Part shown: positions 1 to 64,000 of the stretch, one piece after another
Position numbering within the stretch: the stretch's first letter is position 1
How the letters are laid out: each line of letters opens with the position of its first letter
Source of the DNA: Ginglymostoma cirratum
Taxonomy: Eukaryota
Length of the DNA stretch: 64,000 bases
Assembly: GCA_024137785.1 (NCBI GenBank)
Contig: JAHRHZ010000041.1
Span: 25,055,009 to 25,119,008 of the forward strand
Direction of reading: 5' to 3'
The notes under the pieces: generated by a model
Database searches by the model: none
Seen by the model: the letters and a program-made list of their open reading frames with translations, nothing else
What the model was told of the DNA's origin: nothing
Position numbers and translations under genes: made by a program

Positions 1-364
1 CAAGCCACACCCCCATCTCCTATCTACTAACATCATCCCGCCCCCTTGACCTGTCCGTCCTCCCTGGACTGACCTATCTCCTCCCTACCCCACTACCTAC
101 ACACACCTTTACTGGCTCCATCCCCGCCTCTTCGACTTGTCTGCCTCCTCTCCACCTATCCTCTCCTCTATCCATCCTCTATCCGCCTCCCCCTCTCTCC
201 CTATTTATTTCAGAACCCTCTTCCCCTCCCCCATTTCTGATGAAGGGTTTAGGCCCGAAACGTCAAGTTTTCCTGCTCCTATGATGCTGCTTGACCTGCT
301 GTGTTCATCCAGCCCCATGCTGGTTATCTCGGATTCTCCAGCATCTGCAGTACCTTTTGTCTCT
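1..364 (+). mobile_element. Penelope-like element terminal repeat (pLTR), family A, young copy running off the window start
   Basis: C/T-rich tract followed by CTGATGAAGGGTTTAGGCCCGAAACGTC and a 3' segment ending CCAGCATCTGCAGTACCTTTTGTCTCT. Positions 233-364 match the reverse complement of 48632-48761 with only 4 mismatches by eye. Confidence 0.8.
233..268 (+). ncRNA. Minimal type I hammerhead ribozyme motif (PLE-associated)
   Basis: CUGAUGA (237-243), extra A, stem II GGGU/GCCC (245-256), GAAA (257-260), CGUC with predicted cleavage after C264. Stem I is AUUU(233-236)/AAGU(265-268). Helix III is reduced to the ACGU palindrome, as described for PLE hammerheads. Confidence 0.75.
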
Positions 365-959
365 GAAACAATTGAAGCACATCTTTGTTCTTAAACCCGT
401 GAAACCTGTCTTGACAGTTTCAGCAAGGTTAACAGCAAGAGCCACTCCTTTACTGCAGCTCATAAAATCCAAGCAGTTTCAATTTCAGATCTCTTCTATT
501 GTTCATGCGATAAAACATACTTCACTTTTTTTGTTTAATTGTACAACTCTCTTGTTTTTAAATTTTGAAGAAGCTATTGAACAGTTAACACACACAGTGA
601 AATCTTAGTGTATGTGGCTTAATCTTATTCTTTAAAGCAAATTGTTCAGTGCCGAACCATTAGACTTTGCTACAGTATTACATAGGTTTCTGTTTGTTCA
701 ATAAGGAAAGACAAAATAAAAGGTCAATTTTTTTTGAGGGACATTGTCATGATCTGTTTAAGAAATACAGAGCCAGAGTTTTGGAATACGATTACATGCC
801 TTGCCTTTTGGCATAGTCCAGTGAGAACTCAGCCAAGTGTAAACAGAAAATTAAAAGGCAAAATTTAAAAGAAAGTATAGAAATGAAGGAACATAGTGGC
901 TTAGAAAAGTAAGTTGCTCAAGACATGATATCATACTTTTCAGGCCTGATGTTTCTCAT

Positions 960-1460
960 TGAAATAGAATGTGTCCTCTCTGAGAGTTGCAGACAAGTGT
1001 CATGCCGATGAAAATATCTTGCACTGTCATTAAATATGTATCAATAGCTCAGAATGCCATGACAGCTTACAAAAGTTCCTTTGATGCTGGTCAACTCTGA
1101 ATGGCGAAGCTGAACAATTACTGCAGTGACAGAATACAGAGAAATAAATTACCTTGCACCTTTCCATTTCTTACCTAATTTATTTCATCAAACATTGCGT
1201 TGAATCAATAAAAAATGTACGTTTCATTTTCAAAGATCATTGACAAATATGATGTCTGCCTAATCCAGTTTAATGAACCAGCAGTTTGAATTATTTATAG
1301 CGGTGCCTTACATTCACCATTGGAGAATAAATTAAGCAATAAACTAAGGACATGAGAACTTCAGAACATGTCAAATTGATCTTCATCGGCAGCACCATTG
1401 AACAGCGGAAAACAAAATAAGAAAGTCTCTGTCTGCTTCAATAGAAGGTTAAGATCACAC
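960..1460. promoter_or_regulatory. Candidate conserved non-coding element / enhancer
   Basis: No recognisable repeat. Three Meis/TALE-type sites (CTGTCA 1024-1029, TGACAG 1060-1065 and 1127-1132), a TCF/LEF site CCTTTGATG at 1078-1086 and several TAAT/ATTA cores. Conservation not tested. Confidence 0.3.
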
Positions 1461-2753
1461 CCCCTCAAAAAACAGACTGTTCATGCACTATTTACCATTG
1501 TTTGACTTCACAGGTTTATTCCCACTACTGGGCAATGTCCTTATCATTATGTAGTTCCTTTGTTGTGTAGATGTTTACCCAATGGCTGACTCTATAGTCT
1601 GCCAATGGAAAGAGCATTTAGTAGTATCACTTCCAGTGTAAACTGGCAGATAAAGGAGGCATTAAACGACTGATTATAAAATATCTTTAACACAGTACAA
1701 GTTACCTCTTACCAACTCAGACTTCTTAACTTGTCACTGATTCTCCAGACTAATTATTCGACTGCCTTGCATTTCTTGGTTTTAATAAATGAAGGATCAG
1801 TGATGATAAGTAATAGATTTGTATTATGCTTCAGCGGTGCGACAGTATTATTAGAGTGAATTTTTAACACAATTAAGTTATGACATTATACTTGCTGTTT
1901 GCTATTTTTATATCATATTTACCAGAAACTTAATTTCATTTTAACATTGCTCTGGAAAAACAAATAACTTGTTTGCTGTACCTGCCTGTGAATTATGTCA
2001 TTGATGCTTTCTGCGTTTGTAACATCTATAAAACATCTTTCAACCTTCAATCAACAGCTCAGAAATTCCAGAAGCAGGGTACCTTATTCACCTTCAAATC
2101 CCATTACACTTGATCAGCAAATTGTTGGAATCACTCATTTGCAATAGGGTGCAGTACTGAGAAAATCATAGCATGTGTCACCTCTTGTACATCAACTACA
2201 ATGGTCAATCTCTTTAACCCCTGAATTTAAAAGCAGGGAAAGAAAGAGAAGGAATGGGGCCGACACTAATGGAGTGATTCAGAATTAATACAGATGTATA
2301 AAGAGAAATAAAGAGAAAGAAATAAACAGTTGATTGAGAAAAAAACAGAAGTGAAAGAGAAAGTAAGAAATTAAAATGTAAAGTTCAAAAAAAACCCAAA
2401 GAAAGATTCATTACCAAGCGTGAAAATCTAGAGCTTCATTTATTTTCCTTTCTATCTTCAAAAATGAGTCTCATGTCAGGATCATAAACTATGTCTTAGG
2501 TAGGGTCCTCACAACATCAATTAACAATGCTTAAATGTCTTCAGTAAGATTCATTAAAGTTTATGGTACAAATACAGCAAAGTGAGCTGTGGTTTTTACA
2601 AAGCTGATGTAGGAGGGATGTAAATTGGCCAAAAATGCATGGCAATTATCAGCTCAAGACATGATTCTTCTGCACCTGATATTGCTGATTATTGTCATGC
2701 ATTAGCAATGGGTTGGCATGAACTCTGTATGACTTATCCTGTGCCTTTATTTC

Positions 2754-2976
2754 GGGGGGGTTGGTTAGCTCAGTTGACTGTGTGGCTGGTTTGTGATGCA
2801 GAGTAATGTCGATAGCATGGAGTCAATTCCCACACCAACTGAAGTCACCACAAAGGGCTTTTCTTCTTAATCTCTCCCCTCACCTTGGGTGTATTGACCC
2901 TCAAGTTAACCTGTCATCTCTTTCTAATGAGAGAGCAGTCCTTAAGGTTTGGTGGAACTATGGCAACTTTACATTT
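2754..2976 (+). mobile_element. tRNA-derived SINE
   Basis: A-box-like GGTTAGCTCAGTTG and degenerate B-box GAGTCAATTCCC. Homologous inverted copy at 58070-58268. Confidence 0.7.
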
Positions 2977-4894
2977 CATTATTTCAATTTCTATTAATAT
3001 TAAAGCCATTTTAGTGAAACCAATGTGCAGTTTGAAAGAAAAGATTGTAGATAGTAAAATCAAGTTAAAACCTATCATTTTATTGTAGGATTGAAATTAT
3101 TTAAGATGTCATCTGACGCTTCTTTGAATGACAACATTATTATTCACTCATAATCATCCATAGTTACTTACAATAGAAACAATAGTCCCAGTGACATGAA
3201 AAGCAATAAAGTGGAGTTGACTTGACATTGACTGAAGACACAAAGAGACTACTGAGCTGAATAATATCACAGGAGGTTTCAAAATGTAGATTAATGTATG
3301 TTTGAACATGAATAACAGTGTATAATTTAGTTGAGAGCTTCATAAGATGCTACAGGAGAATTTGTGCTGTTTGTATTTTTTTACAAAATCCAGGCACTGA
3401 ATTGTACAAACACTTGACTGTGAAATTTATTGTCAATATCATTCAATAAATCTGTAGTAACCCTATTACAAACATTAATCCTTGAGGCTGGACATTGCCA
3501 TACATCAACTGCATGGAAGTCCCTGGATTTTGGCATCCATCTTAATACAGGAGTCTGACTGAAATAAAGGAGTGAAAATCAAATAAATTAGTCTGATTCC
3601 TTGCTCAATATATTCTATAGAATTAATAGGTCAGTGGGAATGACTTGCAGGCAGTAATTTCGTCTTGAACTTAATGCTTATTAAAGGTAAAAAGAAAGCC
3701 TTGCATCGGCACAGTGTAGAATGCAACACATTTCTCAGCAAAACTTCAAAGTACTTCATATACAGGAGCAGAGTTTATGAATTAATACAACAGGTTAGTG
3801 CAAGAAAAGAGAAAAATGAGGATTTTAGTGCAGAGGTTAATACCCAAATTCCCAATCATTGCATAAAAGTTCTGAGCTAACAATGAAAATTTGTAAAATC
3901 TATGCCATAATAAATTATTTTGATGTGTAATAATTGGCTGCCATGTTTTCCATAGTAAGATCCCACAATTAGTAATATTTTTGTAGGCAGAATCTTCCCA
4001 ACTCTTGAACAAAATAGCCATTTGCAAATCAGTGGAGAAAATAGATTTAGATCTGCAAAAATGAAATTCTCAACTTCAAGGGCAGAAGGTCAGATTCTCC
4101 AACCAAATTTTGAATGTCACTAATGAGAGGCCTTTTCGTGTTCAGTTACATGTAATAGCATAATTACCTAACTTTGCCTCATTGGTATGCAGTTTCCTAT
4201 TCTCTCAACTGCTAAATAGAAACTAGACGGTGAAAATCCTGAAAGTCAAAGAGGGTACCTGGTCTCCATTTTGGTCACAACTCCCTAACATCTCAGTGCT
4301 GGCTCCATAGGCAGTGACCACTCTCGACCCCTGTTCACAGATGTTCACATAGCACATGTATCAACTCATCACTCCCCAGTGGCATATCTCTGACCTACTT
4401 ACACCAATGGATCTGCACTTTAGCCCTGCACTTTGAAGCGCACTGGCATCTTTCATTGTAATGCATTTGCCAGGACACTATATGCAGGGTAATACACCCA
4501 TTTCATAGATCAGAGCAGGGTTTATTTCAGGTCATCTGATTTGCTCTCAGTGGCCACTCACTTTGGAGCTGCTTCAAAACTCACAGCACCTCTGTCTTAC
4601 TTTGTCTTTTTTGTACTTTGCCTGTTCATCCAGAGCTTAAAGGCTCTCAGTACGTCTGTCTTGCTTTGCTGTTTAGCACAGACACAAAGCCAAGCAGCTA
4701 ATCATGGTTGTCAGCAATGTTCAGTAAAAAGGAATGGATACGCTCCTGTATGGTACAATTCTACATCAAACTCACGTCTGCAGCATGTACCAACAACGCT
4801 CCACGTGTTTCAACCAAATGGCCATGTCTCAAAGTCTACAGAAAATAGTTTTCAGTTAAGCCAAGAGAGACAGCCTTCAGTCAAGGTTCTGATC

Positions 4895-5250
4895 TGATCG
4901 AGGTATTTAAATGGTACAAGGATTTGAATGGCTAGATTTAGGGAAAACAATTCTTCCCTTGGGGAAACCAAGTATAAAGTGACTTAATTTTACTGCTAGA
5001 TCTGTGCTATTCAGAAGGAAAATCATAAGTCTCTTATGAAGTGTAGACAAAATCTGTAACTCTGTCCTTGGGACTGCGGTGCTGTATCAATCAGAGGCTT
5101 TGAGATTGAGGTTGGGTTTCTTTTTATCAAAAGTATCACGATACATAACAATGTTGGAAAGATAGAGTTGAGGTGCAGATCAGCCAAAGTCTAACAATAT
5201 TGTGGAATACGTTTGAGGAATTGAATGTTGTAATCCTTTTTCTAATGTTC
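4895..5250 (+). mobile_element. Degenerate CR1 LINE 3' end
   Basis: CTGATCGAGGTATTTAAA (DLIEVFK-like ORF2 end) and the CR1 3'UTR motif GTTGAGGTGCAGATCAGCC. Confidence 0.6.
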
Positions 5251-6283
5251 TAACTGTTTCTATTTTTAAAAAAGGTCAACTCCAAGACACTGGAAGAACA
5301 CATCCGTCATGCTGGCCAAACTTTATTTACGTAATTTATGCTACCTCAATCTTTTATGAAACTTCTGATGGAAGATTGTGGATCCTTAATATGCATTATA
5401 AATTGGTGTTTCCCATTCTTGTGTTGGATGTCAGGTTTTGAAGAGTACGGAATAAAGATTCACAGTAAAATTGAGTTATTTAATTGACACTTGGTCACAT
5501 TAGCACAGGCATTCTATTGATTAAAAAGTCCAACTGGCTGTCACAATATAATGGAGTTATTATTTTCGCAGCTGTAAAGCAGTATTATGAGTAATTTAGG
5601 AAATCCAGTATGTATCACATATCTTAGATGGCACAGCTTCAAAAACCACAGTGGTACAATATGCTAAAACCATCAGTTTCCATTTACACTGGTCCTGCAT
5701 TACAAATTATCAATGCCTCTGTGTGAAATGTGAGTTCTTGACTCTAACTAGACACAGGATAACTCATTAGCATTTTACTGAGGGCCATATTCATATGTGG
5801 TAACTTAATCAAGATGCTCTTCACAAATCTCTGAGAAAGATTTAATTCTTTTAGTTCAGGTTTCCCACTAACACGGGCCTCAGTGCTAATACTCAAATAT
5901 ATCTTTGGAGAGAAGACTCAACAAGCCTTACCTTTCTCTTCTAACAGAATGTTTAAAGTTGTGGGGTTCACACATTATTCTTTTGCCTGTGGTAAATGGT
6001 TCTGAGTTTCGGTCAAACAATTGAAATGAAATGTGCCAGTTCATGTCAAGGTCCTACATGAAGCCAGTGGCTTAGTTAATTTTAATTGTGGAGGCACAGA
6101 TATGCAACATAAAATTGCCCGTTACTTCACACAAATTGCCACTAGATAGGCAATTCTCTCGAAGTTAAACATGCCCCTGATCTACATGCTAATAATACAT
6201 AAAATACAGTATGATCAGAAGGCTTTTTTTAAAATTTTGATTCTATTTTGTAATACTATAGATATCAATACATTTGTTTCGAT

Positions 6284-6362
6284 TCATTCATGAGATGTGG
6301 ACAACACTGCCAAGGCCAGAATTCATTGTCCATTCATAATTGATCCCTGAGCTGCCTTCTTA
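6284..6362 (-). mobile_element. 3' tail fragment of the CR1/L2-group LINE family seen at 20528-21420 and 52345-52680
   Basis: TTCATTCATGAGATGTGG...GCCAGAATTCATTGTCCATTCATAATTG...GAGCTGCCTTCTT is the reverse complement of that family's tail. Confidence 0.55.
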
Positions 6363-7834
6363 TTGGTACAACCGAGTTAGGAGATGATGAACTGACTCCC
6401 TTCTTTGTCCAATTCCACGACAACAATGTTTGAATTTTAAAAGGGAAATATTATTTCTAGTTATATATCAGTGTGTAGACTGTGAATAGCTCAGTATCAG
6501 AAACAAGTTAACCAGGCTCCAAAAGTAACAAATAAATAGCTAATTTATGTCAAACGAAATTTATTCAAGCAAAGGTTATTAAAATGAGGTTAAAGTGAAA
6601 ATTTATTCAACCACCCTTCTGACACGAACACACACACACTTCCAAGTTACGTCAATTAAATTCAGAAAACAAAATTTACAAATTGGTCCAAATATTGGTC
6701 TTTGCCCAAAGGCACTTTGTACACAAGCTATTGGTACAAGGATATCTTCCTGGACTAATCATGGCCGGCTGAATTTGTTTTTCTTGAGACAGTGGTGTAG
6801 ATTTTGAATTTTCCTTCAGTACTCTCCATTTGTGGTGCTGAGGTCTTTCAGTATTTTCAACTCATAAATTTGGTGAAAGGTTTCAGAGAAAGAGAAAGGC
6901 AAAGACTTTCTGATGCTGAGTTTCTGTATTCAAACCCAACGTCTTTTTATTGCTCACAAACTGGGTCATGTGATTTCCCTCTGAAGGTGATGTAGACTTG
7001 GCATCACAATCGAAGCAGCTTGCTTGTAGCAAATGCAACGTCGATTCGACTGCAGACAGTGTCTTTTGCTTTGCAAAGCATTCTTTCCAAAAAGTTCAAG
7101 AGGTGTGTAATATATAATGTTTAGCTAATTATGTTACAAATTAATATTTTGGCTAACCCAGCTCTATAGCTATAATAGAGGATGGCTTGGAGTCACATAT
7201 AAAGCATATAGAGTAAGACTGCAGATATTATTCCCTAAAGACATTAGCAAACAAGTTCAATTTTTATGATAAATTGAATATTGGCTGACAAAACATAACT
7301 TTTAGTATCGGATCAATTTGTGTGTTCAAGTTGAGTTTGTTCACCCAGCCACAGCTAAGTGTAATCAATGAACTTGACATATGTAAGGATTGTGATAAGT
7401 GATTAATCTGCATCAATTTGTGGTGAAACAGACAGTGCATCAAACTTGTGTGGTCTACTGTTTTAGTCCAAAGGGGACAAAGGGAGGTGCAATGCAGCTG
7501 CCAGCATTGCTGGGTGCATTATGAAAAAATGCAATCTGGCAATGTGACTAGTTGATTAATTGATGGGAATAGTTGATTACGTGAGCAAGCAACAAGGATT
7601 TCTGATAATCTGCTGTAGGGGACATGGTGCAAGAGCTAGAGAGAAGTAGACACATCTTTTATCCACAGTGGAGTGGTGCAGAAGGACTTTGGAGGCTGTC
7701 CCAGACATGTTCCCCAAGAAGATGATGCAGTGCAGGAAGGAGCTGCTGAAGTGAGTGACTTCATTTTCAATGACATATTCTGGTCAGAGTTGAGGATTTC
7801 TTTCTCTCCAGGGTTGCTAGACTGGACCTCGCTT

Positions 7835-8025
7835 CCCCAGGGAGCAGTGGATGCAGGGTCATTAAATATTTTGAAGGCAGAGGTAGATAGACTCTTTGCT
7901 AACAAGAGAGTCAGAGGATATTGTGGTAATCAGGGAAGCGGAATTAAGGCCAGTTAGGTCAAACTTGGTCTTATTGAATAGTGGAGCAGACTTGACAGGT
8001 CAATTATTTGCCCCCTGCTTCTAAT
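7835..8025 (+). mobile_element. CR1 LINE 3' end fragment
   Basis: CCCCAGGGAGCAGTGGATGCAGGGTCATTAAATATTTTGAAGGCAGAGGTAGATAGA encodes LPQGAVDAGSLNILKAEVDR, the CR1 ORF2 C-terminus, followed by 3'UTR motif TTATTGAATAGTGGAGCAGACTTGA. Confidence 0.75.
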
Positions 8026-8284
8026 CAGTTCTGCAAGAAAGAGGGATCTGTGTAATTGATTGCTGTGCAATATGTTTTAGTGATATGATTGTCATGTTTG
8101 ATAAGTTGCTGCAATATGTGAGCTGTGGGTGTAAGGCTTGCGACAGTGCTAAATGTATGAGGCAAAATGTATGAATTGAAGAGTTGAATACTGAATAATA
8201 GAGATTATTGGCAGATGGGTGAGGGGAGCAATTAATGTGTCAAGTTGTGCATTTGATGGGTTCTGCCATTTGCAGATTGAACAG

Positions 8285-8480
8285 ATTGTGTGAAATAACT
8301 TCTTCCTGGCACTGGCTCATGTGCTTGGAGCTGTAGCCCTGGTATTGGCTTGTGCCTTTTGTTCTTCTCACAGCTTCTTGAGCAGATGTCTCCTGTCCAC
8401 ATCTGAATATCGAATTTCTCTTCTTCTCTCCGTCACTTCCATTAAGATCACTTGTGGATTATCTTTACATGTTCTTCCAT
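8285..8480 (-). pseudogene. Decayed Myb/SANT-like DNA-binding domain (Harbinger/PIF partner-gene remnant)
   Basis: Minus-strand translation ...QVILMEVTERRREIRYSDVDRRHLLKKL, then ...RKKLFHTI, has the same layout as the copies at 21860 and 32010 (L..V..R..IL...RR....CRKK..DL). Confidence 0.4.
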
Positions 8481-10706
8481 CCTTCAATGGATCAGATTTG
8501 GCTTTCAAAGCTCTCACACCACTTCTTGCACTCACAATGAATTGTCCTCCAGAGCTGTAAGCTGCCATCAATAAGCAACTTACATTTTTTGGGCCTGTTT
8601 CTGATGTTTCCAGCTTCAGTGCAGGTAGAGGAATCACATGTAGCGTAGTGTGAATCCACCTTATCGAAGACCATCTGCCCCATCTGTAGCTGAGCCTGCA
8701 GTTCCATAATTAGACCATTCAACCACCCCACATCCCCCAGAATGGAAGAGAATCATTCTCATCCTTCACTGACTACCCAAGAAGAATAATGTATGTTAAT
8801 GCCCATTTTTAGGACATTATCCAATTTGATTCTCTATACTTGTATAGGAACTGACCCAGTTCCCAACAATAATTAAAATGGGGGGAAATTGGATGTGTTT
8901 CTTTGCAGCCATGTACTTTGATCTGCCTGATACTTCACCGCATTCACTGCATTGAGAAGATTCTCCGTTCTATGCACAGACCAAGAAAAATCTCCCTTTA
9001 AAGCACTTCCAACGTTTTCTCAGTTGCTTCCCAGTGTCTGAGATTCTATTCTTCTCACCTTTTCTGTTTTGTTTTCTCACAGAGTATCTGTTTTCCATTC
9101 TCTCTGCTTTGAATGATTTTTCACTTTCTTCCTCATCTGGAGCTCCCATCTGTCTGGTTTTGATGGCAGTCTGATTTTTTTTTTGTCTAGCTAAAAATTT
9201 GCAACATGCAAACCAGACACTTGTCATCTGAATTTTAAAGTAAAATTCCTTTTTCTACTTTTATTATTGTAGGATACTATGATTAATAAAAGTGTTTTGT
9301 TTTTATATTAATTTTCAGCAAGAGGACATGAAACTTCAGAGAACAGATTATTTGATCAACTGCTAGAAAATGATTGGAAAATTGGTCAAGCAGGTCTTAG
9401 ATCGTCTTGCATCTGATTCCTTTACTTAGGATTTTCCACCTTTTGCATCTGACCCCAATTACACGTTACAATCTCAGTAAAATTACACAAGTCGTAAAAA
9501 ATTGAACATATGGTGCAATTTTCCTGCCTTTTGTATCAAATATGTTTTTAGTCTTCAAAGCGCTTTTTGAATATACTGGGGGAGGTCCCTGGGTGAAGTG
9601 GAGCTTTTATAGTAAAGAGAGCCTTATGACTTGTTCTTTGAAATATTTACCAGCCCTGTTTGGTACTGTGTTGTATGATCAGAAGTTTTTTGTCAATAAT
9701 TCTTAAGTAGTTATTAAGAATATAATGATTTTTGGATGGACAATTTTAATTCCGTGATTAAATTTGCTTGTATATGTTGCTTACAAAAGTGCTCTTCATT
9801 GCCCACTAATTCACAAGAAGCAGTGGGAAGTGTTACGTATTTGCATGTCTACATGGCAATAGGAGCAGATGAAACACTTTTTTTTAATCTTCAATTTCTT
9901 GGTAACTGAAGGAATCCCAAGATATCCTGGTCTAAGTTGCAGAGTTAATTTCTGGACAAGTAATTCACTTCAGTTCTTTTCTTTTGTTCCTATATATACT
10001 CTAAATGTCATTACACAAATATATGATCAATAAGTTTAAAAGTAGATTTATACATTTATTATGTAGCATTTTAATGGAACACTTACATTTTTCCAACAGC
10101 TGCCAACTCTGTGACTTCACCCAATCATTGTTCTTTGATCTGTGCCACATGAGGAGTAATATTCTGGATCTAAATAATGGGGAACTTGCCGCTCATCATT
10201 GCACACTAACAAATCACACGTTCAGTGCACACAATATTTCGATGCACCCTGGTTTTGAACAAAGTTGGGTGTTGCCAACCTAGACACAGATGATTACTGC
10301 CAGTGCTGTATTTGCCATTTCTTTTTTATGTTTTTATGTTTTACGCTTTTGACAACTCTTTCATCTACTTTTTCCAAAGTTTGCATTTTTGACACACCAC
10401 TTACTTTAAATGTAATATTTTTATTTATATTCAAATCAGTCATTAGTCACCCCCACTAGCCATTGGTTCAATAAAATGGATCTCTCGCTATTTATGCACT
10501 TGTTCTTGTCTCCAGTGTTTTGTTTGCTAAAAGATATCAAACACACCACAAGAAACTAAGAGTTTAAAGGGCTGAAGAGCACTGAATTGTAGGATTTACA
10601 ACATAGGAGGCTGCCACTGGTCCATCATAAATGTGCCACCATTAACTGCTCAACAGGAGATACCCAGTGCATCTCATCTCAAGCCTTCAATCTTTTATAC
10701 ATATTT

Positions 10707-10802
10707 TTAATCAATCTGTTTGGAAATGTTAAGATACACCTCTGTGATGACTTGAATCTAGAGCTTTATTCCGAGAGGTACAGCCACTAACACTGTGCCA
10801 CT
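10707..10802 (-). mobile_element. Short (~110 bp) tRNA-derived SINE, diverged
   Basis: Reverse complement begins GTGGCACAGTGTTAGTGG and ends CCAAACAGATTGATTAA, like the copies at 26678, 34765, 53793 and 54347. Confidence 0.55.
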
Positions 10803-11959
10803 TTCCTCCATATTTTTAATATTCTGCCTTAGAATTACTAGTCCTGATCCATTTTACACACAGTTCTAATGTTTGACTAAATAGTTACTTGTGATCAATT
10901 ATTTTTCATATAATAACTTTTTGTGAACCGATTAGTTTCAGTTTTTGTTTTGACTCTGTTCCTCCAGATCTATGCTAACGCTGCCCCTTCCACCAACATT
11001 ATTACTTATATGCTAAATATTAGATGCAATTGTTCACCATTTACCTTCTCAAAGCACTTCAGAAAATCAGAAATATCCATTGTGCGCTCGCTTAATCTTT
11101 CTTCTTTCATTGAAAGAAGATTTTTATTTCATAACCATAATTCTTCATTATCATCATGTTACATTTTTGTTTCTCCGTTTCCACATCTTTAATATCCTTC
11201 CTATAATGGGGTCACTCAAAGTTAATCAATAATTGCAGTGTTAAGTCGAGCAGACATTTCTAGCTCCTGCTGTCCCAGTTTTTGACCTAATTTCCAAGTT
11301 CCTCAGCTCCTGATACTGTGTTTTCCATTCCTATTCTCAAAGTCCTACCCATAATCAGTTGAATTTCAATGGTTTTCCAAACTCCTAACATCAGTAACAA
11401 TGGCACATTTGAGCCACACATAACTAACTTTGACAATGTAGCATTCTTCATCTGGAGCTACTTGCTTAAAAAAAATCTACTATTCAAAGTGGAATTTTAA
11501 AAAAATCACGAAGGACAAGCTTAATGTAAGTTATGGTAATATGGGAAAGATATTATCGCACTTCAGTTTGCAAAAGAAAGTCAGTTCTAATTGAACTGAA
11601 GCTGAGAGGCTAAGTGTAGTATGTCTCCTGTGTCCTCTCAGTTACATACATTTTTGGTTGCAGGATCATTTTGCGCTAAGCAGACAATATTGCATCTGTT
11701 TTTCCAACAGTTGGGATACTTAGTGTTACCCGAGCAGTGGAGCTTCAGTTTCACTGCATGACTCTTGGGGAAATTCAATTTTTTAGAAAAAAATCAAGGC
11801 TTCTTTCTTAAATTCCCTGTGGGTTTTCTTTTGGTTGATTTTAGGCTTCATGAATATTTAACTCCTGAGGTTAAGTTTTGTTTCCAGTAACCCACTGGTC
11901 ACATTTTCCAGAAATAAAGTTTGAAAAGTGGATAATTTGAAAAATCCAATATGTTACTG

Positions 11960-12365
11960 AGGGAGCCGTGCTCAGCCAGTTGCTTTGTCATGTCTGAGTG
12001 AGTTTATTGTGAGTTCATGTCCCATATCAGAGACTCAGTGTTGTATTATTGGAGTATTACACTGTTGGAGTTGCTACCTTTTAGATGACATGTCAAACTG
12101 TGGCTCCCTCTCAGGCATTTGTAAAAGTCCTGGGGAACTATTTGGAGGAGAGTAGCAGAGTCACTTTGGAGTCCTGGCCAAAATCTGTTCATCAACAACA
12201 TTATCTACCCAGTATCTCATTGCTGTTTACAGGAGCTTACTGTGCACCATTTAGTTGCCTCCATTAGCTTCCTAAATCACAACAGTTATTACACTTTAAA
12301 AATATTTCATTGCCTGTGAAACATGTCAGCAACATTCTGCCATTGTGAAAACTGGAAGTTCTTTC
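11960..12365 (+). mobile_element. Deu-domain SINE (SacSINE1/AmnSINE1-related), diverged
   Basis: tRNA-like head, then Deu-like core TTTTAGATGACATGTCAAACTGTGGC...GTAAAAGTCC...ACTATTTGGAGGAGAG...GTCCTGGCCAAAATCT and tail ACAACAGTTATTACACTTTAAAAATATTTCATTGCCTGTGAAAC. Confidence 0.7.
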
Positions 12366-13144
12366 TTTTTTAGTATAGCTCATTAAATTTAACCTAATGG
12401 GGACTTCGATATCTCAGAGCTCATGAAGGGAGCAGTCAGCCAGAGTTCTGACTTCTGCTCGCCATCCAGAGATCCCAGGCTGGAGGGTACAACTGATGAA
12501 CACTGGGTAACAATAACATTCAGAAAGCTGATTTAATTCATTGAATTCATTTTTTGAGGTCAGACATGGAAGTGAGAACTCAGCTATGACACTAAGAAGC
12601 ACTTGGCATCCATTAAATTATGTGGCACATTGAGAACTTTTAGCCGAGGAGAGAAGACAATTGGAAGGAATAAGACTATTTAAGAGAAGCATATTCTTCA
12701 ATTAGCATGGATCAATGTGGAGTGAAGGTCAGGCAGGTTTTCCATGTGGAGGAAAAATAAACTGTCAGACACCTGGATTCACTGTTGAACATTTCTGCTT
12801 GCTTGCAGTGAAGGATTTGTAACAGGTACACAGCTTAGAATCTATGACTCAACAGGTGAGTAGTATATTGATATGAAGGATGGAGAAATACTTGTTTATT
12901 TGCTCAATCAGACTTTTTAGTGGCTCTTATGAGGGAAGCCCCCGGAAACCAATGAGCATCCCTGACAGGGTTTACTTTTCTAACGTGGGCAGGCCCTGCT
13001 TACCATTGGATAAATCCGGTGATGTCTGACTGAGGCTCTTAACTCAGCAGTAATTGCCCACTTAAGGTCCTCAATAACAGTGCGGTGGGAAGGTCTTCCA
13101 TAGACCCTGCTGCCGATCTCGCCACAGTAGAGAAAACTAAATTA

Positions 13145-14525
13145 GACTTACAGACATTAACAGTATAGAAGAAAGCCATTCAGCCCAGAACACACATGCT
13201 GGTTATCAAAGGTCTAACTACGTCAATTCTAATTTCCAGCATTTTGCCCCTAGCCCTGGATGCTATGGCAACACAATGAAATGTCTAAAAACTACTTAAA
13301 TGTTACAAGAATTTCAGACTCAACCACTCTTTCAGGCAATGAATTCCACACTCTCACCACTTACCATTCCGCTAACAATTTTTTTTCTGCTGCACAGACC
13401 TCTCAGGTGCAGAGCAGTGGTTTCCAGAATCAAAAATCAATGCATTGGCAAACCTACCAGTGTAGGCACAGAGTGCAAGGAACTTCTGAACGGCTGCACA
13501 GTCACATAACTTCAAATAAATGCCACCCACTGCTCTCCAGTGAAAACATTTCTCCTTACCTCTCCTCTTAGTCTTCTACCCCTTACTTTTCATCCATGAC
13601 CCCTGATTATGGACTCCTCTACTCATGGAAAACGTTCCTTCTTATCCACCCTATTATAATCTCATAATCTTATATACCTCTTTGAATTTCTGTCCCAACC
13701 TCTGCTGCTCCAAAGAAAGTAACACCAGCCTTTCTAATGTTTTCTCAAAGTTCAGATGCTGCAGCCCAAGCAGCATCTTGGTAAATGTGCTCTGCATCCT
13801 CTCCAGTGCAATCACATCCTTCCTAAAATGTGATGATAAGAACTGCACACAGTACTTCAGTTGTGGTCTATCCAGCATTTTGTACCATTCCAGCATTGTA
13901 TTCTATGTAATTCACTTCTGTTGCTGCACTTCTATTCTGTGCCTCAGCTAATAAAGACAGGTATCCCAAAGGCCTTCTTAATCACCATCTCTATCTGCCT
14001 GCTACCTTCAGAGATATGTGAATATGCACACCACGGTCCCTCTGATCTTCCAGGGTCTTACCCTTCACAGTGTAATGCTGAACTTGTAAGTCCTCCCCAA
14101 GTGAATTACCTCACTTTGCCGGGTTGGATTCCAAATCATTAAAGTTCATCACAAACAGCAAGAGCCCCAGCACCAAGCCCTACTGAACCCACTGGAAACA
14201 GACTTCCAGTCACAAAGTCACCCCTGTACCACCCTCCTGTGCTTCCTGTGCTCTCAACCAATATTGGACCCACCTTTGATTCCATGGGCTGTTATTCTTT
14301 TTGACTAGGCTACCTTACCAAAAGCATTGCTGAAGTCCGTATTGACCACGTAACATGCATTAGCCTCTTCAATACTCCTGGTTACCCCTTCAAAAAATAC
14401 AACTAAATCTGTTAAACTTGACATTCCTTCAGCAAGTCCATGCTGATTATCCCTGATTAATCCAGGTCTCTCCAAATGCAGATATATTCTGTTATTCAAA
14501 ATTCTTTCTAACCAGCTTCCAACCA
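13145..14525 (-). mobile_element. CR1 LINE, 5'-truncated and degenerate (RT to 3'UTR), interrupted at about 13380-13520
   Basis: ORF 13654-13896 (YKMLDRPQLKYCVQFLSSHFRKDVIALERMQ) and ORF 14305-14529 (LIRDNQHGLAEGMSSLTDL...DFSNAFGKV) are CR1 ORF2 RT motifs. Confidence 0.85.
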
Positions 14526-15265
14526 TCAACTCTAAATCAAATAGGTTTTAATGTCAGTACGGAAAAATCTTATTAGAATTCAAACGACTTATGAGTCGCT
14601 GGTCAGTAGAGATTCACATTGAGCAAACCAGTTAGAGCACATGGTTTGAATGTTTGCTGAACAGGCAGGATTTACATTATTTTTTAAAAATTTACCCATC
14701 TCTCATCCGGTAACTACTCACAAAATATTCTAACTACTGATTATGTTGAGTATTTGAGTTTCTGTAGTAGATCACTTGCTCACTCAGTCATGCTGCATTG
14801 GAAATATAATTGTTTTTGTTTTTGGTCTCCTTGAAATACTTTTCATGTGCCATCAATTGTGGTGAAATGTTGAGGCTTAAATTTCTGGTGCTTGTTGCTA
14901 ATGTTTTGTTACGACTCAAGATTCTGATGACATTTTTAATATTTTTGCACTTTTATTTGCTGAAAGAAGTCTGTGGGGTCCATTTTCTTGTAAGGTTTTG
15001 ATATGCAAAATGTTTCCTTAACCTCCATCTGCCCTTTGGATGTCTGATGAAACATTGATCTTCTCAAGAAACATTTGATCCTTTGACAGCTGCCTCTGCA
15101 GCTTTAGCCCTCTTATAAATCAAAAGAAGTAGCTGTAGTTCTTAATTATTGAACTTCTCCCATTTTCTGTGAATTTTACATTCACTGGGATGATACTAGT
15201 CATGGAAAATGGATTGTTATGCACCTGTGTGTCAAAAGCAAGTAATGCCATTGACTCAAAAAAAT

Positions 15266-15470
15266 GAAAGAACTGTGGGCTCTGGAAATCAGAATCAAAA
15301 ACAAAAATTGCTGGAAAAATTTTCAGGTCTGACAGCATCTGTGGAGAGAAATCAGAGTTAATGTTTCAGGTCCAGTAACCCTTAGATAGTGGACTCAAAA
15401 TGTTAACTCTGATTTCTCTCCACATATGCTGCCAGACCAGCTGAATTATCATAACAATTTCTGCTTTTGT
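15266..15470. mobile_element. PLE pLTR-derived fold-back (inverted pair), family B, old
   Basis: Minus-oriented arm 15266-15383 and plus-oriented arm 15391-15470 are mutually complementary (GCATCTGTGGAGAGAAATCAGAGTTAA / TTAACTCTGATTTCTCTCCACATATGC). Both CUGANGA boxes are lost. Confidence 0.75.
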
Positions 15471-16769
15471 AACCATATTGAACAATTTGAAGTGATACTT
15501 TCTATTCCATCCCAACATTGAGCTTCGACCAATATTCCCAGATTGTCTGATTCTCCATTGTGATATTTTTCCATTGATTAAACCAACCATCCTGTGTTTC
15601 CTAGTGAGATTTGAACTGTGCTCTATCAGCGCGTACTCTCCAAGAATTAGAACAGTACCTATGCAAACCTCAGGTAAGTGAGACTTTCACCTTGTCTGCC
15701 TGAGATAGATTAGTACTAAGATTCTGGAGGTGAAAAACACCAGAGGCTAACCCGGAATGGCCAATGCCCAGCCTGGATTTTAAGTAACTTGTGTGCACGA
15801 TAATTATGTTACCTAATATAAAACATGTTCCAGTATTAGGGAACACTCAGCAGTCCCACACTCCCAATGTAGAGCCTTGTATGAATAGGGCATGGGTAGT
15901 AGGTTCATGGTTACATTTTTGGAGTCCTGAGTGCTGAATGGTCTGATGCTGGCAGTGCGGTGGTGAATTGAACTTAAGTGGTGATTATGAACACTGTAAA
16001 ACAGGGTGAGACCAATATGCAGAATATAGGAAATCTAAAATATATTGCCATTTAATGAGGTAGTCAAAATTCATACTTGAACAAAAATGTACTCAAATTA
16101 ATTTAAAGGTCAGTCAATTCCATTTACTTTACCACATGATCATCAATGCTTGAGTGAAAGCAGTAATATTTTACATTACATCTAATAATATAGTTTAATT
16201 ATAGTTTTCATTTTCAGCTCATTGTGAATAAAGAAATTTGTATGTTCAGTGATTTGGTCTTATTCTGTTCCTGTGATAGTCATTCTACACTCAGATCATT
16301 TGGCAGTGAAGAAAAAGCAATGAGGAAATATGAAGTCATCTGTTGTACATCATGTTTGAGTGTAAGGCACTTGACAAGCAAATTCCAGATCTAAGTCTCA
16401 ATCTCAACTGCTTTTCACACTTACCTCTCCCAAGAATTAGTGCTGAAAAGATTTTTTATTGAAAGGGAAGGGAAGGAAACTGCATCATGGAAAACATACT
16501 CAGTGCTCTGAGCCTGAATCTTCCTGATCTACGTAAGAATAATATTACTTCCTAGATTATAACCCTACCATTTATTTTCAGATGACTGTAAATAGTTCCT
16601 GTGTTCCCAGTTCCTGTTCAAACTATTTCTTTTCCTAAACTTCCTAATATATTTTCTTTATTACTGCAGCTAAATCTAAAAAAAATGAAGATCCAGAAAG
16701 GAAGGAATGAATACTCTAAGGAGCTTTTCAAATAATAAAGGTACACCTCAGCCATTATTGATTGAATGC

Positions 16770-17090
16770 TGGGCTTATGGTGAAATGGCTATCAACCGCG
16801 CCTTTGAGTCAGGAAGTGTCAGGTTCAAATCCCACTCCAGGGCTTGATGGCTACGGAAGGTGTATTTATGTTGTGGCCAACCAGGGTGAGTATCAGCTTG
16901 AAAATCCTTTCAACAAGCACCAATGGCAAACAATTAGACGGGAAGAGTTTCCCTGTCAGTAATGTGAAAATTTGGAGCTTCAACAGTCCCTGTCTTTGGT
17001 CCGAGACAAAACAGATGAAGTGCATGTTCCCAGCAACTTGGATACCTTTGCAGTTGGCTACATGGCTGGGCTGGTGACCTGCCTCTGTGC
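16770..17090 (+). mobile_element. tRNA-derived SINE (long form, head related to the ~110 bp SINEs)
   Basis: A-box-like TGGTGAAATGG and B-box GGTTCAAATCCC at about 16822-16833. Confidence 0.6.
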
Positions 17091-17384
17091 CCAACCTGTG
17101 CTGGAGGCTGCAGTGTCACAGCTCATATGCGTTAATATTATACTTTAAAGCTGAGCATGCATTCAGATAATTGTGTCAGAGGAGTTAACACTCGAAAACA
17201 AGTGGCAATCTCTCACTGCAGAAGTCACAGAGAAGCTGAAGTTAAGATATTGACACCACTTTTACTATAAAAGGTGGCTGATAAATGGCAAAGTAAATCT
17301 CAGTTTGCAGCCCCAAAAGTTGCTGATGCTTGGTTGACTCCATCAAGTCTGAGCCCATGTGGCAGTCTTTTGAAAATGGAAGAC

Positions 17385-17735
17385 TGAAGGTGTTCTATAG
17401 ATGTATTTAAATTTGTAAAATGTTGGAGTGGATGCGTAGAAAATGTTTCCTGTTGTGAGGAACAGTATAACTAGAAGCCATCAATACGACAGAGTCACAA
17501 AAATATGCAATAGGCGATTCAAAAGAAACTTCTTTACTCAAATTGAACTCCCAATCACAGAAAGCAGTTGAAACAAATAGTATGGATGCATCTAAGAGGA
17601 AGTTAGGTAAGCATCTGTAAAAGATAAGTGATTACGTTAATAATTTAGATCAGGAAAGGCAAGATGATGCTCAAGTGAAGTATAAATACTGGCGACTACA
17701 TGTTGGGCCAAATGATTTGTTAATGTGTCACATCC
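17385..17735 (+). mobile_element. Degenerate CR1 LINE 3' end
   Basis: ATAGATGTATTTAAA...AAAATGTTTCCT...AGAAACTTCTTTACTCA...GGGCCAAATG motifs. Confidence 0.65.
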
Positions 17736-20527
17736 CGATGTAAGCCCAAGTAATTTGTGCAATGTTATATAAGCATTGATTAATATAATATACTCAGGAT
17801 CCAATGTGGCATTGCAATTCACATTGTGTTTAACCTCTGTCAAGCTGCACAAATCTGAGCCCTAGGATTGGCACTGTCATATGCCAATATATGCAAACAA
17901 TCTATATGCTAACTCAGAGTAAAACTACAGTGGGAACCTGTCTTCTCAGGCATGGTGACTCTTTGCCTTTCAGAGCAACTTGAATAGTAGAACACGTTGC
18001 GTATGAAGAAAGCAAAGTTACTTGATGTCCCTCTTTCACTCTGGTGGGTTACATGTAAAAATGTTACAAAAGAAGAGGGGATGTTTGGGATTAAATTGGC
18101 TGATGCAGTATCTGTGTTCAGGCTCCACACACCTCCCATGACCCAAAGTGGCAGGCATGAAGCAAACCTTCAAAAGCGGGACAAACAAGAGAAGTCTTTT
18201 ACTCAGCATAAATCAAGTAAAGTACCAGCATTGATTTATAATAAACTTTATGCATTATTGATTCTTTTTTTAAAAGGTGCCCAACAACATCACTGCAATT
18301 CTCTCTAGACACCACCAGACCCAGACCTCACCTTCCCCCATTGCCTTCCCTCTTCCTATTTTTGATAACTGCAGCCACTCAGTGTCCTGAGGGTCTGATC
18401 TCCTTCCAAGACTGCAATCTTTACATTCCACAATTTATTTACCTGATGCTGCATCCTGCTACAAAGCACTTTTAATGTGATGAGATCTGAGGTCCAATGT
18501 TTGGGCTCCTTGAATCTCCCAATTTGTGGTTTGGGGGAATATGTCTGCATTTTAGGGGGATGGACTATATGTCCTAAACTAGATGCTCCCTAATTTAACT
18601 TCTACATATTCTGTATGATATACACCTCCTAAATATACAATATTGTTTTCAGGTAATAAAGTTCTTATATTATAAACAAGTTTCTCATTAAGTAGGTCTA
18701 TTCTTGTCACACTGTATATTGTAACACACATGTATTTATTACATTCTTATTCTATTTTAATGAAATTTGTCTTTGGTACACAGACATAAATCTTCATCAT
18801 TGAAGAAGAAACCTCATCAAGCTTTGTTATGGTGTTTACTGTTGCCTTCCTTCCAAGACTATTTCCTGCTAGGGGCTGCAGTATTCATGATATGCAGGAT
18901 GTAGGCTGAGGGTGCACAATGTATTCATAAAAGAAATAGTGGCATTTCCAAGTCAGTGATGTGTACAGTTTACTTGGGATTAATTAGAGCACTATCCTTA
19001 GATGGAACAATTTAATTTGATCCAAACTTATTTTAATCTCAAAATTAAGCTTTTACGCATTTATACTACTTCATAAAAGCATGAATGATATTTTAGTTAT
19101 AATTAACTGGTTTGGCTAGGGGCTCAGCCTGGGCTTATTACACACCAGAAATAACTTTCCATTTTTATGTAATCATGTGTTGGATCATGAGTGTATCTTT
19201 TGGCCTTCACTGAAATATTACATACTAATTGTGATTGTATATTAAGAACTGTCAGAGAACTGTAAGGGTAAAAATGCTTCTGTGAGACCAAAACACAGGT
19301 GAAATTAAGAAAGCAGAAACTACTTTGTCAGAACTTTGTCTCTTTTTACTGAGGCCAAAGATTTTTCTGTTTCTTCGGCTGCGAGGAGGGATCCAAGACC
19401 TGTGCTTACAGTCCAGTCATCCAACAGAAATTAGACAAAAAGGGGTGTTTCCTTTCACCCAGCTCACTTCTCCAATCCATTTGTGCACCCTTAAGAGAAC
19501 AGTCAAAGAATATTGACATTAGGCAGGCAGCTGACCACTACCTGCTTAAGAGCAATTAAGGATGTGCATTAAGTGATGATGTATAATGGTCACATTGCAA
19601 CAATTAATTCAAAAAGATATAGTTTGTGCCTGGCTCCTGATGTGTACAAAATTTTGTACTGGTCCCAGCAACGACCAGAGTCAGAAATTTCAAGGATGCG
19701 AGAGATTTTCCATCCCCCATTTGTGATCTCACAATATGTAGAAGCCTCGGAGAATCTGCTGCTATGCTCCAGCAATTGTTAGGAGATTTAATTCTGGTGG
19801 CCAGAGACTTGTTCAGATCAATTGCTATACTGTTGTCTTCTGCCTGGTTTCACAGCACAGACAGTATTTTGGAGATGGACCTGCACCAGGGGTGCTCAAG
19901 GAGCTATATGGCTCAAGACAGGAAATTTGATACATTGTTCAGGTGTCACACCCTTTCCACTCCTGTGTGGTGTAGACATGGTACAAATAATAAAATAGTA
20001 CATACCACAAGACATGGGGTATACGTCAACCTGATATGCGGGACAAACTCATTTGCCTCTCCCTAAAGATTTTGGTTCTCGCATGTACTTGTCATATATG
20101 TTGACCGTCCTTTTTAGCCATGATATGGTATACGTGCTTTAGTAGTCAGCTTCAATTTTTCACATCACAAATAAATGATTTACTTATCAAAACCTCAGAG
20201 CTAGGTTCAGAGATCAAGCAGGTGGTGCAACTATGATGTGAAGATGCAGGAAAGTTCAAGACTGATGTGTTATTTGCATCAGATGTCGTTGACATTTCAA
20301 AATAACAACCTTAGACACTTATAATAGTGGTTCACATTTATACATAGCAGATTGGCTGACGTCCATTTTTCGAGGGAATTTTCTAACCTTCAAAGATCAA
20401 CTTATACACTGACATCCACGGTAAGGACTTCAATAGTCTACATAAGGTGTTGTCCTCCTGTATATGACTGCCCTCGTGGTCAATTAACTACTTCTACATA
20501 ATTCTTTATAGAAAGGGATAATTTTTT

Positions 20528-21420
20528 TTTCATTCATGGAATGTGGCATTTAATAACCATCCCTAGTTACCCTTCAGAGGGTGCTAGCAAGCTACCTTCA
20601 TGAACCATTGTACTCCATTTGCTGCAGATTGACCCACAAATACTAGACAGAGTTCCAGGATTTTGACTCAGAGAACTGGAGGAAAGACAACAAATTTCCA
20701 AGTCAGTATGGTGAGTGGCTTGTAGTCAAAATTGCAGGTGGTGGTATTCCCATGTAAAAGCTGCTCTTATCATTCTCGATGGAAGTGGTCATGGGTTTGG
20801 AAGGTGCTGTCTATGGATCTTGGCGAATTTCTGCAGTGTATCTTGTAGAACGTGCACACACTGCTGTTACTGAACATCAGTAGTGGAGGGATTGGATATT
20901 TGTTGATATGGTGCCAATCAAGCAGGCTGCTTTGACCTGGATGGTATCAAGCTTCTTGAGTGTTGTTGGAGCTGCACTCATCCAAGCAAGTAGGGAGTAT
21001 TCCATCACATTCCTGACAGATTTTGGGAGTCAAGAGGTGAGTTACTCACTGCAAGTTTCTTAGCCTCTGACCTGCTCTGTAGTCACTGTATTTATATGGC
21101 AAGTCAACGTAAACCTGATGTGTTGATAATGGGGATTCAGTGAATGTCAAGGGGCTATGGTTTGACGCTGTCTTGTTGGAGATGGTCATTGTCTGCCATT
21201 TTTGGAGTGTGAATGTTACGTGCCACTTGTTAACTTAAGCCTGGATATTGTCCAGATCTTTGTTGCATTTGGACATTGCCTACTTCAGTATAGAATGAGT
21301 CACAGATGGTGGTGAACATTTTGCAATCATCAGCAAAATTCCCCACTTTAGATAGAGGGAAGGTCATTGTTGAAGCAACTGAAGATGGTTAAGCCTAGGA
21401 CACTACCCTGAGGAATTCTT
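20528..21420 (-). mobile_element. CR1/L2-group LINE (second family), ORF2 3' part plus tail
   Basis: ORF 21348-21539 ends IPQGSVLGLTIFSCFNNDLPSI (RT motif PQGSVLGP...NDL). Downstream reads MEYSLLAWMSAAPTTLKKLDTIQVKAACLIG. The tail matches 52345-52680. Confidence 0.85.
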
Positions 21421-21504
21421 TCAGAGATTCCTAGCATCAACACTATATTTAAAAAAGCCATTACACACCCAACCAAATGCAGGCAGTTAAGTGCAGCCTT
21501 GCTT

Positions 21505-22365
21505 GGTTCATTGCAGATTAGGGGAAATTGGTGCACCACTTTTTAGAATCCCTACAGTGTGGAAACAGGCCCTTTGGCCCAACAAGTCCACACCTACCCT
21601 TGGAGCATCCCACTCAGACCCATCCCCCTATAACCCACTCACCCCTGAGCACTATGGGCAATTTAGCATGGCCAATCCACCTAGCCTGCACATCTTTGGA
21701 CTGTGGGAGGAAACCGGCGCACCTGGAGGAAACCCATGCAGACACGGGGAGAATGTGCAAACTCCGCACAGACAGTCACCTGGGGCTGGAATCAAACCCG
21801 GGTCCCTGGTGCTGTGAGGCTGCAGTGCTAACCACTGAGCCACCGTGCCGCCCTATTACGGTCAGGAACCTGATGATCAGGGTGGTGCAGAGAAGGGACA
21901 TCCTCTTCCCCCAGGATTGGCAAAGGAAGCCATAATGCCAGAAACTGCCAGTCTGGGTTGAGGTCCAGAAAAATGCCCAGTATTGCCAGGGGGATGTCAG
22001 TGGCCTCCTGCATACCACCATGGTAAGCGCTAGTATCTTTTCACTGCTACCTCAACATCATTCTATCTTTGCTACTGCATCTACCTTCAACCAAGACCCG
22101 TACTCTACCACTGCCAGTATTGCATGCAATGTCTTTCCTCACTCGCTTTTCCCCACACCGAACCCCCACACTACTAACCCTGCATTTCTTCTGCACCTCC
22201 TACTCAGTCATGTGATACACCATGCCACCTTTTTCCCACATTCACCAGCATAAACAGCTGTACCACACACTTTCCTCTTACCCAATCCCTCCTTTTCTCT
22301 TATTCCAGGAACAAACGGCCTGCAATGGGGCTAAACAAGTCAAGACGGATGGTAGGGTGTCCCTT
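21505..22365 (+). pseudogene. Decayed two-exon Myb/SANT-like gene of a Harbinger-derived element, split by the HE1 SINE
   Basis: ...RNLMIRVVQRRDILFPQDWQRKP...WVEV...CQGDVSGLLHTTM, donor GTAAGC at 22023, polypyrimidine-AG acceptor at 22307-22308, then EQTACNGAKQVKTDGRVS (resembles the EK.AHNR.ER.KTGGG.P motif). Confidence 0.6.
21541..21853 (-). mobile_element. HE1-type V-SINE, near full length
   Basis: Reverse complement: GGGCGGCACGGTGGCTCAGTGGTTAGCACTGCAGCCTCACAGC (tRNA head), V-domain GGAGTTTGCACATTCTCCCCGTGTCTGCATGGGTTTCCTCC...GGTTTCCTCCCACAGTCCAAAGATGTGC, and CR1-like tail GGGCCAAAGGGCCTGTTTCCACACTGTAGGGATTCT. Confidence 0.92.
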
Positions 22366-23300
22366 TTACTCGACTAAGTACAACCCTTCTTCAACTTTGA
22401 GACATGGCCATTTGATTGATGTGCATACTATGTATTTGTTGGTAGGCTGCTGGCACATGCTGCAAGTGTGCTTTTGAGATAGGACAGTGCCGTTTAACAA
22501 GCGGTCCAGTATTGACTGATTACAGCTGGCAACCATGACAAACTGCCTGGCTTTATGTCTGCTCTGACCAGCAAGCCAAGACTGAAGTGCTGTGAGCCTT
22601 TAAGGCCTTTTAGATGAGGAAAAACACAGAAAAGCAAGACAAGATTTGGCAAGGCAGGGATGCAGTGAACATCAAAATAAGTAATAAGTGGATGAGTACT
22701 GCAACAGCAATCAGATGAGCCAAGTTGCAATAGTGAGCTGGGTGCCTCCTCCTGTTCTCAAAGTGCGTTGCAGCAGCACTCTGATGAAAGGTACCAGCGT
22801 ACTCCAAAGTGCAAAGTAAAAGTAGAGAACTGTATTGTAAATTGATCAGAGATGTGTCACAATGATCCAGAGAGGCTGGCATGTGTTAGATGTCAATGTC
22901 CAAAGGACATGGGATGTGTGCAGCGCTGCATGTCAAGTGTGTCCTGAGTTATTGGCACTCGGTGCCTAAGGTGGACATTCAGAGGAGCAAGCAGTGAGCC
23001 GGTCTCAGCGGGTACTCAGAATTTCATGCTGTGAATTGTCAGTATCTAGTTTCTGTCCAGCAGGTGGTGAATTTGGAGACTGCCTATTGAGGAGGTGAGA
23101 TCAAGTACTAATGAAGGTGATAATGAGTGATAATCCATATGAATAGGCCACTGACTGCTCACAAGTGAGAATCTCTTCTCGACATCCAGGGCTTGGTTGG
23201 AAAATGCAAAGTTTTAGTATCAGCATTGAGAAGGGACTTGCTGGATATCTCACCCAATTATCTTTCCCCAAATATTCCAGGCATCAGGAACAAGGCACAG
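22366..23300 (+). repeat. 3' part of the Harbinger-derived non-autonomous repeat family
   Basis: Shares GCAAGGCAGGGATGC (22649-22663) with 32844-32858 and 48178-48192, and the downstream TACTCCAAAGTGCA with the 48 kb copy. Confidence 0.55.
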
Positions 23301-23960
23301 AAATACTTTCTCAATTTGCTGAGATATTCTTGGTAATGCCATCTTCAGGCTCAATGCAAAAATTATCATTGAATTAAGGTCTGCTATATTGCCTCTCCAT
23401 TAGCAAAAGAGCCAGAGAGAATTACTGAAAAATAAAGGGTTGACAGGGAGTTATAAAATGGTAATTCAATTGAGCTGTTCAGAGGACTTTATAAATTGAG
23501 GTTTATGATCAACAGTGGAACTGTGAAGGATTAAATTACTGTTTTGAATATTTGTTCATTCTATATGGGCCTTTTCTTTCTTTCATAAAACTTTAAGTAA
23601 GTTGCAAATGGATGTGAGTTCACAATACAGAAATACCCTGATTGGGTACTAATTGAAACAAAAGTGTTAATTGCTGAAACAGGCCAGGACAATGACTCAT
23701 GTTGGGAAATAAAAGCATTCACATGAAGCAGAGATATCCATTCTTCATAGAAAACATGGAAAATTGGACATCACTTAAAAAGATAACATTTAACTTTGGC
23801 AACATTGACAGTCCATTATGCATGGTACCTGATATTCTTTTCCATTGAAATCATTGATATGGATATTAGGCAGCTTGGCTAACAAGTGGTTGATCCAGTT
23901 TTATGCCCCAACACAATAATATTTTACTCCAAGTTAATATGTATGTATTTCACACATATT

Positions 23961-24139
23961 AAAACCGAAAGAACTGAAGATGCAATAAATCAGAAACAAA
24001 AACAGAAATTGCTGGAAAAACTCAGCATCTGTGAAAAGAAATCAGAATTAATGTTTTAGGTCTGGTGACCCTTCCTCAGAGCGTTAACTCTTCACAGATG
24101 CTGCCAGACTTGCTGAGCTTTTCAAGCAATTTCCGTTTT
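23961..24139. mobile_element. PLE pLTR-derived fold-back, family B, with TSD
   Basis: Minus arm 23961-24080 ends at CTTCCTCAGA and plus arm 24082-24139 starts at CGTTAACTC. Flanks TATTTCACACATATT (23946-23960) and TATTTCATATATATT (24140-24154) match 13/15. Confidence 0.8.
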
Positions 24140-25464
24140 TATTTCATATATATTTCAAGGTGTCCATAATTTTGTGACTGTGCTTTAGAATTAATTCACA
24201 AATGAGCTACTGATCAGCTATCATAATCTTAGCCATTTCTAGTCCAGACTCATCAAATTCCAACATGAAAAACCAACAGAAAAGAAACATAACAGCAAAA
24301 GAAAAATTAGTTTCTGGTTTCAAAGGTGTCTATTCCAGCTATGTAAAAATTAATGGTTACATGGACTGTAAATTTGACATATGCCTCTCAGGACTCCATG
24401 CTATGCACCATGTCAAAAAAGGTTGGGTATCCCTTTTCTACATAAGAAGGATTTTTTTTTTTCACTTTGCAGATAAGTCATCCTTTTGGTCTTGAGTGCA
24501 ATTGTTAATTATCTTGCCTTAGCTAACTGTTTTCAGTGAGGTGGCCTGTCAGTGAAACACAACCAGGCAATGCTGCAGATTTAGTTTAAGCAATGAAACG
24601 GAAGTTGATTATGCAAAAGAAATGAAAAAGAAAATAGAATAAACAAAACCATTTACAAAAAACAGAAGTTTAAAAATTCTGAAACACATGGTAAAATACA
24701 ATCCCATTAATTCCAACAGCACTCCTTTACAGTGCTCTCAACTGAGAAAAATGCCTTCTCAATCACATCTATAACATTTAATTTAACAGTGCTTCAATTC
24801 CCAGTCTTCAGAATCTGATAGCCTCTTGCTTGAGTCTCCATTCAGCTGAAGTCAGACTTTCTCCACTAGAGAACTGGATTTCTCATGTTCAAATAATCCC
24901 TTCAGGGATTTAACCATCCTCTTCTGGCCTAGAATTTACAAAATAAACAATTACCACTAAGGTAGCATATTTATTAATAATTCTAAACTATGTCCCCTGT
25001 TCAGGAGCAATTGACTTAAACATCATTCTCACGTGAAGACTTCTGCAAACCTGAAATCTAAAAGGCTTTCTTCAGCAATGGCTGTTTTCCCTAAGCCAAA
25101 AAAAAAATTCCAGAACCTCTAACTGAGGCCAAACGTAATGTACTGTTTATGTAGTTCATTTGTAAAACTCATCCAATGGAAGCAAAACCATATTACTCTC
25201 CTGGAGGCATTTCTCTCATCCTGTATTTTTAGAGGAAATTTCAATGGCTACAGGATATTTAGAATTTAATCATGAAACCCCTTTATAAACTCAGATCAAG
25301 CCCACATGCCACTAGTTCAAAATTCAAACCCAATATTAAATTATATTTTTTTACTTTACGTCACAATGGGATAGTAGCTGTATAATGGGCAAAGAAGGAA
25401 GCAGTTTCTGAAAGTGGTCAGGGGAGCTCTCTGGATCCACATGTTTCTGCCCCACCAAGAAAGA

Positions 25465-25592
25465 AGGCAGGAGGACTGCAGCGATTCAAGATGGCAGCTC
25501 ACCACCTCCTTCTCAAGGACAACCAGGGATGGGCAAAAATGGTGGCCAGCCAGCGACGCCCACATCCCACAAATGAATGGAAGAAAAAAAAA
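25465..25592 (+). mobile_element. CR1/L2-group LINE 3' tail
   Basis: GGACTGCAGCGATTCAAGATGGCAGCTCACCACCTCCTTCTCAAGG...CCCACATCCCACAAATGAAT plus A-run, closely matching 52570-52680. Confidence 0.8.
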
Positions 25593-26677
25593 GTCCCTGA
25601 GCTGAGTAAAGTGATGGTAGGGGAACATCTAAGAGACAGTAATCATGGTGTGGATGATCATGGTTTAGGTTAGCTGGTGAAAGGGGCAGGTAACTGTCTA
25701 GAATGAAATTGGAGGTGAGTCCATTTCAGTGGGGTGAAAACACTCTTTCTCAGTTATACTGGAATCAAGGATTATTAGCCAAAACTGGAACAGATCTTTA
25801 TGCAGCCTTTAAAGAGGAGCTGGTTCAGGTATAGTTGAAATGCATTCCCACAAGGGGGCATGTTACAGTAATCAAAGCCAGAGCTCCCTGGTTGGTGAAA
25901 TAGATTGAGCATAGAATGAACCAGGAAAAAAAGAGATAATATGGCTGTTATCAGATTGATGATCCATGAGAACTAATTTGAAAATAAAAGGTTCAAAGAG
26001 GAAGCGAAAAACGAAATGAAATAGTTTGAAAAGAGCCTGGCAGCTAATATTAAAGAGAATCTAATATTCTCCAAAGGCATATCAATAATACTAGGGTGAT
26101 AAAAGGTGAGGTGGAACTAATTTGGAACCAAAAAGAAATCTACATGTGGAGACAGAGGAGCATTGCTGACGTGCTTTGCATCTTTTCTTGTCAAGGAAGA
26201 AGATTCTGCCAAAGTCATAGAAGAAGAGCAATTATTTGAGATGTTTTTATTTGAAATATTTGGCTAAAATGGTATTTCTTAAAGAGTATTTGTAAAGCTA
26301 TCTCTGCTTAATATTGATCAGAGATCAGAATCCAAGATATTTTGGAGGAGGCTAAGCAAAATGACCAGCGAAATTACAATAGCATTGGTCCTAACCTGTT
26401 GTTTCTCTTTAGATATGGGATGGTGGCCAGAGGATTGTCACAATTATTATACATTTATTGAAAAAGAGTGTCAGGATAAATGATAGGTCAGTTGGTTTAA
26501 CCTTGATGGTGGAAAAACGTTTAGAAGTGATAATCCAATATATATTTAGTTATCACTTGGGCAACTGCGGATTAATGAAGGAAAACCAGAAGGCAAATTG
26601 TATTTAACTCATTTAATTAAGTATGTGAGGTAACCAACAGGATTAATGGGCACAATTCAGTTTATGTGGTGTGGTTA

Positions 26678-26779
26678 CTTTAATCAGATATGTTATGTCA
26701 CATATCTGACATAGATGGGACCTGAACCTGGACCCTCTGGCCTGGAGTAGGGACTCTACCACTGCATCACAAGACCCCT
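26678..26779 (-). mobile_element. Short tRNA-derived SINE nested in CR1
   Basis: Reverse complement GGGTCTTGTGATGCAGTGGTAGAGTCCCTAC...GGTTCAGGTCCC (A/B boxes), with a perfect 10-bp hairpin at 26684-26709. Confidence 0.7.
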
Positions 26780-27254
26780 TATTTTCTGTGCTGTATATGA
26801 TCTTCCCAAAGAAATAAAGTGTCTCATAATAGACTTCCCAACAAAACTGAAGGGCATGGAACAAGAGGGAAATTGGCTGCGTGGAGACAAAATTAGCTGA
26901 ATGGCAGGAAACAGTGAGTAATGCTGAACAGTTACTTTACAGTTTGGAAGAAATAATGGGGTTCCATGGAATTATTACTTTCTTGACATATATTAATGAC
27001 TTAGACTTGGGTGTACAGGGCATAATTCCAAAATTTACGGACAGCACACAACCTGAAGGAACTGTGAACTATGAGAAGAATATTGATAGACTTCTGTAAG
27101 GCAATCTGGGGAAATAGGCAGACATGTGACAGGTGAAAGTCAGTACAGAAAAGTCTGAAGTGATACATTTGGCAGGAAGACTGAGGATATGCAATGTAAA
27201 ATAGTGCACAATGCTACAGGAGATACAGATAGAAGGCTGGGAATTCTGTGGGTG

Positions 27255-27670
27255 GCAAAACCTGTCCACTATGCACAAGGCACAAGCCAGAAATGTAATG
27301 GAATATACCCCATGTAGCTGGGTGATTGCAGCTCCAAAAATGCTCAAGAAGCAAGACAAACCAACCAGTTTGATTTGTATCATATCTAAAACATTCAACA
27401 TTCACTCTCTCCATTATCGACACAGAGTGGTAGCAGTGTGTACCCTTTACAAGATACACTGCAATAAATCACTAAGGATCCTCAGACAATATCTTCCAAA
27501 CCCATATCCTGTACCATCTGGGAGGTGTAGAGACATGGGAACACCACCACCCGCCTATTCTTCTCCAAGTCATGCACACTACCTTTGGTATAAAACTCTG
27601 GAGCTCCCACCCTAATAGGATCGTGGGCGTACTTACAGTGGACTGTGAGGGACTACAGTGGTTGAAGAAT
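27255..27670 (+). mobile_element. CR1/L2-group LINE (second family) fragment nested in CR1
   Basis: ORF 27211-27615: LSTMHKAQARNVMEYTPCSWVIAAPKMLKKQDK...NIHSLHYRHRVVAVCTLYKIHC. Confidence 0.8.
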
Positions 27671-30600
27671 ATATGTACGAATTAATCACTGAGAGTGGCA
27701 GTGCAAGTTGAGAGAATGGTTGAAAAGGGACATGGCCTATTGGCTTTTATAAGAAGAGGCACAGAGTACAGAAGCAGGAGATGTCATGAACCTTTATAAA
27801 AAATAAGGAAGGCCTCAAATGGACTATTGTGTCCTGTTCAAGAAGTCACACTTTAGAAAACTGTAAAGTTTTAGAAAGGGTGCAGCAAAGGTTTATAAGA
27901 ATTATTCCAGGAATGAGAGGCATGATTTATGAGGATAGCTCAGGAAAGGCAGAGTAATTTACCTTTGAGAAGAGAAAGAAGTGAGGAAATTTGAAAGGGA
28001 TTTTCAAAATCCTGAGTAGATAGAGAGAAATTCTTCCAATTGGCAGAGGAGTAGCAAACCAGATGATAGTGATTTAAGGTAGATGACAAAAAAAAATGGC
28101 AACATGAGGCAACTTATTTTTTAATACAACAAGTGATTAGTACCTGGAATACCCTGTCAGAAAAAGTGATGGAGGAGCATTCAATTGTTGTTTTAAAAAG
28201 AAAATTGACAGGAACAAGAAAAGTAAAGATTTTCAGGAATTTAGGGAAATGATAAGCAAGTGAAAACAGCTGAGTTGTTTTTGCAGAGAATGTCCAGAAT
28301 GGACAGAATGAATCAAATGGCCACCTTTTGCAGTTTAACCATTCTATGATTCTGATTATAACTCTCTGGATTGAAGAAGTTCTTCTGAATTCCTTATGTA
28401 CACTCTTGTTGTGAAAGATGCTCTCCGTAAGGCTTGGGTTAAGCCATTACATCGGAACAGAGTCAGGGGGCTTTACTTTGAAGCTCATTACACTTGCCTG
28501 GCCTGGTAACACGGCATTCATAATCCCCTGTAACAGATTGATAAAAACATTCTGCTTGCAATGCTGATGTCCTTCACCCATATGAGCACAAAATTCATTC
28601 TTAAATACTGGAAAGTATCACAGATGCTATAACATTGTCTTTAAAAATCTATTTGAAGCTCTGTAATATAATAGTTGCTTCCTAACTATGTATCCAAATA
28701 TTATATAGCGTATAAACAGTCGTATATTGGTGGTAAATCAGAAAGCCTTGTGTAGACAGATGCATGGTCTGAATATTAGTAACATCATAATAATTAAATG
28801 ATTGAAATTTGATAACATCATAAAACAAATGAGCTGTTATTGATGAATAGTTATTGAATATTATTTGTAACATTTAAACAAAGTGAATTTTGGCTTTTTG
28901 AAATAAATTCTGTTTATGAGAATTTGTTACGAGAGGTCATGTGAAAGTAGGATTACTTCAGTACTAAATTGTACAAAATAGTTGATTGTCTGTTATAATG
29001 AAAAGAAGACTGAAGAAGTCCCTGGTACATCAGAGCGTCAGGATTGAAAAAGAAAGAAACAGAAAAAAAACAGGAAGTAAAACAAGACATTGTGAATAAA
29101 ATGCCTTCCACTGACTGGATTTCAGAGGCCATACTTCTGATGAAAAAGTCAATTGTCTTTTTGCTTCGTTGGAATCTAGATTTATTTTAGACATAGCTTG
29201 TCATTGTCATGCATTTACACTTAGCAATGTATAAACTTTCAGGGCTAAGACACTGCATTTTGGGAAAAAGTTGACACAGATTAAATACACCACCACTACC
29301 TCTACTTAAAATAAATTGTTAAATATATTTAAATTGATACATCAACTAAATGTATGAAGATCTTAATTACTTTATTGTCACCACTTAAAATAACTGCGAA
29401 TGACTGAAGAACACTGAATTATTTTGGTAAGATGTAAATTATATTTTTAAATAGCTTTAATAGAGCAAATGCATTCCTTTAAGGTTAAAAATAATCCTTT
29501 TTTTAAGCAATTGACAGCTGAAACAAGATGCTATAAAACTGCTGCTCCACTCCTGAAATCTTAGGAAATGACACGTCCAAACATGTAATAAAAATTGCTG
29601 GCCTTGTGATTGTGACAGATTACTGTAAATAGACTAATCAATATTTACAATATAGTTATTTTTGTTCGTAACACCACAGTACACAGTTTTACTGCTTGGG
29701 GTGGCACTGAATGAAGGTTAAGCAGGAAGGGGCAGATAATGTTAGAATAGATGGTAGTTGTTCAATTTATCACATTCTCCATACTTGTCAACATCTTAAT
29801 GATCAATCTTGGGTATGACAAAAGACAAAATGTTGACCAGAATTTCTCATGGTACATGGCATCAAACAAATATATGTCAAATTAACTAAAATAGCACTGT
29901 CAAACTAAGAGAAAATAAAATGAGAAAAAATGCATTGTGTTATATATTTTATAAATAAAGTACTATGATTTACAAAGATGAAATTCAGCTAATGGGAGCC
30001 ACATAGAATAATGAAAAATGACATGTAGCAAAGACCAAGTGAGATGGATGCATACAGAGGCCTATAGAAAGTAAGAAATATTTGAGAAAGAGGCAGATTA
30101 CCATCATTTTCTACTCAATATTGACAGCCTCTTCAACCTTCCCATCCCTTTTAGTACTCCAACCGTAGCGTTTCATAAGTTTCTTGAAGAAGTATTTCTC
30201 AGGAGTATGGGAAGTGGTGTGGGAAGTTAGATTGGACACAGAGGATACCTCTGACTTTAATGTGGCAGAGTTGGGCCAAGGAGCTGAATGGCTTATTCCT
30301 TCTCCTCATTCTTATGTGATCCTACAAATAAATTGTTCATTTTTTTTGTCATAAAAAATGTGGTTGCTGTTACGGGCAGGACACATCCTTAGTCTCTTTG
30401 CCAATTCGTGTCATTTCCCAGGGATAAAACAGGTAGAAGACTCACCCTCTCCTTGGCCTCTCATACTGTTCCCTAGAACCACATGCAGGTGTGCCAGAGA
30501 AGAGCATGAGTTGAAGTCATTTGGCCAGTGATTTCCCCTGTCACTTGATGGAGAAGTACGGAGCTTCCTTTGGAAATGGGTGTTGTAAGGTGAATCTTAA

Positions 30601-31679
30601 CCACTGCTCGTCATGTGGTACTGTTCATCTGGTAAATTTCCTGCCACTGTCCTTTCTCCTCCTCGGGATCTATTGGTTTAGTCTAATGTGGTAGGGGAAA
30701 ACTACTTGGTAGTTGAATGTGGATAGACACTTGCCTTAAACAAGATATAGTTTATTGCATGACAGCACCTAGGTACCAGTTACATTAATATGATGGGCAT
30801 GACCCAGACGTGGAGGCAGTTACTTCGTCAAGATCCTAAGCGGTTCTTCCACCAATTTTGTACACAATCACCCATAGAAGGTGTCTGTTAAGCTACTCCT
30901 CAGTACTACCCCTTTCAGACTCTAACACTGTTGTATAACAGTGGATTAGATTGTCAAATGATCAATAGGCATAAATCCACATGATAAAAAATTAATCCTT
31001 TGACATATCATTTTATTTGTTATTGTAACACACATTTACAGGAATGAGTGCAGTTATGGATTCACCTTTTTTGTTCATATCTTCAGTTATTTTCAGCGGT
31101 TTTCCAAATAGAAATTATACAAAAGGCCTGTACTAATATCTAGTTGGTAATGATAATTCAAGTGATGGACTTGTAGAAGGACAATTCCTGATTGACCTGT
31201 ATCATAACTGCTTCAAAAGAAAATGCTGATCTAATGGATGTAATTTTTCCCGTTGCATTGTTAAATATCTCTTCTTCCTCTAGGGCTTTCTCAATTAAAA
31301 TGAATTACTATTTTCCTGATAGATGATATGTTCACATGATTAATGGACATCAAAGAGAAAATGAGGAATTTAAAGGTCACATTAATACAAAAGCAGTTTC
31401 TGGGGGTGAAACTGGTCCCTAGAAGCAGTGCAAAACAGATCTTGGTGAACTATATGTTGATTTTTCATGACAACAATTTTTATTTTCCACTGAGTTGTGA
31501 AACACTGCAAAGATTTTTAACTTCAAAGCAAATCATTCAATGGTAAGACTCGGAAACAAGTCTCCAAAAGTGAGTTGAACTGTGGAAAAACTAATTGTGA
31601 TTAAAAAAAAACTACAAATTGTCACAGACCCATTCTGTGCAGATAGTGTAGATGGTTTCAGCGCTTTTATATTTGTTCT

Positions 31680-33365
31680 CAGGGCTCAATCTTACAGTTT
31701 TTTGGTGAAGTGTGAGCCACGTTGAGTCTGGTGGAATGATTTTCTCTGCAAGGCCGAGCAATTTTTATTGCCTTATTTTACCAAAATTGTTACATTAATT
31801 GATGCTTCAGTCCTTATAGCAAGTAGCAGGCCCAATAGTTACTCCATCTTATAATGCTCCATTCCCACAGCAATTCAGCATTCACAAGAGATTCTGGAAA
31901 TTACTTGTATCCCTGGTAATGGCACCAGATTTAAACAGTTATGGTGCTCCAGGTTAAGGGCGATCAGTCTGGAGCTGCCCTGCACAGTTCCTGACATTTG
32001 CTCTGAACATGGCAAACCGGGGGAAATCAGCTTTACAAGCATGATCCTTGAACTCCTGCGTAGTGAAGTGATACACAGGCCAGACTTTCTCTTCCCCCAG
32101 AATCTGCAAAGGAGGCCACAGCACCAAACCATGCCAATCTGCCCTGAGCTTGTCAAACAACCATCTCAGTTGCCTGGAGGAATGCACAGCCCTGTAGGAA
32201 AAAGGTCAAGGTCCTTCTGCACTCTACCAGGTTACATTTGTCCCTCCAATACCTCACACTCTCTCTACCTCTGCCACTGGACCCATTTCCCACCAAGATG
32301 CATTACGTTCTCTAATGCGTGCAACATCTTCCCTACTTGCCCTCAGCCACTTCAGTCTATGACTCCACTAACCCTTGTATGCCCTCTGCGTGCTCAGTCA
32401 CTATACTCGCTCACTCAGGAAACTCACTCACTTGGGAAACATGCTCATTTGCATTATCAGTAATAGCTGCGCCACTCACTTTTGTCTTCTTTAAAACCTT
32501 CCGCTCTTTCATTCCAAGATTACTGTACTCCACAGTAGGGCAGAAAGAGTCAAAACAGGTGATGTGCTGCCCATTATTTAGGTCTGCACCCCTTATCAGC
32601 AGACGATCCTAACTCTGATCACCCAGGGCAGGGCTTGGACTGGCATAGGAGGCTGTCCTTGGCTTAATGTGCCATGTTTCCCTGAATGAAGGCTGTCCAC
32701 CTTGACTGAACTGAGGCTTACTAATAACTGTGGCAATCTCCCTGGCTTTGTACCTGTGCTAAATGGCATGGCAAGTTAGCAGTAATATTAGCCTGACAGT
32801 TCTGGCTGAGGTGGCAGTGTGCAAAATGACAAGGCACAGCGATGCAAGGCAGGGATGCTGTGAGCACCCAGAGAGGCTCAGAATGAGTGAATACTATGAG
32901 AGCAACTGAAGAGCCTGGAGATGCAGCTTGGCCCAATCCATGAGCTGGTTTTGAGCCCCTGAACACAAAGTGTCCATGCAGCAGCACTACAATGAGAGTT
33001 GCCAATGCAGACTAAAATGCATCATTGAAGCTCAGAAACATTCTATAAGTAGATCAAACATTTGCCATGAAGGTTCATAGAGGATGGCACATGTTTATGG
33101 CCAATATCCATGGATGTCAGGTGTGTGTGGCTGGTGCCCATGGTGTGTGCCCAAGATGTTGGTACATAATGCCCAGCATGAACCTGCTAAGAAGTAGCAT
33201 TAGTTTCTATGCCAAATTTTACTGATGGCTAGTTTGTATGGCAAGATTGGTAGGATAGCAACCAGTGGAGGGTTGGGATGTTAACAAGTCTTTAATAAGC
33301 AGTAAAGAGCATCAAAACGACCTTACAGGAGGGTGGGTTCATCTTGACCCTGTGTAAATTCCCAT
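31680..33365 (+). mobile_element. Harbinger-derived non-autonomous element carrying a decayed Myb/SANT gene
   Basis: From 32009: MANRGKSA / FTSMILELLRSEVIHRPDFLFPQNLQRRPQHQTMP...CRKKVKVLLHSTR, an intron-like C/T-rich stretch, then LHSRAERVKTGDVLP at about 32528-32572. The 3' part is shared with 22366-23300 and 48040-49430. Boundaries approximate. Confidence 0.6.
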
Positions 33366-34764
33366 TGATTTTTGGAGCTGCTAATTTTTACCTAAAGCTT
33401 AACATGGGAATAACCTTCATTTTATTTTAAGCCACTATTTTGAATTGCAGTAAATTTACTGTACGTGTTAAATGAGATTATTGATGAGGAAGGAAGAAAA
33501 TTAGGCAGAAAACTTCTTTTTCCCCCCTATGGAACAGTCTGAGCACAGTCTGCAAGGTTACTTTGCTGCATGTAATGAAAGCCAATGCATTAATCCAGTA
33601 AGTTGTCTCTCCACATAGTGAGTAAAAAATCCAATGCACAAATTTACTAATAGGTATCAGAGTATAAGGGGCTGGATAATTCTGCTTGTAACCATTTTAA
33701 TGCCAACACTTGAGATGACCCCTTAAAGAAGTTTGAATTCAGAACTATGTGGGAGATTTATCTTTCAATGCAGCAAATCGAATATCCTGCTTGACTGATG
33801 CAAACATATGAGTGAGCAGCATTCAGAGCAAATAATATTTAAATTTGTTTTAAAAATATCTGAAACCACTGTGAAATTAATATTAACAGTTTGATTTTCT
33901 GTACAGTAATATCTTTGCAATATTCATTCTGTGCACTGCTTTTGAGAATTCTAATTGCACCCTCTGTGAAGCTCTGCATAAACATATTACCTCGTGTGTC
34001 TGTGACTAACTCGTCACTTTAGAGATTGCTAGAGATTGAAAATTACTATGCGTGACTGAGATGGGCAAAACTGGTTGTGCTAGCAACAGCATCCAAGATG
34101 ATCCTTCTCTGAAGGTTGGGTCAGCAGTTTAAGTCTAGATTCCCTCCTGTGTCTAATTTGTTCATACGCCAAGGTAGTGTGCATTATTTTTAGCCACTAA
34201 CCTTTTCCTTTGATACTTGCAGTTTTTTGATGCTTGATTTTGTGTTATTTTCTGCTTGAATCTGTGACCTTTCAATACTCGTCTCTTTCTGGCAATAACT
34301 CAGGTGATGCTACTGTTACAGAACTCCTTTGGTAGTTGCCCTACTTGTCATTTGGACAGTGAGAGTCGGCAATGTATTTGACTGCGATTAGCAGCGCAGC
34401 TGAACCTGAACCTGTTTTCACCTGATGTCTGCACACATTCCCTGCCAAGAGTCAGTGGAGAGCAATCAGGGAGCCTGGCCAATATTGTCTCTTTCCAAGT
34501 CTGGTGATGTTCCAGACTTTTGCGGGATGGGTGGGAGAACAGGTTAAAACTGGGAGATTTCCTAGTACTAGAAGTGAGGGAGGCAAAATTTGGCAGCAAG
34601 ATGTTTTGTGCTAGAAGTATGCTGGAATTATGCACAACACCATATTGGTCCAAGTGCCTGATAGATATCACTAACAGTGTAATTATGATGAGGCTTCTGC
34701 ACTTTTGTTAAAGTCTGTACATGTTTGAAATGTCATTTCCCTAAAAGAGCCACCAAACATACTT

Positions 34765-34865
34765 TCTGATCAACCTGGTATTACACACCTCAGGAGCAGG
34801 TGGGACTTGAACTCAGGTCTCCTGGCTCAGAGTTAGGGGCATTACCTCTGCACCACAAAAGCCCT
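34765..34865 (-). mobile_element. Short tRNA-derived SINE
   Basis: Reverse complement GGGCTTTTGTGGTGCAGAGGTAATGCCCCTAACTCTGAGCCAGGAGACCTGAGTTCAAGTCCCACCTGCTCC. Confidence 0.7.
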
Positions 34866-37800
34866 ACAAATTACAGTCAGAACAATTTTCTAACAATTCA
34901 TTAATCCAAAGTATTTTTACTTAGTATGTGGTTGGTCATTAAAGGTTTCTCGGTTATTTCTGAGCTATGGTTTTGACAAATGTTGACCTATTCAATACTT
35001 TTCAGTGTGAGTTTATGGAGAGTAAAAGCTGTTTCACAGGGAATTTTCTTGTTCTGAATCAGAATTCTGAGGAGCTTATCCTTAAGGCTCCAAAGTTAGG
35101 AGGTATAGCAGGAAGACAGACTGCAAAAGCTAGCACAGGAAGGTGGTGAAAACAAAGGTGAAAGACATCTCTGCCTAGTCATTAACACTCTGTTTCAGAG
35201 TTCATTGTGATCCCAACAAAGATGCACAAAGAAAGAAGAAGCTAGGGATTTTTCATCAATGCTGAGATTCCTAATATCCAGAGCATCATGCATAGTACAT
35301 GTTCTCAACAGGAAAGACATCCATTCACTTCATTTTCAACCTGTTTGAAACCATAAGTAAGACACAGATCTGTGATGGCTATCCGGGCAGTAGTTGTGAT
35401 ATTTTCATTCTATTATCCTTTCAGGTTTCCTTTCCATTCCTTGCTGCAAAGTCAAAGGTCCTAATGCCAGTTAGACTTTGTGATCCAGGTTCCTTTCATT
35501 AGAAATCCTTCAGTGGACAGATCCAACTCTGATCCCATCCACATTCCTGGAGGTGGGATGCTTTAATCTCAGTGAAAGAGACTCGATAAAAATCTCCTAC
35601 TCAGCTATCCAGGTCCCTGATCCACAAACTGTCCCATTGTAGAGGCAGAGAACAAGTGTTGAAAATTCTGCCCAATGGTTCCACTATCTGAACAGCTCAA
35701 TAGGTGTATCCAGTACCAGCAAACATATGCGTCAAGATTCAGTGATGTTGACTGCACATTCCACAATTTACCATCCAATTCCACAATTGAAAGGGGAGTT
35801 CCATTTGAGCTTCCTGAGACAGAAGACATGAACCAGGAAGATAATCAAGGGAATAAAAAAGCAGAGAAGAGGATATATAGTGATACTGTGAGTTGACAGA
35901 GATGGAAGACAACAAATTCCAGTGGAGAGGTTTTCCTGAACAGTCCCTCTTCTACCCAGAGGACCATCATTTTCTCTTTCCATTTGATACTGACTCTAAC
36001 AAAACAGAAAGCCACGAAAAGAAATTTCTAGTCTGTTACTCCCAATCTATCAATTGTGATTAGCTACCTTGCTGCACAACAAATTGATCTTTGGATCTCT
36101 GGTCTCTAGAGTCTCTGAGTAAGGGGATACAGTACATTGAGGCCAACACCAATTCCAGAGTAAACTAACAAGTTCTGTATGATAACCCATGGTCCCAGTG
36201 CCCTCTCAAAAAGAAAAAAAAAGCTCTCAGCAAGGGTCAGAGTCAGAAAATTTTTAACGGCGGAGGACAGCATTACATCTCAAAAACGCAAACAAGTGTG
36301 TGATATCTTTACTTATTCTGACACCCTGATGGATAATTGATTGATGTACTGTCTTGTTAAAGAGCATCTGAAGGGCAGCCCATCTTTTTGAGCAGCCTAT
36401 CATCAATCAAATTTGAACACATCATGGTAACCAGTCAAGACATTCTTCTTTCATATGTACTTGGTTGACTTCAGTTAACAGATAAGATGAGGGTTATTGT
36501 TAAATGCCCCATGCTGTAAAATAACAAGAAAGAGTAACAAAGAAAGCTCAATTAAGTAGTAAGGGTTAATAAGCAGGTAAAGTTCCCCTTTACAAACCAG
36601 GATATCAGAGATCACAAACATCTCAATTGTCTTCATAAGTGCAACACTGATTGGCTGCCCAGAAATACATGCTCCAGGAATGTTGATTCCATCTTCACAA
36701 TGGGGTTTTCCGTTGCCTCAAATTGTCTCATCCAACGGATTAATTTATGACTGTCACCGTCTTACAGACTGATGGTCCATTCATTCTGGAGTCAATCCTG
36801 CAATTTAGACTTTAGCCCTAGCTGATATTCAAAAGAACAATTCCAATGTGGCATATTAAGTTTTGATTCAAATGCCAATTAAACATCAATGTTATATTAC
36901 CTTAAATTATCCTGTGGGTAGTCCAATAACTGGAATTTTCTTCTTTTTGGATGTAGCGAGAGAGGTAGTGAAAGGGAAAATGGATACATTTTCTCCGGAC
37001 AGAAATTTGAACCTCAGCAATCAAATACTGGGCAAGAAAATTCATGGGCGATTTTCTCAAAATGACAACAATTAAAGTCTTTAAGTGACCTTTTTGTAGC
37101 CAGCCAAGGACTTCAACTCACCACCTCCCCAAATATCTGACTCCTCAATGGGCAAGACTCCAACTTGGGGAAGCATAGTGACCTGTCAAGTTGGGATGTG
37201 GCCCCCATTCTGGGGTAAGCCAAAGGCGTGGGAGGTAGGCATGGAGATGGCCTCTGAAATCCACAGTCCTCCAATGTCTCCCACCCTCCTGCCCCTCTCA
37301 GTGTACACAAAGGAAAACAACTTACCATCTCAGCACTGGGTCCTCTGATTGGCTGGCAGCTTCTAGTGACCTAAGTGAGAGGGCAAAGATACTCAGCCTC
37401 ACTCACCTTACAGCTCCCAATGAGCTGGTTGGTGGACAATCTGGCGACTTACCTCACTGGTTAATCATCACCTCAAGCACTTGTCCCCACATCTTATGAA
37501 AAAAGGAAAATCACATCAAATGGGTCACAAATTGATGTGACCATCAAAATTTGTCCTTGTTCATTTAAATTACCCCACTGTTGGAACACTACACATTGCT
37601 ACAGTTAAGTAGGAGGTTAAAACGGCATTGCCAATCCACGAGGAACATGGGACTCACATGAAAGGGCGCATAACTGGGCATCTCATTAACCAACCAGTTG
37701 AAAAATTTATAATAGGCAGTACAGTGCCTGAATCAGGAAATCTAAATTAGAATAGTGCTTTCAAACTAGACAAATCCAGAAAATGAAACAAAAAGAAGGA

Positions 37801-38999
37801 AAAGGGAGCTTGAATTAGGAGCAAGATATTGTAGAGAGAAAGACTTTTTAAAAAATTGTCTTAAATTTCCAATATTATTAAATTCCTCACCATTGAAAGT
37901 TATGCGTTAGCACAAGAGAGGTTGTTTAGCAATATTTGAGGATTACCACATAATTAAAAAATTACTTAGGCTGGAATCCTATATTTCTGTGGCAATTATA
38001 GTCTGGACCAATGACAGAACAGGACATATAGATCACCTATATGTATACTAAACGGGAGCATTGGCAAGATGCCATTTTTGTGTGCTTTGCAATGGATTGA
38101 CACATCTTGGATAGTAATTTCCAGATTTGCATGCTTAGCTGTGCATGAGGGGTTTGCTACAGGAAGGTGCTGTCTGATTTACAGAGAAATAATTGAGTGC
38201 TGTCAGTTCTGAGTCTCACCATTATTGTTACAGTAACTTTGTCCCATTAACTATAGCTCAGGTTCTACACCAAAAGCCATAGCAGAAAACTAGGAGATTC
38301 TTCGGATGAAAAGTCAAGGGATATTTAAAACCTCTTATAAATCTTAGCCATTTGAACAAAATCAAAAAGTTACACAAAGATCAAATATCTTTCAGAGTAT
38401 CATACTTATCTATATCATGTTTAATTTCCCTGCTTAATGACATTGTAGAATGACTTTAGGTCTTTTAACAGTACAACTCATTGAATACTTTTGAAATACA
38501 GCATTTTTCTCTCAGAATAAAGATGCAAAGGATCTCAGTGGAAAAAACAAACCTCTGTAGTATTTAAGAGCACAAAATAAATGTGTTTGCACGTGCCAGG
38601 GTTTCTGTTATCAAAATAACCCTAGTAGTAATGTAGAAATTCTGTTTTGTCATTCTGTTAGCTATTACCTTGCACAAGAAGTTATTATATTACTTTGCAT
38701 TAACTAGCCCTCCCTCAAGTCAGTTCTGATCAATGCGGTGATAATCAAAGCATGCTGAGTGAAGATTTTCAGGTCTTATTAGTTCCAATGTATAGAAGAG
38801 AAATTGAATGTTAGACTTCAATCCAACTCTTAGCTGATAATTGATCTGCAACTCTCTGGCCCACTTTAATATGTTTCAGTTCCTAATTTGTTCTGTCAGG
38901 CATAAAGACAACAGATGCTTGCAATGATTCTGAAAGGGATGGCAGCTTTTCACATTGTACAAGGGCCATAAATCTTCCTTTGTATTGTGAAAGCTTAGC

Positions 39000-39620
39000 T
39001 GTTTGCACATGTTAAATCGCTAGGAAAATGAAGCAGCAGCCAAAACAGATTTGACGGCAAGCTGAGATAAAGCTGGAAATAGGTTGTAGCATTTTGGTGA
39101 CAATCTGGGTTCAGAGGGGTAGAGAATTTCCATTCTTTTAGAGACACCCCATCTCTAACCTCAAGTTGCCATTTTCTCATATTGTAACGCACAGCGCAAT
39201 TGTCCAATGCCTATTTGATGGCAAGTTTCATTTTTTAATCATTTACACCAGTTAAGACAAGCTTTTGAAGTGAAATCTTTTCAGCTTCATTACAACCAGG
39301 AGATAGCAATGCAATGTCAGTCTCTGGTGACATGTATGGTCCAATAATCTCACCGTAGCAATCAATGCTGTAGTCAGTGATTGACAAATAGCCACTTTGA
39401 AACTCTTTTTCTCTCTCCGAACAGATGAGGTGACACAAGCAAATTGATTTAAAGATTGAAGCAGTTCCTTTGGTTTAGGACTCTCGGCAGCTGAATAAAG
39501 CCTAACTGGTGGTGGGATGCTATCCCTTTGGGTAGAGTGTACGTTTTCCACAATATTGTGCAATTAATTATTGTAACATAACTTCATGAAATGTATTGCC
39601 TGAATGAGATCTCCTGAAAA
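39000..39620. promoter_or_regulatory. Candidate conserved non-coding element
   Basis: Repeat-free. Pbx/Meis-like TGATTGACAA at 39378-39387 and several TAAT/ATTA clusters (e.g. AATTAATTA near 39562). Conservation not tested. Confidence 0.3.
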
Positions 39621-40472
39621 TATTACAAATATTTTTCAGGCCTGGAGTACTGTATTTAAATACAACTGCAGTTGCATTCTGTAATTTTCCTTTCAAAAAT
39701 AAACCAGTCAATAAATCATCTTTGTATGAATAAAACTAATCATCAGAGAGAATACACTAAACAATAAGTTTCAATGTTAATATTGCTTTAGCATGTTTCA
39801 ATCTACTGCAGCTTCTGTTTCCCATGATATCAGTTAAACTCAACTGCAGAGCTCTTAGCTTCATAGTCACTAAAAAAAAAACAAGCCGTGTTGGTTTCCT
39901 TGAGTGTTTGTTGCTGCAGAATGAATGATACCTCAGGGAGGTCTTGCAACTGCTTGTTGACCGTTACATGCTGAAAATCAGCCAAGAAAGTAGCAGAGGG
40001 AAATTAGGTGGGGACCATGGATATCTTTTTGCCCATTTTTTAATTGATGTTTTGGACAGGCATTTAAATGGACTTACAATCCAACCCTCCTACCGAAAAT
40101 ACGTGGCAGGTTGAATATATAACTTGCTACACATATTCATCATTGAATAATTGTAATTGCTTTGGAGGAATGGGTGGAGGATGCAAATCACATATTTATC
40201 TCACCTTGTCCAGGCTTTGTGAGGTAAGGACCAATGATCAATGGTTGGTAAAATTACCATGAGAGGTCAAAAACATGAAACTTTTGATTTGTTAAAATAG
40301 TTTTGTAAGGGTAAGAGTAATATTCACCCATCATTTGCCTCGAAATTCACCCATCCTACTACCAGTTTTTCATTGTTTGCTCCAGGATTCACCTGCCTTC
40401 AATGGCCCCACCAGTCTGGTAGATCTGTACTCATTTACCTGTTCTTAAAGGTAAGCCCCAGTGAATTACCCA

Positions 40473-40724
40473 AAGGAACTGCGGATGCTGTAAATCAGGA
40501 ATAAAAACAAAGTTGGTGGAAAAACTCAGCAGGTCTGGCAACATCTGTGAAGGAAAAAACAGAGTTAACATTTCGGGTTTGGCGACCCTTCCTCAGAATG
40601 GAGCAAGGGTCTGTGGAAGGGTCTGTTCTGAGGAAGGGTCACTGGACCCAAAACGTTAACTCTGTTTTTCCCTTCACAGACGCTGCCAGACCTGCTGAGC
40701 TTTTCCAGCACCTTTGTTTTTGTT
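40473..40724. mobile_element. PLE pLTR-derived fold-back with two hammerhead motifs head-to-head and a 16-bp TSD
   Basis: Minus arm ends CCCTTCCTCAGAA (about 40598). Plus arm starts GTTCTGAGGAAGGGTCACTGGACCC (40625). Flanks CCCAGTGAATTACCCA (40457-40472) and CCCAGTGAATTGCCCA (40725-40740) match 15/16. Confidence 0.88.
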
Positions 40725-40809
40725 CCCAGTGAATTGCCCATTTGACTCATTGAAAATTTTAAATTAAGCCCAAATTAAAATGCCGCAAGTGTCTCCACAT
40801 TCAAAAGAT

Positions 40810-42275
40810 TATTATCCACCATTTCTGCCACCTCCAGCAGAGTACCAACACCAAACACACCTTCTCTCCTCCTCCACTGTCAGAATTCCACGGGTACTGT
40901 TCCCTCTGTTACACCTGGTCCACCACTCTATCACTCCTAACAGTCCATCACCAATGCATGACACTTTCCGGTACAATTGCACAAAGTGCAATACTTACTC
41001 TTTCGTCTCCTCACTCCTCATTGTCCATATTTTGTTCCATTCTGTTACTTGACAGAAAGCTATACCTTTATCACATAGACTGCCATTACACACCCCCTGT
41101 TGTTAGTCACTAACAGTCCCCATTAACAACTATTCACCCTCCCAGCCTGCTCATTAGCAGCTCCTTTGCTGTCCGACTGTCTTTCTCTCTCTTTGGGCTC
41201 TACCCTATCGTTTACTCCCTACCCCATCCACCTGCCTATTTTCTGCATATAAACTGACATTTTCCCAGCCACCATCAGTTCTGAGGAAGAGTCACCAGAC
41301 CCGAAAACTCTGTTTTCTCCGCCAGACTTGCTGAGCTTTTCCAGCAACTTTGTTTTTTTTTTCTGATTTACAGCATCTGCGGTTCTTTTGGTTTTCCTTT
41401 ATCACAAGTCCCTTTCTGAATGCTTACTGTAGACCTTTGCTCTGAAAGACCATCTATATCACCTCCACTGCACTTTCCTGCTTCCTCTTTCCATGATTCC
41501 TTCAAAAGGATTCAGATGCAGAAGTCAATCTTTCTACACTATTTTTCCCTCAAAGCCTTTCTTTCTTTTCCTCAGATAATTGCTATTTCTTCCTAGGCCT
41601 TTAATTGTTTTATTTCCCACTTATCCTTTCCTTGAGAAATTTGGTCCAATCTGGCTCAAGTGTCTCCAACACTTTGGTGAGACCAAACACAGACTGGGTG
41701 ACTACTTTGCAGAGCACCTCCACTCTGTTCATAAGCATGACCTGGCCAATTGTTTGCTCTTTTGATAAATCACCTTGCTCCCACGTTAATGTTTCTGTCC
41801 TAAGCCTTCCACAATGTTCCAACCAAACACAACATAACTGGAAAGAACCTCATTTTCCACTTTGGCACTTCGCAATCTTTAGGACTCAACATTGAGTTCA
41901 ATGACTTCAGAGCATGGACACTGTCCTCCATTTTGATAACCATCCCCAACCCCCACCACTGTGCCTTGTTTGTGTCTTATTGGCGTTATTCTCTGCAGAG
42001 CTCAGCAATTTTCTCCTATTCAAATCTACCATTCATACCTATTTTGTATCCTAATCACCCTCTGTCACTCACTTTGTTTTTTTCTTTTGGGCACCCTCAT
42101 CATTTGTTCCACTCACTCATCCTCCCCTTCTGTGAAAAGCATAAAACTATCACTTTCCAGCACTTTGCAGTTCCAAAGTGGAGTCTTTGGACTCCGAATG
42201 TTAACTCTATTTCTCTTTCTACAGATGTTGCTGGACCTGCTGAATTTCTCCAGCACTCTCTGTTTTTACTGCAGT
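40810..42275 (+). mobile_element. Degenerate Penelope-like retroelement 3' part: linker, GIY-YIG endonuclease and pLTR
   Basis: 40810-41030 reads HHFCHLQQSTNTKHTFSPPPLSEF...LVHHS...TFRYNCTKCNT (Cys pair). 41650-41912 reads FGETKHRLGDYFAEHLHSV...VSVLSL.QCSNQ...LIFHFGT.Q.LGLNIEFNDFR (PLE GIY-YIG). It ends in a pLTR with a decayed hammerhead, stem II GAGTC-TTTG-GACTC at 42181-42194. Confidence 0.85.
41076..41395 (+). mobile_element. Solo PLE pLTR (family B) nested inside the older PLE, with an 11-bp TSD
   Basis: Contains TCAGTTCTGAGGAAGAGTCACCAGACCCGAAA and the full 3' end GCATCTGCGGTTCTTTTGGTTTT. Perfect direct repeat CCTTTATCACA at 41065-41075 and 41396-41406. Confidence 0.85.
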
Positions 42276-42819
42276 TGAAGTGTTGGAAGAATCCCCTCGA
42301 TAATTGATCAATATTCAGCTCTTAGCTTGAACGAAATTGGGCCAATGTAGTATGAAAAGGATAAGTAGGACTGCAGGAAGTAAAACAATTAAAGGTTTGG
42401 CAGTTCACTGAGGAAAGGAAAGAAAGGCTTTGAGGAAAGAAGTGCATAAAGATTCTTTTCTGCAACTGAATCTTTTTCAAGGAATCACAGAAAGAGTAAG
42501 TGGGAAAGTGCAGTGGATGTGATTCAGATGGTCTTTCAGAGCAAAGGACTGCAATAAACATTCAGAAAGGGACTTGTAATAAAGTTTTGGTTTTGAGTAA
42601 AGTAACAGAATGCAACAAAAATGGTTTTATTTCACTTTTACTGAAACCCGTATTTTACTCCCAAAATTCTGTATCATTTTAAATTTTAAAACAACCATGA
42701 TGGAATTTAGATCCAGATTCTTCAGGTTACTGGTCTCTATTATGAGCATGATGCTACCACACACCAGATTAGAATAACCATAACAATTTGAATAAAGACT
42801 TTAGAATTAGTTTTTTTTT

Positions 42820-43030
42820 TCTACAGAGTGGTGAGAATGTGTAACTCACTGCTATGAGATTGATGTTGATAATAGTGATGCAGTTAAGGGGAGGTCGAAT
42901 GATTGAAATACAAATAAATAAAATCAGTGAGAGAGATAGAGTTAGAGATTGAGAAGGCTTATGTTGCTTATAAGGGCTGGCAGCATCTAGTTGGGCTAAA
43001 TGGTCTGTGTAAACGGACTTGATGTAATTC
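42820..43030 (+). mobile_element. Degenerate CR1 3' end
   Basis: TTCTACAGAGTGGTGAGAATGTGTAACTCACTGC (F..RVV..WNSL-like) and GTTGGGCTAAATGGTCTGTGT 3'UTR motif. Confidence 0.6.
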
Positions 43031-44486
43031 TAAACAAGGTAGGAAATCAGATTCAGTATTTTCTGATATTTAAAAGTGTGGTGCCTGGAGCATTGCCAGT
43101 GTGTTGTAACAGTTCTGGACCAAGGCTACTTAGACATATCAAAGGTCACAGTGATTTGTTTTATTTTTGAGATTTATGCACCTTTTTCTGAACAATTTCA
43201 AGTTATGGTTTCCCTGTGAAAACAGCTCTATTGAGGTTACTTTGCAGTTTGTGTTAGGATCAATTTGATAAACATTAACCTCCTTGAACAGACATTGGTA
43301 AAAGGTCTTCTGCTTTTGCAGCTCTTGGCTTTGTTAATTATTTTTGGCTCCAGGATAAAAAGCAGCGTTATCTTTCTTCTCCTTCATTGTTTGATCTTTA
43401 TTATATAACTCTAGAGGGAGAGGACAAATTAAGATCACACCACATCCAAAATGTCAGGATGCAATTGGCATTCACCTAGTGATTACGAGAAGCACTTGAC
43501 CTGTGTGATTTAGTGTGATGTGTACATGACTCAGAGTCAATAAAGAACAATAGAAGTGCTAGCATTAATGTTACATAGCTAAGGCAGAAATATCAGGCAG
43601 AAGCACTAGCATTTGTAAGGTTCAGTATATTGTGGCAATGGAAAAATGTCATAGACCATTAGTTATCAAGAACTGGTGTCTTTTATTTCAGTACAAGTAT
43701 TTGCAGTCAAGGTTAATAAAAACTGGAAAGTTTCCTTAATTCATTGTAGACTGACAGTTCATTTATTCAGTAGCACAAAATTAAAGCAAAAGTTGTCTAT
43801 TTATTTAAATAAATATCTGTTTGGGTGCCATCTACTGATATTTTGTTAAATATTTTTCCTCTGTTACTTTCGACCTCCTTGACAGAACATCTGTGGGTCT
43901 GATGCTAGTCTATAGTTTGATACATGTGCCGCAACCACCTTTTTGTAAATTGTTCAGTTAGACATCCTTTGTGTCTGAACATAATCTTAGTAATCTGGTA
44001 ATCCATGGGTCATAATGACACTGAGTATAATCCTGTTCTCACCTGATAGCCTCAAATAAGAGGATTTAGTGGGTAGCACCAAGAAATGTAGTTGTGGTTC
44101 ATCTTCTTTATCCACAGACATTTATCTTTCATTTTCCTTATGAAGATCCTTCACTTCAATAAAACCTAGGAACTGAACACAAGATCTTTGGGCCTGTATT
44201 GTGCAAGTCCACAATAAGTAGTATATTGGTGCAGCAAACTGTCAAGGGTGACAAATTGACTCTAATTTGATGCCCTCTGTGGTGTTGCACCTTATAAACT
44301 ATCCCACCTCTGATCCATGGAAGAAATGTTCAAGCCATGCTCAATCTGAAGCAAGTTCAGTTTCAGCTTCACTTGAATGCAGCTGATGAGCTGTCGTGCT
44401 CCAAGCAGATGCTCCCATGCAACTTGGTCACAACTGCAGGAGAATGGGAAATCAGTCACCTCCTACACTGAACTAACAGCTAGGTC

Positions 44487-44590
44487 AAAAAGCAGAGTTA
44501 ATGTTTCGGGTCTAGTGACCCTTCTTCAGAACGGTTTTAATTTTGTTTCTGATTTCCAGCATCCCTGGTCCTTTGTATTTTTTTTGTTTT
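44487..44590. mobile_element. Small asymmetric PLE pLTR inversion with a near-intact minus-strand hammerhead
   Basis: Reverse complement of 44496-44532 is GTTCTGAAGAAGGGTCACTAGACCCGAAACATTAACT. It is followed by a plus-oriented 3' end TTTGTTTCTGATTTCCAGCATCC. Confidence 0.7.
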
Positions 44591-44624
44591 AACTAAGGGT
44601 CAAGGAAGGGAAGGGGGTGTAGTG

Positions 44625-44723
44625 ATAAAAATAGAAATTACAGAGAAATTCTCAGCAGGTCAGGCAGCATCCCTGGAGACAAAGCAGAGCAAACATTTCA
44701 AGCTCAGTGATCCTTCTTCAGAA
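44625..44723 (-). mobile_element. Diverged PLE pLTR fragment
   Basis: CTCAGCAGGTCAGGCAGCATCCCTGGAGACAAAGCAGAGCAAACATTTCAAGCTCAGTGATCCTTCTTCAGAA, ending just past the CUGAAGA box. Confidence 0.7.
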
Positions 44724-46479
44724 GGGGGTGTAGTGGGTGGTGCAGTCATTCTAAAGGACGACAGCACCAGCCAGCATGGAGTTGTGGAATTTCTGATGAA
44801 GTCTGAAGGAGCATGTTGGATTTTTTACCATTTTTTTTGTATCCTTCACGTATTTGATTTACTTCAGAGCAATACAGCGATGCTATCAGTGTCTAAGAAT
44901 GAAACAGGTTTATTTTCAGTGATTTAAAACATCCATTCAATCATAAAGTGAACCCGTGATGATCCTAGCTCGACTCCTTAAACTTTCTCTGGTCGCTCAA
45001 GATCTGAGTCAACACTCAGGCTTAACCAATCAAACACAGTGAGCATAGATCAGTTCCATACATACTTAATCAAAAGCAAATCACTTGAACCATTAAATAA
45101 TATAGAGCATTCCCATGAAGACTGCAAAAGTACAGGTAAAAATAGCTTATCGCACTTCAATAATCACTGCCAACCTACTTATTACTTGGTACAAATGGAT
45201 GAATTATGTATCCTGCTTGCACTACGCATTTGTACTTCAAAAGGGCAAATGGGTTCCTTGGCACTTTTCAACTCCAAAGTATATTTTTTCCAGTGAGAAA
45301 CAGACAGCTGAAAATTTAAAAATTGACAACACCACGCAAAGGGCAATATTTCGAGTTTTTTTTTGAAAGGTTTGGGAGCAAACATGTCAAGTTTCAACTA
45401 ACACACCAGCCCCACCGCTAAGATAACCTATTGCACTGTGGACCAACCAGCTTATTGAGAACTCACAGAAAAGTGTGGGTGAGTTTGTCAGCCTGTTACA
45501 GGCTTCAACACTGGGTTGCCAGATGCTGCTGGCCAACAGAAGGTAGCAGCTTTTGGGTCCTAAGAGCTTCTAATGCAGGCCTACTCCGTGGTGATTCCTT
45601 CGGTGAGGAGACATTATACTATTTATGTACTTCTTGCATGGCAGGAGTTGCAGTATGAGGACACTTTGGGCACTTGAATCAAGAGCAGCGGATGGGTTTC
45701 CAGATCACCCCTCATACGCATATCCCTCCCCTCATCGATGCCTCTGGTTGCCCTATAATGATGAAAGTGGAGCCCCCACCCTCTCAACTTGGCAGGCAGG
45801 TCATCCAGGTCTCCCAGTTGGGAAGCTAGACACCTTTCTTCTCAACTGGGAAGGCAGGTGATTGAAGAGATGGCAGGTTGTGCTTCTTTAGTGGCCAATA
45901 GTAGACCACGTTAGGGCCGGAGTTGTTGGTGAGTCAAGATGGACGCTCATGACCTTCCCAACCAGGACTTAGTTGTTGAGTTAGGTGACTACCTTTTCAG
46001 GGAAAACTCACCAAATTGTTACCCCCTCCAATCCCTCCAGGGGAAAAAGAACTTAAGTAAAACATCAGTTTATTAATAGACCCAAAAGCAGCTCACAATT
46101 TTATTTCTAGTATTTTACGAATATGTTACAATATGATTCATTATTCAATTGTCAGGAAAAATTGCATGATCATAAAAAAAATTTATAATTTGACTATGAA
46201 TTCAGATCACAGTTTTAGAAATGTTAATAATGCCTGTCAGAGTTTATGATAAAAGGCAATAATTAGCTGATGTAATATTTTACTTTAATGGCACATGGTT
46301 TTGTAGATTTTTTTTGCTCATGCTGTGTGTAAGTATCATATACACAATTTATAACTTTTGGCATTTTTCAGTGTCATAAACTATTCCTACTCAGTTCAAA
46401 GTATTTTATCAGTCAAATAGAGAGACAAAATTAAACAGAAAATCATGAAGTCATCATATGTTAACAGAAGTTTAATGAT

Positions 46480-47100
46480 ATACCCTGTCGCTGTGTCTAA
46501 CAAAACTGGAGTCAATGGGAAGCAGGGAATACATGTTTCACTGGTTGGAGTCATACCTGACACCCCCGCAACAAGCTGAGGGGCGGTGAATTAAGACAGG
46601 AAATCAATTCATCTCTCCTCACCCAGGAACTTAACAATTTAGGGTATAACATCTGGAGTTGTAATGAATTGGGGATTCTTGCCACGGTCTGGTTACAACA
46701 ATATTTGACATCGAATGCCTCATTGATGTTGAAATAATACACTCCATATGAAATTTAAAGAAGCAAAGAGGCTTCCTGAGGTCGTGCAGGAAATATACCT
46801 CATGTAGAGGCACGAGTGGGATTCATCCTTGTGCAAACACTCTAAAGGGAAAATTTTTAATGGTCGGAAAGCAATTAATGAAAATTTAATACATGTTGCC
46901 ATCAATGGAACAGATTTTTACTTGCATCACCACAAACCAATTGCTTTTAAAGGGGGGTTACCATGTATAGTAATCGAACGCATCCAACATCAATTAGATC
47001 TTGGTACAGCATAAATAAGAATGCTTTTAAGCTTTGCGGGAATCAGAAGACAATACCACAGTAATGAAGCAAGTGAATGTTTCTGAAAATGAATTGTAAC
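46480..47100. promoter_or_regulatory. Candidate conserved non-coding element / enhancer
   Basis: About 600 bp with no recognisable repeat, retained CpGs, homeodomain cores (GCAATTAATG 46871-46880, TTTAAT, GTAATGAATT) and ETS-like CAGGAAAT twice. Conservation not tested. Confidence 0.35.
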
Positions 47101-47669
47101 TTCACTAAGGAGTTTTAGATTTAGGAGAAGAAATAACAAATTTGGGAAAATATTTTTTAAAATGTGGTGCGATAAAACACTACAAAAATCTCCACCATTC
47201 TGTACAAACCGCTGTTAGATAATGAGGGATTGGGATGGAGTGGGAAACTCAAGGGGATCCTTGGTATAGTGCAATGAAATGAAAATCATTCATCATGAAA
47301 AATACAAACAATTATCCTGGCATGACCGGTGACCACTAATTAGCTGCTGAAGGATTTCCTTTCATGAGGGCAGCATAATAAAATTCCAAAGAATGATGCA
47401 CTCATCATGTTAAAATGCAATTTCAGACTGTTGCCATAGTCGCATTGAAAAGTGAGAAGGACACATTTGTCTCGTGAGGTGTGAGGATTGGCATGTCCAT
47501 TTGCCAGTTTTCTCCAAGAAGGCAGCCATCCACTTCCTGGTCTCTAGTGCTGCTGTAAAAACTGGTCTTCAAGAATGCATGCTTTTTGTTTTAACCAACA
47601 AATAAGAAAAAAAGTCCAATTCTTAAAAAGAAAGCATTTTATTCATGAAACCTGAAGAATGTTGGAAAA

Positions 47670-48025
47670 GTCAGCATTCATTGCCCAGGAAAAGGCAATG
47701 TTGAGCTAGGGTCCTGAATACAGCTGAGTTTCTTGCTTGGCCATTTCAATTATTAGTCATTACTGTGGGTCTAGAGTCACATATACAGGCCAGACCAGGC
47801 AAGGATAGAGTTTTTCCTTCCCTCATGACGTTAATAAACCAAATAGGATTTTACAACTATCCAATCATTTCATAGTTGCTAGTACCAACACAAGCCTTTT
47901 TATTCCAGATTCATTTAATTAACTATGTTTAAATTCTCTAACTTTCAAAAGTGAGGTGATGAACGCATATCTCAAGTCATTACACAAATCTTCTGGATTT
48001 TGAATCCAGTAACCACTAATGAATA
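47670..48025 (-). mobile_element. tRNA-derived SINE apparently sharing its 3' tail with the CR1/L2-group LINE family
   Basis: Head-like GTGGTTACTGGATTCAAAATCCAGAAG on the minus strand, body GGGTCTAGAGTCACATATACAGGCCAGACCAGGCAAGG and tail GTCAGCATTCATTGCCC. Related fragment at about 7180-7270. Confidence 0.55.
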
Positions 48026-48631
48026 AAACAGTGCTGTACAGCAACATGTCCACCCCCTTGACTAATGACAGCCAACAACTATGATAGGCTTTGTGCCTAT
48101 GCTAAAAAGCAGCAAGTCAAGACAAAAGTATGATAACTTTACAGTCTGGCTGAGGGAGGAGACCACCAAAAGGCAAAGCAAGGCAGGGATGCTGTGAGGA
48201 CCAAAGTGGGCACAAAATGAATGAGTGCTAAGAGAGAGAGAGTGCAAGCAGCCCAGTGATGCAGCCTGGTCCAAACTGTGAGTTAGATGCCTGCCCCTGC
48301 ATGCAAGTATCCTGGCATTTCCAATTATAAGATACCAGTTTACTCCAAAGTGCAGCATCAAAGCACAGAACGTAAGTGGATTACAAATGTACCAGGGTGA
48401 TGTGGTGGGGTTGGTACATGTCAGGTGCCATGGACAGGGTTGTGCACTGCCCATGGTGCATGCCCTGAGATGTTGATGCCTGGTGTTCAAGATAGAGGTC
48501 CAGAGGAGCAAGCAGCGAGTTGGATTTGCCAAGTGACCACTCTGACTTTCCTGTAGGGAATTGTCCAGTTTCAAGTATCTGTCTAGTTTCAATCCAATGG
48601 GAGGGAGATTAGAAAACTGCATTTTAATGAG

Positions 48632-49199
48632 AGATAAAAGGTACTGCAGATGCTGGAAAATCCGAGATAACAAGCATGGGGCTGGATGAACACAGCAGGT
48701 CAAGCAGCATCATAGGAGCAGGAAAACTTGACGTTTCGGGCCTAGACCCTTCATCAGAAATNNNNNNNNNNNNNNNNNNNNNNNNNNNNNNNNNNNNNNN
48801 NNNNNNNNNNNNNNNNNNNNNNNNNNNNNNNNNNNNNNNNNNNNNNNNNNNNNNNNNNNNNNNNNNNNNNNNNNNNNNNNNNNNNNNNNNNNNNNNNNNN
48901 NNNNNNNNNNNNNNNNNNNNNNNNNNNNNNNNNNNNNNNNNNNNNNNNNNNNNNNNNNNNNNNNNNNNNNNNNNNNNNNNNNNNNNNNNNNNNNNNNNNN
49001 NNNNNNNNNNNNNNNNNNNNNNNNNNNNNNNNNNNNNNNNNNNNNNNNNNNNNNNNNNNNNNNNNNNNNNNNNNNNNNNNNNNNNNNNNNNNNNNNNNNN
49101 NNNNNNNNNNNNNNNNNNNNNNNNNNNNNNNNNNNNNNNNNNNNNNNNNNNNNNNNNNNNNATGCTGCTTGACCTGCTGTGTTCATCCAGCCCCATGCT
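48632..49199. mobile_element. Young PLE family A fold-back insertion spanning the assembly gap, with a 14-bp TSD
   Basis: Minus arm 48632-48761 has an intact hammerhead (reverse complement CTGATGAAGGGTCTAGGCCCGAAACGTC). Plus arm 49162-49200 is the reverse complement of part of it. TGCATTTTAATGAG occurs at 48618-48631 and 49200-49213. Confidence 0.85.
48762..49161. other. Assembly gap (400 N)
   Basis: Run of N. The round number suggests an estimated size. Confidence 0.99.
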
Positions 49200-49840
49200 T
49201 GCATTTTAATGAGGCTTGCTTAGGTAATAATGAGATGTTAACACATGCTATTACATGCAAATACTCCTCGCTGCTCACTAGCGAGAAACTCACCTCACCG
49301 TTGAACACATATTGGAAAATGGGATATTTTCCTCTCAATGTCAGGAAGCTCCTCATTGGCCATCTCATGATTTTCCCAACTTTCTTGCCATGTCCCAGGT
49401 TGTTCAGGGGCTTGGAAGATTCCACCCACGGTGTTTCATCCAAGAAAAAAATGCCTTTCTTGGATTTTAATGTGCTTTTATTTTGTTTCATCCTCATAAA
49501 CATAAAATACTCATTTTAGCGACATTGTCTTCCTTGGCCAATAACATTGAGGATGTGTTATAAATTTTGACAAATGTAATACATTGGAATAATTCCTTTT
49601 GATGACTATTTAAAGATGTAAAGTTACATCTTTTACTGTGACACCAATTGTTAATGTCAACAACTTTTAATTTAGTTTACTTAAAGCTCAATTTTTCTCG
49701 AAGCATTTAATCAATTCGTGAAATGATAGTAAAGCTTTAGAATCATGTAACAAAGACACATCACTCATGTGTGAATTAAGTTTTTAATTTTGTTTCTTCA
49801 GTTTAAAGACTTATTGTCAGTATTTACAAAGCCATGTTGA

Positions 49841-49966
49841 TTCTGAAGAAGGGTCCCAACCCAAAACGTCAGCTTTCCTGCTCCACTGATGCTGGCTGGC
49901 CTGCTGTGTTCCTCCAGCTCCACACTGTGTTATCACTGACTCCAGCATCAGCAGTTCTTACTATCT
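49841..49966 (+). mobile_element. PLE pLTR 3' fragment with decayed hammerhead
   Basis: TTCTGAAGAAGGGTCCCAACCCAAAACGTC (GAAA changed to AAAA), then the family A-like 3' end. Possible 6-bp TSD TTGATT (49837-49842 / 49967-49972). Confidence 0.8.
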
Positions 49967-52344
49967 TTGATTGTAATGTAGGAGGTCGGTGATCATTTAG
50001 CTTGATACATCTACCAAATTGAAAAAGACAGAAACAAAATAGTTTAGTGAGAATGGACCATCGAGACTCTTCAGTACAAAACAGGCATAGAATAAAGCAA
50101 GGGCCTTGGCTACAGTGAACCAATTAAGGTCCAAAAATATACTGTCACTCAACTTTATTGAAAAGCTGCTCAGAAATTAAAGAGCGAACTAGAGAGTCTA
50201 ATTAAGACATAGGGTATTCTCAAGTCGACTTCCAATCTTCCTAAAGAGACCTTTGGCTAAATAAACTGGCCTGATCTTTACCTTGTTGAAGCTTCTGATC
50301 CAATAAAGCTTTGTAAATATCACCGTTATCTCATATCTTTGAGCAAAGTGATTTGAGAGCAGTGGTAATCTATAACCATATTATTCATTCTTAAATATGG
50401 TTAAATAATGTCCTTCTGGGTCAGAGGCTTGGGCCTGAACGCTAACCTTTGAGCTTGAAGTAGGGGTGGCAGACAGCAGTTTCAATGCCCGAAAGTTTAT
50501 GATACGAGTATTTTTGTAGATTTTGAATGGAGTCATTGCACTAGAACCCTTCCTTTCAGTTTCCCAATCATTCATAGCAGTTTATGTGTTCAAAGCTACC
50601 CGACTGGCTCAGTATTCGAAGTGACCCCGAAAGGGACAGACTGGAGACTGTTTAAAACTGGCAATTGAGAGATAACAACTGAAGTGATGATGTCTGGGCT
50701 TTAAGGGCTCAATGTGAAACATCATTCCCAGTGGGATTATGAAGCCAGTCTCTGAAGTCACACCAGTAGATCTGGAAGTTTCTGAGGAGATGAACAGCAG
50801 AGGTGTGGTACATTTATTTCCACCTACAAGCACCTCTCCTGCTCAGGACTCCTTAGAACAGTACACCTTGCAGTTCTACTCACCCCTCTCTCTCCCTATT
50901 GAGATACCTATTCACATCCCTGTCTGAGAAACTGCATCAGACATACATCCTCAGCCTATTGCCATCTCACATCATGACCTTACCATCACCATCCACGAAT
51001 ATTGTCAGTGTATTGTCTCAACATATTGCATATCTCAAGATCACAACTCTTTTCTCCTGTTGTTACGGGAGAAAGACCCGTGTCCAGCCATCCAATAATA
51101 GCCACCAACTACTTTGTGGGAGGATGTCCTAAGGGAAGTCATGGCAAGCTGCCTGATGCCTTTACAATCAAAACTCCTGACCTGGGCCATTATGGTAAGG
51201 AATATCTCTCAAAGAATTTTCCTCATCTTCACCGAGAGGCAGCTGGACTCCAAGACATATAATTTTGAGTTGGCAATGTCCAAAGAATAAAAGCCAGTCA
51301 ATATTTTTACTTCTTCCTGATAGTCTAAAATACAATTTTGTTTTTCGTGAGATTGCTTTTTCCTAGATATTGTAGGGGTCTGTACAGAAATCTTCAGAAA
51401 ATATTTCTACACCAATGGAATAGGCATTGGAGCATTGAGCATTTGATTCTGAAGATGAGTTAAGATTAGTTTATGTAAATGTATAAATTTAACATATAAC
51501 ATATAAGTATATATGGAAAGCATGCAATTGTAATGCTTATAAAAGTAGCATAATCATAAAGATGAACAATGTCCTGAAAAGCTAACTCTTACTTTCACAA
51601 GAAAATCCAAACTTCAATCTCCACTTAGTACAAATACAAGACTTTAAAAGAGATTAAGGATCTCCATCAAACATCAAAGTTATATTTCCTTGATTACTAA
51701 GAGTGTGAGATTCATTATGTTCAGAGTGAATCTGAAGTGGGGGTGACTGATATCAATGTCTCTCCTCTAACAAACCTGATTATTAGATAACTTTGAGGTA
51801 TTTATCATTACTATTTTAATGTTGTAATATTTAAAAGTGGTGTGAAAATGGTCTTTCAGTCAATAATACACCATCCCTAATCATTTAATATGAGGGCCTT
51901 CCAATTGTAATGATGTTGCCGATTCAATTTCCAATAATTTTATTTGAACTTATTCTTGGGATCCAGTGTTTCTTTATCAGATTATGCTTTTAATTGTCTG
52001 ATCTGGCATTGCACGTTAATGATAGTTGTTATGCCTAGATCCCTGGGATAGTAGTTTTGAAGTTAGTATAATGCTTTGTCTTGTTATTTTTTAAATATAA
52101 TGATGCAGTTTGCTTGTAGGTTGTACTAAGATTTATCATTGAACTTAATTTCTTGTATCCATCCCATATATTTTAGCCCTTATTCTTTCAGAGTCTTTCA
52201 TGGTCATTGGCGATGGAGAGCTACATAGTGACAGAATTAGATTCAATCTGAATTTGTGCCTTTCATCTCTCACTGGATCATTGAGTGTCCTGTAGAAGTT
52301 GGTGCTAGAGGAGAATTCTCCTCAAAAGAGGGATGTATTGTGAG

Positions 52345-52681
52345 AAAGCACAATCACCAAAGATCTTCAGACAACACCTTCCAAACACACGACCACTTCA
52401 TTTAGAAGGACAAGGGCAGCAGATACATGGGAATACCATCAATTTCAAGTTCTCTTCCAAGCCACTTTCTGTCCTGACTTGGAAATATATCGCCGTTCCT
52501 TCACTGTTGCTGGGTCAATATCCTGGAATTCCCTCCCTAATGGCATTGTGAGTAAACCCACGGCAGGTAGACTGCAGCGGTTCAAGAGGGCAGCTCACCA
52601 CCACCTTCTCAAGGGCAACTTGAGACGGGCAATAAATGCTGGCCAGTCAGCGATGCCCACATCCCACAAATGAATAAAAAA
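52345..52681 (+). mobile_element. CR1/L2-group LINE (second family) 3' end
   Basis: KIFRQHLPNTRPL...TWKYIAVPSL...SWNSLPNGIV...LQRFKRAAHHHLLKG, with tail ATCCCACAAATGAATAAAAAA. Confidence 0.85.
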
Positions 52682-52719
52682 GTACCAGTCTCCTTCGGGT
52701 CATAATCATTGGCTATGTC

Positions 52720-53605
52720 AAGTTGTGTCGTCAATAGTGAGTAAGAACAAGTGAGATGGAGGAGGCATGGACAGCGGTGAAAAGTCCCACTCGGAAAATC
52801 CTGGATCCTCAAACTCACTCAGCTTGATGCAGATGCTTTGCAGTGAAGAGGGTGACAGTGGAGTAGCAACAAAACATGGGCACCCCATTCTGTCATCTTG
52901 TCCAGAGGCACTGTGCATGATTGGAGAGAGATGGAAGGCGTCTGTCTCTAGCATGACTGCTATGATTTTGCAGGCCTTTTTGTTGATGTTGACTGCCGTG
53001 GGAAGAGTGATTGTCTACATGGAGCATTAGACGCAGCAAGCAACCAAATCTCTGTTGTCCTGACTGATGGCTGCACAATCACTATTCCAGCTTAAATAGA
53101 GAGGAGGCAACCATTCCCATTGCCATTCATCAACTCCTGAAGTACAGCAAAGTACTCTCCAGTTCAGGGAAGTGCAGGATGACCTTATAGGAAACTTGGA
53201 TAAAACAGACTTGGAAGCAAACAAATAGCACATGTAATGCAGCAGTTCAAGGCAGCTCATCACTACATTCTCAAGGGCTACTAGGTACAGGCCCAGCCAG
53301 TGACGCCCAGTGAGGTAATAAGCAAAGAAAAGTGGGGGCTTTGCTCAAGGTAAAGCCACGTCTGCCCTGCGCCTCACCCACCCATCGCTCACTGCCTCAG
53401 TATTCCCTGCAGGCTGACTCCTGTTCCGTCCTGTCCTTGAGTCTGTTCCTGCACTTCTGCGGGATTTTGTAGATCCTCAGAGGACACCAGTCCTGAACAT
53501 CACAGCAACCAGAGCAGGAGATTGATCAGCCTATCTGTCACTCTACTGAAACCACAGCACCAGGTAGCATTGGGTAGGAATAACAGGAACAGGAAGTGAA
53601 AGACT
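52720..53605 (+). pseudogene. Probable decayed 3' portion of a Harbinger partner (Myb/SANT) gene, convergent with the transposase
   Basis: ORF 52767-53030 has an amphipathic segment (PEALCMIGERWKASVSSMTAMILQAF...VGRVIVYME) followed by a P/S-rich, basic-ended region. It lies tail-to-tail with the transposase. Interrupted by a LINE tail at about 53230-53310. Weak motif evidence only. Confidence 0.3.
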
Positions 53606-53792
53606 TTGCAATTTCACTGTTCAAACGCTTGTTAAATTTCCTCCTTTATTATTGGTCTTTATGCAGCAAAGGCTTTATTTTAAAGCTTTATTGTCTGTTC
53701 ATTCAAATTGTTTCCTGTCTCAGCCATGATTAGGGTAGACGGTTGGTGAACAATGGGTGTCAGTGAAATAAATAGATTGTTTTTTTCAGATA

Positions 53793-53885
53793 AATCAGCT
53801 TGTTTAGACATGTTATAACTCACCTCTGGAGCAGGTGGGACCTCAATCCAGGTCTCCTAGCTCAAGGATAGGGACACTACCACAA
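53793..53885 (-). mobile_element. Short tRNA-derived SINE
   Basis: Reverse complement GTGGTAGTGTCCCTATCCTTGAGCTAGGAGACCTGGATTGAGGTCCCACCTGCTCCAGAGG...AACAAGCTGAT. Confidence 0.7.
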
Positions 53886-54346
53886 TTGCCCGTAGACCGT
53901 GGGATGCTTTGTCCAAGGGGCTAGGGATGAGTACGGTGCATTTAGAATTAGTGGGCCAGGCATCTCGACTAACTTAGATTGCTGATGTGCCTGAATGAGT
54001 CCATGCTATCTGACTCTGACAGCTGGGTTTGCTGGCCATAGGGCCCCTATAAAAACATGCTCTTCCTCTTCCAACTCTGAATGTGTGGCGTGCTCTCCTT
54101 ACTTTCCTCCTCCCATTCACTCCACTCCTCTCTGCTACATTCAGTCGTACAAGACCAAACTGGTCTTTCCCATTCCGGACATAGGAGTATAAAACTGAAA
54201 GGCTCCCCAGGTCCGTTCAGGTGCCTGAATTGTTTTCCAAAGCTCACTCAGTGCTCATGTGGCTCCTCTTGCACCTTTCATGTGTATCAGTTATTGAACT
54301 CCTCACAGTGTAATCAAATACATTCTTAGAGGATAGCCCCAACCCC

Positions 54347-54460
54347 AAGACTCTTGTGGTGCAGGACAGAGTACCCTAACCTCTGAACCAGAAAATTAAG
54401 GTTCAAATCCCAGCTGTCCTGGAAGTATGTCATAACATACTTGAACAGGTTGATTAAAGT
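54347..54460 (+). mobile_element. Short tRNA-derived SINE inserted in the Harbinger transposase
   Basis: CTCTTGTGGTGCAGG...CCCTAACCTCTGAACCAG...GGTTCAAATCCC...GAACAGGTTGATTAAA, with an 8-bp hairpin at 54423-54442. Confidence 0.72.
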
Positions 54461-54929
54461 AACTGGCCCCTGATTCCAAAGAGGCATTTACTGACTCAAC
54501 ATGGAGTTACAGATGTCTGTGAGAATCTTGACTTGTACAGGATGAAGGTATCACAGCAACTGCCTGTGTATACACTCATCATTGTCATTCAGTGGTTACA
54601 CCCAGCCGAACATTAAACCTGCAGAGGCCCTTTCATTTGATGAATACTGGTTGTTTTGAGGGTGTTTTGACTGTCACATGTCTGTGGCTTCCTGTACCTG
54701 TAGGAATGTAGCTATAGCGGCAAATTGGAGTGACCTCTCATTGTGACTTGTTTCAGCGATAACAAATTGGTTGTAAGTGAGTGGCCACAATATGAGGCAC
54801 CTGAAAGAATCGCTTTTAGGTGGGAATCTGCCAACGGTACCAGCAGATCCCTGGAAAGAGCTGGAGCCAAAAAATCTCAGGGCTCTGGTGATCATGGACA
54901 AGCATTGGAAGTGTGTGCCCACCTGATAG

Positions 54930-55052
54930 ATAAAAGGGGAGCAAATGGGAACAGGGCACTGGATTGGATGATCAGCCATAATTTTATTGAATGGGAGAAG
55001 CAGGTTCAAAGCACCGAATGGCCAATTTTTGCTCCTTTTTTATCGTTTCTAT
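54930..55052 (+). mobile_element. CR1 3'UTR fragment inserted in the Harbinger transposase
   Basis: GGATGATCAGCCATAATTTTATTGAATGGGAGAAGCAGGTTCAAAGCACCGAATGGCC...GTTTCTATG. Confidence 0.75.
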
Positions 55053-55612
55053 GAAGCATTCTGCAGCAAGACCTGCCCAAAGAGTTTGCAAATGTCAGCA
55101 GTGGCCTCCGCTGAAAATCAGAGCCTCCTGACACATTTCTGCTCAGCCATGTCCAAAACGTTAACCTTCTGCCTGTGTGCCCTATGGCGTGGATATTGTC
55201 TCCTGCAACTCTATGGTCATCACCTCTGTCGGTGGACATAGAGAAGGTGGTGACAGAAAAGGCGGCTGTTGTTGTTGTTGCTGGTCCTTGCTGCTTTTCT
55301 TGGTCCTTATCAGAGAGCTGCATAAGCTGCTGAGAGGCTGAAGGCTAGGAAGTTCAGATCAAAGCACGGAAAGGCCAAGGTATAGCAGAAATGGCTTCTA
55401 AATTGTAAATCTCTTCCAAAGCAGCCAAAATGCCTTTTCTAAACAGAGCAGCTACATACATAAGTCTTTCTACTTTGCAAAGAAACATCTGTCAGACCTT
55501 GTTAAGAGTTTTCCAACCAGATAATCGCTCAATCCCATCAATCTGTCTGTACCCTTGCTTTATTCAAACTGATGTGTGTCAAACAGTTTGTATTGGCAGC
55601 GAAAGCCAGAAT

Positions 55613-55728
55613 CCTAGGCCCGAAACGTCAAGCTTTCCTGCTCTTATGATGCTGCTTGGCCTGCTGTGTTCATCCAGCTCTACACCTTGTTATCTCGGAT
55701 TCTCCAGCATCTGCAGTTCCTATTATCC
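55613..55728 (+). mobile_element. PLE family A pLTR 3' fragment, truncated inside hammerhead stem II
   Basis: CTAGGCCCGAAACGTCAAGCTTTCCTGCTCTTATGATGCTGCTTGGCCTGCTGTGTTCATCCAGC...CCAGCATCTGCAGTTCC. Confidence 0.85.
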
Positions 55729-56776
55729 ATTAAATATTCAGCCAATTGACTTGCAATATGTTGTTAAGCACAAGCCCACATGTCTCACTCTGCATGCTGT
55801 CAGAAACATATAAACCTAAGGCCCGGTTCATGGACTGTTGCAAGTTTCTTGAAATACTGGCCCTTTTTTCTTCTTTAATTTTACACGTGTGTCATAACTT
55901 GCTCATCTGGCAGCTTGAAATTCAAATCCAGGCTATCAAAGATGAAAAATAAAATACCGTACAGCCTTTGACTGTTTCTACTCAAGTGCCACCAGATACT
56001 GAATGGACTTGTCACATTTTCAGGTCATTTATTTCCAGCTGGATTAGGACACAGTTTCACTTGTACAAATTAGATCCATTTAACTATAGTCTTAGCTTCT
56101 GCTGTTGTTCCCTACACTGGAAGGACTTTGTGTGCATTCTCTGTAAATCCTTGACATAATCTGGAATAATGGAAGGATATTACCGATCAAATGTGCAATC
56201 AATTCCTTCCTGTCTCCACATTTGGAATACCAATACAGAAGTGATCTCACTAACTCTGTTTTCAATCCTTTACAGATGGATTTAGGTGAGTTTACCTGAG
56301 CCCACTCCAAAGCCTGAAATTAAAGATCTCCACAAGGAGTCCAGCAAACCTCTGTCATGAGGAGAGATTTTATTAACCATATTACTTTTGTGCAAAAGGT
56401 GGTAACATTTGGCGCGAGAAGTATATCTCATTGTTCAGGTTTGTGATTACTTTCCTGTTGATCTCAGCTTGCTGAGTCCCTCCAACAAATGAGTCATTAT
56501 AAATCCCATCAAACTGCTTTAATTTCAACCAGGCAACGTCCCATTTTTGGTCAGAGTTGTTACATTCCAATTCCTGTTTTAAAGAAACTCCACTCTAGAA
56601 CTGTCAACAATGAAAAGTGATAATGATGGGTCTACTTTCCTTAGCTCTGAGGTTTCCCTTGTTTGACAGACCAGGTTTGAAAGTATCAAGGCAGTATTAT
56701 ATTGATAACACTGTCAATGAGAGCTTCCATTACTTTGCTGCAAATTGAGAGTAGACAGATGAGGTAGTAATTGGCT

Positions 56777-57098
56777 GGGTCATTAGACTCAACATGTTAA
56801 TTCTGTTGGAAAAGCACAGCAGGTCTGGCAGCATCTGTGAAGAAAAAAAAAAAGAGTTAAAATTTCAGGTCCTGTGACCCTTCCTCAGAAGTTCTGAGGA
56901 AGAGTCACCGGACATGTTAACTCTGATTTTTTTCTCCACAAATGCTGCCAGACCTGCTGAGCTTTTCCAGCAACTTTGTTTTTGTTTCTGATTTACAGCA
57001 TCCGCAGTTCTTTCGGTTTTTATGTTAATTCTGGTCCTCTCTCTGCAGATGCTGCCAGATCTGTTGTGTTTCTCCGGATATTTATGTTTTTGGTTTGT
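56777..57098 (+). mobile_element. Older PLE pLTR fragment split by the fold-back at 56806-57021
   Basis: Removing the insert and one TSD copy gives GGGTCATTAGACTCAACATGTTAATTCTGGTCCTCTCTCTGCAGATGCTGCCAGATCTG, a continuous family B sequence. Confidence 0.7.
56806..57021. mobile_element. PLE family B fold-back with a perfect 12-bp TSD
   Basis: Centre TTCCTCAGAA-G-TTCTGAGGAA (56881-56901), with complementary arms. ATGTTAATTCTG occurs at 56794-56805 and 57022-57033. Confidence 0.88.
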
Positions 57099-58069
57099 AA
57101 TTGGTCGCGTTGAATTTCTCATGCTTTTTGTGTATAGGACATTTGTGGAGCTTCCTCCTCCTATCAGTTGTTTTGTTGTGAATGGACCTTACTGGCTGGA
57201 TGTGGCAGGACTGCTTAAATCTGATCCTTTGCTCAATGTGGGATCACTTGGCTCTGTTTATCATTTATATGGTTTAGCACACAGGTAGTCCTGTATTCAG
57301 AACTTGATGATTCTATGGAAGTAATTTATTCAAGTAAGATGTTTAAGTAAGACTTGAAGGATCTCGCAACAGGATTCAATATTTTCAAATAAACTTTTAA
57401 ATATCTTTCAAATGTACAGTTTGACAAAAATGTTGATAATATACAAAAAGCTCCACACACTAAATGTGAAGGAACCCAAATCAAGTATGAACAAATGAAC
57501 AGAAAATATGTTTTATGAAGATTTGTTCATTTTAGAGGTTTTCAGAAATACTGTCCATTTGGTGAGATTTTGTCAAATGTACAAGATAAAATTCCAGAGA
57601 ACTCATTCAAATTTTAAAACCTCTTTGCCACTTACACTGATTAATTTATGAACAATTTAAACCAACATACCAACCTGATTTGGGATCTAAAAGACCAGCT
57701 GTGTTTTTCTTTTATTAAACTGAAGTAGGAAAATTCAGCCATTGAAAAAGAAGTCAGTGGTCAGTTCAATAAACCGAACACATTGAATAAAGTTCCTTTG
57801 CCTTTATCTTTATAGCATCTAAGTTTGGAAAGCTAAATTGGAATTACAATCAAATAACAATATTAATAATAATTATATGTGCAATTTCTGTAGTACCTTG
57901 CAAATTATTGTGCGAAAGTGTTATATTATTTTTTGACATGCAGTCATTGTTAAAGAAAGAGCTTGCAGCTTTCACATCCTACCATAGCTGTTTAATCACT
58001 GCTGTAAAAACAGAGAGCGCAGCATCCAATTGTCATACAGCAAGGTCCAACCAAACAAAGGTAATGATA

Positions 58070-58268
58070 CAGTCACCATAGGCAGCTTGCACATTCAACA
58101 GACACAACTGGTTGTGGCTTTGACCTGAAGGTCACCACATCACAGGTGTGGGAAGAGGTTGGGAAGGAAAGTCCTTCATGGTAACCTCAGCCAGTGTAGG
58201 AATTGAACATAGGCTGTTAGCATCACTCTGCATCTCAAATCTGCTGTCCAGCCAACTGAGCTAACAAA
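58070..58268 (-). mobile_element. tRNA-derived SINE (same family as 2754-2976)
   Basis: Reverse complement GTTAGCTCAGTTGGCTGGACAGCAGATTTGAGATGCAGAGTGATGCTAACAGCCTATGTTCAATTCC. It appears to sit within a degenerate minus-strand Deu-SINE (about 57955-58420). Confidence 0.75.
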
Positions 58269-58584
58269 CAAACTCAAAATAAAAATATAATTGCCCAAGT
58301 GAGAAAGTTGAAACTATTTTAACACCATCAAATGACCAAAATGGAAACATTGTTTTTTTTTTCCCTGACACCAAAGCTGAACTTGGTATTTTTAGAAAAT
58401 CACTGGCCACCATTAAATGTCCAACATATGCAAATTTCCCCAGACCTGTGGCAATGGCCTAACACCATCTTCCACCGATGTAGCTCAACTCGAACTTTTA
58501 GCATATTGCATTAGAAAGAAATAAAGTGTTATGTTCAGCACTGCAATTCCAGGGGATCCAAAAATACAAAAAAAAAATCTCTAT

Positions 58585-59505
58585 GAGACCTTAAGACCAT
58601 AAGACATTGGAGCAGAAATTAGGCCATTCAGCCCATTGAGTCTGCTCCGCCATTCAGTCACGGCTGATAAGTTCCTCAACCCCACTCTCCTGCTTTCTCC
58701 ATGTAACCCTTGATCCCCTTGATAATCAACAACATATCTATCTATCTATCTTAAATGTACTCAATGACCTGGCTTCCACAGCCTTCTGTGGCAGTGAATT
58801 CCACAGATTCACCACTCTCTGGCTGAAGAAGTTTCTCCTTATCTCCATTCTGAAAGGTCTTCCCCTTACTTTCAGGCTGTGCCCTCGGGTCCTAGACTGT
58901 CCTGCCAATGGAAGCATCCTCCTAACATCCACTCCATCCAGGTCATTCAGTATTCTGAAAGTTTCAATTAGATCCCCCCATATCCATCCAAATTCCAATG
59001 AGTATAGACCCAGAGTCCTCAAACGTTCCTCATATGTTAAGCTTTCCACTCCTGGGACCATTCTTGTTAACCTCCTCTGAACCCGCTCCAGAGCCAGTAC
59101 ATCCCTCCTGAGATATGGGGCCCAAAACTGCACACAATACTCCAAAGGAGGCCTGACCAGAGCCTTATAAAGCCTTAGTAGTACATCCCTGCTTTTATAT
59201 TCAAGTCCTCTCAAAATAAATGCCAATATTGCGTTTGCCTTCCTGACTACTGACTCAACCTGCAAGTTTACCTTGAGAGAAACCTGGACTAGAACTCTCA
59301 AGTCTCCTTGCGCTTCAGAATTCTGAATTTTCTCCCCATTTAGAAAATAGTTCATGCTTTTGTTCTTCTTACCAAAGTGCATGACCTCACACTTTTCCAC
59401 GTTGTACTCCATCTGCCACTTCTTTGTCCACTCTCCTAACGTGTCCAAATCCTTCTGAAGCTTTGCTACCTCCTCAATACTACCTGTCCCTCCACCTATC
59501 TTTCT
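58585..59505 (-). mobile_element. Relatively young 5'-truncated CR1 LINE
   Basis: Uninterrupted 236-aa ORF 58738-59448 (WQMEYNVEKCEVMHFG...LYKALVRPPLEYCVQFWAPYLRRD...FFSQRVVNLWNSLP). The 3' tail is an 8-nt repeat (GACCTTAA GACCATAA GACAT on the plus strand). Confidence 0.95.
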
Positions 59506-59749
59506 ATCTATTCAGCGAAGACCTCCTATTATATTATCTGAAAACACATTACTAGTGCTGTTGCATGTAGCCTGTGTCCAGTGTAATGTTCTGTATGGCC
59601 AAATTTATTTCATTAGAATTAGAAATCTACTGAACAACAGGTTTGTCAGTCAAACCAAATAATCTATAATATATTAACTGTGTAATTCTCCCTTATAATA
59701 ATAGCATTTTGATTATTAAATACTTTGTGTAAACAATTCGGAAGTTAAT

Positions 59750-60075
59750 TCAAATTGACAAAATACAAGACAGGCAGGGAAAATGCAATTATTCTGTAAA
59801 CCTCAATAATTCTAATAATTAGCTTCAATTTGTTCCTCATTCGATGGCTTTCTGTGGGTTGCATATTTTGCTGACATGGATGCCAATTTTCTGATAATCT
59901 ACCATGAAAATGGGTTTTTTATTCAATCTGTTGGAAATCAGACTGATTGCCAATATCACATTTTCCATTTTTCTGCTCTCATGTTTCATGTGCTTCAATC
60001 AGTTTTTGTTTCTCATCACGCCAATTATTGAAATGGAACTCCCCAACAGCTCAAAGGGCTATTCATATGGTCTGG
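59750..60075. promoter_or_regulatory. Candidate conserved non-coding element
   Basis: Repeat-free. Octamer-like ATGCAATT, TAATAATTAG, NFI-like TGCCAA half-sites and TCF-like CTCAAAGG. Conservation not tested. Confidence 0.25.
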
Positions 60076-60134
60076 TAATGTGCTGATGGGCCAGGAAAGG
60101 TTAGAGGTTCAAGCCGCACTCCTGCTTGCATCGC

Positions 60135-60575
60135 TTGATATAGCAGATGTGCCTTTGACTCAATTAGCAGCACGTGCACAGAAGGCAAAAGATTGCAAGT
60201 TCAATCCATTACTCAAACATAATCCAGACTGTTTTTGCCCTGTACATGGCATTGTTGGAGGAATTATCTTTCAGTTGAGCTGTTAAACTGAGGCTATGTT
60301 CACCTGATCTACAGATGTAAAATTGACTATGACACTATGTGAAGAAGGTCAAATGTTTTGTCTTTGTTTACGGGCCAACATTCATTCTTCCAACTAAAAC
60401 AGATTCCCTCATATTAAATCTTTTGCTATCTGTCAGACCCTTGCTAAAAGTAAGTCTGCTGACCTTTAGGTCTGCATAGCAACATTGACTACATCTCAAC
60501 AGTATATTTGTTGGTTGTGAAAGATTTTGGGACATCCTGACAATGTGAAAGGTGCAGAATAAATGCAAGTTTGCT
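60135..60575 (+). mobile_element. Deu-domain SINE (SacSINE1/AmnSINE1-related), diverged
   Basis: ATCTTTCAGTTGAGCTGTTAAACTGAGGC...GATGTAAAA...ACACTATGTGAAGAAG...GGCCAACATT and tail TTGGTTGTGAAAGATTTTGGGACATCCTGACAATGTGAAAGGTGCAGAATAAATGCAAGT. Confidence 0.75.
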
Positions 60576-60659
60576 CTTTTTTTAATTGAGTTACTTCTTT
60601 CTTCCTAGGAAGAGAAAGTAAATCATGCTCTTAATTCCTGTACTGTAACTGAGAAGACT

Positions 60660-60830
60660 ACCTGTGGCACAATTGCCTGAGGACAAGATCAGACGCATGA
60701 TTGATGGCATCAACAATTTACTAATCTGCAAAAATGCAATGAGGCAGATTGACAGCAGGTTCTACCCTCAATCCATTTTTTTCTTCCAACTGGCCACTTT
60801 GCACTCCTGCCCAAGATTAATTTATAATCT
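60660..60830. promoter_or_regulatory. Candidate Pbx-Hox/Meis enhancer
   Basis: TGATTGATGG at 60698-60707 fits TGATNNATKR. AGATTGACAG at 60746-60755 contains the Meis site TGACAG. Confidence 0.45.
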
Positions 60831-61719
60831 ACTGCACATATTCACACGTGGAAAATAGTAACTGTGAACAATGTCCAAAGCATTGCCACACATCACATCA
60901 TACTTCAGACTGAATGGGGTAGACTGTCTATTTGTTGTGGAATAGGGTCACTTTCTAGAGACCATACATTTATAATTCCATTGAATTTCATTTGCCATCT
61001 CCAAAATGCCTTCACAAGAATAGTTCACAAGAACTTTAAAAAACATAAAAATGTATGAGTAGGATTATTCTTGCGGCTATCGGCACTTGAGGTAATCAAA
61101 TCAAGTGATAAAATTGATAATTTCTAACTGATGACAATCAACTTGAGCATCTTATCTGAAGCAGCTATGCCACATTTAAATTTCCACCAAGTTTTATTAT
61201 TTCCATCAAAAAGTGCTGAAGTTCCATTTCTGCCTTTGCAGTGGCTCCTAACTTTGATGTGAAGGTTTTGTGCCTGTAATGTAGTGCAAAAGGTCTAACA
61301 GAATCCTTGATTTTATGACACAGGGAATTAAGTCAGTTGGATCATTTGGCAAGTGCTGTTTTTCCACATTGTAATTTGTCTTGTAAAAGGTGTTTCCCAC
61401 TGTTTAGGATAGCACAGCATATTTCAGTCTAAATGCTTTCCAAAGTTCCATGATTTCCAAAATATCATGCTTTATGGGCACAGCCTTGCTTTTAAAGTAA
61501 ATCATTAGCTGAATTATTAGAGCTTTCTAACATTGGAGGGAAATATAGAAACAGTCACAAAGGGCTGTGTTCATGTAGCCCCTTGTGGCCTGTTAAGGCA
61601 CAACATTGAGAGGAAAATAAAGAGATGTCAATCATCTACAGTTGATTAGGAAGACGTAGAATTACTTCAGAGGAAAGAAAAAAAGAAACTACTGAAATTA
61701 TATCCCATAGAATTTAGAG

Positions 61720-62445
61720 CATGAACACCCCTTCCAGCTCAAAGAATCCATTCACATTCTAACCACTCTTTGGACGATAATTCTATAGGATTTCCTATTG
61801 GGTTGAATAGTTACTATGGTCACTAATTCTGGTTCTCCCTTCGCAAGGAGGCACCTTCTACCTTATCAAAACCATAAATATTCTTAAAGAGCTCTCTCAG
61901 TTCATCCGTTAATATTGAATTTTCTAAAATCTATTCTATGTTTCCTGATAAGTATAACCTATCTGTTGTGGCATCATTACATTGAATCTTTTACCTTCAC
62001 TAATCCTTTTTACAATATTGAGACCAGCTATATATGTGTGACTCTATCTCTCCCTGAATTCTTTTAATTTATACAGATGCAGTTCATTTACCAGGGTAAT
62101 GTTCTCTCAATGTTTGACTAATTTATTATGTCTCCCCAGCCAATTTTAACATCATTACAATTTTTAAAATCTTTTCTCTAATATCATACCGACGTTAGTT
62201 TCCTTGCTAAATACAGAAGCAAGATAATTTTTTTAAATTTCTGCCATTTTGCTGTCATTACTTATGAATTTATTGCATTTATACCTACTGGTCTTATCCA
62301 CATGCTGATGTTTCTTCTTTTACTAATGCGCTCGTAGAATCTTTCATTATTTATGTTAATATTCCTGAACAATTTTATCCTGCAATCATCTTTGTTTACC
62401 AAATTGCACCTGCAGACATTTGAATCCTGTATAGCATTTTCCATT
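61720..62445 (-). mobile_element. Very degenerate CR1 LINE fragments
   Basis: CATTCACATTCTAACCACTCTTTGG and TCTACCTTATCAAAACC...ATATTCTTAAAGAGCTCT resemble the reverse complement of the CR1 ORF2 end. Confidence 0.45.
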
Positions 62446-63204
62446 TATTGAGATGTCATTGGTGCAGTCACCAGCTCCTTACCTGAGCCACTAAAAGACA
62501 ACACACAAAACATTTCAGACACGTTGAGAGTATGAATCAGGAAAAGAATAGCACAATGCTTTATTGCAATCAACAGATGTGGAGGACATGGATTGAATCT
62601 TCTACTTCCCGATTACTGATCTAAGTTACAGAGCTGTGAGGACATACCTGTCTCCTATCCATGGCAGAGCTGAGAAAATTGATAGGACATTCTTCCTTGT
62701 GGCACTTTCACAAATCTACAGCTCAATATACAATGGCAGAAGCCAGACAGAGAGAGAGAGACAGAAAGGAAACATATGAAAGCAAATTAAGTTTCAAATT
62801 TTACATTCTAAGAAAAGTCACTACAAAAAAAATCAAAACATGAAGATATATGGCCGTACAATAGTAATGTTTAATTTTCAATGCCAGAGAACCTGATTGG
62901 GTGTAATTCTCAATTAAAAGGCTGGTTGAATACTAGCTATAAATTCTGTGGTGATTTTATTTCAACATATAATAACAACAATTTAATAGCATTCAATGGT
63001 GATTCAGACAACAAAATACTGACTCCAAAAAATGAATGAAAAAGTGACACAACTTGAACATAATGTTTTGATAGTTACCGTTAACCTGCTCATCACCTGA
63101 AGCTGTTCAGTCAATTACACATAAACAACAGCAAGTGCAATTGGCTTCGCTGTGATGTTGACTGCAAGATTTCGTCCAATTTTCTTATCACAAAGCTTCA
63201 ACAT

Positions 63205-63352
63205 TAAAATCATAAATCATAAAGTCTATAGCACTGAAAAAGGCTGTTCACCCCATCAAGTTGACATCAATCAAGAACAAGCACCTAATTATTCTAATCC
63301 AATTTTCCAACACTAGGTTCATAGCCTACTATGCCTTGACATCGCAAGTGCA
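63205..63352 (-). mobile_element. Older CR1 3'UTR into which the younger CR1 is inserted
   Basis: ATCATAAATCATAAAGTCTATAGCACTGAAAAAGGCTGTTCACCCCATCAAG...TCTAATCCAATTTTCCAACACTAGGTTCATAGCC. Similar to 13150-13290. Confidence 0.65.
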
Positions 63353-64000
63353 CATAGAACATAGAACATTACAGCGCAGTACAGGCCCTTCGGCCCTCGA
63401 TGTTGCGCCAACCTGTGAAACCAATCGGAAGCCCATCTAACCTACACTTTTCCCTTATCATCCATATGTTTATCCAATGACCATTTAAATGCCCTTAAAG
63501 TTGGCGAGTCTACTACTGTCGCAGGCAGGGCATTCCACGCCTTTACTACTCTCTGAGTAAAGAACCTACCTCTGACATCTGTCCTATATCTATCACCCCT
63601 CAATTTAAAGCTATGTCCCCTCGTGCTAGCCATCACCATCCGAGGAAAAAGGCTTTCACTGTCCACCCTATCTAATCCTCTGATTATCTTGTATGTCTCT
63701 ATTAAGTCACCTCTTAACTTTCTTCTCTCTAACGAAAACAGCCTCAAGTCCCTCAGCCTTTCCTCATAAGACATTCCCTCCATACCAGGCAACATCCTGG
63801 TAAATCTCCTCTGCACCCTTTCCAATGTTTCTACATCCTTTCTATAATGTGGCGACCAGAACTGCACGCAATACTCCAAGTCCGGCCGCACCAGCGTTTT
63901 GTACAGCTGCAACATGACCTCACGGCTCTGAAACTCAATCCCTCTATCAATAAAACCTAACACACTGTACGCCTTCCTAACAACCCTATCAACCTGAGTG
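63353..64000 (-). mobile_element. Young CR1 LINE 3' end, continuing beyond the window
   Basis: ORF 63442-63963 (LYKTLVRPDLEYCVQFWSPHYRKDV...RGDLIETYKIIRGLDRVD...FFTQRVVKAWNALP) with intact stop, CpG-rich 3'UTR and (CATAGAA)n tail. Confidence 0.96.

Follow-up and report, generated by a model that had tools for sequence, protein, structure and literature searches.

The stretch of Ginglymostoma cirratum DNA analysed here, 64,000 nucleotides long (the window), carries six insertions, A to F, built from arms of PLE pLTR sequence (Table 1), and the inverted arms that an earlier note had picked out are present at all six. The loci belong to two PLE families that are about 69% alike, f1 (A, B, C, E and F) and the younger f2 (D). 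The description as head-to-head pairs, given in the note with F as an asymmetric case, stands for A, B, C and E; the centre and length of D are hidden by a run of 400 N, and F is an inversion with deletion and no duplication, rejected as a hairpin because its inverted and direct parts do not overlap. At A, B, C, D and E a tail-bearing arm is paired with a shorter one, as the note had described. Direct repeats of 12–16 bp, reported there for four loci, bound C, D and E; at B the repeat is borderline, with a score of 9 that 44 of 1,500 shuffled end pairs also reach, and no TSD above chance was found at A or F. The term hammerhead-bearing was too broad: under a strict core pattern the left arm of D is intact and the other arms of the six loci are not (the core of A is lost), and an Rfam scan returned no hammerhead family match.

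Table 1 PLE-derived features of the window and their positions
Feature	Position	Strand	Family	Description
f2 3′ end with UTR (reference for D)	202–363	+	f2	Intact hammerhead core; tail end at about 363
f2 reference motif, TATA-like	202–207	+	f2	TATTTA
f2 reference motif, initiator-like	233		f2	A
Hairpin A	15260–15470		f1, old	Inverted tail-bearing arm (model 10–134), then direct short arm (19–99)
B left TSD candidate	23946–23960	+		15 bp, 2 mismatches to 24140–24154; borderline
Hairpin B	23961–24139		f1	Inverted tail arm (model 2–134), direct short arm (from 28)
B right TSD candidate	24140–24154	+		Partner of 23946–23960
C left TSD	40457–40472	+		16 bp, 1 mismatch
Hairpin C	40473–40724		f1	Inverted tail arm 40473–40598, direct short arm 40626–40724
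C spacer between arms				26 nt; repeats hammerhead-start sequence
C right TSD	40725–40740	+		Partner of 40457–40472
Deleted f1 PLE copy	40793–41395	+	f1	ORF remnant 40793–40906, 53% to f2 protein
Deleted f1 PLE copy, 3′ part			f1	UTR TATAAA 41248–41253; pLTR arm 41277–41395
Old PLE 3′ remnant	41670–42271	+		GIY-YIG fragment 41670–41744, C-terminal GLN motif near 41882, decayed arm 42171–42271
F	44487–44590		f1	Inverted model 1–46 (44487–44532), then direct tail region (from about 44541)
D left TSD	48618–48631	+		14 bp exact
Insertion D	48632–49199		f2, young	Inverted tail arm 48632–48761, direct short-arm end 49162–49199
D left arm hammerhead core	48730–48757	−	f2	Minimal type I; sole intact core among the six loci
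D gap	48762–49161			400 N between the two arms
D right TSD	49200–49213	+		14 bp exact
Solo f2-type arm	49841–49966	+	f2-type	Hammerhead edge to tail end
Solo f2 arm	55614–55729	+	f2	Model 17–130
E left TSD	56794–56805	+		12 bp exact
Hairpin E	56806–57021		f1	Inverted short arm to 56890, 1-nt centre, direct tail arm from 56892
E right TSD	57022–57033	+		12 bp exact

Partner elements, abundance and an empty site

Arms of the f2 family flank RT and GIY-YIG ORFs, one of which (L102) matches RVT_1 (E 3e-5) and, at its C terminus, GIY-YIG (E 6e-4), both below Pfam curated cut-offs. Arms of f1 lie downstream of homologous ORF pieces in four sampled loci and in the window, where the deleted copy joins an ORF remnant to a pLTR arm and so links f1 to a PLE ORF. 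Partial tandem pLTRs occur at L105 and L109, inverted pairs range from 140 bp to 4.2 kb, and the strict hammerhead core is found in 47 of 107 f2 arms and 6 of 87 f1 arms among those reaching the core. Judged by sequence, the hairpins bear the marks of EN+ PLEs, namely a predicted RT/GIY-YIG partner, tandem or inverted pLTRs, a one-end tail of 30–40 bp and a minimal type I hammerhead; the PLE origin already proposed is borne out by the partner ORF with its RT and C-terminal GIY-YIG.

The hairpins are also as abundant as had been claimed. A 1.29-Mb sample contains 45 compact and 8 gap-centred hairpins, a density of about 35–41 per Mb in a sample for which 99 of the 159 stretches were placed 20–30 kb from RT hits, and exact matches to young-f2 junctions number 3,080. 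At some 200 bases, these hairpins are the shortest members of a continuum that extends to 4-kb inverted insertions with an RT and GIY-YIG ORF. Young hairpins coincide with assembly gaps.

A relative about 96% identical lacks D: its contig joins 48617 to 49200 in four of four runs and keeps one copy of the 14-bp TSD. This empty orthologous site rules out D as an assembly artefact and, together with the TSDs, upholds the proposal of one insertion event per hairpin. Contigs of the relative enter the left arm of C in three of four runs and that of E in two of four, and skip the solo f2 arm at 55614–55729 in three of four.

Ends of the paired arms

We counted 67 TSD-bounded inverted pairs (68 were found, and one chance pair 5.8 kb apart was dropped), with the TSD score threshold acting as a floor on TSD length. 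Exactly one arm ends in the tail in 66 of the 67, and the other is usually about 35 nt short. The tail end is combined with a site 29–48 nt upstream in 61 pairs and with a point further upstream in 5, leaving 1 other, and no pair among the 67 ends at the tail on both arms or upstream on both. The offset between the arm ends is 32–37 nt in 50 of 67 pairs, and the same classes hold 32, 3 and 1 of 36 pairs in an unselected subset. Unpaired arms end at either site (87 versus 56, with 13 other), so that under independent choice only about 48% of pairs would be mixed. TSDs measure 11–17 bp, mostly 14–16, and vary in sequence; microhomology between the target end and the RNA at site 2 averages 1.2 nt, a value without a proper control. 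The strictly lopsided ends suggest that a single RNA is copied simultaneously onto the two strands of the cleaved DNA, and they favour the earlier suggestion of priming from both target strands. They also match the two RT start sites, and the cutting and extension of both strands, demonstrated in vitro for Anolis Poseidon (PAc; PMC11167929).

Arms of a pair tend to share features of their template. Both carry the UTR in 5 pairs, both stop at the hammerhead edge in 10 and one pair is mixed (n = 16); a loop variant present at roughly 50:50 is concordant in 13 of 14 scorable young pairs (20 fetched); and the arms of f2 pairs differ at 40 of 356 polymorphic sites, versus 44% for random arms. Given the agreement in UTR status and subfamily variants, two separate RNAs are not needed. 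Counting against a single RNA, old f1 pairs are discordant at 71 of 226 sites versus 48% at random, which is weak concordance, and arm concordance could also stem from subfamilies active one after another.

At their 5′ ends the arms pile up at one boundary. Sixteen of 37 at-risk young f2 arms end between −2 and +4, or 6.2% per nt, compared with 0.2–0.4% per nt upstream. By contrast, the bin with the ribozyme cut site holds only 2 of 50 ends, and with no peak there ribozyme-cut RNA is rejected as the main template. TATTTA stands at −31 in 34 of 43 f2 UTRs and TATAAA at −29 in 4 of 11 f1 UTRs, and G occupies −1 in 7 of 12 f2 arms (p 0.017), one of the seven being a nested-insertion boundary. It is at the 5′ edge of the hammerhead, a likely transcription start, that the short arms stop, rather than at the ribozyme cut site. 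Several observations count against a capped start: the excess of G at −1 is not clear in f1 (2 of 7), many young junctions read by hand have a genomic C at −1, and the internal promoter of Drosophila Penelope lacks a TATA box (PMC2377424). The complete 5′ pLTRs of L105 and L109 are preceded by UTR and begin elsewhere than at the proposed start; longer templates therefore exist, and full-length copies starting at the hammerhead edge are rejected. A 3′ splice site, considered for the pyrimidine tract and CAG of f1, was likewise rejected as the cause of the boundary, since f2 lacks an AG at that point and f1 arms often extend farther upstream.

A model of insertion and its rivals

We propose, with a probability of roughly 0.7, that every hairpin formed in a single insertion event from the end of a PLE that carries the ribozyme: both nicked target strands would prime reverse transcription on one RNA, at two fixed positions separated by about 35 nt, and the two short copies would be joined head to head. 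A dimeric RT-endonuclease would nick the target twice, about 14–15 bp apart, and engage the pLTR copy nearest the RNA 5′ end. Both cDNAs would run off after 100–135 nt at a capped transcription start, marked by a TATA-like box at about −30, an initiator at +1 and an extra G at −1; the second cDNA would be made by displacing the first from the RNA, and the two cDNA ends would be joined by microhomology or templated end joining. Engagement of a downstream pLTR instead would give the long inverted insertions. Lacking the upstream TATA-like box and the ORF start, the stubs would rarely or never be copied again.

The two strands could also be served by separate RNA molecules within one dimeric particle, perhaps joined by pairing of the palindromic stem III of their hammerheads, and this would explain the full duplication without strand displacement. 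A dimer is predicted for the PAc protein (PMC11167929) and minimal hammerheads have been proposed to act as dimers (PMC4209133), and one pair of mixed UTR and edge status (L212) and one variant-discordant young pair (L220) fit such an arrangement. We nevertheless consider it unlikely in view of the agreement between arms in 15 of 16 pairs for UTR status and in most pairs for the loop variant, and of the extra rule that would place one RNA at site 1 and the other at site 2 every time. The 5′ pile-up might instead reflect RT stopping, or an RNA trimmed at its end as far as a hammerhead fold shielded by protein, with the rest of the model kept. In both families the boundary falls on the 5′ strand of hammerhead stem I, the matches to an initiator are weak motifs and f1 ends spread across several bases, as such an account would have it. 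Two divergent families both have TATA-like boxes at −29 to −31, and f2 has its excess of G at −1, which makes this account quite improbable; a stalled RT should also halt 3′ of the fold, and no peak is present there.

Fold-back, the other route raised in the earlier note, is the published model for head-to-head PLE palindromes (PMC3846280): one strand folds and copies itself on an antisense template, and the endonuclease cuts the tail. Overlaps at 13 of 45 compact junctions are consistent with annealing. However, its fixed order predicts that the same arm always extends farther 5′, and in the 43 pairs the extra 5′ sequence is found 16 times on the tail-less arm and 11 times on the tail arm. 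Both end sites also occur among unpaired arms, and initiation on sense RNA at both sites has been shown in vitro (PMC11167929). The counts argue against self-priming, which is largely contradicted and has very little chance of being right; priming of both target strands on one RNA remains our preferred reading.

Probable one-off stubs and known elements

Recurrence of identical junctions would suit a self-propagating, non-autonomous palindromic family copied from hairpin masters, in line with the distinct retrozyme-like, MITE-mimicking family that the earlier note envisaged. Copy number is high, with thousands of exact young-f2 junction matches, some short junction strings recur and two locus pairs share long spacers. 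Yet junctions differ from copy to copy, and among 85 compact pairs, which cover a small part of the genome, shared strings carry different short-arm ends. The recurrent long spacers are rejected as proof of propagation: L220 and L221 carry different variants and are inferred to have different arms as the longer one, and L222 and L223 share a 14-bp TSD and look like one insertion split by a misjoin. The sample has no tandem (head-to-tail) neighbours against 45 compact head-to-head pairs, and no same-family three-arm nest occurs among 305 clusters. Among the compact hairpins, the hammerhead core is intact in 5 of 45 and both cores in 0 of 45, and the same layout is seen with long ORF-bearing arms. 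The termini differ by about 35 nt, unlike TIRs, the centres vary and so do the TSDs, features that do not fit MITEs; the lack, in the sample, of head-to-tail neighbours and of hairpins with both cores intact does not fit non-LTR retrozymes. A self-propagating family is very improbable, and the hairpins are likely one-off stubs from a mobile element of a type already known, and not a novel element that copies itself. Four of 13 long spacers share at least 7 nt with the arm start, versus 5% of shuffles, which is no more than suggestive of templating.

The hairpins are not a new mobile system. EN+ PLE insertions with an inverted pLTR, a one-sided tail and a TSD are known from Adineta Pen2a_Av (PMC3846280), the Fig. 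2 legend of PMC8557442 and Drosophila Penelope (PMC2377424), and the suggestion of an undescribed system falls with publication of that layout in the first two. Common to these elements and the shark are the head-to-head inverted pLTR, the one-sided tail of about 35 nt, the TSD and the RT and C-terminal GIY-YIG partner, and TATA- and initiator-like pLTR motifs were noted in Pen2a_Av too (PMC3846280). The shark insertions differ in often comprising only two pLTR stubs and in TSDs of 14–16 bp rather than 8–10 bp, and they add counts for the strict one-tail rule and the 5′ pile-up. In the main texts of freely available papers, we found no report of ORF-less PLE hairpins in sharks and no paper giving these hairpin counts.

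PAc in vitro, according to the results text of PMC11167929, uses two RT start sites that bound the tail, cleaves and extends both strands and does not require hammerhead cleavage for insertion, and the shark insertions are read in the same way; joined hairpin products are not described in that text, and later steps are left open. PAc belongs to the Penelope/Poseidon clade, whereas the shark protein has a Cys-rich RT–EN linker (C-x4-C-x2-C in L102) as in Neptune/Nematis; Nematis has the Zn-finger-like Cys motif between RT and EN as well as Neptune (PMC8557442). Metazoan non-LTR retrozymes (PMC7229834; bioRxiv 10.64898/2026.07.22.740005) are likewise non-coding, PLE-related and equipped with type I hammerheads, but form head-to-tail tandems with a ribozyme per unit and circular RNAs, whereas the shark units are head-to-head with a minimal, mostly decayed ribozyme.

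In L1 twin priming, both target strands prime on one RNA and produce a 5′ inversion within the TSD; overlap between the arms is unusual, and the position of the second site varies. Locus F looks alike, whereas the other shark pairs have both sites fixed and the arms duplicated.

The origin of PLE inverted repeats and one-sided tails is still described as open (PMC8557442, PMC11167929). From our counts, three things can be predicted for the in vitro system already available: each strand uses a single site, one RNA serves both strands, and copying runs off at the capped start instead of at the ribozyme cut. More tentatively, and at somewhat under even odds, shark genomes may hold about 100,000 frozen snapshots of PLE integration, in which one dimeric enzyme copied a single uncleaved capped RNA from two sites 35 nt apart onto both strands. 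Such a scheme would account together for the tail, for the inversion of the pLTR and for why tandem copies are needed, and the element would itself produce RNA-hairpin cassettes devoid of a promoter, which may supply small-RNA or editing pathways.

Hairpin C has a folding energy of −150.5 kcal/mol (z −17.4), and isolated hammerheads, when folded, gave nothing significant (z −1.3 to +1.1). The Rfam scan returned weak miRNA-precursor matches (MIR2118) far below gathering scores, owing to the fold-back structure, and stubs of this kind can be mistaken in annotation for MITEs or microRNA hairpins.

Inverted terminal-repeat pairs in the window

All six inverted loci of the Penelope-like element (PLE) terminal repeat (pLTR) described in the earlier note are present in the window. 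Profile searches showed that in each of the five hairpins (A to E) an inverted arm comes first and a direct arm second, the hammerhead (5′) ends facing the middle throughout. The claim that four loci are bounded by target-site duplications (TSDs) holds clearly for three; the candidate at B carries 2 mismatches and was equalled in score by 44 of 1,500 shuffled pairs. Likewise, the description of these loci as hammerhead-bearing stands for the left arm of D, the only arm among the six loci with an intact minimal hammerhead core.

Inverted pLTR loci and other features of the window
Feature	Position	Strand	TSD	Description
A	15260-15470		none at ends	f1 hairpin
B	23961-24139		15 bp, borderline	f1 hairpin
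C	40473-40724		16 bp	f1 hairpin
D	48632-49199		14 bp	hairpin of the younger family f2; 400-N gap mid-insertion
E	56806-57021		12 bp	f1 hairpin
F	44487-44590		none at ends	f1 inversion-deletion
Older arm	57022-57091			decayed pLTR arm beginning within right TSD of E
Solo f2 arm	55614-55729		none above chance	young
Inverted repeat	41397-41660 and 42326-42584			260 bp, 77% alike, non-PLE; flanks old PLE 3′ remnant
Open frame	58738-59511	-		257 aa
Acceptor-like motif (example)	56935-56946	+		pyrimidine tract ending CAG|ATG

We compared these loci with contigs, which show presence only, from four public DNA runs of a relative about 96% identical. At D, the empty site that the earlier note had proposed to look for is found in all four runs, the contig joining 48617 straight to 49200 with one copy of the 14-bp repeat. 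Contigs cross from unique flanking sequence into the arms of C and F (3 of 4 runs each) and of E (2 of 4), and these insertions therefore predate the split. The insertions are real. E was probably inserted into an earlier PLE remnant, given the older arm that begins within its TSD. The solo f2 arm is missing from the relative in 3 of 4 runs, a possible insertion without duplication.

The assembly repeatedly contains runs of 10, 100, 400 and 3000 N. Because several other young copies have identical junction sequence on either side of a 400-N run, D is probably compact despite its gap, with its centre unseen. Young f2 hairpins elsewhere in the genome also have 400-N gaps at their centres (for example L033, L042, L083, L138, L143, L226, L235 and L238), so the number of youngest copies seen in this assembly is probably too low and their structure distorted.

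The 260-bp inverted repeat could be a DNA-transposon-like element in decay or a long inverted insertion of old date, and the open frame presumably resembles the C-terminal portion of ORF2 from a CR1-type LINE. The acceptor-like motif of f1 arms lies just past the hammerhead (pLTR model position ~50), and sense-oriented f1 arms in introns could be potential cryptic splice acceptors.

Arm ends and proposed target-strand priming

Across all loci, including those chosen by similarity to E or by reverse transcriptase (RT) hits, 61 of 67 TSD-bounded pairs combine one end at the natural tail with one 29-48 nt upstream; five combine the tail end with an end further upstream, one differs, and none of the 67 has two like ends. 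An unselected subset divides 32/3/1 of 36 among the same classes. Of the unpaired arms, 87 end at the tail, 56 at the upstream site and 13 elsewhere, and 32 of 32 mixed pairs would have a probability of 5 × 10^-11 under independent end choice. TSDs measure 14-16 bp in 51 of 68 cases (threshold 11). The end rule and TSDs are consistent with the two RT start sites and extension of both strands demonstrated in vitro in PMC11167929, supporting the earlier proposal of priming from both target strands.

At the other end, sequence features suggest that short arms end at a transcription start (+1) at the hammerhead 5′ edge. Of 53 young f2 arms, 37 are still at risk there and 16 of these end at -2 to +4 of this edge, or 6.2% per nt versus 0.2-0.4% upstream, and 2 of 50 end near the ribozyme cut site. 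About 30 nt upstream lie TATTTA (at -31 in 34 of 43 f2 UTRs) or TATAAA (at -29 in 4 of 11 f1). Copying of an RNA cap can add an extra G, and G precedes +1 in 7 of 12 f2 arms (p 0.017); in 45 distinct listed young-f2 junctions read by hand, the unambiguous -1 bases are about 10 G, 5 A or T and 14 genomic C. Against such a start, f1 lacks a clear G excess (2 of 7), UTR lies upstream of the proposed start in both complete 5′ pLTRs examined, and the Drosophila Penelope promoter is TATA-less and internal, according to PMC2377424; for these reasons we infer the start rather than assert it.

One RNA, fold-back or self-copying

Fold-back of cDNA, one origin offered in the earlier note, is disfavoured by arm lengths: of 43 pairs, 16 have a tail-less arm that extends at least 8 nt further 5′, 11 have a tail arm that does so and 16 show no such difference, and no fixed fold-back order accounts for both outcomes. 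Among pairs whose arms both reach the hammerhead, 5 carry UTR on each arm, 10 have two arms stopping at the edge and 1 is mixed. Paired f2 arms share subfamily variants (40 of 356 discordant versus 44% for random arms), as old f1 arms do weakly (71 of 226 versus 48%), and a loop variant is concordant in 13 of the 14 that could be scored among 20 young loci, a set in which one locus is probably counted twice. Some of this agreement could stem from subfamilies active in succession; together these comparisons suggest that both arms were copied from one RNA without fold-back.

A self-propagating, non-autonomous retrozyme-like class is not supported. The 29 copies most like E vary in linkers and short-arm ends, and the proposed search for identical junctions at many loci returned, among 85 compact pairs, common strings accompanying different short-arm ends. 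No same-family three-arm nest occurs in 305 clusters. One intact hammerhead core is present in 5 of 45 compact hairpins and two in none, and arm-to-arm pairing predicted in hairpin RNA would lock the ribozyme. On these grounds, for the small part of the genome examined, we rejected a self-copying hairpin family. Two long spacers recur, one at L220 and L221 and the other at L222 and L223. Variants differ between L220 and L221, which appear to differ in which arm is long. L222 and L223 have one 14-bp TSD in common, which connects the left end at one locus with the right flank at its partner; an assembly misjoin is the likely cause, the alternative being a rearrangement linked to the PLE.

The L222 and L223 (L241 and L240) junction regions lie 212 kb apart, and the junction and 104 nt that they have in common are found nowhere else. 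The L223 arm adjoins an open exon that we take to encode an olfactomedin-type domain, to which the pLTR pyrimidine tract and CAG could splice in frame.

Abundance, precedents and parent element

Our sample comprised 159 stretches, each 10 kb long: 60 were taken at round coordinates and 99 at a distance of 20-30 kb from RT hits. With 26 of them consisting entirely of N, 1,293,516 bases remained. Dropping one chance pair from 60 left 59 (45 compact, 8 centred on a 400-N gap, 6 longer), alongside two tail-to-tail neighbours, both of mixed family, and no tandem neighbours in these bases. The resulting 35-41 hairpins per Mb bears out the expectation of a very abundant class, and would imply roughly 100,000 or more in the whole genome, provided that the parts not seen are similar. 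A single exact young-f2 junction pattern has 3,080 matches (control 0), a figure that contains some double counting across gaps, as at 5 of the first 50 places listed.

The hairpins are real and abundant and represent a known PLE insertion architecture in its minimal form; their value lies in evidence on the unsettled PLE insertion mechanism. PMC3846280 describes inverted pLTRs with a tail and TSD, along with TATA/initiator motifs, and puts forward self-priming as a model; PMC8557442 and PMC8969392 give inverted copies and one-sided tails as typical of PLEs, and PMC4209133 and PMC7229834 define minimal hammerheads and retrozymes. Tandem forms are reported in bioRxiv 10.64898/2026.07.22.740005, whose text lacks the words 'palindrom' and 'hairpin'. 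Our search of the openly available literature turned up no description of ORF-less PLE hairpins in sharks.

A first-look search with a 69-aa RT piece gives 31,753 candidates genome-wide. RT-bearing PLE ORFs are flanked by the f2 repeat, whose tail runs into the ORF start, and f1 arms sit downstream of homologous ORF pieces. Solo arms and inverted pairs of up to 4.2 kb with ORF parts have the same ends as the hairpins.
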